From NCBI GenBank assembly GCA_963921275.4, contig OZ001293.3, positions 512,001 to 576,000 on the forward strand: a DNA stretch of 64,000 bases, written 5' to 3'. How positions within the stretch are numbered: the stretch's first letter is position 1; the number at the start of each line of letters is the position of its first letter. The notes under the pieces were generated by a model. It was not told where the DNA came from and made no database searches. It was given only the letters and a program-made list of their open reading frames with translations. This DNA is from an uncultured Hormoscilla sp. Lineage in GTDB: Bacteria; Cyanobacteriota; Cyanobacteriia; Cyanobacteriales; Desertifilaceae. A program made the translations under genes and the position numbers. Of the stretch, positions 1 through 64,000 are shown in pieces.

Positions 1-1297
1 CTGTCTTGTGCGAGTAAAAGAAAAACGGCGATCGCCCTTTAGTCAAGCTTGGGGCGATCGCCTTTCTTCATCAGCAAGCTGCTGGTTCTGGCGCTGCTGC
101 TGGTTCTGGTACCTCTTCCTTGGGCGGTTTTGGCTTCTTCTCAAACACTTGGATAGCTGCCTGGTCCCCCGCGTTACCAGGCGGGAGCCAGGTAACGAGG
201 CCATTAGGGATAGGTTCTCCCATTTGGTTCTTGTCTTCCGGTAGGCTACTGGCCCGAGCGCCCTTGACAACAGGGTAAACGCACGCTTCGCTAAATTAGT
301 ATCGAAGACTACAGACAAAAGTCTATACAATACTCCGGACAGTTTTTAGACCCTCAACACAAGGGTTGCAGCCCTTCGCGCCTTATTTTTTTCAATGTCT
401 GCCCCAGGGCTAACTTGCCTAAAATTCACTATCGTGAAAGGCTGACGCTGCGATGCGCGACAAGGGGTACGGCGAGTAGCGCGACCGCCCGACTTGTGCA
501 TCGCAAGGCTTGCAGCTACGTACAGCCAAAACGGTCCCATATTGAAATAGGGTAATCAGGAGCGATCTCCCCACCGTCTAGTCCTGAATCTCAATGATAT
601 TGTAAAATTTAATATATGAACTTCATCACTCAGACATAAATTTAAAATTGTCTCATTGAATTAATTATGCTCACAACTAGGTTGCTGATACCATTTTGAA
701 ACAAGGAAGCTACAGATGTCGAGCCCGTTCGTCAGTTCGACAATCTCAAATGAGATGACACAGCCGCCCCAAGCCCTACTGGCGGCAAACAACTACCTCA
801 GAAGATTTACGTAATTTAGGTTACGTGCAATTATCTATCTAAAAATCTCGGATTTTGCGGTTTCGATTATTTTGCGAGCGGTTGTATTATTCAATCTAGA
901 TGATCGAACCCCAAACCAAGAGCAATATGAGATGAGATATAATTCATACCTTTGGTCAGATCAGGCGATCGCCGAGCAGTTTTCTCATATCTACAATGTA
1001 GTGAGGGAATTTGACTTAAAAAGGCTAGATATGAAAAAAAAGCGCTGTTACCAGCGATGAGGAAATCTGCCAGAATAACCCTATACTTTATTGGAGAGAA
1101 ATTGTTGAGCAACTATGAGTCATCCGGCGATGTCTTCGGAGTAGTGCGAATACGATGTCCCCGGGGTAGTGCGTAAGAGCGCTGGGGACATTGAGCTCTC
1201 CGAAGACATCGAAGCGGTGGAGGGTATCACCAATATACGCAACCCGATGGACTTGTGGTAATTGTAAATTAACTTGCCGCAACAGGAATCAAGATCT

Positions 1298-1438
1298 ATG
1301 AAAGAAAAGGACAATGAAATGGCTAAAACTTGCAGCGCACCATTAAAACCCAACCCCTTCACAACCTATCGAGACCCGAAAACAGGTCGATGGGTTGTCG
1401 TAAACAGTGATACAAAAAATAAAAAGGCTAGCACGTAA
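1298..1438 (+). CDS. small hypothetical protein (46 aa)
   Basis: Hand-translated MKEKDNEMAKTCSAPLKPNPFTTYRDPKTGRWVVVNSDTKNKKAST; below the ORF-track cutoff; the NPFxTYRDPxTGRW motif resembles small cyanobacterial proteins I recall. Confidence 0.55.
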   Translation: MKEKDNEMAKTCSAPLKPNPFTTYRDPKTGRWVVVNSDTKNKKAST

Positions 1439-1668
1439 CTTAACGGTCACGCACAAGCTATGAAGTATGAAATATGAAAATCAAGTACCGTCTCCTTTAT
1501 CAGGTTAAAAGTCAAAAGCAAAACTATATTTAAATTTTTTAACCTTTGACTTTTAACTTTTGAGTTGATAAGTCGGGCGATCGGTCACCGGGTTGTTGTC
1601 AGGCCGGACATCGTCTTAACCCCAGGATCGACCCGGTTTCTACCGAATACTTGACCGATACTTTAGTT

Positions 1669-1893
1669 CTACAGGTTGTTGCTGGCATAAGCATCCATCC
1701 TGTAGGCAGGGGTGCGTTGGTTGTAGTCAGTCGGAGTACCTGTGACAGACTTAGCCAGCTGTTCAAACTTTTGAGAGTTCCAGTTCCGTTCGTGGATGGG
1801 CTTGGACTGTTCGCCCCGGAAGTAGGCTTGAGTACCGATAATGGAGCCTGCGAGCCAACCGACAATCAATAGAGCAATTACGATGGTCATCAT
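1669..1893 (-). CDS. Psb35-related small membrane protein, copy 1
   Basis: N-terminal TM helix followed by GTQAYFRGEQSKPIHERNW; paralog at 2054-2284; AGGAG RBS upstream. Confidence 0.65.
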   Translation of the reverse strand: MMTIVIALLIVGWLAGSIIGTQAYFRGEQSKPIHERNWNSQKFEQLAKSVTGTPTDYNQRTPAYRMDAYASNNL

Positions 1894-2053
1894 TGTTTTT
1901 CTCCTGGTTCGGGATTCTGTAAACACATGTAACAACAAGTCAAGTTATGTAAGGGTGACTGAACGGGTAACTGTTTGTGATGTTTGTCACCCTTGCATAC
2001 AGAGATTCAGCGACGTTCTACGTGACTGATGGGAGTAGTAAAAGTGGATGGGT

Positions 2054-2284
2054 CTAGTTCGACAGGTTGTTGCTGGCATAAGCATCCATCCCGTAGGCAG
2101 GGGTACGTTGGTTGTAGTCGGTCTCCATACCCGTGACAGACTTAGCTAGCTGTTCAAACTCGGAGGAGTTCCAGTTCCGTTCGTGGATGGGCTTGGACTG
2201 TTCGCCCCGGAAGTAGGCTTGAGTACCGATAATGGATGCTGCGAGCCAACCGAATATCGATAGAGCAATTACGATGGTCATCAT
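2054..2284 (-). CDS. Psb35-related small membrane protein, copy 2
   Basis: Near-identical to 1669-1893; lies directly downstream of psb34 copy 1. Confidence 0.65.
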   Translation of the reverse strand: MMTIVIALSIFGWLAASIIGTQAYFRGEQSKPIHERNWNSSEFEQLAKSVTGMETDYNQRTPAYGMDAYASNNLSN

Positions 2285-2332
2285 AGTTTTTCTCCTTCAA
2301 ATTATGTCATCTTGATGTGCGTTGCTAATGGG

Positions 2333-2503
2333 TTAGCTGATAACCAATGCCGTCAACAGCAAAGAACCGACGAAGGTCATCGCTAGCAAGCCTTGCAGAA
2401 GGTAACGGCGTTGTTGCAGTCCGTCGGGATAGGAGCCATAGTACATTTTCGGCCCGATGGGATAGTTGTTGAGAATGCCGTTTTCGTTGGTTGTGGTGTA
2501 CAT
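2333..2503 (-). CDS. psb34: Ssl1498/Psb34-family light-harvesting-like protein, copy 1 (56 aa)
   Basis: Hand-translated MYTTTNENGILNNYPIGPKMYYGSYPDGLQQRRYLLQGLLAMTFVGSLLLTALVIS; G-LNNY...Y..YP...QQRRY..QG plus C-terminal TM helix; AAGGAG RBS; missed by the ORF track. Confidence 0.85.
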   Translation of the reverse strand: MYTTTNENGILNNYPIGPKMYYGSYPDGLQQRRYLLQGLLAMTFVGSLLLTALVIS

Positions 2504-2526
2504 TGTTGCTTCTCCTTCTTCAAGCT

Positions 2527-2544
2527 TCTGTAAACAAATGTAAC
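2527..2544 (-). promoter_or_regulatory. HLR1 (RpaB-binding) direct repeat; equivalents at 1916-1933, 2818-2835, 3109-3126 and 3427-3444
   Basis: Minus strand GTTACATT-N2-TTTACAGA closely matches the (G/T)TTACA(T/A)(T/A)-N2 repeat; a similar box lies ~25 nt upstream of five of the six small genes. Confidence 0.7.
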
Positions 2545-2623
2545 AACTTTTAAAGTTAAGTCAGGGTGACTTGACACTGAAATGCTTGTGATGTTAATCA
2601 CCCTTGCATACATAGAGGTGGAG

Positions 2624-2794
2624 TTAGCTGCACAGGAATGTAGTCAACAGCAATGAGCCGACGAAGGTCGTCGCTAGCAAGCCTTGCAGAAGGTAACGGC
2701 GTTGTTGCAGCCCGTCGGGATAGGAGCCATAGTACATTTTCGGCCCGATGGGATAGTTGTTGAGAATGCCGTTTTCGTTGGTTGTGGTGTACAT
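2624..2794 (-). CDS. psb34: Ssl1498/Psb34-family protein, copy 2
   Basis: 171-nt ORF near-identical to copy 1. Confidence 0.85.
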   Translation of the reverse strand: MYTTTNENGILNNYPIGPKMYYGSYPDGLQQRRYLLQGLLATTFVGSLLLTTFLCS

Positions 2795-2914
2795 TGTTGC
2801 TTCTCCTTCTTCAAGCTTCTGTAAACAAATGTAACAACTTTTAAAGTTCTGTTAGGGTGACTTGACACTGAAATGCTTGTGATGTTAATCACCCTTGCAT
2901 ACATAGAGGTGGAG

Positions 2915-3085
2915 TTAGCTGATAGCCAATGCTGTCAACAGCAAGGAACCGACGAAGGTCGTCGCTAGCAAGCCTTGCAGAAGGTAACGACGTTGTTGCA
3001 GCCCGTCGGGATAGGAGCCATAGTACATTTTCGGAGCGATGGGATAGTTGTTGAGGATGCCGCTTTCGTTGGTTGTGGTGTACAT
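2915..3085 (-). CDS. psb34: Ssl1498/Psb34-family protein, copy 3
   Basis: 171-nt ORF beginning MYTTTNESGILNNYPIAPKMYY. Confidence 0.85.
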   Translation of the reverse strand: MYTTTNESGILNNYPIAPKMYYGSYPDGLQQRRYLLQGLLATTFVGSLLLTALAIS

Positions 3086-3232
3086 GTTTGTTTCTCCTTG
3101 TCTGTCCTACTGTAAAGTAATGTAACAACTTGTAAAGTTATCTAACAGTGATCTGAAACCTATACAGTAGTGATCGATCTTAATCACATTTGCATACAGG
3201 GAAGCAGTGGCAGGTGGCGCGACCTCGTGGGG

Positions 3233-3403
3233 TTAGCTACAGGCCAATGCCGTCAACAGCAAGGAACCGACGAAGGTCGTCGCTAGCAAGCCTTGCAGAA
3301 GGTAACGGTGTTGTTGCAGTCCGTCGGGATAGGAGGCATAGTACATTTTGGGCGCGACGGGATAGTTGTTGAGAATGCCGTTTTCGTTGGTTGTGGTGTA
3401 CAT
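3233..3403 (-). CDS. psb34: Ssl1498/Psb34-family protein, copy 4
   Basis: 171-nt ORF beginning MYTTTNENGILNNYPVAPKMYYASYP. Confidence 0.85.
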   Translation of the reverse strand: MYTTTNENGILNNYPVAPKMYYASYPDGLQQHRYLLQGLLATTFVGSLLLTALACS

Positions 3404-3493
3404 TGTTGCTTCTCCTTGTCTGTCCTTCTATAAAGTAATGTAACAACTTGTAAAGTTATGTAACAGTGACGTGACAGGGAAATTAGCGTGACA

Positions 3494-4195
3494 TTAATCA
3501 CACTTACGTACATAGAGGCAGTGACGGGTGGCATGACTGATAGGAGTAGTAAAGGTAACAGTAGACTCAATGCAGGCACCCAAAGCTTCAGCGGTGCTGG
3601 CCAAAGCCTCTGCTTCTGCCGGCGTCGAGTGACCCCGATAGAGGACGGCCAAACCGCCAACTTTGAGAAATGGCAGGGCATATTCTAGGCAAACGGTAGC
3701 CGTTGCTACAGCACGCAGGAGGGCAAAGTCGTATTTTTCTCGATAATGGGGTTGTTGACCAATTGTTTCGGCTCTGCCGATCGCAGTGGTGGCATTCTCG
3801 ATGGCCATCTGTGCTAAGAGGGTTTGCAGAAATGCAATCTTTTTGCCGGTGGAATCGAGGAGGGTGAGTGAGGAGTGAGGAAAGGCGATCGCCACTGGCA
3901 ACCCCGGAAACCCCGCACCCGTACCAATATCGATCATCTGTGGATGATTGGGGGTTCCGGCATCATCGGTTAACAGAGGGGCGATGGGCCGCAAAGAATC
4001 CCAGAGGTGCTTCTCCCAAAAGGAGATCGGGTCGGTAATGCGAGTTAAATTGAGTTTAGCATTACCGGTCAGAATCAGTTGATAAAGGGATTGAAACAGT
4101 TGTTGTTGTTGTGATTCTGTTGGTTGCCAATGGAGAGTTTGCAGCCAAACATCGGTCATCTGGGGCAGCACTTGCTGTGGATGGGGTTCTGTCAT
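3494..4195 (-). CDS. rsmG: 16S rRNA m7G527 methyltransferase RsmG/GidB
   Basis: LNLTRI..., KHLWDSL, DIGTGAGFPG, RAE motifs; start taken at MTEPHP. Confidence 0.93.
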   Translation of the reverse strand: MTEPHPQQVLPQMTDVWLQTLHWQPTESQQQQLFQSLYQLILTGNAKLNLTRITDPISFWEKHLWDSLRPIAPLLTDDAGTPNHPQMIDIGTGAGFPGLPVAIAFPHSSLTLLDSTGKKIAFLQTLLAQMAIENATTAIGRAETIGQQPHYREKYDFALLRAVATATVCLEYALPFLKVGGLAVLYRGHSTPAEAEALASTAEALGACIESTVTFTTPISHATRHCLYVRKCD

Positions 4196-4249
4196 GTTAT
4201 TAGTAAGGTTCGTAGTAAGCACGAAGCGTGCTTCCGGGGCGCGAAGCGC

Positions 4250-4918
4250 CTAGGGGGAACAAGCTTCCGGCGCGGCTGTGAGAGTTGCTGGTTCCACGGA
4301 GCGCAGTTCGCCGTGGTTAAGGCTCCAACAGCGGTCGGCGATGCTGACTAATTCACTCGGATCGTGAGTCACAATCAACATAGTCCAAGAATTTTTCAGC
4401 CTGGCCAAGAGGTTCACCAACTGCTGGCGGATAGAGTAGTCCAACCCAGCGGTAGGTTCATCCAACATGAGGGTATGAGGCTGACGAATTAGCTGCACGG
4501 CCAGAGCGATGCGTCGCTGCTGACCGCCACTGAGAGCGTGGGGGGGACGGTGCAGGGGTAGATCTTCGAGTCCTACTTCCGCTAGAGCTTGGCGAACTCG
4601 CTCGTACCCTAACTCGGGATGACCGAGGCGCAATTCTTCTAAAATGGTACTTCCACAGAAATGCCGCTCTGGAAACTGAAATACTAATCCTGCTAGCTGT
4701 TGCAATTCTTCGGGGGTGAGTTGCCGATCGCGCCATTTGATTTGACCAGCGGTTTGGGTGGCCAACCCTGCTAAAATTTCCATTAAGGTGGTTTTGCCAG
4801 AGCCACTCGGTCCGATAATTAGTCCCAACTGTTGGGGACTTAACTCCAGGTCGATCGACTTCAAGATCGCGGTGGGACTTGCAGCGGGGTGATAAACTAG
4901 ATTTCTCAGATAGAGCAT
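4250..4918 (-). CDS. ABC transporter ATP-binding protein (CbiO/EcfA-like)
   Basis: Walker A GPSGSGKTT, LSGGQ signature, LDEPT, VFQFPE. Confidence 0.88.
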   Translation of the reverse strand: MLYLRNLVYHPAASPTAILKSIDLELSPQQLGLIIGPSGSGKTTLMEILAGLATQTAGQIKWRDRQLTPEELQQLAGLVFQFPERHFCGSTILEELRLGHPELGYERVRQALAEVGLEDLPLHRPPHALSGGQQRRIALAVQLIRQPHTLMLDEPTAGLDYSIRQQLVNLLARLKNSWTMLIVTHDPSELVSIADRCWSLNHGELRSVEPATLTAAPEACSP

Positions 4919-5255
4919 AATGACAAATAGGATTTTTTGGACTTAAGTCAGGGACATTCGCCCCTACATATAGTTGCTTGCGTCGTCGTCCAGCCGGAGA
5001 TTACTAGCGCTCCTAACGTCGCGCCGCTGCGCTAACGGGGGGGTCAACTCATATACAGCACAAGTTTAATCCCTCCGACCCCCCCGCAATGACAAATAGG
5101 ATTTTGCCGGAGATTGCTAGCTGCTGCCCGACCCCCCCTCGCAATGACAAAGGCGTCATCAATGCTCCCGATCGGGGGATAGATGTCTTCCCATACGATC
5201 ATGATTACACTAGGATTGATAAAGCCAGTGAAAGAGAACTCCGATCGAGCCCCAA

Positions 5256-6272
5256 ATGAGAGAATGGTTTGTTGCCCCCCGGCGGTTGTTTGGTGCCGCT
5301 GCTGCCACTCTGGTCCTGACTTTTAACCTCTGGGTGAGCCCCAGTCAAGCGGGAGACCCCTTTCGCCCTAACAGTCCCTATGATATGGGAGAGGAGACAG
5401 AAGCTGCTTTCAGATCGTTGTTTGAGTTGGGGAACTATTCCCAAGCTGCCGAGTTCCTGCGCCAGGCCGAAACTCAGGAGTCCCAGGAGCCCCTGACCTA
5501 TGCGATGATTGCATCTATGGCCTATGTCAAACAAGATTGGCAATCCCTCGGTCCCTATGCTACCAAAACTCGCGAGATGGCTGAAAATATCCTTGCTACT
5601 CAACCTTTGCGGGGCAATCTCTATATTGCTGTTGGTCATTTATTAGAAGGGGCTTATAATCTGGAACAGCAAGGTCTCGTCCTAGGTCTCCCCCAAGCCC
5701 TGCGTAAACTGCAATTAGTGTATAATTTTCTGGATAAGGCGTCCGCTATTGATTCGTCCGATCCAGAACTAAACTTAATTAAGGGATATATGGATTTAAT
5801 GCTGGCTATGGCTTTGCCCTTTGCTAACCCTGCTGACGCGATCTCTCGTTTGGACAAGTATGCTGCTCCCTCTGCTTTCGCTGACTGGGGGATAGCGATC
5901 GCCTACCGAGATTTGGATGATTACGAGAAGGCGAACGAGTATGCTGACATCGCCTTGGCGTCTGTCCCGAAACATCCTGAGTTACATTATCTGAAAGCCC
6001 AAATCTTAGTGAAGCTGGGCCAGCGGGAATTAGCCCAGGAATATTTCCAGACTGCTTTAGCCCGATCTCCGCAACTCCCCAAGGTGATTGTGGCCCAAAT
6101 GTTTTATGAATACTGCAAAAATAAAAGGAGGATTGATGGGATAAATCGCGATTGCGACGACCTGCGAGACCCGATTAAGGAGGATAATGATACCTGGTGG
6201 GGTCCAGAAAATTTACCTCAACTTTTCTGTTCTCATAAAATCGAGAATTGTTCAGATAACAATCAAAATTAA
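5256..6272 (+). CDS. TPR-repeat protein (Sll0314/Alr1548-like)
   Basis: Signal peptide followed by GDPFR; LRGNLY, DPELNLIKGYMDL, PELHYLKAQIL. Confidence 0.8.
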   Translation: MREWFVAPRRLFGAAAATLVLTFNLWVSPSQAGDPFRPNSPYDMGEETEAAFRSLFELGNYSQAAEFLRQAETQESQEPLTYAMIASMAYVKQDWQSLGPYATKTREMAENILATQPLRGNLYIAVGHLLEGAYNLEQQGLVLGLPQALRKLQLVYNFLDKASAIDSSDPELNLIKGYMDLMLAMALPFANPADAISRLDKYAAPSAFADWGIAIAYRDLDDYEKANEYADIALASVPKHPELHYLKAQILVKLGQRELAQEYFQTALARSPQLPKVIVAQMFYEYCKNKRRIDGINRDCDDLRDPIKEDNDTWWGPENLPQLFCSHKIENCSDNNQN

Positions 6273-6326
6273 CAATCTATATCATCCCGATCACAATTCT
6301 CCATTCACAATTAACAATTGGCAATT

Positions 6327-6788
6327 ATGCAAGTACAGTTTCGCGAGATCGATACTTTTGATTTATGGATATGGGTAGAGTTCAGTACGGTGCCCAGCGA
6401 GATGGAAAGGATGTACGTTGAAGAAGTATTTAACTCCTGGTTTTACTTGGGAAAATTGGGAGGGTTTAATGCGGAAAATCTTCAGGTGCAGGAGGAAGGA
6501 CTAGACCTGAGTTACATGGATTATGATGCTGAGGCGGGTGATGATACGATGATGGCCCTGATGCATAATATGGGAGATTTTGAGTATGAGGGTGTTTGGG
6601 GTCGTTGTTGGTTCGATCTGGGCACTAGTGATGCGATCGCCCTTGACGTTCTAATGAATGCGCTGTTACAATTTAGCAAGGATTATGTGCATATCGAAAC
6701 CCTGATCGTCGGCGGCGAAAATGGAGATTGGCCCATTCCTAAAGAACGTCATCAGCAGGATTTGGTTGAGGATGGTTATTATGTCTAA
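6327..6788 (+). CDS. DUF3531 family protein
   Basis: SWFYLGKLGGFNAENLQ and W.RCWFDLGTSD motifs. Confidence 0.85.
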   Translation: MQVQFREIDTFDLWIWVEFSTVPSEMERMYVEEVFNSWFYLGKLGGFNAENLQVQEEGLDLSYMDYDAEAGDDTMMALMHNMGDFEYEGVWGRCWFDLGTSDAIALDVLMNALLQFSKDYVHIETLIVGGENGDWPIPKERHQQDLVEDGYYV

Positions 6789-7209
6789 ATCTGAGAAAAT
6801 TAGGGTGCTAGCTTTGGGGTTGATTAGAGATGGCGATCGCATTTTTATCGGCGAAAGCTACGATCCTGATCGGAAAAAACCCTTCTATAGGGCCATGGGA
6901 GGGGGGGTGAAGTTTGGTGAAACCAGCCTGGAGGCTTTGAAACGGGAATTTCAAGAAGAAATTCAGGCAGAATTAACTAACATTCGTTATCAGGGCTGTC
7001 TAGAAAGCATCTTTTTCTTCAAGGGAAAGCCCGGTCACGAAATTATCCAACTCTATGAATGCGATTTTGTTGACCCCAAGTTTTACCAATTGCAACAGAT
7101 CCCATTTACAGAAAAAAAGAAGCAAAAACTGGGGCTATGGGTGGAGATAGATAAGTTAAAGTCGGGTGAGTTGTATGTAGTACCGTCCCAGTTTTTAGAT
7201 TACTTATAA
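6781..7209 (+). CDS. NUDIX hydrolase
   Basis: GGGVKFGETSLEALKREFQEE Nudix box. Confidence 0.88.
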   Translation: MSKSEKIRVLALGLIRDGDRIFIGESYDPDRKKPFYRAMGGGVKFGETSLEALKREFQEEIQAELTNIRYQGCLESIFFFKGKPGHEIIQLYECDFVDPKFYQLQQIPFTEKKKQKLGLWVEIDKLKSGELYVVPSQFLDYL

Positions 7210-7661
7210 ATGTTACTTCACAGGAGGCCCGCCGGGGGTTGCAAACCCCCGGCTAACAGCTAAAGTCGGTTGAAAACCGACTAAAAAAATTGTCGGTTTC
7301 AGCGTAGGTTGGGTTGAGGAACGAAACAAAACATTCGCGATCGCATTCCATGCATCACATGGTGTAGGGGCACGGCATCGATAATATTTGGATATGAACC
7401 GAAATATATCTATTGCCGTGCCCAGGATGGATATTGCCGATCGCATGATGTGGTCGGGAACAGAAGGAAGCGATCGCATCCCATCCGGTCGGGGCACGGC
7501 GTATATAACATCACGATCGGAACCGATAATCTGCTGATGCCGTGCTCCTACAGTTGTCGTGCCCCGAATGGAAATTGACGATCGCATGTTATTTTACATC
7601 TTAATGCCAAAGGGCGATCGCGATCGGGCAATCCACGCACCCTACCGGATCTAATATAATA

Positions 7662-8673
7662 ACCTAAGTTGCGACCTATTAAAAAAAATATGAATTACCC
7701 ACTTAGACTTTACAGATATTTGGGATATTTCGTAGCTTTTGATACAAAATTATATTTTTTTTGTGCTAGACGGCGGGTTGGCTGTTTATAGGTTATAATG
7801 TACTAAAATAATAGTTAATTGCTGGGGGATGTAGATGATGGAAGATATGATTACAACAATTTTTGTTCTTTGTGACGAGCTACTAAAAGCGTTAAATATA
7901 AAAGAAGATCCACAAGTAAAAATGAACAATGCCGAAGTGATGACAGTCGGATTAGTTGCTGCATATTTTTTCGGAGGACACCACGATCGCTCTTGTCAAT
8001 TTATGGTCGAACACAAGTATATAAAAAATTTGTTAAGTAAAAGTAGGTTCAATCGTCGATTACACAATATTGAGGAACCAATTTGGATGTTTTTCTTCCA
8101 AGTTATAGCTCAAACATTTAAAGAACTCAATCCGGGTCAAGAATATATTCTTGATAGTTTCCCGGTGCCAGTATGTGATAATATTAGGATTGATAGATGC
8201 CAAATTTATAACAAGGAAGAATATCGAGGGTATATTGTTAGTAAAAAACGTTATTTTTATGGATTAAGAGTTCATATGTTGGTAAACAAAAATGGAAAGC
8301 CAATAGAATTTTATCTAGATCCTGGTAGTTATAATGATGTTAAAGTTTTGCAATCTTTTGGCTTTGACTTACCATCAAATTCAATAGTTTATGGAGATAA
8401 AGCTTATAATGATTATCAATTAGAGGATTTACTAAAAGAGTCGTCAAGTATAATGTTAAAACCTTTGCGAAAAAAGAACTCAAAAAGAAAAGAATATTCT
8501 TGTTTTGAATATATACAAAAAGTAACAAAAAAACAAGTTGAAACCTGTTTTAGTCGAATCACCAATTTGTTTCCCAAGTCAATTCATGCTGTTACATCTA
8601 AGGGATTAGAGTTGAAAATAATTCTCTTTATCATAGCTTTTTGTATCCAATTTTTATAGGTCGCAACTTGAGT
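7662..8673 (+). mobile_element. IS982-family insertion sequence, apparently intact
   Basis: TIRs ACCTAAGTTGCGACCTA / TAGGTCGCAACTTGAGT; 7-bp TSD TATAATA at 7655-7661 and 8674-8680; low-GC interior. Confidence 0.9.
7835..8659 (+). CDS. IS982 transposase
   Basis: SRFNRR, DSFPVPVC, YFYGLRVH, GDKAY, VETCFS DDE motifs. Confidence 0.9.
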   Translation: MMEDMITTIFVLCDELLKALNIKEDPQVKMNNAEVMTVGLVAAYFFGGHHDRSCQFMVEHKYIKNLLSKSRFNRRLHNIEEPIWMFFFQVIAQTFKELNPGQEYILDSFPVPVCDNIRIDRCQIYNKEEYRGYIVSKKRYFYGLRVHMLVNKNGKPIEFYLDPGSYNDVKVLQSFGFDLPSNSIVYGDKAYNDYQLEDLLKESSSIMLKPLRKKNSKRKEYSCFEYIQKVTKKQVETCFSRITNLFPKSIHAVTSKGLELKIILFIIAFCIQFL

Positions 8674-8733
8674 TATAATAGCTTCGGGATCTATCCACTC
8701 TGACCAGAGCCTACTCTCTACTCGGTGCCGACC

Positions 8734-9681
8734 ATGTCTCAAAATAACCGCAACTCTCATCCTATCTTTCTGATCGGGGCGATCGCAGGCATAATAGGTG
8801 CGATCGCAGGAGTAATCGGTACATGCATTGCTGTACTGACTTACCTGGACATCAAACCTGACGAGCTTATTCCTTCTGCTGTCATCCCCACCCCACCGGT
8901 TGACTGGGAAAAGGCGACTCTTGCCAAAACCCTCACCGGGCATTCAAACACTGTCAGGTCGGTCGCGATCAGCCCTGATGGCAAGACTTTAGCCAGTGCC
9001 AGTAATGACAATACTATCAAAATCTGGAGTTTGGAGACATTTCGAGAAATCGCTACCCTCACCGGGCATTCAAGCATTGTCTGGTCTGTGGCCTTCAGCC
9101 CCGATGGCAAGACTTTAGCCAGTGCCAGTTTAGACGATACTATCAAAATCTGGAGTTTAGAGACATTAGGAGAAATCGCTACCCTCACCGGGCATTCTTC
9201 CTCAGTCAGTTCCGTCGCGTTCAGCCCAGATGGCAAGACTTTAGCCAGTGGCAGTTTAACGACTATTAAACTCTGGAGTTTGGAGACATTCGGAGAAATC
9301 GCTACCCTCGCCGGGCCTTCTAACTGGATCCTGTCCGTCGCCTTCAACTCAGATGGCGATGGCAACACTTTAGCCAGTGGTAGTTATGACAAGACTATCA
9401 AAATCTGGAGTTTGGAGACATACCGAGAAATCGTTACCCTCACCGGGCATTCAGACATTGTCTGGTCTGTCGTGTTCAGCCCCGATGGCAAGACTTTAAC
9501 CAGTGCCAGTAATGACAATACTATCAAAATCTGGAGTTTGGAGACATACCGAGAAATCGCTACCCTCACCGGGCATTCAAACTATGTTTAGTCCGTTGCC
9601 TTCAGCTCAGATGGCAAGACTTTAGCCAGTGGCAGTGATGACAAGACTATCAAGATTTGGCGGGCAGGAGCAAGCAAGTAA
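8734..9681 (+). pseudogene. membrane-anchored WD40-repeat protein with premature TAG at 9589
   Basis: About seven GHS...VAFSPDGKTLAS...TIKIW repeats; the repeat continues in frame past the TAG to TAA at 9681. Confidence 0.8.
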
Positions 9682-9808
9682 AAGGAAAAATAGTATTCTC
9701 CTGTTGTGAGATTTTCTGCAACATTACTGAACATATCGTCAACATTACTCTGCTATCTAGAGCGCCAGGGAAACCCAACCAGCTTGGTGAAGTATGCAGG
9801 TGCCTCTA

Positions 9809-10206
9809 CAATACTTCTCGGTTAAGCGTCTTATTTGTCATTGCGAGGGGGGGGTACGTAGCGATTAACTTATGCTCAACTGAGTTAACCCCCCCTGAAG
9901 CAATCTCACCGACGACGCCGAAGCACTCTTCATCTCATACAGGACCTAACTTTTCCCGTTATCTTTTTGCAGGAAAAATTTGACGCTCTGAAAACCTTGT
10001 AAGCTCGTGAGTATTTCGCAATAGTTTAAATTTATTGCGAAATTTTTAAATCTTCAAACCCTTGCTATCAGGTGATTGTAGAACTTAGCAGGAAAAGTCA
10101 GATACAGGACGGGGGGATTGCTTCGGGGGGGATTGCTTCGAGGATCGACAAATAGTTTGTTTGAAAGCCCCCCTCGCAATGACAGATTATTAACCGAGAA
10201 GTATTG
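9809..10206. mobile_element. MITE containing a REP-like element and a second nested MITE (9946-10101)
   Basis: Outer TIR CAATACTTCTCGGTTAA with 10-bp TSD GGTGCCTCTA; inner TIR CTRACTTTTCC with 9-bp TSD ATACAGGAC. Confidence 0.85.
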
Positions 10207-10280
10207 GGTGCCTCTATCATACTGGATCGGGCAGGAGTATGTTATCCTAGGAAGAGAAGATTCAGATGGAGGGATAGTTT

Positions 10281-11214
10281 ATGAAAATTAATTTTATTAA
10301 TTTAAAACATTATTTTACCTTAAAAAAATCTTTGGTTCCGAGCAAAGCAAGGAAATTCTCATCAGCTTCTTAAATGCTATGCTCTATGAGGATAAAGAGA
10401 CAATTTCTGATTTGACCATCATTAACCCCTATCAGGCTCCCCGACTGCGGGGACTCAAAGATACTTACTTAGATGTCAAAGCTCAGTTGGTCGATAACAA
10501 GACAGTGATTATCGAGATGCAGGTGTTAAATTTGGAAGGTTTTGAGAAGCAGATTTTGTACAATGCGGCTAAAGCTTATTCCATTCAACTAGATGCCAGA
10601 GAAGATTATACCCTGTTAAATCCAGTAATTGCTTTGACGATTACGGACTTTAACATGTTTGCGTAATTCTCAAAAGTCACTTCCAAATTTGTCTTGAAAG
10701 AAAAGTAATTTCTGAGCGATTACCCTGTTGATGATATTGAGTTGGTGTTTGTGGAATTGCCTAAGTTTAACAAAGAATTGGAGAACTTGGAGACCACAGC
10801 AGATAATGGCTTTATTTTCTCAAGACTGCCAGGAAATTATAGACAGTACCCGAGACAATGTCCTCAGTTCCGGAAATAAAGAAAGCCTTTGAAATTGCGA
10901 ATATCGCCAATATGAATGCCTCAGAATTGGAAGATTTGGAAAAACGGGAAATCTATATCCACGACCAGCGAAATGCGCTCAAAAAGGCAGAAAAAAAGGC
11001 CAAAAAAGAAGGTCGCGAAATTGGACTCAAGGAAGGTAAAGAAATTGGGATGAAAGAAGGTCGCGAAATTGGGATCCAAGAAGGCCAAGAAATTGGGATG
11101 AAAACATCTCAAGAGGAAATCGCTAAGCGGCTACTTGATGTTTTAGATGAAGAAACGATTAGTCTGACTACAGGACTCAGCCTTGAGGATGTGCAAAAGT
11201 TGAAACTAGATTAA
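10281..11214 (+). pseudogene. Rpn/PD-(D/E)XK nuclease family, copy 1 (frameshifts and stops)
   Basis: Aligns to 11348-12259 with TAA at 10664 and 10706 plus indels. Confidence 0.85.
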
Positions 11215-11347
11215 TTTTCACGCTCGCCGCGATCTATTCTTAAATGTACAAACCAGGTTTTTCTCAAAATATGGTTTGTACATGATTATCAATCAAGAAT
11301 ATGTTATACTAGGAAAATAAGAGTCAAATGGAGGGATAGTTAAGTTA

Positions 11348-12259
11348 ATGAAGATTAGTTTCATTAATCCTAAGACAGATTTTGCCTTTAAGAAAATCTT
11401 TGGTTCCGAGCAAAGCAAGGAAATTCTCATCAGCTTCTTAAATGCTATGCTCTATGAGGGAAAAGATATAATTTCTGATTTAACCATCATTAACCCCTAT
11501 CAAGCTCCCCGACTGCGCGGACTCAAAGATACTTACTTAGATGTCAAAGCTCAGTTGGTCGATAACAAGACAGTGATTATCGAGATGCAGGTGTTAAATT
11601 TGGAGGGTTTTGAGAAGCGGATTTTGTACAATGCGGCTAAAGCTTATTCCATTCAACTAGATGCCGGAGAATATTATACCCTGTTAAATCCGGTAATTGC
11701 TTTAACTATTACGGACTTTAACATGTTTACAGAATTCTCAAAAGTCACTTCCAAATTTGTCTTGAAAGAAAAGGAATTCCTGAGCGATTACCCTGTTGAT
11801 GATATTGAGTTGGTGTTTGTGGAATTGCCCAAGTTTAACAAAGAATTGGAAAACTTGGAGACCATAGCAGATAAATGGCTTTATTTTCTCAAGACTGCCA
11901 GGAAATTAGAGACAGTACCCGAGACAATGTTCTCAGTTCCGGAAATCAAAAAAGCCTTTGAAATTGCGAATATCGCCAATATGAGTCCCTCAGAATTGGA
12001 AGATTTGGAAAAACGGGAAATCTATATCCACGACCAGCGGAATGCGATCAAAAAGGCGGAAAAAAAGGCCCAAAAAGAAGGTCGCGAAATTGGACTCAAG
12101 GAAGGTCGCGAAATTGGGATCGAAGAAGGCAAAGAAATTGGCATGAAAACATCTCAAGTGGAAATCGCTAAACGGCTGCTTGATGTTTTAGATGAAGAAA
12201 CGATTAGTTTGACTACAGGACTCAGCCTTGAGGATGTGCAAAAGTTGAAACTAGATTAA
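11348..12259 (+). CDS. Rpn family recombination-promoting nuclease/putative transposase (PDDEXK_2), copy 2
   Basis: INPKTDFAFKKIFG, LDVKA, IIEMQ, FVELPKF and C-terminal EG.E.G repeats. Confidence 0.9.
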   Translation: MKISFINPKTDFAFKKIFGSEQSKEILISFLNAMLYEGKDIISDLTIINPYQAPRLRGLKDTYLDVKAQLVDNKTVIIEMQVLNLEGFEKRILYNAAKAYSIQLDAGEYYTLLNPVIALTITDFNMFTEFSKVTSKFVLKEKEFLSDYPVDDIELVFVELPKFNKELENLETIADKWLYFLKTARKLETVPETMFSVPEIKKAFEIANIANMSPSELEDLEKREIYIHDQRNAIKKAEKKAQKEGREIGLKEGREIGIEEGKEIGMKTSQVEIAKRLLDVLDEETISLTTGLSLEDVQKLKLD

Positions 12260-12520
12260 TTTTCACGCTACGCTCGCCGCGATCTATTCTTAAATGTACA
12301 AACCAGGTTTTTCTCAAAATATGGTTTGTACATGATTATCAATCAAGAATATGTTATACTAGGAAAATAAGAGTCAAATGGAGGGATAGTTAATGAAGAT
12401 TAGTTTCATTAATCCTAAGACAGATTTTGCCTTTAAGAAAATCTTTGGTTCCGAGCAAAGCAAGGAAATTCTCATCAGCTTCTTAAATGCTATGCTCTAT
12501 GAGGGAGAAGATACAATTTC

Positions 12521-13458
12521 ATTAGGGGTCGAGCTGAGAATCACTTCTCAACCCTCCCGTATGGCTGCGCCACGCTGCGCGAACGGAACCGTGCATGCGA
12601 CTTTCACCGCACACGGCTACTGGGTATCAGGCCCAAATCATGGGTAGAATTACTAAGGATTACTCCCGTTGTCCCTTGCTACTTACACGTTTGCCCCTTG
12701 ATATTCATTCCTCATCCACAATATGGACGGGCCTATGACGTCTTAAGGCTACTTGCATCAGTAGTTTCCTAATATCACCGACCCGCGTCTGCGTATCCGT
12801 GGGCATTACTCGGCGTCTTCCGCATGCTCTTGTCCTGAAGGACACGGCTGGCGCTCCCGCAAGGGATACGGCATGCTCCAGACACCTTCGACGTCTGGAG
12901 CATGCTCTTGTCCTGAAGGACGCGGCATGCTCCAGACGTCGCCCAGGCATTAGCTTCTCGGGCCATCTCTCCCATACGTGGCTTGCGCTATGCGCTGCGC
13001 GCACGCTACGCGGACGCACATCTGACTGGTCCTGACGGACAGCACACGTAGGGTTACTTCGTTCCCCGGTATCATTTCACGATGTCTTTAGGCCTCACTT
13101 TACCCCGGCAGTTCTTTGAGTACGATATTGGCCCAAAATCAAAGAGCCAATACTAACTACTTCCCCTTTTGGGCCAGCGCTTAAAGCCTTATTTCGCTGG
13201 TTGATGGTTACGAGGCTTACATGAGTTTGCTTGTTCTGGCCATATACATCTTTCCTAGCGGAGTTGCCGGCTTAGGCTACCAGCTATCCTACATTTGAGT
13301 CCTCGCTTAACACCACGGCGATGTGGCTCCGCCGCATTGAGGACCGGTGTCACCCCCGCACTTGAGGGAGGGGAATTTAACAATAATGAGTACCAGAGTT
13401 TCTAGTTTCCTAGACTAGCGTTCCGTGTTTGACTACGTTAGGCTAGAACGAATCGCAC
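12521..13458 (-). ncRNA. ORF-less group II intron with internal micro-insertions
   Basis: Minus-strand 5' end GTGCGATTCGTTC; domain V AGCCGTGTGCGGTGAAAGTCGCATGCACGGTTC; 3' end TCGACCCCTAAT. Confidence 0.9.
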
Positions 13459-14114
13459 ATTAGGGGTCGAGCTGAGAATCACTTCTCAACCCTCCCGTAT
13501 GGCTGCGCCACGCTGCGCGAACGGAACCGTGCATGCGACTTTCACCGCACACGGCTACTGGGTATCAGGCCCAAATCATGGGTAGAATTACTAAGGATTA
13601 CTCCCGTTGTCCCTTGCTACTTACACGTTTGCCCCTTGATATTCATTCCTCATCCACAATATGGACGGGCTTATGACGTCTTAAGGCTACTTGCATCAGT
13701 AGTTTCCTAATATCACCGTTCCCCGGTATCATTTCACGATGTCTTTAGGCCCTCACTTTACCCCGGCAGTTCTTTGAGTACGATATTGGCCCAAAATCAA
13801 AGAGCCAATACTAACTACTTCCCCTTTTGGGCCAGCGCTTAAAGCCTTATTTCGCTGGTTGATGGTTACGAGGCTTACACGAGTTTGCTTGTTCTGGCCA
13901 TATACATCTTTCCTAGCGGAGTTGCCGGCTTAGGCTACCAGCTATCCTACATTTGAGTCCTCGCTTAACACCACGGCGATGTGGCTCCGCCGCATTGAGG
14001 ACCGGTGTCACCCGCACTTGAGGGAGGGGAATTTAACAATAATGAGTACCAGAGTTTCTAGTTTCCTAGACTAGCGTTCCGTGTTTGACTACGTTAGGCT
14101 AGAACGAATCGCAC
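13459..14114 (-). ncRNA. ORF-less group II intron, tandem copy with DII-DIII deleted
   Basis: Near-identical to 12521-13458 but lacks the segment equivalent to ~12781-13061; EBS1 UGAUUU matches its 5' exon AAATCA. Confidence 0.88.
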
Positions 14115-14989
14115 TGATTTAACCATCATTAACCCTATCAAGCTCCCCGACTGCGCGGACTCAAAGATACTTACTTAGATGTCAAAGCTCAGTTGGTCGA
14201 TAACAAGATAGTAATTATTGAGATGCAGGTGTTGAATTTGGAGGGTTTTGAGAAGCGGATTTTGTACAATGCGGCTAAAGCTTATTCTATTCAACTCGAT
14301 GCTGGAGAAGATTATACACTGCTGAATCCAGTAATTGCTTTGACGATTACGGACTTTAACATGTTTGCGGAATTCACAAAAGTCACTTCCAAGTTTGTCT
14401 TGAAAGAAAAGGAATTCCTGAGCGATTACCCTGTTGATGATATTGAGTTGGTGTTTGTAGAATTGCCCAAGTTTAACAAAGAATTGGAAAACTTGGAGAC
14501 CATAGCAGATAAATGGCTTTATTTTCTCAAGACTGCCAGGAAATTAGAGACAGTACCCGAGACAATGTCGTCAATTCCGGAAATCAAAAAAGCCTTTGAG
14601 ATTGCGAATATAGCCAACATGAGTCTTTCAGAGTTGGAAGATTTGAAAAAACGAGAAATCTATATCCACGACCAGCGAAATGCGATCAAAAAGGCAAAAA
14701 AAGAAGGTCGAGAAATTGGGATCGAAGAAGGCAAAGAAATTGGCATGAAAACATCTCAAGTGGAAATCGCTAAACGGCTGCTTGATGTTTTAGATGAAGA
14801 AACGATTAGTTTGACTACAGGACTCAGCCTTGAGGATGTGCAAAAGTTGAAACTAGATTAATTTTCACGCTCGCCGCGATCTATTCTTAAATGTACAAAC
14901 CAGGTTTTTCTCAAAATATGGTTTGTACATGATTATCAATCAAGAATATGTTATACTAGGAAAATAAGAGTCAAATGGAGGGATAGTTA

Positions 14990-15865
14990 ATGAAGATTAG
15001 TTTCATTAATCCTAAGACAGATTTTGCCTTTAAGAAAATCTTTAATTCCGAGCAAAGCAAGGAAATTCTCATCAGCTTCTTAAATGCTATGCTCTATGAG
15101 GGAGAAGATACAATTTCTGATTTAACCATCATTAACCCCTATCAAGCTCCCCGACTGCGCGGACTCAAAGATACTTACTTAGATGTCAAAGCTCAGTTGG
15201 TCGATAACAAGACAGTAATTATTGAGATGCAGGTGTTGAATTTGGAGGGTTTTGAGAAGCGGATTTTGTACAATGCGGCTAAAGCTTATTCTATTCAACT
15301 CGATGCTGGAGAAGATTATACACTGCTGAATCCAGTAATTGCTTTGACGATTACGGACTTTAACATGTTTGCGGAATTCACAAAAGTCACTTCCAAGTTT
15401 GTCTTGAAAGAAAAGGAATTCCTGAGCGATTACCCTGTTGATGATATTGAGTTGGTGTTTGTAGAATTGCCCAAGTTTAACAAAGAATTGGAAAACTTAA
15501 AGACCATAGCAGATAAATGGCTTTATTTTCTCAAGACTGCCAGGAAATTAGAGACAGTACCCGAGACAATGTCGTCAATTCCGGAAATCAAAAAAGCCTT
15601 TGAGATTGCGAATATAGCCAACATGAGTCCCTCAGAGTTGGAAGATTTGGAAAAACGAGAAATCTATATCCACGACCAGCGAAATGCGATCAAAAAGGCA
15701 AAAAAAGAAGGTCGAGAAATTGGGATCGAAGAAGGCAAAGAAATTGGCATGAAAACATCTCAAGTGGAAATCGCTAAACGGCTGCTTGATGTTTTAGATG
15801 AAGAAACGATTAGTCTGACTACAGGACTCAGCCTTGAGGATGTGCAAAAGTTGAAACTAGATTAA
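14990..15865 (+). CDS. Rpn family nuclease, copy 4
   Basis: Near-identical to copy 2 with fewer C-terminal tetrad repeats. Confidence 0.9.
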   Translation: MKISFINPKTDFAFKKIFNSEQSKEILISFLNAMLYEGEDTISDLTIINPYQAPRLRGLKDTYLDVKAQLVDNKTVIIEMQVLNLEGFEKRILYNAAKAYSIQLDAGEDYTLLNPVIALTITDFNMFAEFTKVTSKFVLKEKEFLSDYPVDDIELVFVELPKFNKELENLKTIADKWLYFLKTARKLETVPETMSSIPEIKKAFEIANIANMSPSELEDLEKREIYIHDQRNAIKKAKKEGREIGIEEGKEIGMKTSQVEIAKRLLDVLDEETISLTTGLSLEDVQKLKLD

Positions 15866-15923
15866 TTTTCACGCTCGCCCCGATCGTTTCCTGGTGAGGT
15901 TGGGTTAATGCACGAAACCCAAC

Positions 15924-16109
15924 CTACAGATCGCCTCCCGACCTTGCCTCTATTAGCTTTCGCGCCACATCCCGGGCTATTGACAAGGTTTCAGTAATGG
16001 TTCTTCCCTGTGCGACCAACCCTTGCAGATCCTCAGAGGTTGCCAGATAAACTCCTTCTGGTAGTTTTTCGATCTGGATATTCAGCAATCTTTCCATGTA
16101 GTTTTTCAT
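15924..16109 (-). CDS. HicB-like/DUF1902 antitoxin-type small protein
   Basis: YLATSEDLQGLVAQGRTITE motif; no partner toxin gene seen. Confidence 0.65.
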   Translation of the reverse strand: MKNYMERLLNIQIEKLPEGVYLATSEDLQGLVAQGRTITETLSIARDVARKLIEARSGGDL

Positions 16110-16137
16110 CTCTTACCCTCTCGTTACCCTCTCATCC

Positions 16138-16370
16138 TCTCGTTCCCAGGTTCTACCTGGGAATGATTATCTGGAGGCTCCCGCCTCCAATAAGCGCATC
16201 TGTGCTGATTGAAGTATCTCATGTCTTTAATCAAAATAGCCCGATCGCACCTGGAGGCTGAGCCTCGGGTTTGCGTTCCCAGGCCGAGCCCGGGAACGAG
16301 TTAATTAGTGCGATCGCACCTGGAGGCTGAGCCTCGGGTTTGCGTTCCCAGGCCGAGCCCGGGAACGAGT
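16138..16370. repeat. REP-like palindromes (GTTCCCAGG...CCYGGGAAC), two tandem ~60-bp units
   Basis: Direct repeat 16242-16301 / 16311-16370; related palindrome near 28613. Confidence 0.65.
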
Positions 16371-16696
16371 AATTTTGACAGATGATATTAGCTTGATGCG
16401 GTTTTGTTTCTTTTTTACAATTTTTTTAGTCGGTTTTAATCGACTTTAGCTATTAGCCGGGGGTTTGCAACTCCCGGCGGGCCGGCGAAGAGACAGAATT
16501 ATTGAATTTTTTTATTCTGTTATTTCCGCCGCGATCGCCTTACCAATTTCCAGAGAAGAAGTCGCCGCAGGGGAAGGGGCATTGCAAACATGGATAGCAT
16601 TTTGGCCCCGGACAATGAGAAAATCCTTCACCAGGGAACCATCGTTCTTTAATGCTTGGGCGCGGACACCCGCCTCAGAGGGAACCAAGTCTGCTG

Positions 16697-18991
16697 GGGT
16701 ACATCTCAGTTAGGCGATAAGTAATTATACTTAGTGCTTGTCTCCCTCAAAACGGTACATAATTTAGGCACTGTTGACCACCCTTGACCCATGAACTCCC
16801 AAAAGCAGGCTGAACTCCAGCAACATCTTGACGCGATTGCCGCGATTCTCTACCAGGAAGCCGACCCCACTGAACTCACCACCCTTGAAGGCATTGAGAA
16901 AAACGTTCGTGCGCTTGCCCAAGAACACGTCTGGCCTCAACTAGGAATTTTTTTATCAACACGGCGACTTCCCGCCGCACCGGAAAACAGCGCACCCTGA
17001 CCAGTATCCTGGGCAAACTAACCCTCACCACTGCTCAAGCCCAACAACTGCAAGTTAAACCGGGAACTCGTTGGAGTCCGTATGTGGAAAAATGTTGTTG
17101 GGTCGTCAGTGCCAATGCCTCTTACCAGAGAGCCGATTTTTCGGGCCGTCCGCGGACCATACAAGATCTCGCGATGCTGACTGGGGTGAGCATCTCCCAC
17201 AGTACGCTCCAACGCTTTGTTCAACGAGAGGACTGGTCTGAGGTAGTGCGATTCGTTCCGGCATAAGCCAGTAGGTGAAAGTCGGGTCTGGCTCTATCAG
17301 CCAGATAACTCTGGTTATCATGGGGGTTAAATTCCCCTTCCCCAGGTACGGGGGTCGAGGGTACTACCGGTCGGAGGTGCTGCGGAGTCACATCACCGTG
17401 GTGTGGAGCGAGGACTTAAATGTAGGATAACTGGCAGCCTAAGCCGGTGACGCCGCTAGGAAAGATGTTAATGGTTAGAACAAGCGAACCTATGTAAACC
17501 TCGTTAACCAGAACCAGCGGAAGAAGGCTTATGCGCTTGCCCAAAAAGGGAAATGGTAGTTAGTATTAGCTCTTGCCTCTGGCTAATAACGTACTCAAAG
17601 AACTCTCGGGGTATAGTAGGAACCTAAAAGCATCGCGAAATGATACCAGGGAACGGAGTAACCTCTCGTGAGCTGTCCCCATTTGGACAAGTTAGATGTA
17701 AAGCGCAAGCCACGAAGAGGAAGGATGTCCTAAGAAGCCAACGCCCGGGGTAATGCTTGTGGATATGCAGACGTAGGACGGATATGGTAAGACACCCTTG
17801 GGAAAAGTAACCTTAATGTCACAGAACTAGGAAGAAATTCCAAAAGTACGAATCTTGGATTCAAATCTTAGCCAGGTAAAGTTCAGAGCCCCTACGAAAA
17901 GCGGAAAGCAGAATGGGGAAGATGTTAGTAAAGAGCGGCGAGTATGGTTTGCTGAACTATCCTCCGCGAACCTTCCGGAGCTAAGTACTTAAACGGTCCA
18001 ATAGGATTGACCATAAGGGGTAAAATTTCAAAGGGTAAGGGACAACGGGGGTAACCCCCAGTAATCCTACTGATGACAGCAGCTTACCAACCAGTAGCCG
18101 TGTGCGGTAAAAGTCGCTCTTCAGGTTTCGCTCTTGGAGGGTTGGTACGTGAGTACCAGCTCGACCCCGACCAAGATAGCTGAACCGATTCAGGAGCTCA
18201 GCTTGGATGGCGGCATGATTCGCCTTCGTACCGATTTTTCGGGCCGTCCGCGGACCGTGGAGGGTCAACCTGGTGAGTGGCGAGAATACAAAGCCTTAAA
18301 TGTCCATGAGCAAGGCAGTGTGGCTTTCTTCAAGGATAATCAAGGGCTGCTTGAGTGGGTGAATGCCCAGCCCCTAGGGGCGCAGTTCACCGGTCTCGGA
18401 GATGGTCATGATGGGGTGTGGAACATTTTCAGTGGTATCGGGACACCAGAACAACGTATCGAAGTGCTCGATTGGTATCACCTAATGGAAAATGCCAATA
18501 AGGTGCAAGGGACACCGGCTCAATCCGATTTTTCGGGCCGTCCGCGGACCGTGCAGATCCGATTTTTCGGGCCGTCCGCGGACCGTGCACTCCTGTGGCG
18601 AGGGGAGACCCAGAGGGCGATTAGTTATCTGCGCCAACAGCAATGTCGGGGAGCCACAGGGTTGATCAACTACTTGAAGCACCATCAGACGCGCATCATT
18701 GACTACCAGGCTAGCCCTCCTGGCGTCGGGCCGCTGCGCGAACGGGCAGGCAGCTCGGCACTCGATTGGCTCTGGTCGGGTTGAGTCCCTGGTGAAACAA
18801 ATTGGGTTAAGGGTGAAATTACCGGGGGCACAATGGCGAGCCGAGAATGTGCCGATTTTTCGGGCCGTCCGCGGACCGTAGGTGTTGAAGCATCGCTGTG
18901 CCTACCTGAATGGCGCATTAGTTGCCTAATCAGACTCAGTAAATCCACTTTTGCTGAGTAAATATACTCATCGCCTAACTGAGATGCACCC
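16697..18991 (+). mobile_element. ISKra4-family IS (degenerate) carrying a group II intron and micro-insertions
   Basis: TIR GGGTRCATCTCAGTTAGGCGAT at both ends; 8-bp TSD GTCTGCTG; transposase motifs LDGG.IRLRT, GDGHDGVWN, LDWYHL.EN, IGSG.VES. Confidence 0.9.
17246..18172 (+). ncRNA. ORF-less group II intron in the ISKra4 transposase gene
   Basis: GTGCGATTCGTTC start; domain V near 18096; EBS1 UGCCUC (17574-79) pairs with exon GAGGTA; removal through 18172 restores EV|KIAEPIQE. Confidence 0.9.
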
Positions 18992-20079
18992 GTCTGCTGC
19001 TTGCACTTCGGGAATCAACTTTTGCAAGCTGCGCACAAACGCTGCTTTACTCGCAGAACGAATCATTTCTTTAATTCCTTCTGCGGCGTACTTGCTTGTC
19101 AATTTCCAAAAGCCAGGGTATGTTATTACCTCCGCCAAGTCTCTGGGATCGAAATCTGTCTTTTTATAACCTTCCCGCTTCAGACTCAGAACTGCATTTG
19201 GTCCCGCGTGGATGCTACCATCGATCATTCTGGTAAAATGGACCCCCAGAAAGGGAAAGTCCGGATGGGGTACCGGATAAATTAAACCCTTGACTAGATC
19301 CCGTTTCTCTGGTATCAGTTCGTAATACTCTCCCCGAAAGGGCACGATCTTCGCCTCCGGGTCAACTTTACCTAATTTTGCCACCCGATCGCTATACAAA
19401 CCGGCGCAGTTAACGATCCAGCGAGTCGGAAAACTCCCCCGATTAGTTTCTAGCACTTGCGTGCTGCCTTTGTCAAGGATTTTCTCCACCTTAGTATTCA
19501 GACAAAGTTCCGCACCTTGTTCCTTGGCTATTTCCGCATATTTTTGACAAACTTGTCCATAGTCAACTATGCCCGCAGTTGGCACTTGGATCCCTGCTAT
19601 ACAGCTAACATGGGGTTCGATCGCCCTCACCTCGTCGCCGCTAATTTTGGTCACCGAGAGGCCATTTGCCAAACCCCGCTGATAGATATTTTCCAGGCGG
19701 ATCAGTTCCGACTCTTCTGTCGCCACAATTACCTTACCGCAAATCTCATGGGCAATGCCATGGTGCTGACAGAATTCTACCATCGATCGATTGCCGTCGC
19801 CGCAAAACTTAGCCTTAAAACTCCCCGGTTGATAATATATCCCAGAATGGATCACCCCGCTATTGTGACCGGTCTGGTGAACGGCCAGACTGGATTCCTT
19901 TTCTAACAATAGAATTTTAGCATGAGGATAGTGCTGACCCAATGCCATTGTCGCCGATAATCCGACTATGCCGCCACCGATAATAGCCAAATCGTACATC
20001 ATATCATATCCGTTTGAGCGACCACATCAAAAAGGGATCCGGGGGATCGGAAAGTATGTGCAATTACCCGAATTTGATA

Positions 20080-22252
20080 TCATTCGTAAAACTGGATTAT
20101 TTCCCCAAAATTTGCTTCACCGTATTCCACCCAGGCGATACAATTTCCGACGGCGTCGTACAATTCGATCGTATCTCCATGATTGCGCAAACTCATCGAG
20201 TCCGTGCGATTCGTTCTAGCCTAACGTGGTCAAACACGGAACGCTAGCCCGGTTTCATTAGCCAGGAACTCTGACCGCATGGGGGTTAAATTCCCCTCCC
20301 CCCAGGTACGGGGGTGACACCGGTCCTCGGTGCTACGAAGCGACATCATCGTGGTGCTAAGCGAGGACTCAAATGTAGGATAACTGGCAGCCTAAGCCGG
20401 TGACGCCGCTAGGAAAGATATCCAAGGTTAGAGCAGGCAAACATGTGCAAGCCTCGTTATAAGGAACCAGCGAAATAAGGCTATATGCGCTGGCCTAAAA
20501 AGGAAATGGTAGCTAGTATTAGTTTTAGACTCTGGCTAATATAGTACTCAAATAGCTCCCGGGGTATAGTGTGGACCTAAAGGTATCGCGAAATGTTGTT
20601 AGGGAACGAAGTAACCTCTCGTGTGCTGTCCATCAGGACAAGTTAGATGTTAAGCGCAAGCCACGGGGGGAGGGATGGCCCAAGAAGCGAATGCCCGGGG
20701 TAATTCCTGGGATAACATCTACAGTAATGTAGATGATGCTGGGTAGCCAGCGCTGACGTGGGTCGGTGATACTAGGAAGCTGCTGGAATGAGTAATCCTA
20801 AAAAGCCACGGAACTAATCCGAAACGCAAGTGGAGGATAAGGTATGGATAACTGGTAAAACTGACTTGAAAATGGTGATACTAACGGTTATCAGAACAAC
20901 CACTCGCTAAACCAGGAAAGGGAAGAAAAGACAGGCGGCAAGGGCTAACGGAAGTAATTCCTATTAAGTCTACCTATGAAAAGGGCCTAGTACCCAGTAG
21001 CCGGATGCGGTGAAAATCGCAAGTCCGGTTCCTCAAGGGAGGGTCGGGAAGCGATTCCCGGCTCGACCCCATCCAGACTCGATCTAGTCACCCGAAACCG
21101 CTTCACTTCCCCGGAGGCGATCGCGCCATCAAGTGGTTCCGCCCCACTATAGCTATCGCGCATTTCCCAACCTGTCAAGTCGATCGCTTCGGAACTAATA
21201 TTTTTCAACTCCACCCATTCCTTACCTTCATCCCGCCCGCGAGGGTCTGGTAAAGCCGCATAGATGGCGATCGGGCCATTTTTCTTTCCGAGCGTGCTAT
21301 CCGATCGTAGCACGCGGGGCACATTTCCCATAAATATCGGGAAAAACGAGCGAATATAAACACCTTTGCTGCCATCTAGTTCCGTATTTCTCAACAGCAC
21401 TAACTTATAATTAGCATCATCAAGGGTCGTGCGCTGACTATCCTCTCTCAGCATACCACACAAGCTTTCATAATACATCACCGTCCCCATTGCTATTTCG
21501 CATTCCGGACTCGTGCCCACAAAGAACCCACTCTCTTCCTTAAACAGTTTTGCGATCTGGTTTACCTGCTTATCCGCGTAATTCCACTCCATCTGTAACG
21601 TGACCATCCTAGGATTTTTCGCCCCCGCGTCTCCTTGCCGATAATACTTATAACCCCAATAATTTACTCGCTTCTTTTTCTCATCCAGGTAAAATTTAAT
21701 CCACGAATGATACCCCGATACTTTTCCCTGACTTACCTCCTCCCTGAATCCTTGATAATACCTGCCTTCCCCCACAAATGTATGTTCAAACCCCGACGCA
21801 TATTCAGTCCCATTTCCATAGTAATAGTTAGTATAGGGCTGAAACCAAATTTGGTACAACTTTTCTCGAAATTATAACTCCGATAGGTTAATCCTCAAGT
21901 CCTTGCCGATGTAATCAAAGGCGATCGCCATCGGTTCCGTTGCCACGATCGCATCCATAAACTCATTAATTTCCCTCGCTTCTGCCTCCGTCATCTCCTC
22001 CGTTCCTCTGGTGCTGATCACATAATTATCCAAAAGTCTCATAAAACTTTTATAAGTTGGCCCGCCAAACTTCTCCTCATTTACCCGATAGAAGAGAGGA
22101 CGATCTGCCAGAGTGCGATCGCCCGAAGCTTGCACCTGTTCGTCCAGGAGAATATCAGCATTTTCATTCTCCCATTCTCCCGACTCCTTGCGAGATGATA
22201 CGGATAATTGATTGCGATCTCCGTCCCAAAGCCTTTGATAAATATCGCTCAT
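20080..22252 (-). pseudogene. EndoU/XendoU-family endoribonuclease fused to a lamin-tail-like domain; internal TAA (21872) and antisense intron
   Basis: SGFEHTFVGE...GYHSWIKFYLDE motif; EWVELKN..S..IDLTGW; after intron removal SL|DSMSLRNHGDTIELYD...FYE* is in frame. Confidence 0.8.
20204..21074 (+). ncRNA. ORF-less group II intron, 871-nt family copy 1
   Basis: GTGCG start; DV AGCCGGATGCGGTGAAAATCGCAAGTCCGGTTC; ends TCGACCCCATCC. Confidence 0.93.
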
Positions 22253-22347
22253 TCATCCAACCTCCTAAGCAATTCACAACTGACAACTAACAACTGACAA
22301 CATCCAAATCTAGTAGAATCGATGGTGGGCAATGCCCACCCTACATG

Positions 22348-23370
22348 CTAACGAAACATGCTGCTGACCGAACTATCCTCATGGATACGCCAGATCGTCT
22401 CCCCGAGCAAATTAGCTACCGAAAGTACAGTTAGTTGTGCAAACCGTTTTTCCTGTGGCACTGGAATAGTATTAGTCACGATCACCTCTTCAAACACAAC
22501 GCTAGAGAGGCGTTCAATTGCTGGAGGGGAAAAGACAGCATGAGTCGCACAGGCATAAACCTGACGTGCCCCCACTTCCCGCAGCATCCTAGCACCTTCA
22601 CTGATTGTACCAGCGGTATCAATCATATCGTCTACCAAAACAGCAGTTTTTCCCTTTACATCCCCAATCACATTTAAAACTTCCGCCACATTGTGAGATT
22701 GGCGTCGCTTATCAATGATTGCCAGAGGTGCATCATCTAGCTTTTTAGCAAAAGCTCTCGCTCTTGCTACCCCACCCACATCCGGGGAAACCACTACAAT
22801 ATCAGATAGTTGCTTGCTAGCCAGATAATCCAGCAGGACGGGAGAGCCGTAGACATGGTCGAAAGGAATATCAAAATAGCCCTGGATCTGGGCTGAGTGC
22901 AAATCCATCGCCAGAACTCTACTGGCTCCAGCTTCTACAATCAGATTCGCCACTAGCTTAGCAGTAATCGATTCCCGCCCAGCCGTTTTGCGATCGGCCC
23001 TAGCATAGCCATAATAGGGCAGCACCGCCGTAATCTGACGCGCCGAAGCCCTACGGCTAGCATCAATCATAATCAGCAATTCCATCAAGTAGTCGTTGAC
23101 TGGAGAGCAACTTGGCTGTATTAGGTAGACATCGCAGCCTCGGATTGATTCTTGAATTTGCACGTAAATCTCGCCATCGGCAAAGCGTTTGCGAATCATC
23201 GGTCCCAAATCTAAGCCCAGGTAGCGAGCCACCTCTTGAGACAGAGGAACATTAGCCGAGCCAGAAAACAGCCGCAGACGGTTATTATCGCTAATGGTTG
23301 GTATAGTCGGCGGCATAGTCAAGGTTGCAGAACGGATCACAATAGTGCCTCGAAGCGCATTCATCGCCAT
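22348..23370 (-). CDS. prs: ribose-phosphate pyrophosphokinase
   Basis: FADGE, PYYGYARADRK, VSPDVGG, VDDMIDTAGT. Confidence 0.96.
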   Translation of the reverse strand: MAMNALRGTIVIRSATLTMPPTIPTISDNNRLRLFSGSANVPLSQEVARYLGLDLGPMIRKRFADGEIYVQIQESIRGCDVYLIQPSCSPVNDYLMELLIMIDASRRASARQITAVLPYYGYARADRKTAGRESITAKLVANLIVEAGASRVLAMDLHSAQIQGYFDIPFDHVYGSPVLLDYLASKQLSDIVVVSPDVGGVARARAFAKKLDDAPLAIIDKRRQSHNVAEVLNVIGDVKGKTAVLVDDMIDTAGTISEGARMLREVGARQVYACATHAVFSPPAIERLSSVVFEEVIVTNTIPVPQEKRFAQLTVLSVANLLGETIWRIHEDSSVSSMFR

Positions 23371-23537
23371 CTTATCATGCTCGCTCTTATAACATGCTCT
23401 CTGATTTTTCTGATATTTTTATATTTATGTGAAGCGCACCGGTTACAATTATTCAATATTTCTTAAGAGTTGTGAACTGCTGCCCGCTAACTTTGTCTAG
23501 CATATGCATGTCATATTTTTACGCTAAGGATCGGCTT

Positions 23538-23996
23538 ATGAGTCTGAAAGACCGCATCACAGAGGACATCAAAACGGCTATGAAGTCCAAGGATAAAGTC
23601 CGTCTGGAGACAGTCCGCAGCATTAAAAAGCTGCTATTGGAAAAGGAAGTCAGCGTCCGCCCTCAAGGTCAAGAGGCCCTGACGGAAGCCCAAGAACTGG
23701 AAGTGCTGGCCCAGCTAGCTAAACAACGGCGGGAGTCGATCGCACAATACCGCCAAGCGGGCCGCGAGGACTTGGTGGCACAAGAATCTCAGGAACTGGC
23801 AATCATCGAGGAGTATCTACCGCGCCAGCTGTCTGATGAGGAGGTGGCTGCCATTATCGATGAGATTATTGCCCAGGTGGGTGCTAGTTCTCCGAAAGAT
23901 ATGGGCAAGGTGATGGGACAGGCAATGCAGCAACTGAAGGGTCAAGCGGATGGCAAGAAGGTACAACAGTTGGTGAAAGCTAAGTTGGGGGGCTGA
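23538..23996 (+). CDS. GatB/YqeY domain protein
   Basis: MSLKDRI..D.K.AMK, KQRRESI..Y, DMGKVMG. Confidence 0.9.
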   Translation: MSLKDRITEDIKTAMKSKDKVRLETVRSIKKLLLEKEVSVRPQGQEALTEAQELEVLAQLAKQRRESIAQYRQAGREDLVAQESQELAIIEEYLPRQLSDEEVAAIIDEIIAQVGASSPKDMGKVMGQAMQQLKGQADGKKVQQLVKAKLGG

Positions 23997-24176
23997 GTTC
24001 CTTCCCCTTGCCCGGGCCAGTTAGCACCAGTTGGCAATCTCGACTTTCGATCCGTTGTATGTTACTCTGAATGGTCAGGGATGGCGATCGCCCGTTCGGC
24101 ACCAGACTGGCGATTGCCATCCCCCCACCCCTATGGCGGTGGGGCTACTCGAATATCACCCGCCTTACCTATTTAT

Positions 24177-26080
24177 ATGTTCAAGTTCAAAAAAATCCTC
24201 GCGCTTATCGGTCAAACAGCTTTAATCGGTTTAATCTCATTAGGATTGACAGAAATCGCCTTCCGAGTATACAATAAAATTAACCCCAGTTTTATTTTCT
24301 ACGATCGGTCATACAATCGCTTTCGCGGCAAACCCAAGGCCCTGGACTATGATTTCACCTTAAACTCAAAGGGGTTTAAGGATGTTGAATTTAACCAGAA
24401 AAAATCTTCAGGTATATACCGCATATTAGGGATAGGCGATTCCTTTGCTTATGGAGTGGTTTCGTATCAGTACAATTACTATACTCGCGTAGAATAAAAA
24501 CTGAATCAACGAGAGAAAAAATTTGAAATCATTAATATGGGGATTCCCAACTTGGGGCCGAAAGATTATCTCTCAATTTTGGTGAATGAAGGATTGGAAT
24601 TAAATCCAGATATGGCGATCGTCAGTTTTTTCATTGGCAATGATTTTTCCGATATGCAACCTACCAGAAGCCTATATTCATATGTAGCCTCATTTATTAA
24701 GTTTGCGATCGACCTGCAGAAAAGCTATGAAGGACGGCAGATTCACGGAAATATGGTATATGAAGATGACCGACCGAGTATGGAGGCAGAAAAATTTTTG
24801 GAAATCCAAATCAACAGAAGCTATATTCACCTAAAGCAAAATGAATATTTCGAGAATCAGCTCAAGTCAGCAGTCAGTTATTTAAGCAAAATCAAGGAAA
24901 TATGTGATGCCAAAAATATTGATTTTTTGGTAGTAATAATTCCTGACGAGTTACAAGTAAACGAAAAATTGCAATCTCAAGTAATTCAAGCATTAGAATC
25001 TCATCCAGATAATTTTGATTTTACACTACCAAATCGATTGTTGTCTCGGGAACTGGAAAGTGAAAAGATTGAATATCTAGACATGTTAAGTGAGTTGAAG
25101 TCGGTTTCTCAATCGAAAAGAGTTTGTGCGATTCGTTCTAGCCTAACGTGGTCAAACACGGAACGCTAGCCCGGTTTCATTAGCCGGGAACTCTGACCGC
25201 ATGGGGGTTAAATTCCCCTCCCCCCAGGTACGGGGGTGACACCGGTCCTCGGTGCTACGAAGCGACATCATCGTGGTGCTAAGCGAGGACTCAAATGTAG
25301 GATAACTGGCAGCCTAAGCCGGTGACGCCGCTAGGAAAGATATCCAAGGTTAGAGCAGGCAAACATGTGCAAGCCTCGTTATAAGGAACCAGCGAAATAA
25401 GGCTATATGCGCTGGCCTAAAAAGGAAATGGTAGCTAGTATTAGTTTTAGACTCTGGCTAATATAGTACTCAAATAGCTCCCGGGGTATAGTGTGGACCT
25501 AAAGGTATCGCGAAATGTTGTTAGGGAACGAAGTAACCTCTCGTGTGCTGTCCATCAGGACAAGTTAGATGTTAAGCGCAAGCCACGGGGGGAGGGATGG
25601 CCCAAGAAGCGAATGCCCGGGGTAATTCCTGGGATAACATCTACAGTAATGTAGATGATGCTGGGTAGCCAGCGCTGACGTGGGTCGGTGATACTAGGAA
25701 GCTGCTGGAATGAGTAATCCTAAAAAGCCACGGAACTAATCCGAAACGCAAGTGGAGGATAAGGTATGGATAACTGGTAAAACTGACTTGAAAATGGTGA
25801 TACTAACGGTTATCAGAACAACCACTCGCTAAACCAGGAAAGGGAAGAAAAGACAGGCGGCAAGGGCTAACGGAAGTAATTCCTATTAAGTCTACCTATG
25901 AAAAGGGCCTAGTACCCAGTAGCCGGATGCGGTGAAAATCGCAAGTCCGGTTCCTCAAGGGAGGGTCGGGAAGCGATTCCCGGCTCGACCCCATCCACAA
26001 ACCTCAAGATACCCACTGGAATATTGCCGGAAACGAGTTGGCAGCAGAAATGATTTATAATATCTATCAGAGAATGCCGA
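24177..26080 (+). pseudogene. SGNH/GDSL hydrolase-like protein with internal TAA (24495) and a sense-strand intron
   Basis: RILGIGDSF, GND; splicing restores RV-Y-KPQDTHWNIAGN (DxH motif); 3' end approximate. Confidence 0.8.
25126..25996 (+). ncRNA. ORF-less group II intron, 871-nt family copy 2
   Basis: Near-identical to copy 1; flanks GAGTTT|...|ACAAACC. Confidence 0.93.
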
Positions 26081-26083
26081 ATT

Positions 26084-26779
26084 ATGAATACATTATTGAT
26101 TACGGGAACGGATACGGATGCTGGTAAGACTGTGCTGACAACTTGTCTTGCTGCTTACTGGCAAACCTATTATCCCGATCGCAGTTGGGGAATAATGAAA
26201 CCAATTCAGGCGGGAAAGGGCGATCGGGAACTATACAGGGAGTTATTTTCCCTAGACTTATCCCCAGAAGAGATAACACCGCTATATTTCCAGACGCCAG
26301 TAGCCCCACCCATAGCGGCCCAGCGAGAAGGAAAACTGATAGAATTGGCAAAAGTATGGCAGACATTTAACAGCCTGCAACAGAAAAAAGATTGGTTGTT
26401 AGTGGAAGCCTTAGGAGGGTTAGGTTCTCCGGTAACGGAGGAACTGACAGTGGCAGATATAGCGAGAGATTGGCGGTTACCGGTGGCCTTAGTGGTGCCA
26501 GTCAAGCTAGGGGCGATCGGGCAAGCGGTGGCCAACGTTGCCCTAGCCCGCCAGTGCGAGATTGAGATCGAAGGTATAGTCTTGAATTGTATCAACCCAT
26601 GTTCGGACGAACAACTTGCGGACTGGACACCCATTGACCTAATTGAGTCTCTAACCTACAGGCCAGTTTTAGGAATTTTACCTCATCTGGCGGACCCCAA
26701 GGACTTAACAAAACTAGCTCAAGTTGCCTCAAATCTAGATTTAGAAAGATTGCTTCGGGGTTCGTATTCGGGTTCGTAG
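26084..26779 (+). CDS. bioD: dethiobiotin synthase
   Basis: ITGTDTDAGKT, KPIQ, VEALGG. Confidence 0.93.
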   Translation: MNTLLITGTDTDAGKTVLTTCLAAYWQTYYPDRSWGIMKPIQAGKGDRELYRELFSLDLSPEEITPLYFQTPVAPPIAAQREGKLIELAKVWQTFNSLQQKKDWLLVEALGGLGSPVTEELTVADIARDWRLPVALVVPVKLGAIGQAVANVALARQCEIEIEGIVLNCINPCSDEQLADWTPIDLIESLTYRPVLGILPHLADPKDLTKLAQVASNLDLERLLRGSYSGS

Positions 26780-27068
26780 TAAGCACAAAGCGTGCTTCGG
26801 GGTTCGTATTCGGGTTCGTAGTAAGCACAAAGCGTGCTTCCGGATCGCAAGGACTAAAGTCCTTACTAGGAACTATTTTAAATTAACAATACAAAACTAG
26901 CTCAAGTTGCCTCAAATCTAGATTTAGAAAGATTGCTTCGGGGTTCGTATTCGGGTTCGTGGTAAGCACAAAGCGTGCTTCGGGGATTCGGGTTTGTAGT
27001 AAGCACAAAGCGTGCTTTCGGATCGCAAGGACTTTAGTCATTACTAGGAACTATTTTTAATTAACAAT
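26708..27068. repeat. ~180-bp tandem duplication spanning the 3' ends of convergent bioD and sbcD
   Basis: 26708-26890 matches 26891-27068; includes GTTCGTAGTAAGCAC...GTGCTT REP-like units also seen at 4208 and 45092. Confidence 0.8.
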
Positions 27069-28318
27069 TGCTGGACAAACTCGTAAATATTTTCTACAGG
27101 TTGGTTATTGAGTACCCGATCTTTTATATCGATCAGGGCTTTAGCAAACTCGGGTGCCTTTTGACTATAATAGACATTAGCCGCTAGCAAATCTTCAAAC
27201 ACCTGGAGTTCAATTTCAGACTTGGTGGGGGCCCGGTCGCCCGCCAGCATAGGCGTTTCATACTCAGTACCAGTAGCATCATACTTGAGTAAAAATATCA
27301 GCGCCTCGCACTCGCGATGCAGCTGCTGTCGGAGCGATCGCACGTTCAGGTCAAGGCGATTAAACCCCAACTGACCGAAGATGCGCAACTCGACGATCGC
27401 CTGTTGAGTTTTCCCTTGCTGAGCGACTGCTTGCACCTTTGCTAGAGCCGCTGCTTCCAATTCTACCAGAGTTTGCTGCTTATTTACTTCTAAGTTGAGG
27501 CGCAAGATCGATCGCTGATAATAATCTTGTTTCAACTGGGCGTTAATTCCCCGTTTGTCTATCTCCACCAGATAGACTCCCCGTGGGTTTTGCCCTTGAC
27601 TTTCCGCAATGCTATTAGCCTCTACGGAACCGGGATTAAAAATCCAACCTTCTGCAGTATAATGCTTGTGGATGTGACCCAGAGCCAGATAATCTACACC
27701 CGCATCTTTGAGTGGTAATAAATCTTGGTAGCGCAAGGCCCCTTCATAACGGGCAATCTGACCCTCTAACCCGTGATGAAATATCATGACAGTATGCTGG
27801 GGGCTCCCAGGCAACTGCCCGATTGCCGCTGCCAGTTGGGCGATCGCCTGGGGGGCCGCCGCACCGTACCACCGAGAGCCCAGAACCCGCACCCCGCAAT
27901 CTAAATCTATATAGCCACCAGTTTTCGTCTCTGGCGTCCACAGGTCATAAATTGCAGCGATCTCAATAGCAGCTTCATTAGGTTCGAGCAAAATCAACTT
28001 TTCCCAATCTGCCAGATAGCGCAGCCAGCTACTTTTGGTACCATAGGGCTGGTTATCGTGATTTCCTTCAATGGCCAACACAGGAATACCCGCTTCCTTG
28101 AGCATATCTAGACAGACCTGGGCATGATTGAGGGTAGCTGGCAGAATCTGCCGATGTTCAAACAAGTCACCAGCAATCAGCACAAAATCCACCGCTTCCC
28201 CCACAGCGTACTTTTCCAAAGCATCCTGAAATGCCAGAAAAAAGTCTTTCGTCCGCTCAGCATTATCGTAGCGGTCAAAACCCAGATGCACATCGGCCAC
28301 ATGTAGAAATCGGGGCAT
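27044..28318 (-). CDS. sbcD: SbcD/Mre11-family DNA repair exonuclease
   Basis: ADVHLG, AGDLF, GNHD, LGHIH, NPGS. Confidence 0.88.
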   Translation of the reverse strand: MPRFLHVADVHLGFDRYDNAERTKDFFLAFQDALEKYAVGEAVDFVLIAGDLFEHRQILPATLNHAQVCLDMLKEAGIPVLAIEGNHDNQPYGTKSSWLRYLADWEKLILLEPNEAAIEIAAIYDLWTPETKTGGYIDLDCGVRVLGSRWYGAAAPQAIAQLAAAIGQLPGSPQHTVMIFHHGLEGQIARYEGALRYQDLLPLKDAGVDYLALGHIHKHYTAEGWIFNPGSVEANSIAESQGQNPRGVYLVEIDKRGINAQLKQDYYQRSILRLNLEVNKQQTLVELEAAALAKVQAVAQQGKTQQAIVELRIFGQLGFNRLDLNVRSLRQQLHRECEALIFLLKYDATGTEYETPMLAGDRAPTKSEIELQVFEDLLAANVYYSQKAPEFAKALIDIKDRVLNNQPVENIYEFVQQLLIKNSS

Positions 28319-28733
28319 AATTAATTCAAAATTCAAAATTATTAACCCTATAAATAACGTTTTTTATCCTGTCCGATTAAATACCCATCCATAAAATTTT
28401 ATCACCTGTAGGTTTGGTTGAGGCACGAAACCAAACCTGTTATTGGGTAACGCGAGACATTGGTGAAGTTTTAAAAATTTTATGGGTAATTACCCACACA
28501 TGATATTATTTGTTAGTTGTTAGTATAATAATGCTATCACAGAACACAGTAACAAAATCTTATAATGTAATCTAGCCCGCCTGCGCGGGCGAAAGTTTGT
28601 CTAGCCCCACCCCTCGTTCCCACGGCTCTGCCTGGGAACGGTTGAGGGCCTGGTAGCTAATAATTGATTAGATCGTGATAGTTCTGCTTACATACGCCTA
28701 AAATCCGCTTGTCGTTCTCACTCACTGAGGGAC

Positions 28734-29840
28734 TTAGCTGGCGATATATTCCCGCACGATCGAGCGATGGCGACGCAGGTGGTTAATTGCTTGACGCTCT
28801 AGCTGGCGTACCCGTTCGCGACTGAGACCCATGCGTTGGCCCACCTGGGAGAGGGACAGTTCGTAACCATCTACCAGACCAAAGCGCAAGCTCAGAACTT
28901 CCCGTTGCTGGGGAGTCAGATCTGCCAAGAGTTGATTTATGTCTTGGCGCAGAGATTCCTGAGTCGTGTAGATCTCGGGGGAAATCCCGTCATCTTCCAG
29001 CAGGTCGGCCAATTCCGTGTCCTGGTTATCCCCAACCCGGATATCCAGAGAAATAGGTTGACGTGATATAGTCAGGTATTCCCGGATTTGACTCGGTTCT
29101 AATTGCAGTGCTTCGCCAATCTCAGCGGGAGTAGCTGATCGACCCAGTTTCTGGGAGAGTTCCCGCTGCATTTTCTTGATCTTATTGAGCTTTTCGGTAA
29201 TGTGGATCGGTAACCTTATGGTTCTAGCTTGCTGGGAGATCGCCCGGGTGATTGCTTGACGAATCCACCAGTAGGCGTAGGTGGAAAACTTATAGCCCCG
29301 AGTCGGGTCAAATTTTTCCACACCTCGTTCTAGACCTAGGGTTCCTTCCTGGATCAGGTCCAGAAATTCCATGTTCCGCTTCTGGTACTTCTTGGCGATC
29401 GCCACTACCAGGCGCAGATTTGCTTCGATCATCTTTTGCTTGGCCCGCTGGCCCTGCTGCATTACCTCATCGACGTCCTCCTGCTCGGAGAGCATCCCCT
29501 TTTCTTTGAGCGCCCCCACCCACTCCTCTTTACTCGCCGTGCGCTCCAGTTTTTCTTCCAGAGCAACCTTCTCCATCAGCATCCACATCATTTGCTGCAC
29601 CTGCTTCCCGTAGACAATTTCTTGCTCGTGATTCAGCAGCGGAACCCGACCGATTTCATGCAGGTAGATCCGGACTATGTCAGTGGTGTACATGGGTTTT
29701 TTGGCCGCCTTGCGAGTGGTGGTTTTTGTTTTGCTTTTTGTTTTTGCTTTTGCTTTTGCCATAGCTGCCCACTCGTCCTCCGTAACACCGTTTGTAAATA
29801 CTTCCATATTCCCTACCTTGCTTAGTAGACCTGGCATCAT
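28734..29840 (-). CDS. RpoD-family group 2 sigma factor
   Basis: YLHEIGRVPLL, ANLRLVVAIAKKY, GYKFSTYAYWWIRQAI; start codon uncertain. Confidence 0.92.
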   Translation of the reverse strand: MMPGLLSKVGNMEVFTNGVTEDEWAAMAKAKAKTKSKTKTTTRKAAKKPMYTTDIVRIYLHEIGRVPLLNHEQEIVYGKQVQQMMWMLMEKVALEEKLERTASKEEWVGALKEKGMLSEQEDVDEVMQQGQRAKQKMIEANLRLVVAIAKKYQKRNMEFLDLIQEGTLGLERGVEKFDPTRGYKFSTYAYWWIRQAITRAISQQARTIRLPIHITEKLNKIKKMQRELSQKLGRSATPAEIGEALQLEPSQIREYLTISRQPISLDIRVGDNQDTELADLLEDDGISPEIYTTQESLRQDINQLLADLTPQQREVLSLRFGLVDGYELSLSQVGQRMGLSRERVRQLERQAINHLRRHRSIVREYIAS

Positions 29841-30414
29841 AGATGCTTCTTTATATCTTTATGTTTCCCTGTTTTTCCGGATAAATCACAGGTTGTCCAT
29901 TTTTTCTATGGCTGCGCCACGCTGCGCGATCGGACCCCTGATCCCTTTAATCACCTCTGATTTCCCCCACTGGCTGCGACCATCTCATACTCCGGAGCGA
30001 GTTTGATTTATTTTTATCCTAATCCGGATATTTCGATCTAAACTGTGACCGGGGTCATCCGTTTTTTTGAGCTGGTGGCATTAATTTTTACCGCCATAAT
30101 TGCCTTACTTCCCGAATGTTATACCTACTTCTATGATGCCCCACCCACTGCCAGATGACCCTTTGCAGCCAATAGAGAAAACCGAACTTGTTTGAGATTA
30201 CTTGCTCTGGAAAGTCATCCTCCTAGTAGCGTCTTTTACCTACATCGCTCTTAGTACCCCACTAATAATGAATACAGTTTGAATCTAATATATTCTACAT
30301 TGGGGAAAAAATCAACCTCCTTCAGGCCAAGAAAATAAACAATCATGTATGGCCTGTATTATATCATAATCAGCAGCGTAGGACAAGTCTCGCCTGTCCG
30401 TGCCGGTGGGCAAA

Positions 30415-32124
30415 TCAGAAGCCGAGGTCTTCTAGGGCTTCGGCAGCGGCGGCAAATAGGGCCTCATCGGGCAGATCGGACCAGGCAGTTTCGCCAATTT
30501 CGCGGTAGAATTTCTGGTCGTAGGGACGGGTCTGCATGACTACCGGCATGGGAACAGCATGGCCCAGAATGAGGGCTTGCTGCTTGGAATCGAGTTTGGC
30601 CAAAACGGAACGCAAATTACCTCCTCCAGAAACACCTGTGAATATCGCCTCTATATCTTTTTCGTCATTGAGTAGGGCAGTTATGCGAGTGCCAATTTGA
30701 GACATGACTTCTTTATCGATGCCCGAGGGGCGCTGATCTATCACCAGTAGGGTCACGAAGTATTTCCGCATTTCTCGGGCGATCGTGCCGAAGATGGTTT
30801 GACTGGCGATACTGGGATCTAGGAAACGATGGGCCTCTTCGATGGTGATTACTAGAGGACGGGGGCGATCGCCGGGATTTTTGGTCTGTAAGAACCTGTC
30901 GGCTTTGCGGACGTAAGCATAGTGGATGCGGCGGGTAATCATATTGGTGGCCAACATATAAGAGATGAGGTTGGACTGAGAACCGAATTCCACTACTACA
31001 TGCTTGCCAGCGTCCAGGGACTCCAAAATCTGATCTATATAATTGTGACCGCTGAAGTTACGCAGGTATTTCAGACCCGTCAAACGATTCAGTTTCCGCT
31101 GCAAGGCCGCAATCGAGGTTTTGCTGCCATTGTTTTCTTTACAAAATTCCTCGATATCCAGGTTACTCATTTCCAGCAACTGGACTATCCAATTGTCGCC
31201 AAAATGATTCCGCAACAGCAGGGCACTGTCCAGGCTAGCTTCCGAGAGATTTAACTCCCTTTTGACCAAATTTAGGTCTTCAACTTCAATTTGATTGAAG
31301 CCGAGGTACAATTCTTGAGCATCTCGGATGCCTCGCCGTCTTGTCGATTCCGGATCGAGGGTGTAAACTATCACTTGGCCGGGAAATAGCTGCCGCAAGC
31401 CCTTGGCCGTGGCGAAGGATTTCCCTTCACAAACTGCTTCCCACCCATATTCCGAGTGCATGTCAAAAATTAGATTTACAGCCACTTGCTTGCTGATGAT
31501 CCCAGATAGCAGCAGGCGGGCGAGAAAGGATTTTCCCGTACCTGATTTCCCAAAGATGCCATTACTCCGTTCCACAAATCTGTCTAAGTCGATACAGACT
31601 GGTACGTCCATATCAATTGGTTTCCCGATCGCGAAGTTGCGGCGTCCGGGGTCATCTTCCCAGCCAAATACGGCCCGAAAGTCATATTCTGAGGCATCAT
31701 ATACTTGGCTGAAATGGCTGGGAATGGTCTTGACTGGCATTAAATCTAGGTCGATGCTGGTTTGGGCCTGAAAAGATGCCAGAGGGTATTTGCCATTTTT
31801 CCCCTGGACAAAATTATCTTTTTCCCCCATCTTGGGGGTGAACATTAACATTGGAGTGAGATAGATCGTGCCATAAGTGCTGCTTCCGGCCAGGACTTCC
31901 TGCAATAAGCTATTGGACGGTTCGGGGGGGTTGGCGATAATTCTGTTGCTAGAAGTCCCTAGGGCTACGTCTGTGACTAGACAGAAAAACCGCGACCTCC
32001 TTCCCTGCACTACCATAAATTTTCCCACCCGCATTTCTTCGACTGAGACATCTGCATGCAGTCGCACTTCTAATCCCTCAGACAAAGACCCTTGAATTAC
32101 TGATCCTAGTGGCTTGTTTGTCAT
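30415..32124 (-). CDS. HerA-like ATPase (DUF87)
   Basis: HAS-barrel-like N-terminus, GKSGTGKS, DMHSEY, IEEAH, REMRKY, DQRPS. Confidence 0.88.
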   Translation of the reverse strand: MTNKPLGSVIQGSLSEGLEVRLHADVSVEEMRVGKFMVVQGRRSRFFCLVTDVALGTSSNRIIANPPEPSNSLLQEVLAGSSTYGTIYLTPMLMFTPKMGEKDNFVQGKNGKYPLASFQAQTSIDLDLMPVKTIPSHFSQVYDASEYDFRAVFGWEDDPGRRNFAIGKPIDMDVPVCIDLDRFVERSNGIFGKSGTGKSFLARLLLSGIISKQVAVNLIFDMHSEYGWEAVCEGKSFATAKGLRQLFPGQVIVYTLDPESTRRRGIRDAQELYLGFNQIEVEDLNLVKRELNLSEASLDSALLLRNHFGDNWIVQLLEMSNLDIEEFCKENNGSKTSIAALQRKLNRLTGLKYLRNFSGHNYIDQILESLDAGKHVVVEFGSQSNLISYMLATNMITRRIHYAYVRKADRFLQTKNPGDRPRPLVITIEEAHRFLDPSIASQTIFGTIAREMRKYFVTLLVIDQRPSGIDKEVMSQIGTRITALLNDEKDIEAIFTGVSGGGNLRSVLAKLDSKQQALILGHAVPMPVVMQTRPYDQKFYREIGETAWSDLPDEALFAAAAEALEDLGF

Positions 32125-32248
32125 TTTTTTATTGCTAATTGAGAATTGAGAAAGGCAGATTTATTTATTCATGTCCATAGCGCGACTGCGTTGCGCGATC
32201 CCAAATGCGCAATCTTTCATTCACCATTCTCAATTTTTCATTCACCAT

Positions 32249-33040
32249 TTACTCAATCTCAATTGATGTTGGTGATGAGTTGCTAGATGCTGTGGGTGAT
32301 AAGGGTTGGCGATAGTTGGCATAGAAGCGATCGCGCCAATTAAAGAAAGTTTCGTACATGGTATCATCTGCTAAACCGGGTACGCCTTTACCTTTGAGCC
32401 TTTCGGGCATATCCAGATATGGTCCATCTGGGAATTTAATATACATACTCAACCCTGCTACTGCGAAATCTGCTAGTGTTGGGGTGTTGTTTACGAGATA
32501 GGGATTATCTACTAATAGCAGACTCAGGGCTTCTAGGTTTTGCTTGAGAATGTCTTGGGCTGATTTGACCTCGTCAGGGCCAGCACCAACCCCAAAACCA
32601 AGAAAATCCAGCAATTCCCTTGGTATTGCTCCTACTATACCTTTGAGCAAGTCGGGCGTGGCGCTGGGCAATACAGATGTCCGCAGGTCTTGGTTTTGGC
32701 TCAGGCCTCCATATAGGGCTTTACGACTTAATATCCCTAGGGATGAGTCGGCCCATTCTTCCATCATCAAACATAGTCCTCGTTCTCTGGCGTCCGTGGG
32801 TATTATTGGTTTATCTGGATATTGTCGATCGAGATACATGGCGATCGCCGTTGAGTCGGCCACCACTGTGCCTCCATCCTCGATCACTGGCACCTGCCGC
32901 TGACCGGACATTTGGAACACTTCTATCTGCCCTACCCCCGGGGTTACTTCTATTTTCCGGTATTCCAGCCCCTTGTAATCTAGAATCAGCCGCACTTTCT
33001 CGCAGTATTCCGACAGCTCAAATTGGTACAACTCTATCAT
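32249..33040 (-). CDS. glutathione S-transferase family protein
   Basis: YCEKVRLILDYK, QVPVI, DSTAIA.YL, TLADFAVA. Confidence 0.88.
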   Translation of the reverse strand: MIELYQFELSEYCEKVRLILDYKGLEYRKIEVTPGVGQIEVFQMSGQRQVPVIEDGGTVVADSTAIAMYLDRQYPDKPIIPTDARERGLCLMMEEWADSSLGILSRKALYGGLSQNQDLRTSVLPSATPDLLKGIVGAIPRELLDFLGFGVGAGPDEVKSAQDILKQNLEALSLLLVDNPYLVNNTPTLADFAVAGLSMYIKFPDGPYLDMPERLKGKGVPGLADDTMYETFFNWRDRFYANYRQPLSPTASSNSSPTSIEIE

Positions 33041-33274
33041 TTTTTCTCTCCCGATCGTCCTGACTGGTGTTCTTTACAGTTTTCTGTTGGCCCCGCCCCT
33101 AGCAGAATGCTGACCGACTTATTCGGGCAGGCTTGGGCCATTAGCCGTTCACTCTAACATTTTATCTACATTTCCTTTCCTTAAGTAAATGTTAAATTCA
33201 CTGAAAATTTGCCTGAGTATTCGAGGGGAACTCCAGTAGGCTGCCTCCAGACTGCGATCTGTGGCAGAATCGGA

Positions 33275-35070
<1,796 letters not shown>

Positions 35071-35254
35071 CAGAGGTGAGGGAATGGAAGTTGCTCAATA
35101 TGTTGGTGGGGAGTGATTTCCACACGAGAGTTGCTCCCGCAGCCTTGGAAACAGGAGCTGATGCCGCTCGAATGAGTCGGTCCTTCATAAGAAGTAGCTG
35201 TAACAGCCTTGGTCTTGGGTGGAAGCTACACAAGCGAGACTTGGAGTCAATGGT

Positions 35255-35359
35255 TTATGTGGGTTTCGGGGGCTGGAGGAATGCAATAAAGTCAGCTACT
35301 TCTCGCTGTGCATCCAGGGGTAAGGCGGTAAATTGCTGCCAGATTGTTTCAGGTTCCAT
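35255..35359 (-). pseudogene. DUF2281-like antitoxin fragment
   Basis: MEPETIWQQFTALPLDAQREVADFIAFL matches an LP...Q.EV.DF..FL pattern. Confidence 0.5.
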
Positions 35360-35459
35360 CGTTCTATGCTCGTTGATTATAGACAACTCTCTCTACTTCT
35401 ATGATAATGCTTCTTAGCGATTCTGACAAGGGGCGATCGCATCTTCCAACGCCCGCACC

Positions 35460-36266
35460 TGATCGCCCTTGTCTTGTGGCGTGAGGAGGGGCGTGATGGT
35501 GGGAGCCATCGAAACCGAGTTTCTGCATCAAATCTCGCTCTCGATGCCAAAATTATCACAAAAACCCGGTTTCTGGGTCTTAGGGTTCGGGGGCGTGAGG
35601 GTGGGAGCCATCGAAACCGAGTTTCTGAGTCAAATCTTGGTGGAGATGGAAAAATTATCAAAGAAACCCGGTTTCTGGTCTGGTCGCCCTAGTGAGTTGA
35701 TACGGCATAGTTTTGGGGTTGAGACTCTAAGGAGTACCCGACCTTATTAGATGTGAATTGTTCTATCCATGAGCGAATATCCGCTTCTGGATGTAGGTAC
35801 TCTAATGGTTCTACTTGCAAGTCTACACCAGCAGCTAGTCCCAGCAATTCCAAACTTCGGAGTCCTCAACATTTGGATCTTCCGCCATTACCCAGGTGGC
35901 TGCCCAGTTAGATACTGCTTCCCGATCGGCTGTACCTTGGAGGATAGCCTGCAACTGATTAACGACCTCAGCGACGGTAGGTGGTGTTTGAATTTCAAAC
36001 ATGGTTGTGTTTTCGTTCATGGACAATGTTAGTTAAGATACCCGATCGCCCTTGTCTGGTGGCGTGAGGGGGGGCGTGATGGTGGGAGCCATCGAAACCG
36101 AGTTTCTACATCAAATCTCGCTCTCGATGCCAAAATTATCACAGAAACCCGGTTTCTTGGTCTTAGGGTTCGGAGGGCGTTCTGGTGGGGGTTGAGAAAC
36201 CGGGTTTCTGAGTCAAATCTCTCGGTGGAAATGCCAAAATTATCAAAGAAACCCGGTTTCTGGTCT
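35460..36266. repeat. repeat units built on GAAACCCGGTTTCT-type palindromes (35460-35690 and 36043-36266)
   Basis: Two related ~220-bp blocks, each with internal ~100-bp units. Confidence 0.7.
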
Positions 36267-36819
36267 GTTACCTCTTGCCATACTCTTGAGAAAATCCCGT
36301 GCCACTCGCAGCACGTCTGAGGAATATTGTCTGCCAATATCTGTCCCGGACTCGATGTGTTGGCGGAGTTCCGCTGCTGTAAATGATTTGCCGTTGGCTG
36401 TTCGCAAAACTACTGTATCGGCGGGCACAACTTCACTCACCAGTCTCGCGAATACTTCCTGACTGATACTCCGCGCCACACTCTCGACTATAGCTGTGGC
36501 TTGGATTGATAATAACTCACTAAGTCCTGTTAAAAATTGCCGCAATGAGGGCGATTGGGCGGCTGCTCTGGTAATATCGGGCAACAGCAGAGTACTTATT
36601 ACTTCCTGCCCCGGGTGTAATTAAAAGTGACACTTAGGCATTATTAACCGGTCCGGGAGTTCTACCTCTGTATGACCGGTGGGATCAGAGTTCCGCCGGT
36701 GATGGCCGCACGGTGGATGGAACAACTCAAATGGTGAATTCTGCCTTGATTGCTCGATTTTTTTACCCTTATGTTATATAATTTTATTTATCAGTTTACT
36801 ATGGAGCTAAAGCCCTATA

Positions 36820-38021
36820 TGTCTGAATTCATGAATTATGATGAAACGGTTGAACGTTCCCAGCTGCGCTTCTGAATTAGCTCTAAGATTGCAGGCTCAT
36901 CCCAATATATCGGCTCGTGTTTTATCTCTGTTATATCTTGTTTAAAATCCGGATAATAATTGTGAAACAGCGAGCGGTACGGAGTTAAAAATTGTCTCGG
37001 AACTCCAAAAACTGGGAAATGATGCTCTTCAAGGCCAAAGAGAAAAAAAGCCTTAGCTTGTGAAAAATCTAATTCGATGCAGAGAAAAAAGCAACTATAT
37101 TGGCATAGCCTGTTGGGAACTATCCAAGTGATAGAAAAAACTTTTATTGGCCTCAGTTTTTCGACCGTTTTCATCATCGGCCCAAATGTCGGGGTTATTC
37201 TTTACCATTACCAGGAGCAATTACGAATTTGGGAGTACCAAAAAATTACTGAAAAGCTACAAGAACATTACGGTATAACTGTGCCGTTCGGCACAAGCTA
37301 TCATTCAAAAACATGCGGTTAAAGTATCTCAAAAAACAGCAGAAAAAATTCCCGATAGAGATGGAGTAGAGCAGATAATTGCAGGAAGGGATGGCACGAT
37401 GATTCCAATTGTAAAAACGACGAAGGATGATAATAAAATTATTGCTCGCCGCCCGCTCTTGTTGGAGGATGCGAAGCTCGTCTATCACTTGTGCAAATTC
37501 CTACCCAGAAAAAAACAATTATTGTCGGTACAGTAGGTACCGTAGACGAGGCAGGAAACCAATTACTGCATAGCGCTATTCGGGCTGGGATAGGTGACAA
37601 TACTAAAGTTCATGTGATCGGAGATGGAGCCAGTTGCATTGTTAATCAGGTCATGCGCTTGCGATTGAGAACGTGCTAGTAGCGCTTAATCATTAAAAAC
37701 AGGATAAAGGCGCTTAAGTTTGATTCTAGCAGAGCGCGGTGGTGAACTGCCAGGAGATGGTTATGGGCGTTTCGCGCTCGTATTCCAGGCAGCCAGTTCT
37801 CAAAAACAGGCTTGAATACATGAACGTGCATTGGTGCGATTGATGCTGATTTACCAATTGGCTCTGGAAAAATTGAGAGCGCACATCGTTATGTAATTCA
37901 AAAAGGTTTGCAATTGACAGGTCAGGAGTGGACCGTTGAAAACGCGATCTGATATGTTAGTTTTAAGGATATTAAGAGTTAATAATGATTGGCAATCCTA
38001 TTGGTTAAATTTGAGCCAATA
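36820..38021 (+). pseudogene. highly decayed UPF0236/ISLre2-like transposase
   Basis: Fragments VHVIGDGA and LPIGSGKIESAHRYVIQK...W across several frames. Confidence 0.65.
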
Positions 38022-38104
38022 AAATTCGTCCCTTACCCAAGCCATAGTTATTGAGACTCTCATCTTCTCGACATCAGTTTTCTGCCATGATAGCGCTCTG
38101 AACA

Positions 38105-38968
38105 TATACTGCACTAGGTCATAATTTGAGCTTTGTCAATTATTTGAAAATTCAGAGTTAGCAGAGATTATATCTCTTCTTTGTGGAGACTATGAGCATT
38201 ATGTATCGGATCAGCAATTGCCGATTTAAATGAATCAAAATCTTCATAATACTGGGAAGATAAACATTTCTTTTTTACCCATTTCCACAACCGCTCAATT
38301 AGGCATGATGGTAAATATAATAACCTTGAGTTCTTTAGCTTTTTCCCAAAGCAAATTGCATTTTTGATAGCGAGCATTATCTATTACTAATGAAATTGGC
38401 ATATATTTTTTTTCTGATCTTTTCCAATAGCTCGCAAACCCTTATAGCATTTGGCATCATTTCTTACGGTTATAACTTCCGAAGTAATCGCATTTAATGC
38501 CCCTAAAACATTAAATCTTTTTCTCCCTGATGATGTTTTAATAAATATTCTCTTAAAACATCATAAAAATCCTAGAAATGCGCCCATAATGGGCGGCATC
38601 AACAAAAAAAACGACTCTTTTTCCTTCGGAAGCCTCTAACAGTCTGGGTTCTAGAGTTTTTTCTTTATATTCTTGTTGTATGTCTGGGTCGGCTTTTCCT
38701 GATATCTGTCCTACCTTTCCCATTCCCATCTTTAACATAAAATTCCTGACCTGGCTACGTTTAATCCCAGTTAATTCTTTTTGGCTTCTTTTAAACTTGC
38801 TGGTGGCTGTTTTTCAAATTATTCTCTAATCAAATTTTCAAAATTATTCGCTTTGAATTTTATGTGAATTTAACTGAGATATCCTATCGAAACCACATGC
38901 CAAATATTCTTTAAAATAATCCCGCATTGTATTTTGACATACCCCAGCAAGCCGGGCTATTTCTTTGC
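38105..38968 (-). pseudogene. IS630-family transposase remnant
   Basis: EIARLAGV..NT.R.Y (HTH), FFVDAAH, YLP...IERLWKWVKK. Confidence 0.75.
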
Positions 38969-39530
38969 ACCAGAAACCCATTTGAGCCACCCCAGGTTCC
39001 AGGGGACTGACAAGTTCGCTATGGCCATTAGCGCCCCCCTCTGGCGCTACCGCGATCGGGAACTGACCTGAGGCCATCAGGTTGCGGGCCGATCGCAAAC
39101 CCTGTCTATCTAACTTGCCCCGCTGCATAAAACTGCCCCCCAACCGGGGAAATATGCAACTAGTAAAGTCCCCCGCCCAGATAGGAATGCCCCGATCGTA
39201 GATAAAGTAGCTGTGAACGGGGTATTTTAATGTAAATCCCTGACCCTTTGCCGCCTGGGGCACCGCCTGCCACAGCAGATGGCCCATACAAAAAGCGTCA
39301 TTAGGACTATTGGGATGGCGAAAAGCGATCAGAAAGCGAGTTTGTCCCAGATCGAACTGACGATAGAGGTCTGCTAGCACTTCCACATTATCCGTCTTGA
39401 TCGAGGCGATCGCCATCTTATACTTCAGCCACCAGGGGAGCAACCATTGGGTCCCTCTCAGGACTGTAGGATTAAAAGCTGGCGGAATAAACTCTAAAGC
39501 TGGCTGAACTTTATTTCTTACTGAAGACAT
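38969..39530 (-). pseudogene. acyltransferase paralog truncated by the IS630 remnant
   Basis: Highly similar to the N-terminal half of 39684-40664; switches abruptly to IS630 HTH sequence after GFWC. Confidence 0.8.
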
Positions 39531-39561
39531 AGTGCTGCATCTCAAAGTTTGGTTGATTCAT

Positions 39562-39665
39562 TATAGCGTTTTTTAAGCTGATGAGGTACAGGTAAATTGG
39601 CTATCAATGGCAATGTCAATATGTCCAAGTGCAGGATGTACCTCACGAGGGGAAAAACCGCTATA
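39562..39665. mobile_element. MITE (TATAGCG...GAGGTACA terminal repeats); relative at ~59685-59776
   Basis: Imperfect inverted ends TATAGCGTTTT...GAGGTACA / TGTACCTC...AAAACCGCTATA. Confidence 0.6.
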
Positions 39666-39683
39666 GTTACGATCTTAAATTAT

Positions 39684-40664
39684 TCAACTTTCTAGAGCCG
39701 TTTGCAAATCTTGAGTCAGCTGCTCGACAGCTTGACGGCGATCAAAATACTCCTCACAAACGCGGAGGGCGGTATCTAGCAGCGCCTGCAACCTGGCTGC
39801 CATTTTAGCGTTGGGGTCTTCTAGAGATGGAGTAGGAGTAGGCTGTTGATGATAGAACTGATTGTAAAACTTTTCCATCAAAGATAGCAATTCTTCTCCC
39901 GCCCGGAACAGCCTCAGATAAAGCGAGCTAGAGGATGCTTCGGAATGGTAGATCGCCTGCTGAGGTAAACCTAAATCTGCTTCTACTTCGCTCAAGAGTT
40001 TCTCTAACTCCGGCCAAGGGGGAGTAAGGTAACTGTATTGAATGCTTACAGGCACGATCGCCACCTGCTGGGCGCGTCCAGCGGCCTGCAAATCTTCCAC
40101 GCACCAGAAAGCAATTTGAGCCACACCAGGTTCCAGAGGACTGACAATTTCGCTATGATCGTTAGTGCCCCCCTCTGGCGCTATGGCGATCGGAAACTGA
40201 CCTGACGCCATCAGGTTGCGGGCCGATCGCAAACCCAGTCTATCTAACTTGCCCCGCTGCATCGAACTGCCTCCCAACCGGGAAAATATCCAGCTAGCAA
40301 AGTCACCCGCCCAGATCGGAATGCCACGATCGTAGATAAAGTGACTGTGAACGGGGTATTTTAATTTAAATCCCCGACCCTTGGCCGCCTGGGGCACTGC
40401 CTGCCACAGCAGATGGGCCATACAAAAAGCGTCATTAGGACTATTGGGATGGCGAAAAGCGATCAGAAAGCGAGTTTGTCCCAGATCGAACTGACGATAG
40501 AGGTCTGCTAGCACCTCCACATTATCCGTCTCGATTGACGCGATCGCCATCTTATACTTCAGCCACCAGGGGAGCAACCATTGGATCCCTCTCAGGACTG
40601 TAGGATTGAAAGCTGGGCCAATAAACTCTAAAGCTGGCTGAACTTGATTTCTTACCGAAGACAT
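39684..40664 (-). CDS. PlsC-like 1-acyl-glycerol-3-phosphate acyltransferase family protein (possibly C-terminally shortened)
   Basis: FRHP...D motif, APEG, IVPVSIQY. Confidence 0.75.
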   Translation of the reverse strand: MSSVRNQVQPALEFIGPAFNPTVLRGIQWLLPWWLKYKMAIASIETDNVEVLADLYRQFDLGQTRFLIAFRHPNSPNDAFCMAHLLWQAVPQAAKGRGFKLKYPVHSHFIYDRGIPIWAGDFASWIFSRLGGSSMQRGKLDRLGLRSARNLMASGQFPIAIAPEGGTNDHSEIVSPLEPGVAQIAFWCVEDLQAAGRAQQVAIVPVSIQYSYLTPPWPELEKLLSEVEADLGLPQQAIYHSEASSSSLYLRLFRAGEELLSLMEKFYNQFYHQQPTPTPSLEDPNAKMAARLQALLDTALRVCEEYFDRRQAVEQLTQDLQTALES

Positions 40665-40697
40665 AGTGATAGTTAGCGATTGTTAATTGTTTATTAT

Positions 40698-41648
40698 TCA
40701 TAATTTACTATCTAATTCCGATCGGCGCGTCCGCCGCTGGATATCTTCTAAAATCCTCCGATTTGTTGCTATCAAATCGGCAACTAAACCAAACATCCAC
40801 AACTGGAAGCCAATCAAAATCAATATTGCTGCTAAAATTAAAGTTGGAACCCTGGGTTTTTCATAATTGGCAAAAAAGAATAACAGCCAGCGAATTCCTA
40901 ACAGCACTCCCGCCGTAAAAGGTATAGTGCCCAGAAAAGTGAAAAAGCGCAGCGGTTTATACAGCATGAAAATTCTCAGGATAGTCAAAATTGACCGCTG
41001 TACGTAACTCGGAATATTCTTTACCAAACGCGAAGGACGCAAATAGCCATTTGTTCTCACGGGTACAGAAGTAATTGCCATGCCCTTTTGTCCCACCTGG
41101 ATAATCATTTCCAGGGTGTAAGTGTACCGATTGAATACATTTAACTGCATGGCTGCTTCCCGACCGATCGCGCGAAACCCGCTGGGGGCGTCTGGAATAT
41201 CTGTATTACTGGCTACCCGGACTACCCAACTACCTAGTTTTTGCAGCAGTTTCTTGAGCGGAGAAAAATCTTTAATCTCGTTAATCGGTCTCGTACCCAC
41301 GACAATTTCTGCCTAACCATATAGAATAGGTGAAATTAGGTTTGGGATATCTGAAGCACAGTATTGATTATCCGCATCAGTGTTGACGATAATATCTGCA
41401 CCAGCTTTCAAACTCGCTTCTATTCCTGCCATGAAAGCTTTCACTAGTCCTTGATTGCGGGCAAAGTTGACTATATGATCGACTCCACATTCTTTGGCAA
41501 CTTCCACAGTTCTGTCAGTGCTGCCATCGTTGATAATCAGCCATTCAATTTTGTCAATCCCAGGTAGCTGGCGGGGCAGTTCTCCCAGAGTTACCGCTAA
41601 AGTCGCTTCTTCATTGTAGCAGGGAATTTGAATAATTAGTTTGGTCAT
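40698..41648 (-). pseudogene. GT2 glycosyltransferase with in-frame TAG at 41313
   Basis: IPCYNEE, NDGSTD, TDADNQY, D.PSGFRA; the two ORFs share one frame. Confidence 0.85.
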
Positions 41649-41732
41649 GGTTCATTGTAGATTATTCATTGTTATGGAAATTCTCAACTCTCAATTCTCA
41701 ATTCTCAATTCTCAATTCTCCATTCTCCATTC

Positions 41733-42590
41733 TCAATTGGCCATTAGCAATTGAAATTGCCGATCGTCAATTCGTTCGGCTCCTTGCAGAGTTTCAGCAA
41801 TTTCCGATAAAGTCAAAACCGCGTGACCGAGATAGCCATGGGCTTGCAGTTTATCCTTGACTCCCCCTCCTTGGTCAATAAACACGACAATATCTTTAAC
41901 TTCTAATCCCACAGACTGGAGTTTTTCCGCGCCTTGCATGACACTATTACCAGTAATCAGAATATCATCGACCACCACAACCTTTTCTCCCGGTTCGTAA
42001 TGTCCCTCAATCAGCCTTTGAGTGCCGTGCGCTTTGACCTCTTTGCGAGGGAAAATCATCGGACGTTCCATCCGCAGGGCCAAACCAGTGGCGGTGGGCA
42101 AAGATCCATAGGGGATTCCAGCAATGCGATCGAACTCCAGCCCTTGAAGAATTTCAGCGTAGGCTCCGACGATTTGGTAGAATACCTGGGGTACAGAGAT
42201 CATTTTGCGCAGGTCGATGTAATACGGTAAGATCGCTCCAGATGCCTGAACGTGCTCGCCAAAAATAATGCAACCGATGTCATAGAGTTGCAAAATCAAA
42301 TCTAGATGGGGTTGGGGGTGCAACACACAGACATTGGGCACCCACAACTCGCAGGTAGGATTTCCTTGCACGACCAACTGACGTTCCTGATTAATCGATT
42401 CTCCCAGGGAGGCGATCGCCTCACGGGGAAATTCGGACCGCAAAAAGTCCGGCGGTACTGGTAGCAGCAATCCTTCGCCATAGCTATTCAAGCCAGCATT
42501 AAGCATTTGGGATAATTGCTGATATTCTCCCAACACCATAATTAAGCGTTCCGGTGCCGCCGATCGCACGCTCACCAGCAACCTGAGCAA
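41733..42590 (-). pseudogene. pyrE: C-terminal part of bifunctional PyrF/PyrE; OPRT domain intact, N-terminus missing
   Basis: YYIDLR, GIPYG, RKEVKAHG, VVVDDILITG; only a partial decarboxylase-like segment precedes it before the divergent yebC. Confidence 0.75.
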
Positions 42591-42647
42591 GTTCCGATTA
42601 AAATAACCTGGTGTAGCTATCTATCGCGTATATTCTTCCATTCCAAT

Positions 42648-43409
42648 ATGGCCGGACACAGTAAATGGGCAAATATCAAGCGTCAAAAGGAACGAGTAGA
42701 TGCCCGTAAAGGCAAAACCTTTACCAAAATATCCCGCGAGATTATCGTAGCAGCTCGCAGTGGCATTCCCGATCCGGCGGGTAATTTTCAATTGCGGACG
42801 GCAATTGAGAAGGCCAAGGCCACAGGGATACCCAATGAAAATATTGAACGGGCGATCGCCAAGGGTGCTGGCACCTGGGGGACAGAAGGTGAAAGTTTCG
42901 AGGCGATCCGTTATGAAGGTTACGGTCCTGGGGGTGTGGCCATTCTGATTGAAGCCCTCACGGATAATCGTAACCGCACCGCCGCTGACCTGAGAGCCGC
43001 CTTTACCAAAAATGGTGGTAACTTAGGTGAAACTGGCTGTGTCAGCTGGATGTTTGAGCAAAAAGGTGTAGTTGTCATTACTGGCGCGATCTCCGAAGAA
43101 AAGTTACTCGAAGCCTCCCTAGAGGGTGGTGCCCAGACCTATGATTTGAATCAAGCAGAATATGATACATTAATCGCAGAGGTATTCACAGAATTGGAAA
43201 ATCTGCAAAACCTCAGCCTCAAGCTACAGGACTATGACTTTGCAGTCAGTGAAGTAGAACTGCGTTGGATTCCCAGTAATACAATAGAAGTTATTGACCC
43301 AGAACAGGCGCGATCGCTGCTGAAATTAATCAATGCCCTAGAAGATTTAGACGATGTACAAAATGTTACTTCTAACTTTGACATGGCAAAGGAACTCATG
43401 TCTCTGTAG
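42648..43409 (+). CDS. yebC: YebC/PmpR family protein
   Basis: MAGHSKWANIK, YEGYGPGG, TDNRNRT. Confidence 0.95.
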   Translation: MAGHSKWANIKRQKERVDARKGKTFTKISREIIVAARSGIPDPAGNFQLRTAIEKAKATGIPNENIERAIAKGAGTWGTEGESFEAIRYEGYGPGGVAILIEALTDNRNRTAADLRAAFTKNGGNLGETGCVSWMFEQKGVVVITGAISEEKLLEASLEGGAQTYDLNQAEYDTLIAEVFTELENLQNLSLKLQDYDFAVSEVELRWIPSNTIEVIDPEQARSLLKLINALEDLDDVQNVTSNFDMAKELMSL

Positions 43410-43595
43410 GGGCGAATCGTTACAGAGCCCTCGATTGCGCTGCGCGCACACGCTTCGCTACGCGATCGAGAACAGTGGTTCGGGTCATAATAAAGACAGG
43501 TACATATTCCTATGGTTGTCAAAAAAACGAAGCTGCGTGAATGAGTATGGCGGTAGCACAGCTAGAGCAAACTAGATCGAGATCGCAAAAAACAT

Positions 43596-44804
43596 ATGGG
43601 GGACTACGATATCGCAATAGTCGGGGCAGGGATAGTCGGTGCAACGCTGGCTTGTGCGCTGAAAGATTCTGGGCTGAAGATAGTATTGATCGATCTTAAA
43701 CCCCAGGAAGTGGCCGCATCCAAGCAGCAAGCCTATGCCATTACCCTGCTGTCAGGGCGCATTTTATCTGGTTTGGGGCAATGGCGGGAAATCTTACCCC
43801 ATGTCACGACATTTCGCCAAATTAGTCTGTCTGATACTAACCAGAGTTTTGTCCAGTTCCGACCAGCTGATTTAGGCACGGATGCCCTCGGTTATGTGGC
43901 GTCTCATGGGGTGCTGCTGAAAACCTTACAGCAATCCCTCAATCAATCTGATAATATTAGTTGGTTATGTCCGGCGGAAGTATTAGAGGTGGACTCTCAA
44001 GCAGATGCTGTCAAGATCGCAGTCAACAAAGCCGGAGAAAGGCTGTGGCTGCAAACGAGATTGCTGGTGGCCGCCGATGGATCCCGATCGCCCATTCGCG
44101 CCCAGGCCGGTATAGGCACCCACGGCTGGAAATACTGGCAATCCTGTGTAGCAACGACAATTAAACCAGAAAAATGTCACAATAATATCGCTTACGAACG
44201 CTTTTGGCCTACCGGACCCATGGGAGTTCTGCCCCTGCCAGGAAACCGCTGTCAAGTGGTCTGGACAGCCCCCCATGCGGAAGCAAAAGCCTTACAAGAA
44301 CTTGATGAAGCCGAATTTCTGGCATTGCTGGAACAGCGCACAGCCAGTCAGTTGGGGCGTTTAGAAATAGCCGGTCCTCGCGCGCTCTATCCAGTACGGT
44401 TGATGCAGAGCGATCGCTACGTCCAACCCCGCTTGGCCCTGATCGGCGATGCGGCCCATTGCTGTCATCCCGTAGGGGGACAAGGACTGAATATGGGGAT
44501 TAGAGATGCTGCGGCCCTGGCTGAACTGCTGGTCCGGGCCCACCAAAAAGGAGAAGATATCGGGGACATCCGCATCCTGCAACCCTACGAAAACTGGCGC
44601 CAGCGGGAAAACCTGGTCATTTTAGGTTTCACCGACTTCCTCGATCGGATCTTTTCCAACAACTGGATGCCAGTAGTAGCCCTGCGTCGCCTGGGTTTAT
44701 GGATGCTACGCTCTTTTAGACCCTTCAGGTATTTGGCCCTGCGCCTCATGACTGGTTTGGGCGGGCGCACTCCCCAACTGGCGATACTGCTGCGCAGTCG
44801 CTAA
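43596..44804 (+). CDS. FAD-dependent hydroxylase, UbiH/COQ6 family
   Basis: GAGIVG, ADG, GDAAH..HPVGGQGLNMG.RD; last codons come from a micro-insertion. Confidence 0.9.
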   Translation: MGDYDIAIVGAGIVGATLACALKDSGLKIVLIDLKPQEVAASKQQAYAITLLSGRILSGLGQWREILPHVTTFRQISLSDTNQSFVQFRPADLGTDALGYVASHGVLLKTLQQSLNQSDNISWLCPAEVLEVDSQADAVKIAVNKAGERLWLQTRLLVAADGSRSPIRAQAGIGTHGWKYWQSCVATTIKPEKCHNNIAYERFWPTGPMGVLPLPGNRCQVVWTAPHAEAKALQELDEAEFLALLEQRTASQLGRLEIAGPRALYPVRLMQSDRYVQPRLALIGDAAHCCHPVGGQGLNMGIRDAAALAELLVRAHQKGEDIGDIRILQPYENWRQRENLVILGFTDFLDRIFSNNWMPVVALRRLGLWMLRSFRPFRYLALRLMTGLGGRTPQLAILLRSR

Positions 44805-44874
44805 CGCGATTGCACGGACTCCTGTCTGACCCGGCGCTGTAGAATGGCAACAGTTAACAGACTACCGGAGTCTG

Positions 44875-45011
44875 GGCACATACGAAGCGTCTATATAAAA
44901 GGATCGTCTGAAACCCTCATCCAGTAAGGGATATAGCAGTTTTATCCTCTGGGAACAAAACACCTGTAAAGGTTTCAGCAGTTTTCTTGAATCTTACGCT
45001 TCGTATGTGCC
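44875..45011. mobile_element. MITE
   Basis: Perfect 16-bp TIR GGCACATACGAAGCGT; 8-bp TSD GGAGTCTG. Confidence 0.85.
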
Positions 45012-45044
45012 GGAGTCTGCCGATAGTACCTTAATTGTTTTGTG

Positions 45045-45602
45045 ATGGCTTACCTCATGCTTTCTGCGAAAATGCCTCCTTTTGACCGGATGTTCGTAGT
45101 AAGCACTTCAGTGCTTCCGATTTTTCCGGAACGGTGCGCGAGAACACTAAAGTGTTTACTACTGTTGCTATCCTGGGCCATGACGATCGCGGTGGCGAAC
45201 TACGCCCTTCCCGCTCGTCCCCAAACGACCAGTCCTAGCAACCAAAGTAGCGCCATTACCCTGCGATCGGACATTCAAGAAGCCAATGCCAAGACCGGCG
45301 TAGTGACAGCTCGCGGTAACGTACAAATCATTTATCCGACGCGAGAAATCAGGGCAACCGCTGCTCAAGCTCAATATTTCAGCCACGAACGTCGCATCGT
45401 CCTCACTGGCAATGTTTATGTTATCCAGTCGGGCAATAGCCTCCGGGCCGAAAACGTCACCTACCTAATTGATGAAGGACGATTTATCGCCCAACCCTTG
45501 GACAACAACCAGGTAGAATCAATCTATATCGTGCCCGAAGCAGACGCGACAGCTGACAGTACGGCAACCCCAAGACTAAATTTGCCAAGTAGTCAACCTT
45601 AA
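45045..45602 (+). CDS. lptA: LptA/OstA family protein
   Basis: SD.QEAN..TGVVTARGNV, ATAAQAQY, GNVYVIQ; start uncertain, with a REP-like element in the 5' part. Confidence 0.8.
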   Translation: MAYLMLSAKMPPFDRMFVVSTSVLPIFPERCARTLKCLLLLLSWAMTIAVANYALPARPQTTSPSNQSSAITLRSDIQEANAKTGVVTARGNVQIIYPTREIRATAAQAQYFSHERRIVLTGNVYVIQSGNSLRAENVTYLIDEGRFIAQPLDNNQVESIYIVPEADATADSTATPRLNLPSSQP

Positions 45603-46121
45603 GATAGAACTACAGAATTGAGAATAGAAAATAGAAAATAGAAAAGGTCGAAGGTCGAATTAGCAATTATACTTTGAAAGGGATTGCGCTGCGCGCACCG
45701 ACAGGCTACCGGTCCTACGCGAACGACTTGAGCGGTAGGTCGAAGAACGTGTCATTGCGAGGGGGGGCTCCCAAAACCGTAACTGCGATCAGCACCATAG
45801 TCCGACCCCCCCGAAGCAATCTCCTGCTCAGCACGCGGAGATTACTAGCCCTCCTGGCGTCGGGCAGCTGCGCTAACGGGGGGGTAGCTACTCAAAAAGC
45901 ATAAGGATATCTCAATTATCCCCCCCTCGCAATGACATATTTACAGCCTTCATATGCGCAGTTTATGACCGTTCGATGTCTCTGGGGTAGTGCGAGGTGT
46001 CCCCCCTTTTGTGCTTTTAGCGCTCCCGGGGGACACCGAAAGCGTCCCCTCTGGGGGACATCCAAAGAGTATAGCAATTAGCAATTAGCCATTGACTATT
46101 ATCCTTTGACTATTAGCAGAT

Positions 46122-46850
46122 GTGAAAATTGGACTGGAAAATATTCATAAATCCTATGGACAGCGCGTCGTGGTAAATCGCGTTAATCTTTCTGTAGCTC
46201 AAGGAGAAGTAGTAGGGCTATTGGGTACTAATGGTGCCGGTAAAACGACAACTTTTTACATTGCTACGGGTTTAGAAAAGCCAAATCAGGGTAAAGTTTG
46301 GCTAGACGATCGCGACATCACTACTGAACCGATACACCAGCGGGCGAAACTGGGTATTGGCTATCTGCCCCAGCAGCCTAGCATTTTTCGCCATCTCAGC
46401 GTACAGGATAATCTGCTGTTGGTGCTAGAACAAACCGGTGTTCCCCGTCGTGAATGGGGTTCCCGTCTATATCAGTTACTCCGGGAGTTTCGCCTGGAAA
46501 AGGTCGCTGCTACCCCTGGTATTCAAGTTTCCGGAGGCGAACGGCGACGCACTGAACTGGCACGAGTCCTGGCCGCTGGTCGCGATCGACCTAAGTTTTT
46601 ACTCTTGGATGAACCCTTTGCTGGAGTAGACCCGATCTCCGTTTCCGAAATTCAAGAAATTGTCCAAAAGTTGCGAGATCGGCAGATCGGCATTCTGATC
46701 ACCGACCACAATGTCCGCGAAACCCTAGCCATCACAGATAGAGCTTATATTATGCGAGAAGGAAAAATACTGGCATCTGGTAGCGCAGAGGAACTCTATG
46801 AAAACCCCTTGGTGCGACAATATTATTTAGGTGATAAATTTAAGCGATAA
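46122..46850 (+). CDS. lptB: LPS export ABC transporter ATPase
   Basis: G.NGAGKTTTFY, SGGERRR, LLDEPFAGVDP, ITDHNVRETL. Confidence 0.93.
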   Translation: MKIGLENIHKSYGQRVVVNRVNLSVAQGEVVGLLGTNGAGKTTTFYIATGLEKPNQGKVWLDDRDITTEPIHQRAKLGIGYLPQQPSIFRHLSVQDNLLLVLEQTGVPRREWGSRLYQLLREFRLEKVAATPGIQVSGGERRRTELARVLAAGRDRPKFLLLDEPFAGVDPISVSEIQEIVQKLRDRQIGILITDHNVRETLAITDRAYIMREGKILASGSAEELYENPLVRQYYLGDKFKR

Positions 46851-46931
46851 TTAAAAATGGAGAATTTAAAATGGGAAATTGAGAATGGGAAATTGAGGAT
46901 GGCAATTAGCAATTAACAATTAGCAATCAAC

Positions 46932-48107
46932 ATGATATCTAGTAGTTACAAGGACGCCACTAATCTTCTCAGTGGAATTCTTCCCAGAATTTCGGTTATG
47001 GACCGCTACATAATCTCGGAGTTAGTAGGGCCCTTTTTGTTTGGTGTGGGGGCGTTTTCTTCCATTGGGGTGGCAATAGGATCCCTATTTGAACTGGTGC
47101 GGGAAATCACAGACTCAGAACTGCCGATCACGATCGCCCTCAAAGTCCTGTTGCTACAGATGCCCTATTTCATCTCGCTGGCCCTACCCACTGCGATGTT
47201 GCTAGCAACTTTAATCGGTTACTGTCGCCTATCTAGCGACAGTGAATTAATTGCTTTACGCAGCTGTGGGATAAGTATCTATCGCTTAGTGCTACCTGCC
47301 CTGATCGTAAGTCTGCTCGTGACAGGAGTGAACTTTACCTTTAACGAATTAGTAGTACCTGCCGCCCGTTTTGAGGCCGCCATTACCCTAGAGAAAGCCC
47401 TGAAGAAAGAAAAGCCGAACTTTCGAGAAAGTAATATATTTTATCCCGAATATGGCAATATCAAAAGACCAGATGGAAAAAAAATCAGGATCCTCGCCCG
47501 GTTATTCTATGCCGAACAGTTTGACGGTCAGCAAATGAGCGGCTTGACTATTATCGATCGCTCTCACGGTCAATTAAATCAAATAATAGTATCGCAATCA
47601 GCTGCCTGGAACCCGACAGAAAACATCTGGGATTTTTTTAACGGGACAATTTATCTAGTAGATCCAGATGGTTCCTATCGCAATATCATCAAGTTCGATC
47701 AGCAACAGCTGCAACTTCCTCGGGCCCCCTTAGACTTAGCAGCAAGAGGTCGCGACTACGGAGAAATGAACATTGCCCAGTCGAGAGCCTATCTAAAGAT
47801 TATTCAAACGGGCAGAAATGAAAAGAAAATCATCAAGCTGAAAATTAGAATTCAACAAAGATATGCCTTGCCTTTTGCCTGTGTAGCTTTTGGCTTGATG
47901 GGGGCGGCATTGGAAATACAACAGCGCACTGGCAGGGGGACTGGTTTTGGGATTAGTGTCTTAGCTGTGTTTATTTATTATGTGTTGATGTCCATTGGCG
48001 ATGCCCTGGGGTTGAGTGGCATTATCACGCCTTGGATGGCTGGCTGGTTGCCAACTACTTGTGGCTTTGGGGTGGGCCTATTTCTGTTACTTCGCGCTGC
48101 CCGGTAA
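46932..48107 (+). CDS. LptF/LptG permease
   Basis: DRYI, LSSDSELIAL.S.G.S, six TM segments; follows lptA and lptB. Confidence 0.9.
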   Translation: MISSSYKDATNLLSGILPRISVMDRYIISELVGPFLFGVGAFSSIGVAIGSLFELVREITDSELPITIALKVLLLQMPYFISLALPTAMLLATLIGYCRLSSDSELIALRSCGISIYRLVLPALIVSLLVTGVNFTFNELVVPAARFEAAITLEKALKKEKPNFRESNIFYPEYGNIKRPDGKKIRILARLFYAEQFDGQQMSGLTIIDRSHGQLNQIIVSQSAAWNPTENIWDFFNGTIYLVDPDGSYRNIIKFDQQQLQLPRAPLDLAARGRDYGEMNIAQSRAYLKIIQTGRNEKKIIKLKIRIQQRYALPFACVAFGLMGAALEIQQRTGRGTGFGISVLAVFIYYVLMSIGDALGLSGIITPWMAGWLPTTCGFGVGLFLLLRAAR

Positions 48108-48437
48108 AGAAGTAAGGGTTGGTGGCGAATAGATGAAGTTGGTCTCCGGAATACTCGGAGGGAAATCTGTAGCTAGAGTATGTCTTCATATCGGGGGGAC
48201 TGGTCCTGCTGCATGGGCATTGATGTAAGATCTGCAAGATGCCTGTGTTGGATAGGCTTCTTGTCTGTTGTTGTAGACCAGCAGTAAATAGGGCTGCTTG
48301 TGATAATATTCTCGATGTTAATGGTAACGAGGCTGCAGAGACTAGACTATATCCGAGCACCGGTCCGATGGCCCACTATCTGGATTTTACTTACTGCTGC
48401 TTATACACTGTGAATGTACACGTTTAGAGAGAATGTC

Positions 48438-50561
48438 ATGGAACAAATAGTCAGACCAGTACAAGCAACTCCGCTGATATCTCCAGCGGGTACGATCGTG
48501 AGCTTTGATCTCGAATATACGACTGACCCGGCTAACTCGGGAACGTCGGGTTTGGGACTGCGATTGCATTGGGACTCAACTCAGCTGACTTTCGATAGTC
48601 TGGAGAATGTTTTCGAGGGTGATTTTTTGGCAACCGGGACGCCGATTGATGATACTGATGATTTGGATGGCGATCCAAATACGGATAGGTTGATTATCGT
48701 TAGTTGGGTAGATTTTACTGGCGGAACTTGGCCAAATGACCCCTCAACTCTGCCAGTGGTACTCTACACGGCAAACTTCACGACATCACGGGATTTTGCG
48801 GACGCGACAACGCTTAATTTTACGGCCTCATCCACATCACCGGGTTTCGAGTTAGTTCCCTCTCCTGTAATTATCCAGGAAGAAGAAGTCTTACCTCCAG
48901 CAATAGTCATGATCGCAGCCCGGGCTACCGATCCTACCGCAGCCGAGGAAGGTGGAGACCCGGGGACATTTACCATCTCCCGTACAGGCAGCGCCACCGA
49001 AGCGCTAACAGTCCAGTACAGCGTGGCCGGTTCTGCTGAGGCCGCAGACTATAGTGCAGAACTGACAGGCACCGCCACTATGGCAGCTGGTCAATCTTCG
49101 GTGGAGATTACTATTACTCCCATTGACGACGATGAACTAGAAGGGCCAGAGACAGTAGAGCTGACCATAATAGATGCAGCTGACTATGACTTGAGTGCTG
49201 AAACCGTGGCCACTGTGACTATTGCAGACAATGAAGATGCGATCGTACCTCCAGCCATAGCCACAGTCGCAGTCCAGGCCACCGATCCCATAGCGGCCGA
49301 AGAAGGCAGCGACCCAGCCACATTCACCATCACCCGCACAGGTAGCACCACCGAGGCCCTGCCAGTCCAGTACAGCCTGACCCGCACTACAGAGACCACC
49401 GGTAGCACCACTGAACAGACCAGCATCGTTATCATACCCGCAGGCCAATCATCAACAGAAGTCGTCATTGCTCCCGTTGACGACGATATACCAGAAGGTC
49501 TAGAGACAATAGAGCTGGCCATAATAGACACAGCCGACTATGATCTAAGCACCGAATCCGTAGCCACCATAACCATCACCGACAACGATGCAAACACAAA
49601 TGGCCGCAGCGAAGGTCCAGACTTGGCCATCAGCATCACAGACGCGCCAGACCAAGCCCGAGAAGCTAATCTGCTGACTTACACCCTGACTGTGATCAAT
49701 GAAGGAGACAGGGCCGCAACCGATATCGTAGTCGAGAATACCTTGCCCTTTGGCTTCCGGACCACTGATATAGGTGCCGGTAACTTCACAGCCAGTCAAA
49801 CTGGTAACGTGATTACCTTCACAGGTGGTAGCCTAGATGCTGGAGCCAACGCCATGCTGACGATCGCAGGTACAGCTCCCACAACCGGCCCATTACCCAT
49901 AACAGTCAATAACCGAGCCGAGGTGGACCCCGATAACGCGATCGCGGAAGGTGACGAAACCAATAACGTTGCCACAGAAACCACCACAGTAACGCCGCTA
50001 GCCGACCCGCTTGAGATCCCGGGCACAGACGGCGACGATCAGCTGATCGGCACCCAAGTCAGCGATCTCATAGAAGGCCGAGCAGGAAATGACTTGATCA
50101 TAGGTGTGGCCAGTGCCGACTTGTTAAGTGGCGGAGCCGATAACGACAACATCTTTGGCCAACTGGGTAACGACATACTCAATGGCGGTTCAGGAGACGA
50201 CACGCTCAATGGGGGTGAAGGCAACGATACACTTAGCGGCGGCCCTGGCAAAGACTTCCTCGAAGGAGGTCCAGACGGTGATGCCTTCGCGCTGCCAAAT
50301 GCCACAGGAATCACCAACATCGATCAGGCAGATGTGATCTTGGCCTATCAGGTAGGTTTTGATACGATCCTCCTGACAGAGGGGCTAACCTTCGAAGACC
50401 TACGTCTGGAGCCAACACGGCTCACCATAGAATTCGGAAGTCAGACATTCACCGCAGAAAGCACAGCCATCATCAATACCTCGTCGAATGACATCTTAGC
50501 AGTCGTTTTCGAGGTGACACCTGACCGGATAATGGACGGTAGTGACTTCGTTCCTGTATAA
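48438..50561 (+). CDS. secreted Ca-binding protein with Calx-beta-like, DUF11 and RTX repeats
   Basis: Two Calx-beta-like repeats, DL.IS.TD.PD...LTYT motif, GGxGxDxL nonapeptides. Confidence 0.8.
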   Translation: MEQIVRPVQATPLISPAGTIVSFDLEYTTDPANSGTSGLGLRLHWDSTQLTFDSLENVFEGDFLATGTPIDDTDDLDGDPNTDRLIIVSWVDFTGGTWPNDPSTLPVVLYTANFTTSRDFADATTLNFTASSTSPGFELVPSPVIIQEEEVLPPAIVMIAARATDPTAAEEGGDPGTFTISRTGSATEALTVQYSVAGSAEAADYSAELTGTATMAAGQSSVEITITPIDDDELEGPETVELTIIDAADYDLSAETVATVTIADNEDAIVPPAIATVAVQATDPIAAEEGSDPATFTITRTGSTTEALPVQYSLTRTTETTGSTTEQTSIVIIPAGQSSTEVVIAPVDDDIPEGLETIELAIIDTADYDLSTESVATITITDNDANTNGRSEGPDLAISITDAPDQAREANLLTYTLTVINEGDRAATDIVVENTLPFGFRTTDIGAGNFTASQTGNVITFTGGSLDAGANAMLTIAGTAPTTGPLPITVNNRAEVDPDNAIAEGDETNNVATETTTVTPLADPLEIPGTDGDDQLIGTQVSDLIEGRAGNDLIIGVASADLLSGGADNDNIFGQLGNDILNGGSGDDTLNGGEGNDTLSGGPGKDFLEGGPDGDAFALPNATGITNIDQADVILAYQVGFDTILLTEGLTFEDLRLEPTRLTIEFGSQTFTAESTAIINTSSNDILAVVFEVTPDRIMDGSDFVPV

Positions 50562-50741
50562 GTCGGACTATTCTAAGGGAGTCCCTACCCCTTGACAGAA
50601 AAAGCGATCGCCTTGAAACCCGGTATGAGCAAAAACCCGGGTTTCAAGTGCGATTACGATGTCTCGGCGATGTGCGATTAATGTGCTCCGCTTAGAGGGG
50701 CGAAGGCTAGTGGTTAAAATACTGCGGGGGATTGCAGAAAG

Positions 50742-52656
50742 ATGGACATAGACCAGAATGGGATAATAGATGCATTGACGGACGGCATCCTGATTCTCCG
50801 CTATCTGCTTGGGATCGGAGGTGATGCTCTGACGCAAAACGCGATCGGCCCGCGGACGGTCCGAAAAATCGGACCAGGTGCGATCCGTTCGGATCCCACT
50901 GATGTTGTAGCGTACTTGGAACAGTTGCGCGACAGTTTGTTGGATGTGGATGGTAATGGGTCGGCAGATGCTCTGAACAGACGGTATCCTAATCATTCGT
51001 TATTTGTTTAGGATCTCAGGTGATGCTCTAGTAGATGGCGCGATCGGCCCTAATGCTACCCGTACTACTACAGAGGCGATCGCCTCCTTCCTGGAACAAT
51101 TTAACAGCCACGCAACAGCAGGAATGATAGAATTCTCTCAAGCTAGCTACAGCGTAGACGAGAATGGCGTTAATGCCACGATCGCAGTGACGCGGTCGGG
51201 TGGCAGCGATGGAGAAGTAACGGTTAATTATACTACCTTGGATGGCAACGCGACAGCAGGAGATGATTACATTAGTCAGGAGGGCGTACTCACTTTTGCA
51301 GATGGGGAAACTTTTCAAACCTTTGAGATCTCGATCGCGGACGATGCGGTGGAGGAGCTTGCGGAAACGATCAACTTGGTTTTGTCTAACCCTGTAAATG
51401 GAGCAACTCTGGGAAGCAACGATCGGGCTATACTTACAATAATAAATAATGATCGGTCCGAGAGTAACGGTTTTAATATAGAATTAGACTATCGGTTTGA
51501 TAGCACGGGATTTTTCGATGACCTCGATCGCCGGGCCGCCTTAGCAGCGGTAGCTGAGATCTGGGAGAGTTTTATCCAAGATGATTTTACCAACGTGCCA
51601 GCGGGAATCTCCTTTGCGGTGGAAAATCCGACCACAGGGGAGACGGAAATGGTTGTCTTGGACGCAGAAATTGACGATCTGCTGATCTTTGTAGGGGCCC
51701 GATTGCTCCCGGGTAATACTAGAGCCCAAGCTGGACCGGATGGCGTGAATGCTGTGGGCAGTATTTTCTCCAACCGACTCCAAGGCAGTAATTTTGAACC
51801 TTGGGTGGGGAGTATGACCTTCGCGCAGGAGGCGAATTGGTTTTTTGACCTCACGCCGGAAACAGATGATGACATTCCTTTCGGACAAAGCGACTTTATA
51901 ACTACCGCTTTGCACGAGATCGGACATATTTTGGGCATTGGTATTGCTGATATTTTCCAAGAAATAGGTGCGGGAGCAGCTTTTGATGGTTTTAATGCCA
52001 TAGCTGTCAATGGAGGCGATCCTATTCCTCTAGAAAGTAATTTAGTTCATGTCCAAGATGGGTTTCTGAATAATACTGTGCTGATGGACCCCAGAATTGC
52101 TGCCGGAACGCGGAAATTACCAACTCAGGTTGACTTGGCCCTGTTGGCAGATATTGGCTATGAAATATCAGGCTTTACAGCTCAAGGGGAAACGCCAGCG
52201 ATCGCCACTCCCGAAGATGACGTCACCATCTTCGGCACCATTATAGCTGATACCATCGACGGTTTGGGTGGCTCCGACCAAATTCAAGGCGATCGGGGCG
52301 ACGATCTGCTTGATGGTGGTGACGGAGACGATCTGATCTTTGGCGAAGAAGGTAACGATACTCTTAATGGTGGTGTTGACGATGACATCCTCATCGGTGG
52401 GGAGGGAATAGATACATTTTTCTTTGCCGCCAACAATGGCGCAGATAGGATCGAAGATTTTGATATCGCTGAGGATGCGATCGCCCTAGTAGCTACGCTA
52501 GGTTTTGCTACCGGACAAGATGTGATAGAAGCAATTACGACACGAGGTAATGTTACTGGTGGAGGACGGTTTGCAGTCGTCACCCTCAGCCCGGAAAACC
52601 AAATCATAATTTTAGCTGATAATGATATTACCGCTGCTAATTTTATAATTGTCTGA
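50742..52656 (+). pseudogene. Calx-beta, zinc-metalloprotease (HEIGH) and RTX protein, frameshifted near 50975
   Basis: DIDQNG..DALTDG repeats, Calx-beta motif, TALHEIGHILG, RTX repeats. Confidence 0.7.
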
Positions 52657-52724
52657 GGATAAATAAAAATATTATTTTTGATATTGAATTGACAACAGAG
52701 AGAATATAAGGTAAGAGGTGGGCA

Positions 52725-53667
52725 GTGCGAATTGTTTTGGCGTAAGTCTGAAATATGGCGATAGCCGGGCTGGTTAATACCAGCAACTCTGGTCATCATG
52801 GGGGTTCAATTCCCCTTCCCCCAGGTACGGGGGTGACCGCGTGAGGTGCTGCGGAGTAACATTACCGTGGTGCCTCCCGAGGACAAATGTAGGATAAGGT
52901 CTCAGCCCAGAGACCGACGCCGCATGGCTGCGCCACGCTGCGCGATCGGAAAGAGGCTCATGGTTAGAGCAAGCGAATCCCTGTAAGCATCGTCATCTTA
53001 AACAAGCGAAAAGAGGCTGACACGCTTGGTGCAAAATGCGCACGCAGTCCGCGTATCAGTGGTTGCATGTCACTGATATCGTACCCGAAATGACTGCCGG
53101 TGTATAGGGGAGACCTAAAAGCCTCGTGAAATGATACCAGGGAACGTTCCGGACAAGAGCGGTGCTGTCCAGATGGACAAGTCAGATGTGCGTCCGCGTA
53201 GCGTGCGCGCAGCGCCTAGCGCATGCCCGCGTGGGGAGGGAGGTCCTAAGAAGCTAATGCCCGGGGTAATGCCTGTGGATATGCAGACGTAGGACGGATA
53301 TGGTAAAAAGCTCTAGGAGATAGTAGCCCTCTAAACGTGCTTAACCAGTGGCAACACTAGGTAGTAATGATGGACTGAAATCCTAACCGGGTAAAAAATT
53401 TAGAGGCCCCATACGGGCACCTGTTAGTAAAGAACGGTCATAGTGGTTTTCTAGTTCTCCCCCGTAAACCTTCCGGAGTTAGGTACTCAACTAGTTCATG
53501 ACTGACCATAAAGGGGCTATATTTCATAGGGCAAGGGACAACGGGAGTAATCTCTAGTAATCCTACCCGTGACAAGGGTTTACCAACCAGTAGCCGTGTG
53601 CGGTGAAAGTCGCTCTTCAGGTTCCGAATGGGAGGATTGTCCCGCGAGGGACAGCTCGACCCCGACC
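52725..53667 (+). ncRNA. ORF-less group II intron (intergenic, diverged, with micro-insertions)
   Basis: GTGCGAATTG start; homologous to the 17246 intron; DV near 53592; ends TCGACCCCGACC. Confidence 0.85.
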
Positions 53668-55305
53668 ATACTCCCTGTCAACAGAAAATAATTATTAATT
53701 AAATATAGAAGTAGCCGATAAGCGAATGAAACTATAGGAGTGAAAAAAATGGATATAATTTACGGGACGGCTGGAAATGATGCGATCGTCGGTACAGCAG
53801 AGAATGACATCATAGTTGCCAGAGCTGGAAATGACGATCGTGTTTCCCTTTCAAGGAGATGACGATCGTGATTGCCAGCACGGGTAATGACTCGATAGAC
53901 GGTGGCGAAGGTGATGATATCATCAGATCGGGTCCAGGTAATGACCAGCTTGATGGTGAAAACGGTAATGATATTCTCGATGGAGACCAAAACAGAGATA
54001 CATTAACAGGAGGTCCGGGCAGAGATATATTTGTGCTCAGTTCAGGAGAATATCTGATTAGGGACTTTGTTGATGGTGAAGATTTGCTCGGGTTATCAGA
54101 TGGTATAACCTTTAATCAGCTGCTGATATCTACAGGAATTGGTGCTAATGCAGGGGACACGAATATTCTGCGTAACGGTAAAGTATTGGCAAGATTAGAA
54201 AATGTTAACCCCAGGAAGATCGATCGGAATGATTTTACCACGAACCTGACACCAATATCAACACCGACACCGACACGCTGCGCTAACACCGACACCGACA
54301 CACAGCTACGCCTGCGCTATCAAATCCAGGCAGATTAGCATTTTCTCAACCTACCTACAATGTCAGGGAAAATGTACTCACTGCTACAATTACAGTCGCG
54401 CGATCGGGTGGTAGCGATGGTGCAGTTAGCGCAAATTATAGCACTTTCAATGGCACAGCTACAGCGGGATCGGATTATTTGTCTACATCAGGGAGACTGA
54501 ATTTTGCTGATGGAGAGACTAGGAAAACTTTTACCATCTCTATCCGGGATGATAATGTGGTTGAGGGGAACGAGACTGTTAACTTGCTTTTGAGCAACCC
54601 TAGGGGTGGGGGAGATCTAGGGACGCAAAATACTGCTACGATCCCTTCGGGATGCATGGCAAAAACCCCTCAGGCATCGCTCTGACAATTGTAGATGCCG
54701 AACCCATCAGTTCTGGCATTAACATTGGACCAACAGCACAAGAGCAGGAAATGATGGAGATGCTCAACCGGATGTGCTTCGATGTCTGAGGGATGCATGG
54801 CAAAAACCCCTCAGACATCGCGAACCCATCTGGAGAGTTGGGCATTTTGGTTAACAGTCTTAACCCCATCTCTTCACCAGATCCGGATGTCAACAGGGTG
54901 CTCAATTTCTTTAATGTTGATGGTAATCTATTGGCATCCCAGTGGAGCAGTCTGACCCCAGCACCCCCACTTGCTTGGTCTGAAGAGCTGCACGATGCTG
55001 CTAGCGGTCATGGCCAGCAGATAATTGCTTGGGATCGACAGTCCCATCAACTCCCTGGCGAGCAGCCTTTAGGCCAGCGGATTGCTAATGCTGGGTATAA
55101 TAATGTTTCTGGCTATGCTGAGAATATCTTTGCTTTCTCAGAGTCGGTCTTCTACGGTCACGCTGGGTTGGCGATACTGCTGCGCAGTCGCTGCGCGAAC
55201 GACTGGGATGACAGCTTGACGGGGATCCAAAACCCGCCCATCGATGCCTTCCGGACGCACGGCGAAAACCCGGAAGGCATCGCACCGTAATATTATGATG
55301 AGCAG

Positions 55306-57061
55306 GTGCGATTCGTTTAACGTAAATTTCACCGGTGATAACCGGTAAAAGGGACCGCTAGCAGGGTAACACAAAACCCTGACAACTTACAGATGATGGT
55401 GGTGAAAGCCCACCCCTCCAGGTGTAGGAGTGACAGCACATTCCCGACGGTAGCGATGGCATCAATCCGTAAAGCGGGAATGAAAGGCGACTGGTAGCCT
55501 ACACCGGTCCGATACCTGAGGGGTTGCCTGCGTTGCATCCCGAAGGCATCGAAGCCAAGCAAGTAGCCATGATGAGCATAAAGCAAAGATTTGCAGCGTC
55601 GTAACATAAAACCAGTGAAATAAGGCTGACGGCCCAAAAGGGAAAGGATACAGGTCGCTGGCGGTTCTGCTCACCGACCAGTAAGCACCGACAACAAACC
55701 CGGCGTAAGGAATCCATCCTTAGCTACAACTAATCACCTGTAGGAACGAAGTAACCTGATCATGTACTCTCTATCGAGTCGGTGCGATTCGTTCTAGCCT
55801 AACGTGGTCAAACACGGAACGCTAGCCCGGTTTCATTAGCCGGGAACTCTGACCGCATGGGGGTTAAATTCCCCTCCCCCCAGGTACGGGGGTGACACCG
55901 GTCCTCGGTGCTACGAAGCGACATCATCGTGGTGCTAAGCGAGGACTCAAATGTAGGATAACTGGCAGCCTAAGCCGGTGACGCCGCTAGGAAAGATATC
56001 CAAGGTTAGAGCAGGCAAACATGTGCAAGCCTCGTTATAAGGAACCAGCGAAATAAGGCTATATGCGCTGGCCTAAAAAGGAAATGGTAGCTAGTATTAG
56101 TTTTAGACTCTGGCTAATATAGTACTCAAATAGCTCCCGGGGTATAGTGTGGACCTAAAGGTATCGCGAAATGTTGTTAGGGAACGAAGTAACCTCTCGT
56201 GTGCTGTCCATCAGGACAAGTTAGATGTTAAGCGCAAGCCACGGGGGGAGGGATGGCCCAAGAAGCGAATGCCCGGGGTAATTCCTGGGATAACATCTAC
56301 AGTAATGTAGATGATGCTGGGTAGCCAGCGCTGACGTGGGTCGGTGATACTAGGAAGCTGCTGGAATGAGTAATCCTAAAAAGCCACGGAACTAATCCGA
56401 AACGCAAGTGGAGGATAAGGTATGGATAACTGGTAAAACTGACTTGAAAATGGTGATACTAACGGTTATCAGAACAACCACTCGCTAAACCAGGAAAGGG
56501 AAGAAAAGACAGGCGGCAAGGGCTAACGGAAGTAATTCCTATTAAGTCTACCTATGAAAAGGGCCTAGTACCCAGTAGCCGGATGTGGTGAAAATCGCAA
56601 GTCCGGTTCCTCAAGGGAGGGTCGGGAAGCGATTCCCGGCTCGACCCCATCCATAGCCACCAAAGGCGCAACCTCTGCCTTCATCAGGCAGGTCATGATT
56701 AGGAAGGATTTCGTGGAGAAGCAAACGCCTATCTGTAATGGACAGGATAAGCCGACCACGGTAATGTCAAATGTGAAGTTGTAAGTAGCAGTAAAAACCT
56801 TATGAGCACGGTAATCAAACCAATGAATGAATGGAGGACAACCCCCCCTGGCGAAAGCTGGAAAGGAAAGTCTTTTGCTTCTGAGAATTTACAGAGCGGC
56901 ACAACGTGGCGACAACTGCTACGATGTAAAAAAAACTGCCAGCGATGGTAGTCGCCGTATCCATGACAGGGATGGCATTACTGAGGAGCCGGATGAGGTG
57001 AAAAGCAGATCGTCCGGTTCTGAAGACGAGACGGGGTGGCAACACCCTGGCTTAGTTTAAC
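55306..57061 (+). ncRNA. ORF-less group II intron of a second lineage (outer intron of a twintron)
   Basis: GTGCGATTCGTTT start; DV GAGCCGGATGAGGTGAAA...CCGGTTC near 56985; canonical end TTAGTTTAAC; exons join in frame. Confidence 0.9.
55782..56652 (+). ncRNA. ORF-less group II intron, 871-nt family copy 3 (inner intron of the twintron)
   Basis: Matches the other copies except C>T in DV (56586); 5' flank GAGTCG. Confidence 0.93.
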
Positions 57062-57466
57062 GAATTACCGGGAGGTGGGTATTGCGGTCCTACCCGAAAA
57101 TAACTCCAATACTAGCGTCGGTCCCCTGGTGGTTGTCCAGAATTTTGGCTCGCGCTCAAACAACGGCCTACCCTGGTTGTTGGGAGTAGTGTTTGCAGAT
57201 GCTGACGCGCGACAATTTCTACGACAGCGGCGAAGGACTAGGGGGCGTTAATGTCAACATTAGCGGTTCCAATGGTTCCTTTTCTACCAGGACTATGACT
57301 GCTGGTGACTATCAGCAGCAGGTATGGAGTTATTACTCAAGTTGTCAATATCGGGTTTGATAATACTAAACTTGACCTAATGGTTTACGGGGCTCCCTAC
57401 AAATGGTAAAGACTGTAGTCGTCACTACAAACGGCCTCTCACGCTGTCCTCTAGGTAAGACTCGCC

Positions 57467-59317
57467 GTGCAACCCGTTGACTTTACTACCCTAACTGCTG
57501 CTTGTGCTGAACTGCGCGATCGCATGCTGCCCGCCAGACTAGAACAAGTCTATCAGCGCGATCGGCACAATCTGGCCCTAGCATTGCGTACCCTGAGGGG
57601 CCGAAATTGGCTAAATATCTGCTGGCATCCCCAAGCCGCACATATATGCATCGGCGACCCACCGCCGAAAATCCCCGATACCTTTACCTTTAGCGACCAA
57701 CTCCGACATCAACTGCATGGTCTGGCCTGGGTGGCCATTGAACCAGTCGCCCCTTGGGAAAGGGCCTTAGACCTACAATTTGCCAAGCGTCCGGGAGAAC
57801 CAGCCCTCTGGCACCTGTACGTAGAGATCATGGGCAAATACAGTAACGTAATTTTAACCAATCAGCAGAACCAGATCGTCACAGCCGCCCACCAGGTAAG
57901 CGAAGAAAAATCCAGCGTCCGTCCCATTCTCACCGGTCAGCCCTACTCACTGCCACCAGCCCTGACTAATCCTATTCCCAATTTAAGCGAATCTCCCCAA
58001 CACTGGCAAGAGCGAGTGGGATTAGTTCCCGGACAGTTGTGGCGTCAACTGCTCAAATGCTATCGCGGACTGAGTCCAACCCTGGTAAAATCAATGGTCG
58101 CAGCAGCGGGGTTAGAGCCAAATCAACCTACCGATACTCTCACAGATGTAGAGTGGCAGCAATTGTGGAAATGCTGGCAATTCTGGTTGCAGGCCCTAGA
58201 AACAGCGCAATTTCATCCGGGCTGGACAAAAGAGGGATATACTATCATGGGTTGGGGCGCAACGGCACCAGTCCCTTCTACCCATGAATTGCTCGATCGC
58301 TACTATACCAGCCAGTTGAACCGCCAGGAATTCACCCAACTCCGCCATCAACTCCTGCAAAAACTCGATCGCCTCTTAGAAAAGCAGGGTCAAAAAGCCC
58401 TGACATTCTGGGAACGGTTACAGCAATCGGACTCCGCCGACGAGCATCGTCAACAGGCTGACTTGCTGATGGCCTACTTGCAAGAATGGCAACCGGGAAT
58501 GACATCCATTTCCCTGTGCGACTTCCAAACAAATGTACCCATTACCATTCCCCTAGATCCCAAAAAGAATGCTATCCAAAATGCTCAATCCCTTTACAAG
58601 CGTCACCAGAAGCTGAAACGGGCCCGCAGTGCAGTTGAACCATTATTCAACCAAGTGAAGGTAGAAATTGAGTATCTCGAACTGGTGAAAGCTACCGTCT
58701 GGCAACTGGATAGCTACGAGGCTAAGGAAGATTTACAAACTCTAGCAGAAATTCGCGAAGAGTTAATCGGTCAGGGATATTTGGACAAGTCCGAACAGCC
58801 CCGCCTTCGATGCCTTCGGGATGCTAGCGGCTGCGCAGCCGCTGCGCTAACGCAAAAACCTACGATGCCCGAGGGGAGCGCTAGTCGCACTACCCCTCGG
58901 GCATCGCTCAGGCATCGACGCCATACTGATACTTCTGTTCCTTATCGTTTCCAGACACCCAGCGGTTTTGAACTGTTAATCGGTCGCAACAACCGGCAGA
59001 ATGACCAGATCTCTTTTCGGATCGCCAATGACTATGACCTCTGGTTTCACACCCAAGAAATTCCTGGTAGTCACGTGCTCATGCGGTTACAACCTGGTAA
59101 ACTACCCGATGACGTGGATTTGCAATTTGCCGCCGACCTGGCAGGGTATTATAGTCAGGGACGCCAGAGCGATCGGGTGCCGGTGGTGTACACAGCCCCC
59201 AAGCATGTTTATAAACCCAAGGGCGCCAAACCTGGTATGGTCATCTACAAGCAAGAGACTGTCCTCTGGGGGCGGCCCCAACAGGCGAGCGGGCGAGCGG
59301 TGATTGAAAAGATATAA
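57467..59317 (+). CDS. rqcH: NFACT/RqcH (FbpA-like) ribosome quality control protein
   Basis: MQPVDFTTL, VEIMGKYSN, GRNNRQND, WFH....PGSHV; ~37-aa in-frame insert at ~58808-58917. Confidence 0.88.
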   Translation: MQPVDFTTLTAACAELRDRMLPARLEQVYQRDRHNLALALRTLRGRNWLNICWHPQAAHICIGDPPPKIPDTFTFSDQLRHQLHGLAWVAIEPVAPWERALDLQFAKRPGEPALWHLYVEIMGKYSNVILTNQQNQIVTAAHQVSEEKSSVRPILTGQPYSLPPALTNPIPNLSESPQHWQERVGLVPGQLWRQLLKCYRGLSPTLVKSMVAAAGLEPNQPTDTLTDVEWQQLWKCWQFWLQALETAQFHPGWTKEGYTIMGWGATAPVPSTHELLDRYYTSQLNRQEFTQLRHQLLQKLDRLLEKQGQKALTFWERLQQSDSADEHRQQADLLMAYLQEWQPGMTSISLCDFQTNVPITIPLDPKKNAIQNAQSLYKRHQKLKRARSAVEPLFNQVKVEIEYLELVKATVWQLDSYEAKEDLQTLAEIREELIGQGYLDKSEQPRLRCLRDASGCAAAALTQKPTMPEGSASRTTPRASLRHRRHTDTSVPYRFQTPSGFELLIGRNNRQNDQISFRIANDYDLWFHTQEIPGSHVLMRLQPGKLPDDVDLQFAADLAGYYSQGRQSDRVPVVYTAPKHVYKPKGAKPGMVIYKQETVLWGRPQQASGRAVIEKI

Positions 59318-59915
59318 TAGGGCTAATTTATGCTTTAGCTAACATCAGATAAAATCTTTTTATGTAAAGTTCAGAAAATTTATGTAAATTTTTATGACAA
59401 AAAATTAGTGTATGTTGCTACAATATATTTAAGGTGATTCCCGGAAAAGAAAATACCTGGATGAACTCCAAAGCACGACGGTACCCGAGAGGAAAGCCAA
59501 ACCTGCATGTCGGATCTTGGTACCTTTTTTTTCAGAAATCACCTAAGAGAAAAAAAAGTTAAACATTTACCCGCCTACGCCTTGGGAAGCGCAGTTCGGG
59601 TTTCCTCTCTCCGACAACTGATCGACAACTTTGACCAAGACCAGCGATAATATAGCTGGTCTTGGTTTATTGTGCTTGACATGAGGCGGTTTGCATTCCG
59701 ATGAGGTACAGACGCACATTAGATAGCCGGTGAAGACTAGATATGGATGTACTCCACGAGGATGAAAACCACTATAAATGCGTTGACGGGAGCGCGATCG
59801 CCTCTCATACTGTTATAATGGCTACAGTTGCGGAGCTCCTGGTCAAAATCCCTATGTTGACCGAGCAAAAACACCTGTAACGAGCAAAAAGCGTCAGTAG
59901 ATACTATAGAGTAAA

Positions 59916-60641
59916 ATGATCAATCAATATACAAATATTACTGAGTATTACGACTTGTGGGTAAATTCTGGTTACTACGACTACCAAATCCTCGCTTCCG
60001 AAGCACACTCAATTGTGGGGAATGGTCGTGAGGTGCTTGAGTTAGGCGTAGGAACGGGACTACTGGCAGAAAAGTACATTGAGATTGACCCAACATGCGA
60101 GTTTACGGGAGTTTATTTTACTGCATCCATGCTGGAGATTGCCAAGAAACGGTTGGGAGATACATTTAAATTGATAGAAGCAGATGCTGTAACAATGGAC
60201 TTAAACGCAACCTTCGATGTAGCGATATCTAATGGAGGAGTGTGGGGAATTCTGGATTTGGACGATCGCGATCGATGGGAATTTGGAGGCCACGTTCCCA
60301 GCATTGAAGCCAACCGTCAAGGGTTAACAAACTTAGCTAACCACTTACGAGAAGGAGGATTATTATTGTTACACCTGCAAAAATCACACGAGGACTTTTA
60401 AAAATCCCTACCTAGGGGAATTATTTATTCCCAATTTGTAGAAGAAGGAGAAGATAGGAGTGAATATCATACTTTTTATAAGAATTATAGATTTAAACAA
60501 GATGGAAAAATAATAGCTGAAGAACAGCTATTATTTACCTGCTTTAAACCAGAGATTTCTAGAAAGATGTTAAGCGAAGCAGGATTTGATTTCCAAGACA
60601 CCAGTAATGGCGATCGCTTTGCAATTTATCAAAAGCGGTAG
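59916..60641 (+). pseudogene. class I SAM-dependent methyltransferase with in-frame TAA at 60399
   Basis: VLELGVGTG motif I; frame continues to TAG at 60641. Confidence 0.8.
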
Positions 60642-60769
60642 TAAACATATTACCAAAAGAACAATGGGGCAAAGTATTTGGAAATCAACTTTTCTGTTTG
60701 CCGCGAAAAGTATATGGGCAAAGAATTTGCCTCTGAAAAAAAGATTTATGCAGAATTATAATATTCGAT

Positions 60770-60936
60770 GGCGTTGCACATTGAGGGATGATAGCAGCCA
60801 ATTGTTGAAAATTGCTAATTGCTAATTGCTAATTGCCAAGAGTAAATACATCTATTCATGACCAAAAATGACTATCTGGATTAACCTTTGAGTATTAGCA
60901 ATTAGCAACCTTATCATCCCGTCGTTGTGCAACGCC
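60770..60936. mobile_element. MITE with an STRR-filled core
   Basis: TIR GGCGTTGCACA...GGGATGATA; 8-bp TSD TATTCGAT. Confidence 0.85.
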
Positions 60937-60991
60937 TATTCGATGACTATTTCGATTCAGCTTAGCTGACGAATTAAACCTTTGCCACCAG

Positions 60992-61447
60992 ATGCAAATA
61001 GCTATTTTTCATCACGAACTACACCTATTCGGGATGAAGATACCTGATGACTATGACCAGTTCTCACTCTATATGCAAGTTCTGAATTATGACGCTGTTG
61101 TCGGAACTTACCGAATTGTTCTTCCTAACCCCTCTCTCGGACTACCCATAGAGGAAAGTGGGTTTGACATCAAGCAGTTCGATCCTCATAAGGTCTGCGA
61201 AATGTCACGTCTCGTCCTGCTTAAAGAAAAGCGAGGTAAAATTCCCTTTAGCAAAATAATCTCTTCTGCTTGTAGGGTCGCCAAACAGCATGACGCTTCC
61301 ATTCTATTGGTTGCGATTCTCCCTCGCAATTTTCTCCTATTTAAAAGATATGGCTTCTCACAAGTGGGGCCACCACTCTCGGATCCTTCTGTTGAGTCTA
61401 TTGACACAGAAGAAGCAGTCGTTATCCCAATGCAAATACATGTTTGA
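60992..61447 (+). CDS. GNAT / acyl-amino-acid synthase-like protein (upstream region disrupted by a MITE)
   Basis: D.YD..S, VGTYRIV and EMSRLV motifs of the LuxI/FeeM-like GNAT fold. Confidence 0.6.
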   Translation: MQIAIFHHELHLFGMKIPDDYDQFSLYMQVLNYDAVVGTYRIVLPNPSLGLPIEESGFDIKQFDPHKVCEMSRLVLLKEKRGKIPFSKIISSACRVAKQHDASILLVAILPRNFLLFKRYGFSQVGPPLSDPSVESIDTEEAVVIPMQIHV

Positions 61448-61448
61448 T

Positions 61449-61590
61449 GGGTGCATCTCAGAATAAAAAATTGAGAATGGAAAATTGAGAATGGAAAATT
61501 AAGAATTGCCCCATTTTTTATTAGTCATTCGCAATTCGCAATTCGTAATTAGCTATTTTCCATTCGCAAATACAAAAGTGAGATGATCCC
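61449..61590. mobile_element. MITE with ISKra4-like ends
   Basis: GGGTGCATCTCA ... TGAGATGATCCC, same ends as the 16697-18991 element; core of heptamer repeats. Confidence 0.7.
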
Positions 61591-61694
61591 TCTTTTATTT
61601 CTCTATTTCAGCAATAATCAGAAAGGCCAGCTAGTAGTTAGCAGACAACTGACAACTAACAACTGATAATTGACAACTAACAACTGACCAAATA

Positions 61695-63100
61695 TTAATG
61701 TAGGTCTGATTGCCAGATGCAGATGTAGAGGCGATCGCGCTTAGTTTCCCACTTAATGATGCCTTCAAGGGGACCGAGGGTAAAGGAGTAGTGGGCGGCG
61801 TCTCCTGGGTAGTGCGACTAGCGCTCCCAGGAGACACCGGGGGACTGGCGAGTCCAAACCTGTTGGAGTCCGTGCGATTCGTTCTAGCCTAACGTGGTCA
61901 AACACGGAACGCTAGCCCGGTTTCATTAGCCGGGAACTCTGACCGCATGGGGGTTAAATTCCCCTCCCCCCAGGTACGGGGGTGACACCGGTCCTCGGTG
62001 CTACGAAGCGACATCATCGTGGTGCTAAGCGAGGACTCAAATGTAGGATAACTGGCAGCCTAAGCCGGTGACGCCGCTAGGAAAGATATCCAAGGTTAGA
62101 GCAGGCAAACATGTGCAAGCCTCGTTATAAGGAACCAGCGAAATAAGGCTATATGCGCTGGCCTAAAAAGGAAATGGTAGCTAGTATTAGTTTTAGACTC
62201 TGGCTAATATAGTACTCAAATAGCTCCCGGGGTATAGTGTGGACCTAAAGGTATCGCGAAATGTTGTTAGGGAACGAAGTAACCTCTCGTGTGCTGTCCA
62301 TCAGGACAAGTTAGATGTTAAGCGCAAGCCACGGGGGGAGGGATGGCCCAAGAAGCGAATGCCCGGGGTAATTCCTGGGATAACATCTACAGTAATGTAG
62401 ATGATGCTGGGTAGCCAGCGCTGACGTGGGTCGGTGATACTAGGAAGCTGCTGGAATGAGTAATCCTAAAAAGCCACGGAACTAATCCGAAACGCAAGTG
62501 GAGGATAAGGTATGGATAACTGGTAAAACTGATTTTAAAATGGTGATACTAACGGTTATCAGAACAACCACTCGCTAAACCAGGAAAGGGAAGAAAAGAC
62601 AGGCGGCAAGGGCTAACGGAAGTAATTCCTATTAAGTCTACCTATGAAAAGGGCCTAGTACCCAGTAGCCGGATGCGGTGAAAATCGCAAGTCCGGTTCC
62701 TCAAGGGAGGGTCGGGAAGCGATTCCCGGCTCGACCCCATCCGAGTTGGAGTTCCTGATTTATCTGACAGCCGGACATAGCATCGAAGGTTTTCAGCACC
62801 TCCTGAAAATCAAACTCAGTCACAAAGGAAGCTTCGGTTTGGCGAATCACTCCAGAATTGCCATCAAACAGGAAGCCCAAGCTGACTCGATCGCGAATCA
62901 GTTCATAGAAAACAGCATCTGTATGGGCCAAATAGCCTTTCTCAGTCCCAGTTGGAACGCCAAACATGCGCAGGACATAACTTTTGTGAATTCCTGGTTG
63001 AAATCATGGAATTCCTACGCCGATAGGCATCTGACGACAGACCTGTTCGTGCATCTGCCAAGGAGTTAGTTGCAGTAATGAAGTTTCTTCTACAGGAACT
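61695..63100 (-). pseudogene. C-terminal domain fragment typical of cyanobacterial Ser/Thr kinases, interrupted by an intron
   Basis: SLGFLFD..SG.IRQTEASF...QL|GLQQVW...RDRLYICIWQSDLH*; 5' boundary approximate. Confidence 0.6.
61872..62742 (+). ncRNA. ORF-less group II intron, 871-nt family copy 4
   Basis: Near-identical to copies 1-3; 5' flank GAGTCC; antisense to its host gene. Confidence 0.93.
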
Positions 63101-63172
63101 ACTGCCAGAAAGAAACTGATTAGAACTGATATCACATTGAGAATGCCCCATTAGCAAGTTAGCAGTTCCCAA

Positions 63173-63832
63173 TCACCCTGCTGCCTGACGCTGCTGTTTG
63201 AGATAGGCAAAAACGGACTTATCGCCAATGTCAGGGGGGATGGCTTGCAGGGCCTTGCGCAGGGCAAACACTACAAACCCGACTGCCCAGGTAGCTAGCA
63301 AGACTCGTTCTGCCATGACTGGTAAGACGCCGGTCAGATGTCCTAACAGCAGAATTGGTACTAAGGGAGTCAGCAACTTGGTTTCCAGGCGTGAGAAGCA
63401 AAAGGCTTCCTTAAAGTAAATTCCTGTCAAGGCGGCGAAAGTGAAGCCGATGCCAAATAAAGTGGTTGGGTGGTTGTAGACAGTCAAGGCCAAAGGTTCC
63501 CTGAAGAACAGTACGTACCCGATCGCGGCCAGGACTCCGACGATCCAAAACAGCTGTAGCGCGCGGTGCAGTACTGCCAGATAGATGTGAATGGTAAGTA
63601 AGCTGACGCCTAGGGCTAAACAAAACACTGCATAGAGGGGGGTGATGGCCTTAATAACAGCTGGGGTGCCTCCTTGCCACAGCACTAGGGTACTACCGAT
63701 GGCAAAGCAGAAGGCGGCTATGTTTAAGCCGGTGCGATAGATAATCACGCCCGATCGATCGGCCTCTGTAATAGTAAAGGAGCCAAACTGACCTTGATAG
63801 ATTTCTGGTTCCGATGCTTGCAACTGAGTCAT
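63173..63832 (-). CDS. DUF2301 membrane protein
   Basis: YQGQFG.F.I, IHIY...LH, FAALTGI.FKE.FCF, DIGDKSVF. Confidence 0.85.
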   Translation of the reverse strand: MTQLQASEPEIYQGQFGSFTITEADRSGVIIYRTGLNIAAFCFAIGSTLVLWQGGTPAVIKAITPLYAVFCLALGVSLLTIHIYLAVLHRALQLFWIVGVLAAIGYVLFFREPLALTVYNHPTTLFGIGFTFAALTGIYFKEAFCFSRLETKLLTPLVPILLLGHLTGVLPVMAERVLLATWAVGFVVFALRKALQAIPPDIGDKSVFAYLKQQRQAAG

Positions 63833-64000
63833 AGCTTGCTAGTTGAGATGTCATGAAAATTAACTTCTATCTTATCTTTCCAGTCTAGCTGCAGTTGAGA
63901 TTGAGCATTACCTCCATTGACAGCAATCTCTACCCAGCCATGACTTCCTACCAAGGAGATCGCCTCTAGAGGCGGGCTGTCTGCATAAGTATTGCTACCC

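Follow-up and report, generated by a model that had tools for sequence, protein, structure and literature searches.

An ORF-less group II intron family of probable IIB2 type with 3′ ends 8 nt past the domain VI adenosine

Group II introns of subgroup IIB2 are described as specific to cyanobacteria and chloroplasts, with a central wheel, a domain V (DV) and a domain VI (DVI) unlike those of IIB1 (PMC8643678), and the criteria given for them are the 5′ sequence GUGCGAUUC and an insertion at the base of domain I (PMC4649490). The spacer between branch point and 3′ splice site is put at 6–7 nt as a rule and at 7 nt for IIB2 (PMC9294222), and the deviations listed in the accounts we drew on come from Bacillus only, namely a 53–56 nt insertion and an alternative site at +4 in B.a.I2 (PMC9294222; PMC1865049). 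An AY dinucleotide at the 3′ end is given as the general group II consensus (PMC4424553). However, RmInt1 and other class D introns are reported to have CC at the 3′ end and a gamma pair of the G-C type (PMC4238363), so that AY has to be regarded as a consensus and not as a requirement; the same source calls the G-C gamma pair as common as A-U. Besides, the boundary tool of the bacterial intron database is reported to return no prediction for 25% of introns (PMC3245105).

The DNA analysed here is a window of 64 kb with 47% G+C, in which GCGATCGC is present 41 times and which has a cyanobacterial look. It carries nine copies of one ORF-less group II intron family, 656–943 nt in length, as well as one unrelated ORF-less intron. 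All nine copies start with GUGCG or GUGCGA, GUGCGAUUC being the hallmark of IIB2, and their 3′ tails read AUCC (n = 4), GACC (n = 2), GACU (n = 1) or UAAU (n = 2), each ending 8 nt past the DVI adenosine. The copy examined most closely is the 871-nt, AUCC-ended intron at 20204–21074 (plus strand), which lies antisense in an XendoU-LTD gene encoded on the minus strand. Three near-identical plus-strand copies (99–100%) share its AUCC end: 25126–25996, which runs in sense within a gene for an SGNH/AlgX-like hydrolase; 55782–56652, which is nested in the unrelated intron to form a twintron and carries one C-to-U change in DV; and 61872–62742, whose host context is ambiguous. A second GUGCGA motif at 61812 was considered as an intron start and rejected, as no DV lies downstream of it. 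The related plus-strand introns are 33802–34636, with a GACU end, in sense orientation in a Ser/Thr kinase gene, and two copies with GACC ends, 17246–18172, in sense orientation in a conserved gene with no family assigned, and 52725–53667, which is intergenic and contains extra GC-rich insertions. On the minus strand, two UAAU-ended introns form a head-to-tail pair in a PDDEXK_2 (Rpn-like) gene, of which 12521–13458 is the downstream member, antisense to its host, and 13459–14114 the upstream member, with an internal deletion. The Rfam model RF00029, which covers domains V–VI, matched above its gathering cut-off at 20996–21072 (44.4 bits), 25918–25994, 62664–62740 and 34558–34635, and just under it at 56574–56650 (39.2 bits), and matched DV only at 12587–12618 and 13525–13556 on the minus strand. 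The 17246–18172 and 52725–53667 copies gave no Rfam match at E ≤ 1 and were recognised through alignment to the other copies.

In the 20204 copy, DV, DVI and the 3′ tail together occupy 20997–21074. DV, with an AGC triad and a GAAA loop, was assigned to 20999–21030 by the RF00029 alignment and the fold, and DVI to 21037–21069 by the minimum-energy fold, which has a basal helix of 3 bp (GGG/CCC), a 5-nt tail (4–5 nt across the family) and a 1x2 internal loop in which the putative branch adenosine A21066 stays unpaired, facing GA. The branch-to-splice-site spacer CCCCAUCC extends over the 8 nt at 21067–21074, and its last C (21074) is assigned as gamma′ by the boundary tests and covariation described below. 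The DVI of every copy runs ...CUCGACCCC and then into AUCC, GACC, GACU or UAAU, and strong fold z-scores were obtained for intact DV and DVI. The minimum-energy fold of the whole intron lacks the six-domain wheel and was used solely for two 5′ hairpins at positions 13–63, at the base of domain I. The outer intron of the twintron (55306–57061, plus strand) served as an internal control, and it is canonical as the initial annotation had held: one A is bulged, the basal helix has 4 bp, the tail reads AAC, the spacer is 7 nt long (A+GUUUAAC) and DV is linked to DVI by the 3 nt UGA.

The initial annotation had placed the 3′ ends 8 nt past the bulged adenosine of DVI, mostly in non-AY dinucleotides, and this placement, hereafter offset 0, from which all other offsets are counted, is borne out by uninterrupted homologues, an intact paralogue, the head-to-tail pair and the near-identical copies. 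The four AUCC copies share their sequence through CC and then diverge, the next bases being A, A, A and G. In the minus-strand pair, ...CCCCUAAU abuts GUGCGAUUCG, that is, UAAU is joined to GUGCG with zero exon bases between them, and once 12521–14114 is excised from the interrupted Rpn-like gene, the DNA around the rejoined site matches the intact paralogue at 14990 exactly, as had been claimed. The claimed restoration of the host frames holds as well, since the frames across the junctions of 17246, 25126 and 33802 reopen solely at offsets 0/-3, and the 20204 host is best there, with frames of 265/41 aa compared with 266/28 aa at -1. Homologues narrow this down further. The offset-0 length of the XendoU-LTD host is found in 8/8 uninterrupted homologues, the best of them 92% identical (RSSR-DSM vs RSSL-DSM), and that of the SGNH/AlgX host in 13/13 (best 87% identical), where the junction codon U/AC encodes a conserved Tyr (12 Y and 1 F among the 13); rejoining of both hosts in frame is thereby fixed at offset 0. 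For the 17246 host, 13 of 14 uninterrupted homologues have the offset-0 length, the best two being 97% and 86% identical. The kinase host with its GACU end also rejoins in frame, but this junction rests on the frame only because the homologues are too divergent: in the 16 that were aligned the activation loop varies in length, and -3, 0 and +3 all fit. In the 61872 host, one frame is open on the plus strand at offset 0 and another on the minus strand at -2, neither of which matches a family, and the 55782 copy sits in non-coding intron RNA. Judged from sequence, the 3′ end 8 nt past the DVI adenosine is thus confirmed across the nine copies in the window.

We then searched for the tertiary pairings that may define this end. 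An alignment of 25 complete introns with 8-nt spacers (16 loci fetched from other genomes and the nine window copies, about 15 distinct sequences) was scanned blindly, each position past the branch A being matched to the intron column most complementary to it; the sample is phylogenetically shallow, and one locus misaligned at its 5′ end (L027) was left out when gamma and EBS1 were counted and kept within the 25 for EBS3. For A+8, the scan picks the column just before GA and domain III, with 20 G-C and 4 A-U pairs and 0 mismatches, or 19 G-C and 4 A-U pairs without L027. The covariation of gamma with the last intron base that had been noted at the outset (G with C, A with U) therefore extends to 23/23 Watson-Crick pairs. 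In the 20204 copy this best-scoring column corresponds to the G at 20673, its assignment to J2/3 being suggested by its position; gamma is A in the UAAU-ended intron at 12521–13458 and in the GACU-ended kinase intron (34270), and introns with the A-U pair fall into two separate clades of a tree built without the paired columns. Column 557 follows the same clades nearly as well as the gamma column, so that the scan by itself is no proof of gamma-gamma′, and what counts for the gamma call is that the winning column lies at the place where gamma is expected. The best partner of A+9, the first base of the 3′ exon, is a candidate EBS3 at 20567, the U in parentheses in GGGGUA(U)AG. Among the 25 introns this position forms 12 U-A, 4 G-C, 1 C-G and 3 G-U pairs (20/25 paired), and the 5 mismatches include a U facing U in the kinase intron and an A facing G in the Rpn introns. 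Moreover, a blind scan against the 5′ exon located EBS1 (AGACUC) in a domain I hairpin loop at 20527–20532, where six adjacent columns pair with exon positions -1 to -6 (19–22 of 23 paired, with 3–4 pair types); position -1 is mismatched in three of the four near-identical copies. Candidate partners for A+5, A+6 and A+7 were rejected, as their best columns come from single lineages.

Relatives of the family were sought in public genomes with a DV pattern, which returned at least 48 loci, a lower bound on its spread, all of the listed ones being cyanobacterial. Among the loci listed, 24 belong to an 8-nt group with CGACCCC followed by 4 nt (23 Hormoscilla assemblies and 1 Phormidium), and 21 to a sister group with CGACCC followed by UAAC (7), UACC (13) or UAGC (1), found in Nostoc, Coleofasciculus, Calothrix, Anabaena and others. 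Two further listed loci have variant stems. The penultimate base in the 24 listed 8-nt loci is C in 19 and A in 5, and the sister tails, with putative boundaries drawn by alignment, are UAAC, UACC and UAGC, plus UAUC in one variant locus. As the 5′ exons of the sister introns fall beyond the 1300-nt flanks, their spacer reads 7 nt by alignment only, and UACC tails are also compatible with an AC end at 6 nt. Long open frames with an HNH-like motif lie upstream of DV in 10 sampled sister members, and among the loci listed the DVI of these protein-encoding sisters differs from that of the window family by one C only. An open frame with an HNH-like motif is also retained in L042, a member of the 8-nt group with a UAAC end. 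In four of the 15 complete 8-nt loci elsewhere, L014 (UACC), L037 (AGCC), L039 (UAAU) and L043 (GACC), long ORFs span the junction at offsets 0/-3 and at no others, with one further locus ambiguous and 10 uninformative. In L014, the UACC tail together with a frame open only at 0/-3 is incompatible with an AC end lying one base upstream.

Taken at face value, these observations make it likely that the introns are ORF-less derivatives of cyanobacterial introns of the IIB2 (chloroplast-like) type in which one extra C produces an 8-nt spacer and the 3′ site is set by gamma-gamma′ and EBS3-IBS3. According to this proposal, the C-run that follows the branch adenosine on its 3′ side would have gained a single C, taking the spacer from 7 to 8 nt, and the adenosine at -8 would act as the branch point. 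The 3′ splice site would then be fixed by two tertiary pairs, one between the last intron base and the first base of J2/3 (G-C or A-U) and the other between the first exon base and EBS3, rather than by counting nucleotides from the branch or by an AY dinucleotide, and a shift of one base relative to the branch would be tolerated. The penultimate base would be left free to be C or A, and this would be why most copies end in CC or CU; a penultimate C may stand in for the usual contact of G1 with A, perhaps through a G1-C pair. Copies with an intact DV presumably undergo splicing in vivo, using a reverse transcriptase that is provided in trans. In the DV-DVI fold the extra C fits at either of two places, the tail and the branch loop, with 0.6 kcal/mol separating the two registers, and if it is absorbed in the branch loop, the distance from the helix to the splice site would be unchanged.

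Other explanations for the odd 3′ ends were weighed against this one. The introns might end canonically at the AU two bases earlier (21072, with a 6-nt spacer), with CC belonging to the 3′ exon or the target site. The comparison with RF00029 that the initial annotation had called for yielded the group II DV-DVI matches, but the Rfam consensus alignment for the 20204 copy stops at this AU, 2 nt short of the true end at 21074, and AU followed by CC occurs in all four near-identical copies. An end at AU corresponds to offset -2, at which the XendoU, SGNH, kinase and 17246 hosts all lose their reading frame, while offset 0 gives the homologue lengths (8/8, 13/13 and 13/14) and the conserved Tyr; in addition, the scan of the 25 aligned introns yielded no known tertiary partner for A+6. 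We regard an AU end as extremely improbable. That DVI is shifted on both of its sides by one nucleotide, a longer tail going together with a longer DV-DVI linker, had been suggested at the outset, and it draws on the outer intron, against which the family does have a longer linker (CUCA/CGAA vs UGA) and a longer tail (4–5 vs 3 nt). The sister introns that read 7 nt, however, match the 8-nt group in the count of bases separating DV from the DVI GGG, which uncouples the linker from the spacer and means that the shift amounts to one extra C on the 3′ strand; the branch loop can, moreover, absorb this C for 0.6 kcal/mol. The longer linker therefore holds in comparison with the outer intron and fails as a trait tied to the 8-nt spacer, and the two-sided displacement, which the equal count in the sisters contradicts, is quite unlikely.

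It could also be argued that the copies are fossils, whose 3′ ends reflect neutral decay and are used by no splicing reaction. Several features of the window would fit: the lower helix of DV is mismatched in both 17246 and 52725, the 17246 copy folds poorly, both Rpn copies carry a 21-nt hairpin inserted in the DV-DVI linker (J5/6) and one of them an internal deletion, four of the nine copies are antisense to a host gene or intergenic, and no reverse transcriptase was found among the 21 large ORFs scanned in the window. The 17246 copy is probably inactive because of its DV mismatches, and several copies (17246, 52725 and the Rpn pair) are probably dead. Decay of the ends themselves, on the other hand, is difficult to reconcile with the compensatory G-C/A-U changes of gamma-gamma′ in two clades and the covariation of EBS3-IBS3, with the same tail types in 24 loci of other genomes among those listed, and with intact DV and DVI of strong fold z-scores. 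Furthermore, the four 99–100% identical AUCC copies lie at sites with matching IBS1 and IBS3, pointing to recent reverse splicing of an RNA with exactly these ends, which argues that RNAs ending in this way have been active in reverse splicing. The fossil explanation is thus unlikely, and we retain the one in which an extra C and two tertiary pairs set the 3′ end.

Compared with described introns, the family combines common and deviating features. The DV signature of group II introns (AGC triad, 2-nt bulge, GNRA loop) is present in the family, with a mismatched lower helix in 17246 and 52725, the 5′ GUGYG consensus appears as GUGCG in 9/9 copies, and gamma-gamma′ and EBS1-IBS1 pairings are found, as is the EBS3-IBS3 pairing of subgroup IIB, with three Watson-Crick pair types. 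The 3′ end, in turn, departs from AY, with CC or CU in 7/9 copies and AU only in the two UAAU copies, and an unpaired A is present at 8 nt and not at the usual 6–7 nt from the 3′ splice site. With cyanobacterial IIB2 (CL2) introns such as Tr.e.I7 of Trichodesmium, as described in PMC4649490, and the IIB2 set of PMC8643678, the window copies have in common GUGCGAUUC, the extra domain I stem-loops (here from the minimum-energy fold), EBS1/EBS3 and a host among the cyanobacteria. They differ by an 8-nt spacer in the nine window copies and the 24 listed loci instead of the 7 nt given for IIB2 in PMC9294222, by the lack of an ORF and by a penultimate base that is mostly C. RmInt1 of Sinorhizobium meliloti likewise has a C-run near the 3′ splice site with an ambiguous register, but it is a IIB3/D intron with another 5′ region, and its C-run crosses into the exon, whereas that of the window family adjoins the branch A (PMC4238363). 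Class D shares the CC end and the G-C gamma pair, and it is the 5′ sequence and the domain I insertion that point to IIB2 for the family instead. The Bacillus class B introns B.c.I4, with its 'domain VII', and B.a.I2 also use a distal 3′ site reported to be set by gamma-gamma′ and EBS3-IBS3 (PMC1865049; PMC9294222). They do so with a structured insertion of 53–56 nt between DVI and the splice site or with an alternative site at +4, in contrast to the constitutive single-base shift and the 4–5 nt tail seen here.

The initial annotation had left it open whether such ends had been reported before. The non-AY end as such is not new, given the CC precedent in RmInt1 and class D described in PMC4238363. 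In our literature search neither an 8-nt IIB2 lineage nor cyanobacterial introns with CC/CU ends turned up, either of which the intron database or supplementary tables may record. What we describe is a modest variation on known intron behaviour and not a new kind of intron, and a lineage whose spacer is constitutively 8 nt and whose penultimate base is free seems to be a minor variant that has gone unlisted. That the family constitutes a IIB2-derived lineage in which the 8-nt spacer is constitutive and the penultimate base unconstrained is a more tentative proposal, somewhat less likely than not.

If the proposal is correct, the contact between G1 and the penultimate A would be dispensable or replaced in the 8-nt clade. 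IIB2 introns are said to lack one-nucleotide strand-shifting, and CCCC opposite GGG would create two near-isoenergetic registers of DVI, by which such shifting would have been regained in IIB2. The family would furthermore offer a natural system in which the effects of spacer length and branch-bulge register on the 3′ splice site could be studied, and it bears on the proposed flexibility of the branch-to-splice-site spacer, of which spliceosomal evolution is believed to have made use (PMC9294222). On the practical side, boundary-calling rules assume AY and a 6–7 nt spacer, and this family would consequently be mis-trimmed by 1–2 nt, which would lead to frameshifted predictions of the host proteins. 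Besides, the tails found on one and the same core (AUCC, GACC, UACC, AGCC, GACU, UAAC and UAAU) form a natural test set, with which the sufficiency of gamma-gamma′ and EBS3-IBS3 for the choice of the second-step site, as well as the contact of the first base with the penultimate one, could be probed.

Two of the ORF-less IIB2-type introns, at 17246-18172 and 52725-53667, carry a defect in domain V, as the 3' strand of the lower helix reads UUCA, compared with GCAC in their relatives, and neither copy gave an Rfam match. Judged from sequence, both introns are probably splicing-dead. Since intron 17246 is inserted in sense orientation within its host gene, loss of splicing would inactivate this gene. 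Intron 52725 is intergenic, and the region directly upstream of it (48414-52653) contains a pair of large ORFs in which Calx-beta, DUF11/CARDB, and RTX calcium-binding repeats occur.

A 24-nt element, GATTTTTCGGGCCGTCCGCGGACC, also marks the gene interrupted by intron 17246, with five exact copies located between 17135 and 18877, inside and immediately beyond the gene. Its in-frame translation is DFSGRPRT. The element is shared with a 97% identical homologue of the host and is absent from the other aligned homologues; a sixth copy with two mismatches was found on the minus strand at 50847-50870. By chance, no copy would be expected.

A head-to-tail intron pair (12521-14114, minus strand) lies antisense in a PD-(D/E)XK gene, which has a 1-nt deletion approximately 20 nt beyond the intron junction and is therefore a pseudogene. 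The upstream intron of this pair lacks about 280 nt from its middle, and in both introns the linker that joins domain V to domain VI holds a 21-nt GC-rich hairpin. The pair splits one paralogue of a PDDEXK_2 (Rpn-like) array at 10275-15994, which comprises at least five members of about 1 kb each, some of the others being fragmented. In the Ser/Thr kinase gene, which is interrupted in sense orientation by the intron at 33802-34636, the frame at 33458-33799 begins only about 115 aa ahead of the intron, and the ATP-binding N-terminal portion of the kinase domain is missing from it; there may be a further disruption of this gene upstream.

In a tree of 24 introns from the window and from related cyanobacterial loci (L004-L048, among the matches listed), the terminal tetranucleotides AUCC, AGCC, and UAAU each reappear on far-apart branches. 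Such a distribution could reflect recombination or a small repertoire of tails that are tolerated; no partner column emerged. The 871-nt AUCC intron also forms the inner element (55782-56652) of a twintron at 55306-57061, whose outer, ORF-less intron has canonical ends; for the inner copy, the exon base at -1 is G, mismatched to EBS1.

A GUGCGA motif (61812-61871 region), 60 nt upstream of intron 61872, resembles an intron 5' end, but was ruled out as such because domain V is absent downstream. Finally, repeats of 126-nt period and a 291-nt array of four tandem copies are present at 8851-9762 and 2332-3522, respectively, and the predicted translation of the 126-nt-period repeats looks WD40-like.

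Follow-up and report, generated by a model that had tools for sequence, protein, structure and literature searches.

The leading model for the origin of spliceosomal introns and their shared splicing machinery invokes a proliferation of non-autonomous group II introns, and to our knowledge the bacterial cases behind that model are very few, chiefly that of the cyanobacterium Thermosynechococcus elongatus. The T. elongatus genome is about 2.6 Mb in length, and that of Arthrospira platensis, which is considered below, about 6.8 Mb. The closest precedent for the locus described here is T. elongatus BP-1 with its ORF-less TeI3 introns and TeI4 "driver" IEPs (Mohr, Ghanem and Lambowitz 2010, PMC2882425), where mobilization of ORF-less introns by the IEPs of other introns has been shown experimentally. 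As that report describes them, the T. elongatus introns resemble ours in being group II introns of ~0.8-0.9 kb in a cyanobacterium that are numerous, closely related and ORF-less, in forming families with distinct EBS sequences, in the presence of twintrons and of identical or near-identical recent copies, and in having few insertions in intact genes (PMC2882425). The two differ in that ORF-end remnants are visible and driver IEPs were identified in T. elongatus, whereas neither was found here in the sequences searched (the window and three related loci, below), and in that its whole genome is reported to hold 28 introns whereas here ten lie within 64 kb (PMC2882425).

Three other systems are informative. 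Ll.LtrB is known to retrotranspose to ectopic sites, for the most part in ssDNA (PMC4256276), and there as here the insertion sites only resemble the homing site, with pairing by the intron RNA driving the reaction and gene context being irrelevant. It is, however, a class IIA intron that is autonomous, with LtrA encoded by the intron itself, and its retrotransposition in experiments is infrequent, whereas the pattern discussed below is read from an IIB-type intron that is non-autonomous, at four sites where it has inserted naturally. The filamentous cyanobacteria A. platensis and Trichodesmium also carry numerous CL-type and ORF-less introns including twintrons; the 101 group II introns of the former were the top count in one survey (PMC8919778), and a twintron is reported for the latter (PMC4649490). 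Finally, the group II/III introns of Euglena chloroplasts are, like ours, very dense, ORF-less and in part twintrons, and presumably rely on few RT/maturases in trans (as summarized in PMC2882425); they are organellar, highly degenerate and located within essential genes, whereas here the ribozyme domains are intact and both protein-coding hosts carry nonsense codons.

The window, by which we mean the whole 64-kb stretch of DNA analyzed (all coordinates refer to it), contains four copies of an 871-nt element on the + strand, at 20204..21074, 25126..25996, 55782..56652 and 61872..62742 (copies 1 to 4). They form a single young family of group II introns that are IIB-type, ORF-less and non-autonomous. 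We think it probable (about 0.75) that the copies arose by recent, low-specificity retrotransposition of this single family to ectopic sites, with the RT/maturase provided in trans. Alignment with 60-nt flanks and direct comparison agree that the shared sequence runs in all four copies from GTGCG through ...CCCCATCC, so the positions, length and near-identity given in the initial annotation are exact. With copy 2, which is identical to the family consensus, as reference, a total of four substitutions occur over 4 x 871 nt, in the same places the annotation had noted, and every one is private to a single copy (20264 G>A in copy 1, 56586 C>T in copy 3, and 62533 C>T and 62536 G>T in copy 4). Outside the element the 60-nt flanks are unrelated, so the four copies are not part of a segmental duplication with shared flanks, one of the cases that the annotation had named as overturning it.

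The element carries the hallmarks of a group II ribozyme. Its 5′ end is GUGCG in all four copies, as it is in all ten introns of the window, and fits the group II GUGYG. Domain V (20999..21030, + strand, in copy 1) has AGC at its start and a GAAA loop, and the Rfam domain V/VI model RF00029, whose gathering score is 40, gives 44.4 bits for three of the copies; copy 3 scores 39.2, just under that threshold, because its 56586 C>T change lies within domain V, where it converts a G-C pair to G.U. Compensatory changes are found at 49 of 166 consensus pairs among six related introns, including the helices on both sides of an unpaired A in domain VI (21066..21066, + strand, 8 nt from the 3′ end), which is the candidate branch point. 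The 3′ end is ...AUCC rather than the usual AY, and related introns end in CC, CU or AU; the boundary, 4 nt past GACCCC, is fixed by the reading frames restored in three introns. No EBS3 column was found among the introns compared. We also note that copy 1, being antisense, is unable to splice out of its own host mRNA, and that domain V of copy 3 is weakened.

As the initial annotation had claimed, the copies have no RT ORF: the longest stop-to-stop frame within the element is 58 aa, and none of the 49 window ORFs scanned matches a Pfam RT family. A tblastn search of the window and of related loci L001-L003 (at least three loci, among the matches listed) with a group II IEP found no RT (best E 0.069), nor did this single heterologous query reveal any IEP remnant in domain IV. 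No protein of the 6,879,066-bp contig is among the best 120 of 8000 IEP homologues. Since the element encodes nothing, its RT/maturase would have to come from elsewhere in the genome, and we would place the source outside the window, acting in trans. Splicing and mobility could depend on the IEP of a sister intron or, alternatively, on a free-standing host maturase/RT or the RT of an unrelated retroelement. The latter would be consistent with the lack of any detectable IEP remnant in domain IV and with the ORF-less state of all ten window introns and of four intron sequences in L001-L003, but such remnants could be too diverged or wholly deleted, our view is limited to 64 kb, and all experimentally studied ORF-less bacterial mobility has used a related intron's IEP, as far as it is covered in PMC2882425; we regard a protein other than a sister IEP as an unlikely source.

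Two pairing elements bear on the insertion sites. EBS1, AGACUC, occupies the terminal loop of a conserved hairpin (20527..20532 in copy 1; 25449-54, 56105-10 and 62195-200 in the others), and EBS2, UAAGG, was assigned by covariation in related introns to intron positions 257-261 (20460..20464; 25382-86, 56038-42 and 62128-32), all on the + strand. The 5′ flanks of copies 1 to 4 are GAGTCC, GAGTTT, GAGTCG and GAGTCC, and every one matches EBS1, which is complementary to GAGUYU as the annotation had pointed out. IBS1 pairs at 5, 6, 5 and 5 of 6 positions; the 25126 site (GAGTTT) is the full match, and position -1 is mismatched in the other three. By simple arithmetic the chance of GAGT at -6 to -3 in three further copies is about (1/256)^3. 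IBS2 (positions -13 to -9) pairs at only 3, 3, 4 and 3 of 5 positions, whereas it pairs at 5/5 in all seven introns that belong to another family or EBS type (the nested L001 intron and six more). The target rule of the 871-nt family comes from four sites only. Over ten flank-plus-intron sequences, 84.5% of IBS/EBS cells are paired, compared with 52.4 +/- 3.9 in shuffles, none of 500 of which reaches 84.5%, and sliding the partner lowers the pairing to 34-49%. The three further EBS1/IBS1 pairs proposed for other families are correct, but they are not the same match, since those sites also pair 5/5 with their own EBS2; likewise, the earlier figure of ~5-bp specificity is largely right for the 871-nt family but overlooks the existence of EBS2 and its partial pairing.

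We infer from these features an RNA-mediated pathway in which excised intron RNA would reverse-splice into a DNA strand, its site chosen mainly by EBS1 pairing with GAGUY at -6 to -2 and in part by EBS2 pairing with -13 to -9, and the inserted RNA would then be copied into DNA by the protein supplied in trans. Such EBS1-led, partly EBS2-paired site choice would make the sites ectopic (retrotransposition) rather than cognate homing sites, and weak IBS2 with resemblance mainly in IBS1 is the pattern of ectopic retrotransposition of the Ll.LtrB type. Ordinary site-specific retrohoming into cognate sites, read by a full EBS1 plus EBS2 (plus protein) code, would account for the perfect EBS1 match at 25126; furthermore, at least 3/5 IBS2 pairs occur at all four sites and at 81 of the 263 GAGTY sites of the window, so that the 871-nt sites are somewhat above background, and most T. 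elongatus ORF-less introns are reported to lie at well-paired sites (PMC2882425). Against it are the incomplete IBS2 and position -1 pairing, the fact that nothing beyond GAGT is common to the four sites, and the empty state of both window sites that match fully, and we regard it as improbable. These two sites, with perfect EBS1 and EBS2 pairing, are +41782 and -6084. Their being empty is unexpected for a very active element; an insertion at 41794 would disrupt a gene.

Under ectopic retrotransposition, insertion would occur regardless of the host gene, and the four copies comprise one in sense orientation, one antisense, one inside another intron and one (copy 4) with no recognizable gene spanning the junction. 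Copy 2 lies in sense within an SGNH/AlgX-like gene (24081..26127, + strand; exons 24081-25125 and 25997-26127), at a junction where the upstream exon ends ...KRV, the split codon becomes Y and the downstream exon begins KPQDTHWNIAGNELAAE. The rejoined product is collinear with the uninterrupted homologues P0002 (87% identical), P0004, P0005, P0010 and P0013. Copy 1, antisense, splits an XendoU-LTD gene (20083..22252, - strand) 41 codons ahead of its stop; the 40-aa downstream piece aligns straight after ...KRFRVTRSS in all five full-length homologues, and the Pfam LTD profile is matched at positions 4-62 ahead of the junction and 84-108 past it. Both proteins are restored when exactly 871 nt are taken out, but not with 869 or 870. 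Each gene also has an in-frame TAA, at 24495-24497 (SGNH/AlgX-like) and 21872-21874 (XendoU-LTD).

The annotation's proposal of recent spread, for which it had suggested looking for empty sites in relatives, is supported in that the copies are young, with their four private substitutions, and the copy 2 site is empty in P0002, which is 87% identical at the protein level. Old insertions could instead have been held near-identical by gene conversion, with concerted evolution and no recent burst. Four copies on one strand inside 42 kb are favorably placed for conversion, and identity stops exactly at the element ends, as it would for tracts between dispersed repeats. However, the empty site in P0002, the private nature of every substitution, and the nearest counterparts in the related genome that was sampled, which among the matches listed are 91-93% identical with another EBS1 and at other sites, make this explanation quite improbable. 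In Hormoscilla sp. GUM202, a relative at 91% identity has UCUAGA in place of the EBS1 found here, and it is UCUAGA that its flanks match. Repeats of 0.9 kb that are nearly identical are well known to cause misassembly, but an assembly artefact or DNA-level duplication is extremely unlikely given the unique flanks at each copy, the two independent frames that excision restores to match homologues, the coincidence of element and ribozyme ends, and a contig of 6,879,066 bp.

The 871-nt family is accompanied by six other introns. The outer member of a twintron (55306..57063, + strand, 3′ end approximate; 476 nt, the 871-nt insert and ~411 nt) carries copy 3 after its position 476, begins 15 nt past a stop codon, and has EBS1 CUGCUC paired 6/6 with IBS1 GAGCAG and EBS2 paired 5/5. 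An intron 72% identical to the 871-nt element (33802..34636, +; IBS1 6/6, IBS2 5/5) lies in sense within a Ser/Thr kinase gene, with the DFG motif on one side and the APE motif on the other, and others of 927 nt (17246..18172, +; IBS1 6/6, IBS2 5/5) and 943 nt (52725..53667, +; IBS1 5/6, IBS2 5/5) are also related. Two related introns are arranged head to tail at 12521..14114 (- strand), one complete (12521-13458) and one without its middle part (13459-14114), and their shared EBS1 and EBS2 fit the flank of the upstream copy only. A profile built from six of the introns recovers ten elements from the window, neither more nor fewer, with no extra fragments at E<=1e-3. The ten sum to ~8670 nt or 13.5% of the window, in agreement with the annotation's count of ten and estimate of about 13%, and locally its description of the density as extreme is correct. 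At least seven distinct EBS1/EBS2 sets occur across 11 introns and there is one twintron in the window and one in L001, so families with diverged EBS sequences and twintrons are both present, as in a T. elongatus-type system.

The behavior of the 871-nt family is already known in kind, and it is the local intron density that is unusual. With the genome size given above, A. platensis has ~1 intron per 67 kb, as against 1 per 6.4 kb in this window alone, and the locus adds a second, denser case of ORF-less group II intron proliferation. The family can be caught just after jumping, with four substitutions, an empty site in a relative, both orientations and one intron-in-intron, and its target rule is directly readable from the flanks. 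The host lineage is apparently close to obligate sponge symbionts. It is possible, although we think it doubtful, that the window is a fair sample of a 6.9-Mb, host-restricted Hormoscilla-like genome in the midst of a group II intron invasion led by a lineage with a relaxed target (EBS1 plus partial EBS2). If so, the genome would hold hundreds to about a thousand ORF-less copies, amounting to 10% or more of its DNA and several-fold over the bacterial record of 101 introns in the survey cited above (PMC8919778), and the 871-nt lineage would act like a bacterial SINE, spreading through genes that nonsense mutations have already inactivated. Such a density genome-wide would make this the most intron-laden bacterial chromosome known, would tie intron bursts to relaxed selection, and would offer a living model of the burst that early eukaryotes are proposed to have undergone.

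Intron insertions also account for several seemingly truncated genes in the window and are worth bearing in mind in its annotation. All four 871-nt copies, and eight of the ten window introns in total, lie on the + strand; 21 of 32 2-kb bins have a positive GC skew, but the introns are G-rich themselves.

The four near-identical, ORF-less group II introns recognized in the initial annotation are each exactly 871 nt long, and alignment of the four regions with 60 nt of flank, together with direct comparison, found that description base-accurate in its lengths, positions and differences. All four lie on the + strand, start with GTGCG and end with ...GACCCCATCC. Copy 2 (25126-25996) equals the consensus, and every substitution is private to a single copy: 20264 G>A in copy 1 (20204-21074), 56586 C>T in copy 3 (55782-56652), and 62533 C>T and 62536 G>T in copy 4 (61872-62742). 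Three of the copies match the Rfam model of group II domain V/VI with 44.4 bits, against a gathering score of 40, and the match is 39.2 bits in the 55782 copy, in which 56586 C>T turns a domain V G-C pair into G.U. No frame inside the element is longer than 58 aa, in keeping with the earlier statement that the copies hold no reverse transcriptase (RT) ORF, and an RT domain is absent from all 49 larger ORFs of the window. A blastn search with the 871-mer against plasmids and E. coli genomes gave no match.

Since the Rfam match ends two bases before the end of the shared block, element lengths of 869, 870 and 871 nt were each tested by excision. Sensible host products came from the 871-nt excision only, which restores both host proteins and so excludes an 869-nt intron ending in AU at the end of the Rfam match, with a 3′ exon that would begin with a conserved CC. 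At the 25126 junction the upstream exon ...SQSKRV is joined through a split codon T|AC (Y) to the downstream exon KPQDTHWNIAGNELAAE..., and SGNH/AlgX-like homologues, including one that is 87% identical (P0002), run uninterrupted through this site. Thus, copy 2 has the same orientation as the hydrolase gene that it interrupts, and a fairly close relative lacks an intron at this site. The host gene at 20204 is on the opposite strand and encodes an XendoU-LTD protein. In this protein the Pfam LTD match falls into two parts, profile positions 4-62 ahead of the junction and 84-108 beyond it; the 40-residue downstream piece aligns directly after ...KRFRVTRSS in all five full-length homologues. Copy 1 is antisense to this gene and unspliceable from its mRNA. 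No gene was recognized across the 61872 junction, where Pfam families scored no better than E 0.04 and a homologue search was negative. Both protein-coding hosts carry an in-frame TAA, at 24495-24497 (+) where the SGNH homologues have E and at 21872-21874 (-) where the XendoU-LTD homologues have Q; they look like nonsense pseudogenes, whether already at insertion or only since, and such hosts would be in line with relaxed selection on the genome.

The textbook 3′ end of a group II intron is AY. In the introns here the last two bases are CC, CU or AU, at a boundary four bases past GACCCC (e.g., 21071-21074) that reading frames fix in three cases; in particular, intron 33802 interrupts a Ser/Thr kinase in frame, between the DFG and APE motifs, which confirms the 3′ end four bases past GACCCC in this intron group. 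Six related introns, at 72-91% identity, were folded to a consensus of 166 pairs, of which 49 show compensatory double changes; in this fold a conserved hairpin carries EBS1 in its terminal loop. The first bases of domain V are AGC and its loop is GAAA; in domain VI an A, 21066 in copy 1, is left unpaired eight bases ahead of the 3′ end. The interval between domains III and V is highly variable in length among related introns, as expected after ORF loss, and no ORF remnants were seen when the group II intron-encoded RT/maturase (IEP) of plasmid pO157 was compared by tblastn with the window and three related Hormoscilla loci, L001-L003 (best E 0.069). Among the six introns no EBS3 column covaries with the first 3′-exon base, which is A, A, A and G at the four 871 sites.

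The initial annotation had correctly assigned EBS1 to AGACUC. This assignment was extended by a count of flank pairing over ten sequences, in which the 14-nt 5′ flank and domain I were aligned. The helices counted were flank positions -6 to -1 with EBS1 and -13 to -9 with a variable 5-mer between conserved CGUUA and AACCAGCG, which we propose is EBS2. Pairing was found in 84.5% of the IBS/EBS cells, compared with 52.4 ± 3.9 after shuffling (a level that none of 500 shuffles reached was thus observed), and dropped to 34-49% when the partner was slid by 1-3 columns; all 11 IBS/EBS pairs show two-sided changes. The intron at 12521-13458 was left out of the count, since its 5′ flank is formed by the 3′ end of the copy that precedes it (counted by hand, 0/6 flank positions pair with the shared EBS1). 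Pairing is complete, 6/6 for IBS1 and 5/5 for IBS2, in introns 33802 and 17246 and in the Hormoscilla L003 intron, and is 5/6 and 5/5 in intron 52725. Intron 14114 and the outer intron of the twintron at 55306 pair at 5/5 for IBS2 and reach 6/6 for IBS1 after shifts of +1 and -2 columns, respectively, with 4/6 and 2/6 in the strict columns that the formal count used. The four 871 copies pair at 5, 6, 5 and 5 of 6 IBS1 positions, with -1 mismatched in three, and at 3, 3, 4 and 3 of 5 IBS2 positions. Thus, there is good support for this register of EBS2, and incomplete use of EBS2 sets the 871 family apart.

The window holds 263 GAGTY sites, 81 of which have at least three IBS2 pairs with UAAGG, the EBS2 of the 871 family. 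Against this background, the presence of at least three pairs at all four 871 sites is mildly non-random (about 0.009 by our own arithmetic), and IBS2 probably makes a small contribution to site choice. Full matches to both EBS1 and EBS2 occur at only two sites of the window, neither of them occupied: -6084 and +41782 (41782-41794), the latter within an opposite-strand gene that has a phosphoribosyltransferase domain. We also note that copy 1 has a palindromic target (20195-20203 / 21075-21083), ATCGAGTC CA GACTCGAT, whose arms are 8 bp long; a better IBS1 (GAGTCT) on the opposite strand of this target would give the sense orientation, and the intron nonetheless lies on the + strand.

Four observations together point to RNA-mediated insertion of the 871 copies, in which the intron RNA would have reverse-spliced and then been reverse transcribed: the precise boundaries, the match of the flanks to EBS1, the substitutions private to single copies and the orthologous site without an intron. 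DNA duplication would be the alternative; the shared flanks by which the initial annotation proposed to recognize a segmental duplication are not seen, the 60-nt flanks being unrelated in all four copies, and this rules out such a source. As to the form of RNA-mediated insertion, with retrohoming and ectopic retrotransposition defined, and their pathway described, as in PMC2882425 and PMC4256276, the poor IBS2 pairing, the mismatches at -1 and insertion regardless of gene orientation are a signature of ectopic retrotransposition, not of retrohoming. Since the 871 element has no coding capacity, an RT/maturase would have to act in trans, and we infer such a supply. With the pO157 IEP as query, the best 120 of 8000 scored proteins were all at least 59% identical to it, and none of these came from the contig that carries the window. 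Supply in trans has direct experimental precedent in T. elongatus, in which sister introns provide "driver" IEPs that mobilise 17 ORF-less introns (PMC2882425).

Blastn with the 871-mer, a relaxed Rfam scan and a profile HMM of the six introns agree on ten introns in the window, with nothing further at E ≤ 1e-3. Their combined length of about 8670 nt takes up 13.5% of the window, which bears out the ten introns and about 13% estimated earlier, and none of the ten contains an ORF. Besides the 871 copies they comprise introns at 17246-18172 (+), 33802-34636 (+) and 52725-53667 (+), a head-to-tail pair on the - strand, and the outer intron of the twintron (55306 to about 57063, +), which begins 15 nt downstream of a stop codon and is split after its own position 476 by the 55782 copy. 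The pair (12521-14114) consists of copies of one intron with zero bases between them: the first (13459-14114) has lost its middle, profile positions about 404-684, and the second (12521-13458) is complete. It lies inside a tandemly repeated block (10.3-16 kb) of PD-(D/E)XK (PDDEXK_2) transposase-like genes, and looks like the product of unequal recombination, not of a second insertion.

A scan of genome contigs with the first 24 nt of the intron gave, among the matches listed, at least three loci in Hormoscilla, two in Hormoscilla sp. GUM202 and one in GM7CHS1pb, none of those listed being in the window's own genome. Identity to the 871 family is 91-93% for the GUM202 copies, which have UCUAGA in place of AGACUC, and their flanks, TTTGGA and TCTAGA, match UCUAGA instead. 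Thus, the target-defining loop has switched within a young lineage, a likeness to the intron families of T. elongatus. In L001, a GUM202 locus, an 871-like intron (3001-4799, +) is split directly 5′ of EBS1 by an antisense 925-nt intron of the 17246 family (3314-4238, -); the site of this nested intron, the eleventh examined, pairs with the nested intron's own EBS1 at 5/6 and EBS2 at 5/5 positions. A further domain V remnant is present in the same locus at about 2811-2956 (-).

ORF-less families, EBS divergence, twintrons and trans-mobilisation have all been described for T. elongatus (PMC2882425), and the record for intron number also belongs to the cyanobacteria, with 101 in Arthrospira platensis (PMC8919778). 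The present case differs from known cyanobacterial systems in its local density of one intron per 6.4 kb (in the 64-kb window), in that all observed copies of the 871 family occupy IBS1-only sites (IBS2 partial, 3-4 of 5), and in the setting of the introns among nonsense-mutated genes. Should this density extend genome-wide, the interest of the case would rise sharply. Hormoscilla are regarded as obligate sponge symbionts with estimated genomes of 6.2-6.8 Mb (PMC6520454), and the contig carrying the window is 6,879,066 bp. The words pseudogene, transposase, reverse transcriptase and mobile are absent from that comparative genomics paper, and a literature search for group II introns or introns in Hormoscilla found no paper; the introns described here appear unreported in the literature searched.

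Several smaller features of the window accompany the introns. Eight of the ten, including all four 871 copies, are on the + strand, and cumulative GC skew climbs across the window; there may be a replication-related orientation bias, which is confounded by the introns' own G-richness. An 18-nt GC-rich element has four exact occurrences against 0.01 expected (12563-12580, 13501-13518, 29910-29927 and 52926-52943), three of them intronic and one outside introns, and a second GC-rich insert, of 27 nt, occupies one alignment position in both intron 52725 and intron 13458. These inserts may represent a small palindromic repeat family that colonises introns. Finally, 2332-3522 and 8851-9762 hold a 291-nt-period tandem array (four copies, 80-100% identity) and WD40-repeat coding repeats (126/381-nt spacing), the latter adjoining a DDE transposase gene (7835-8659).
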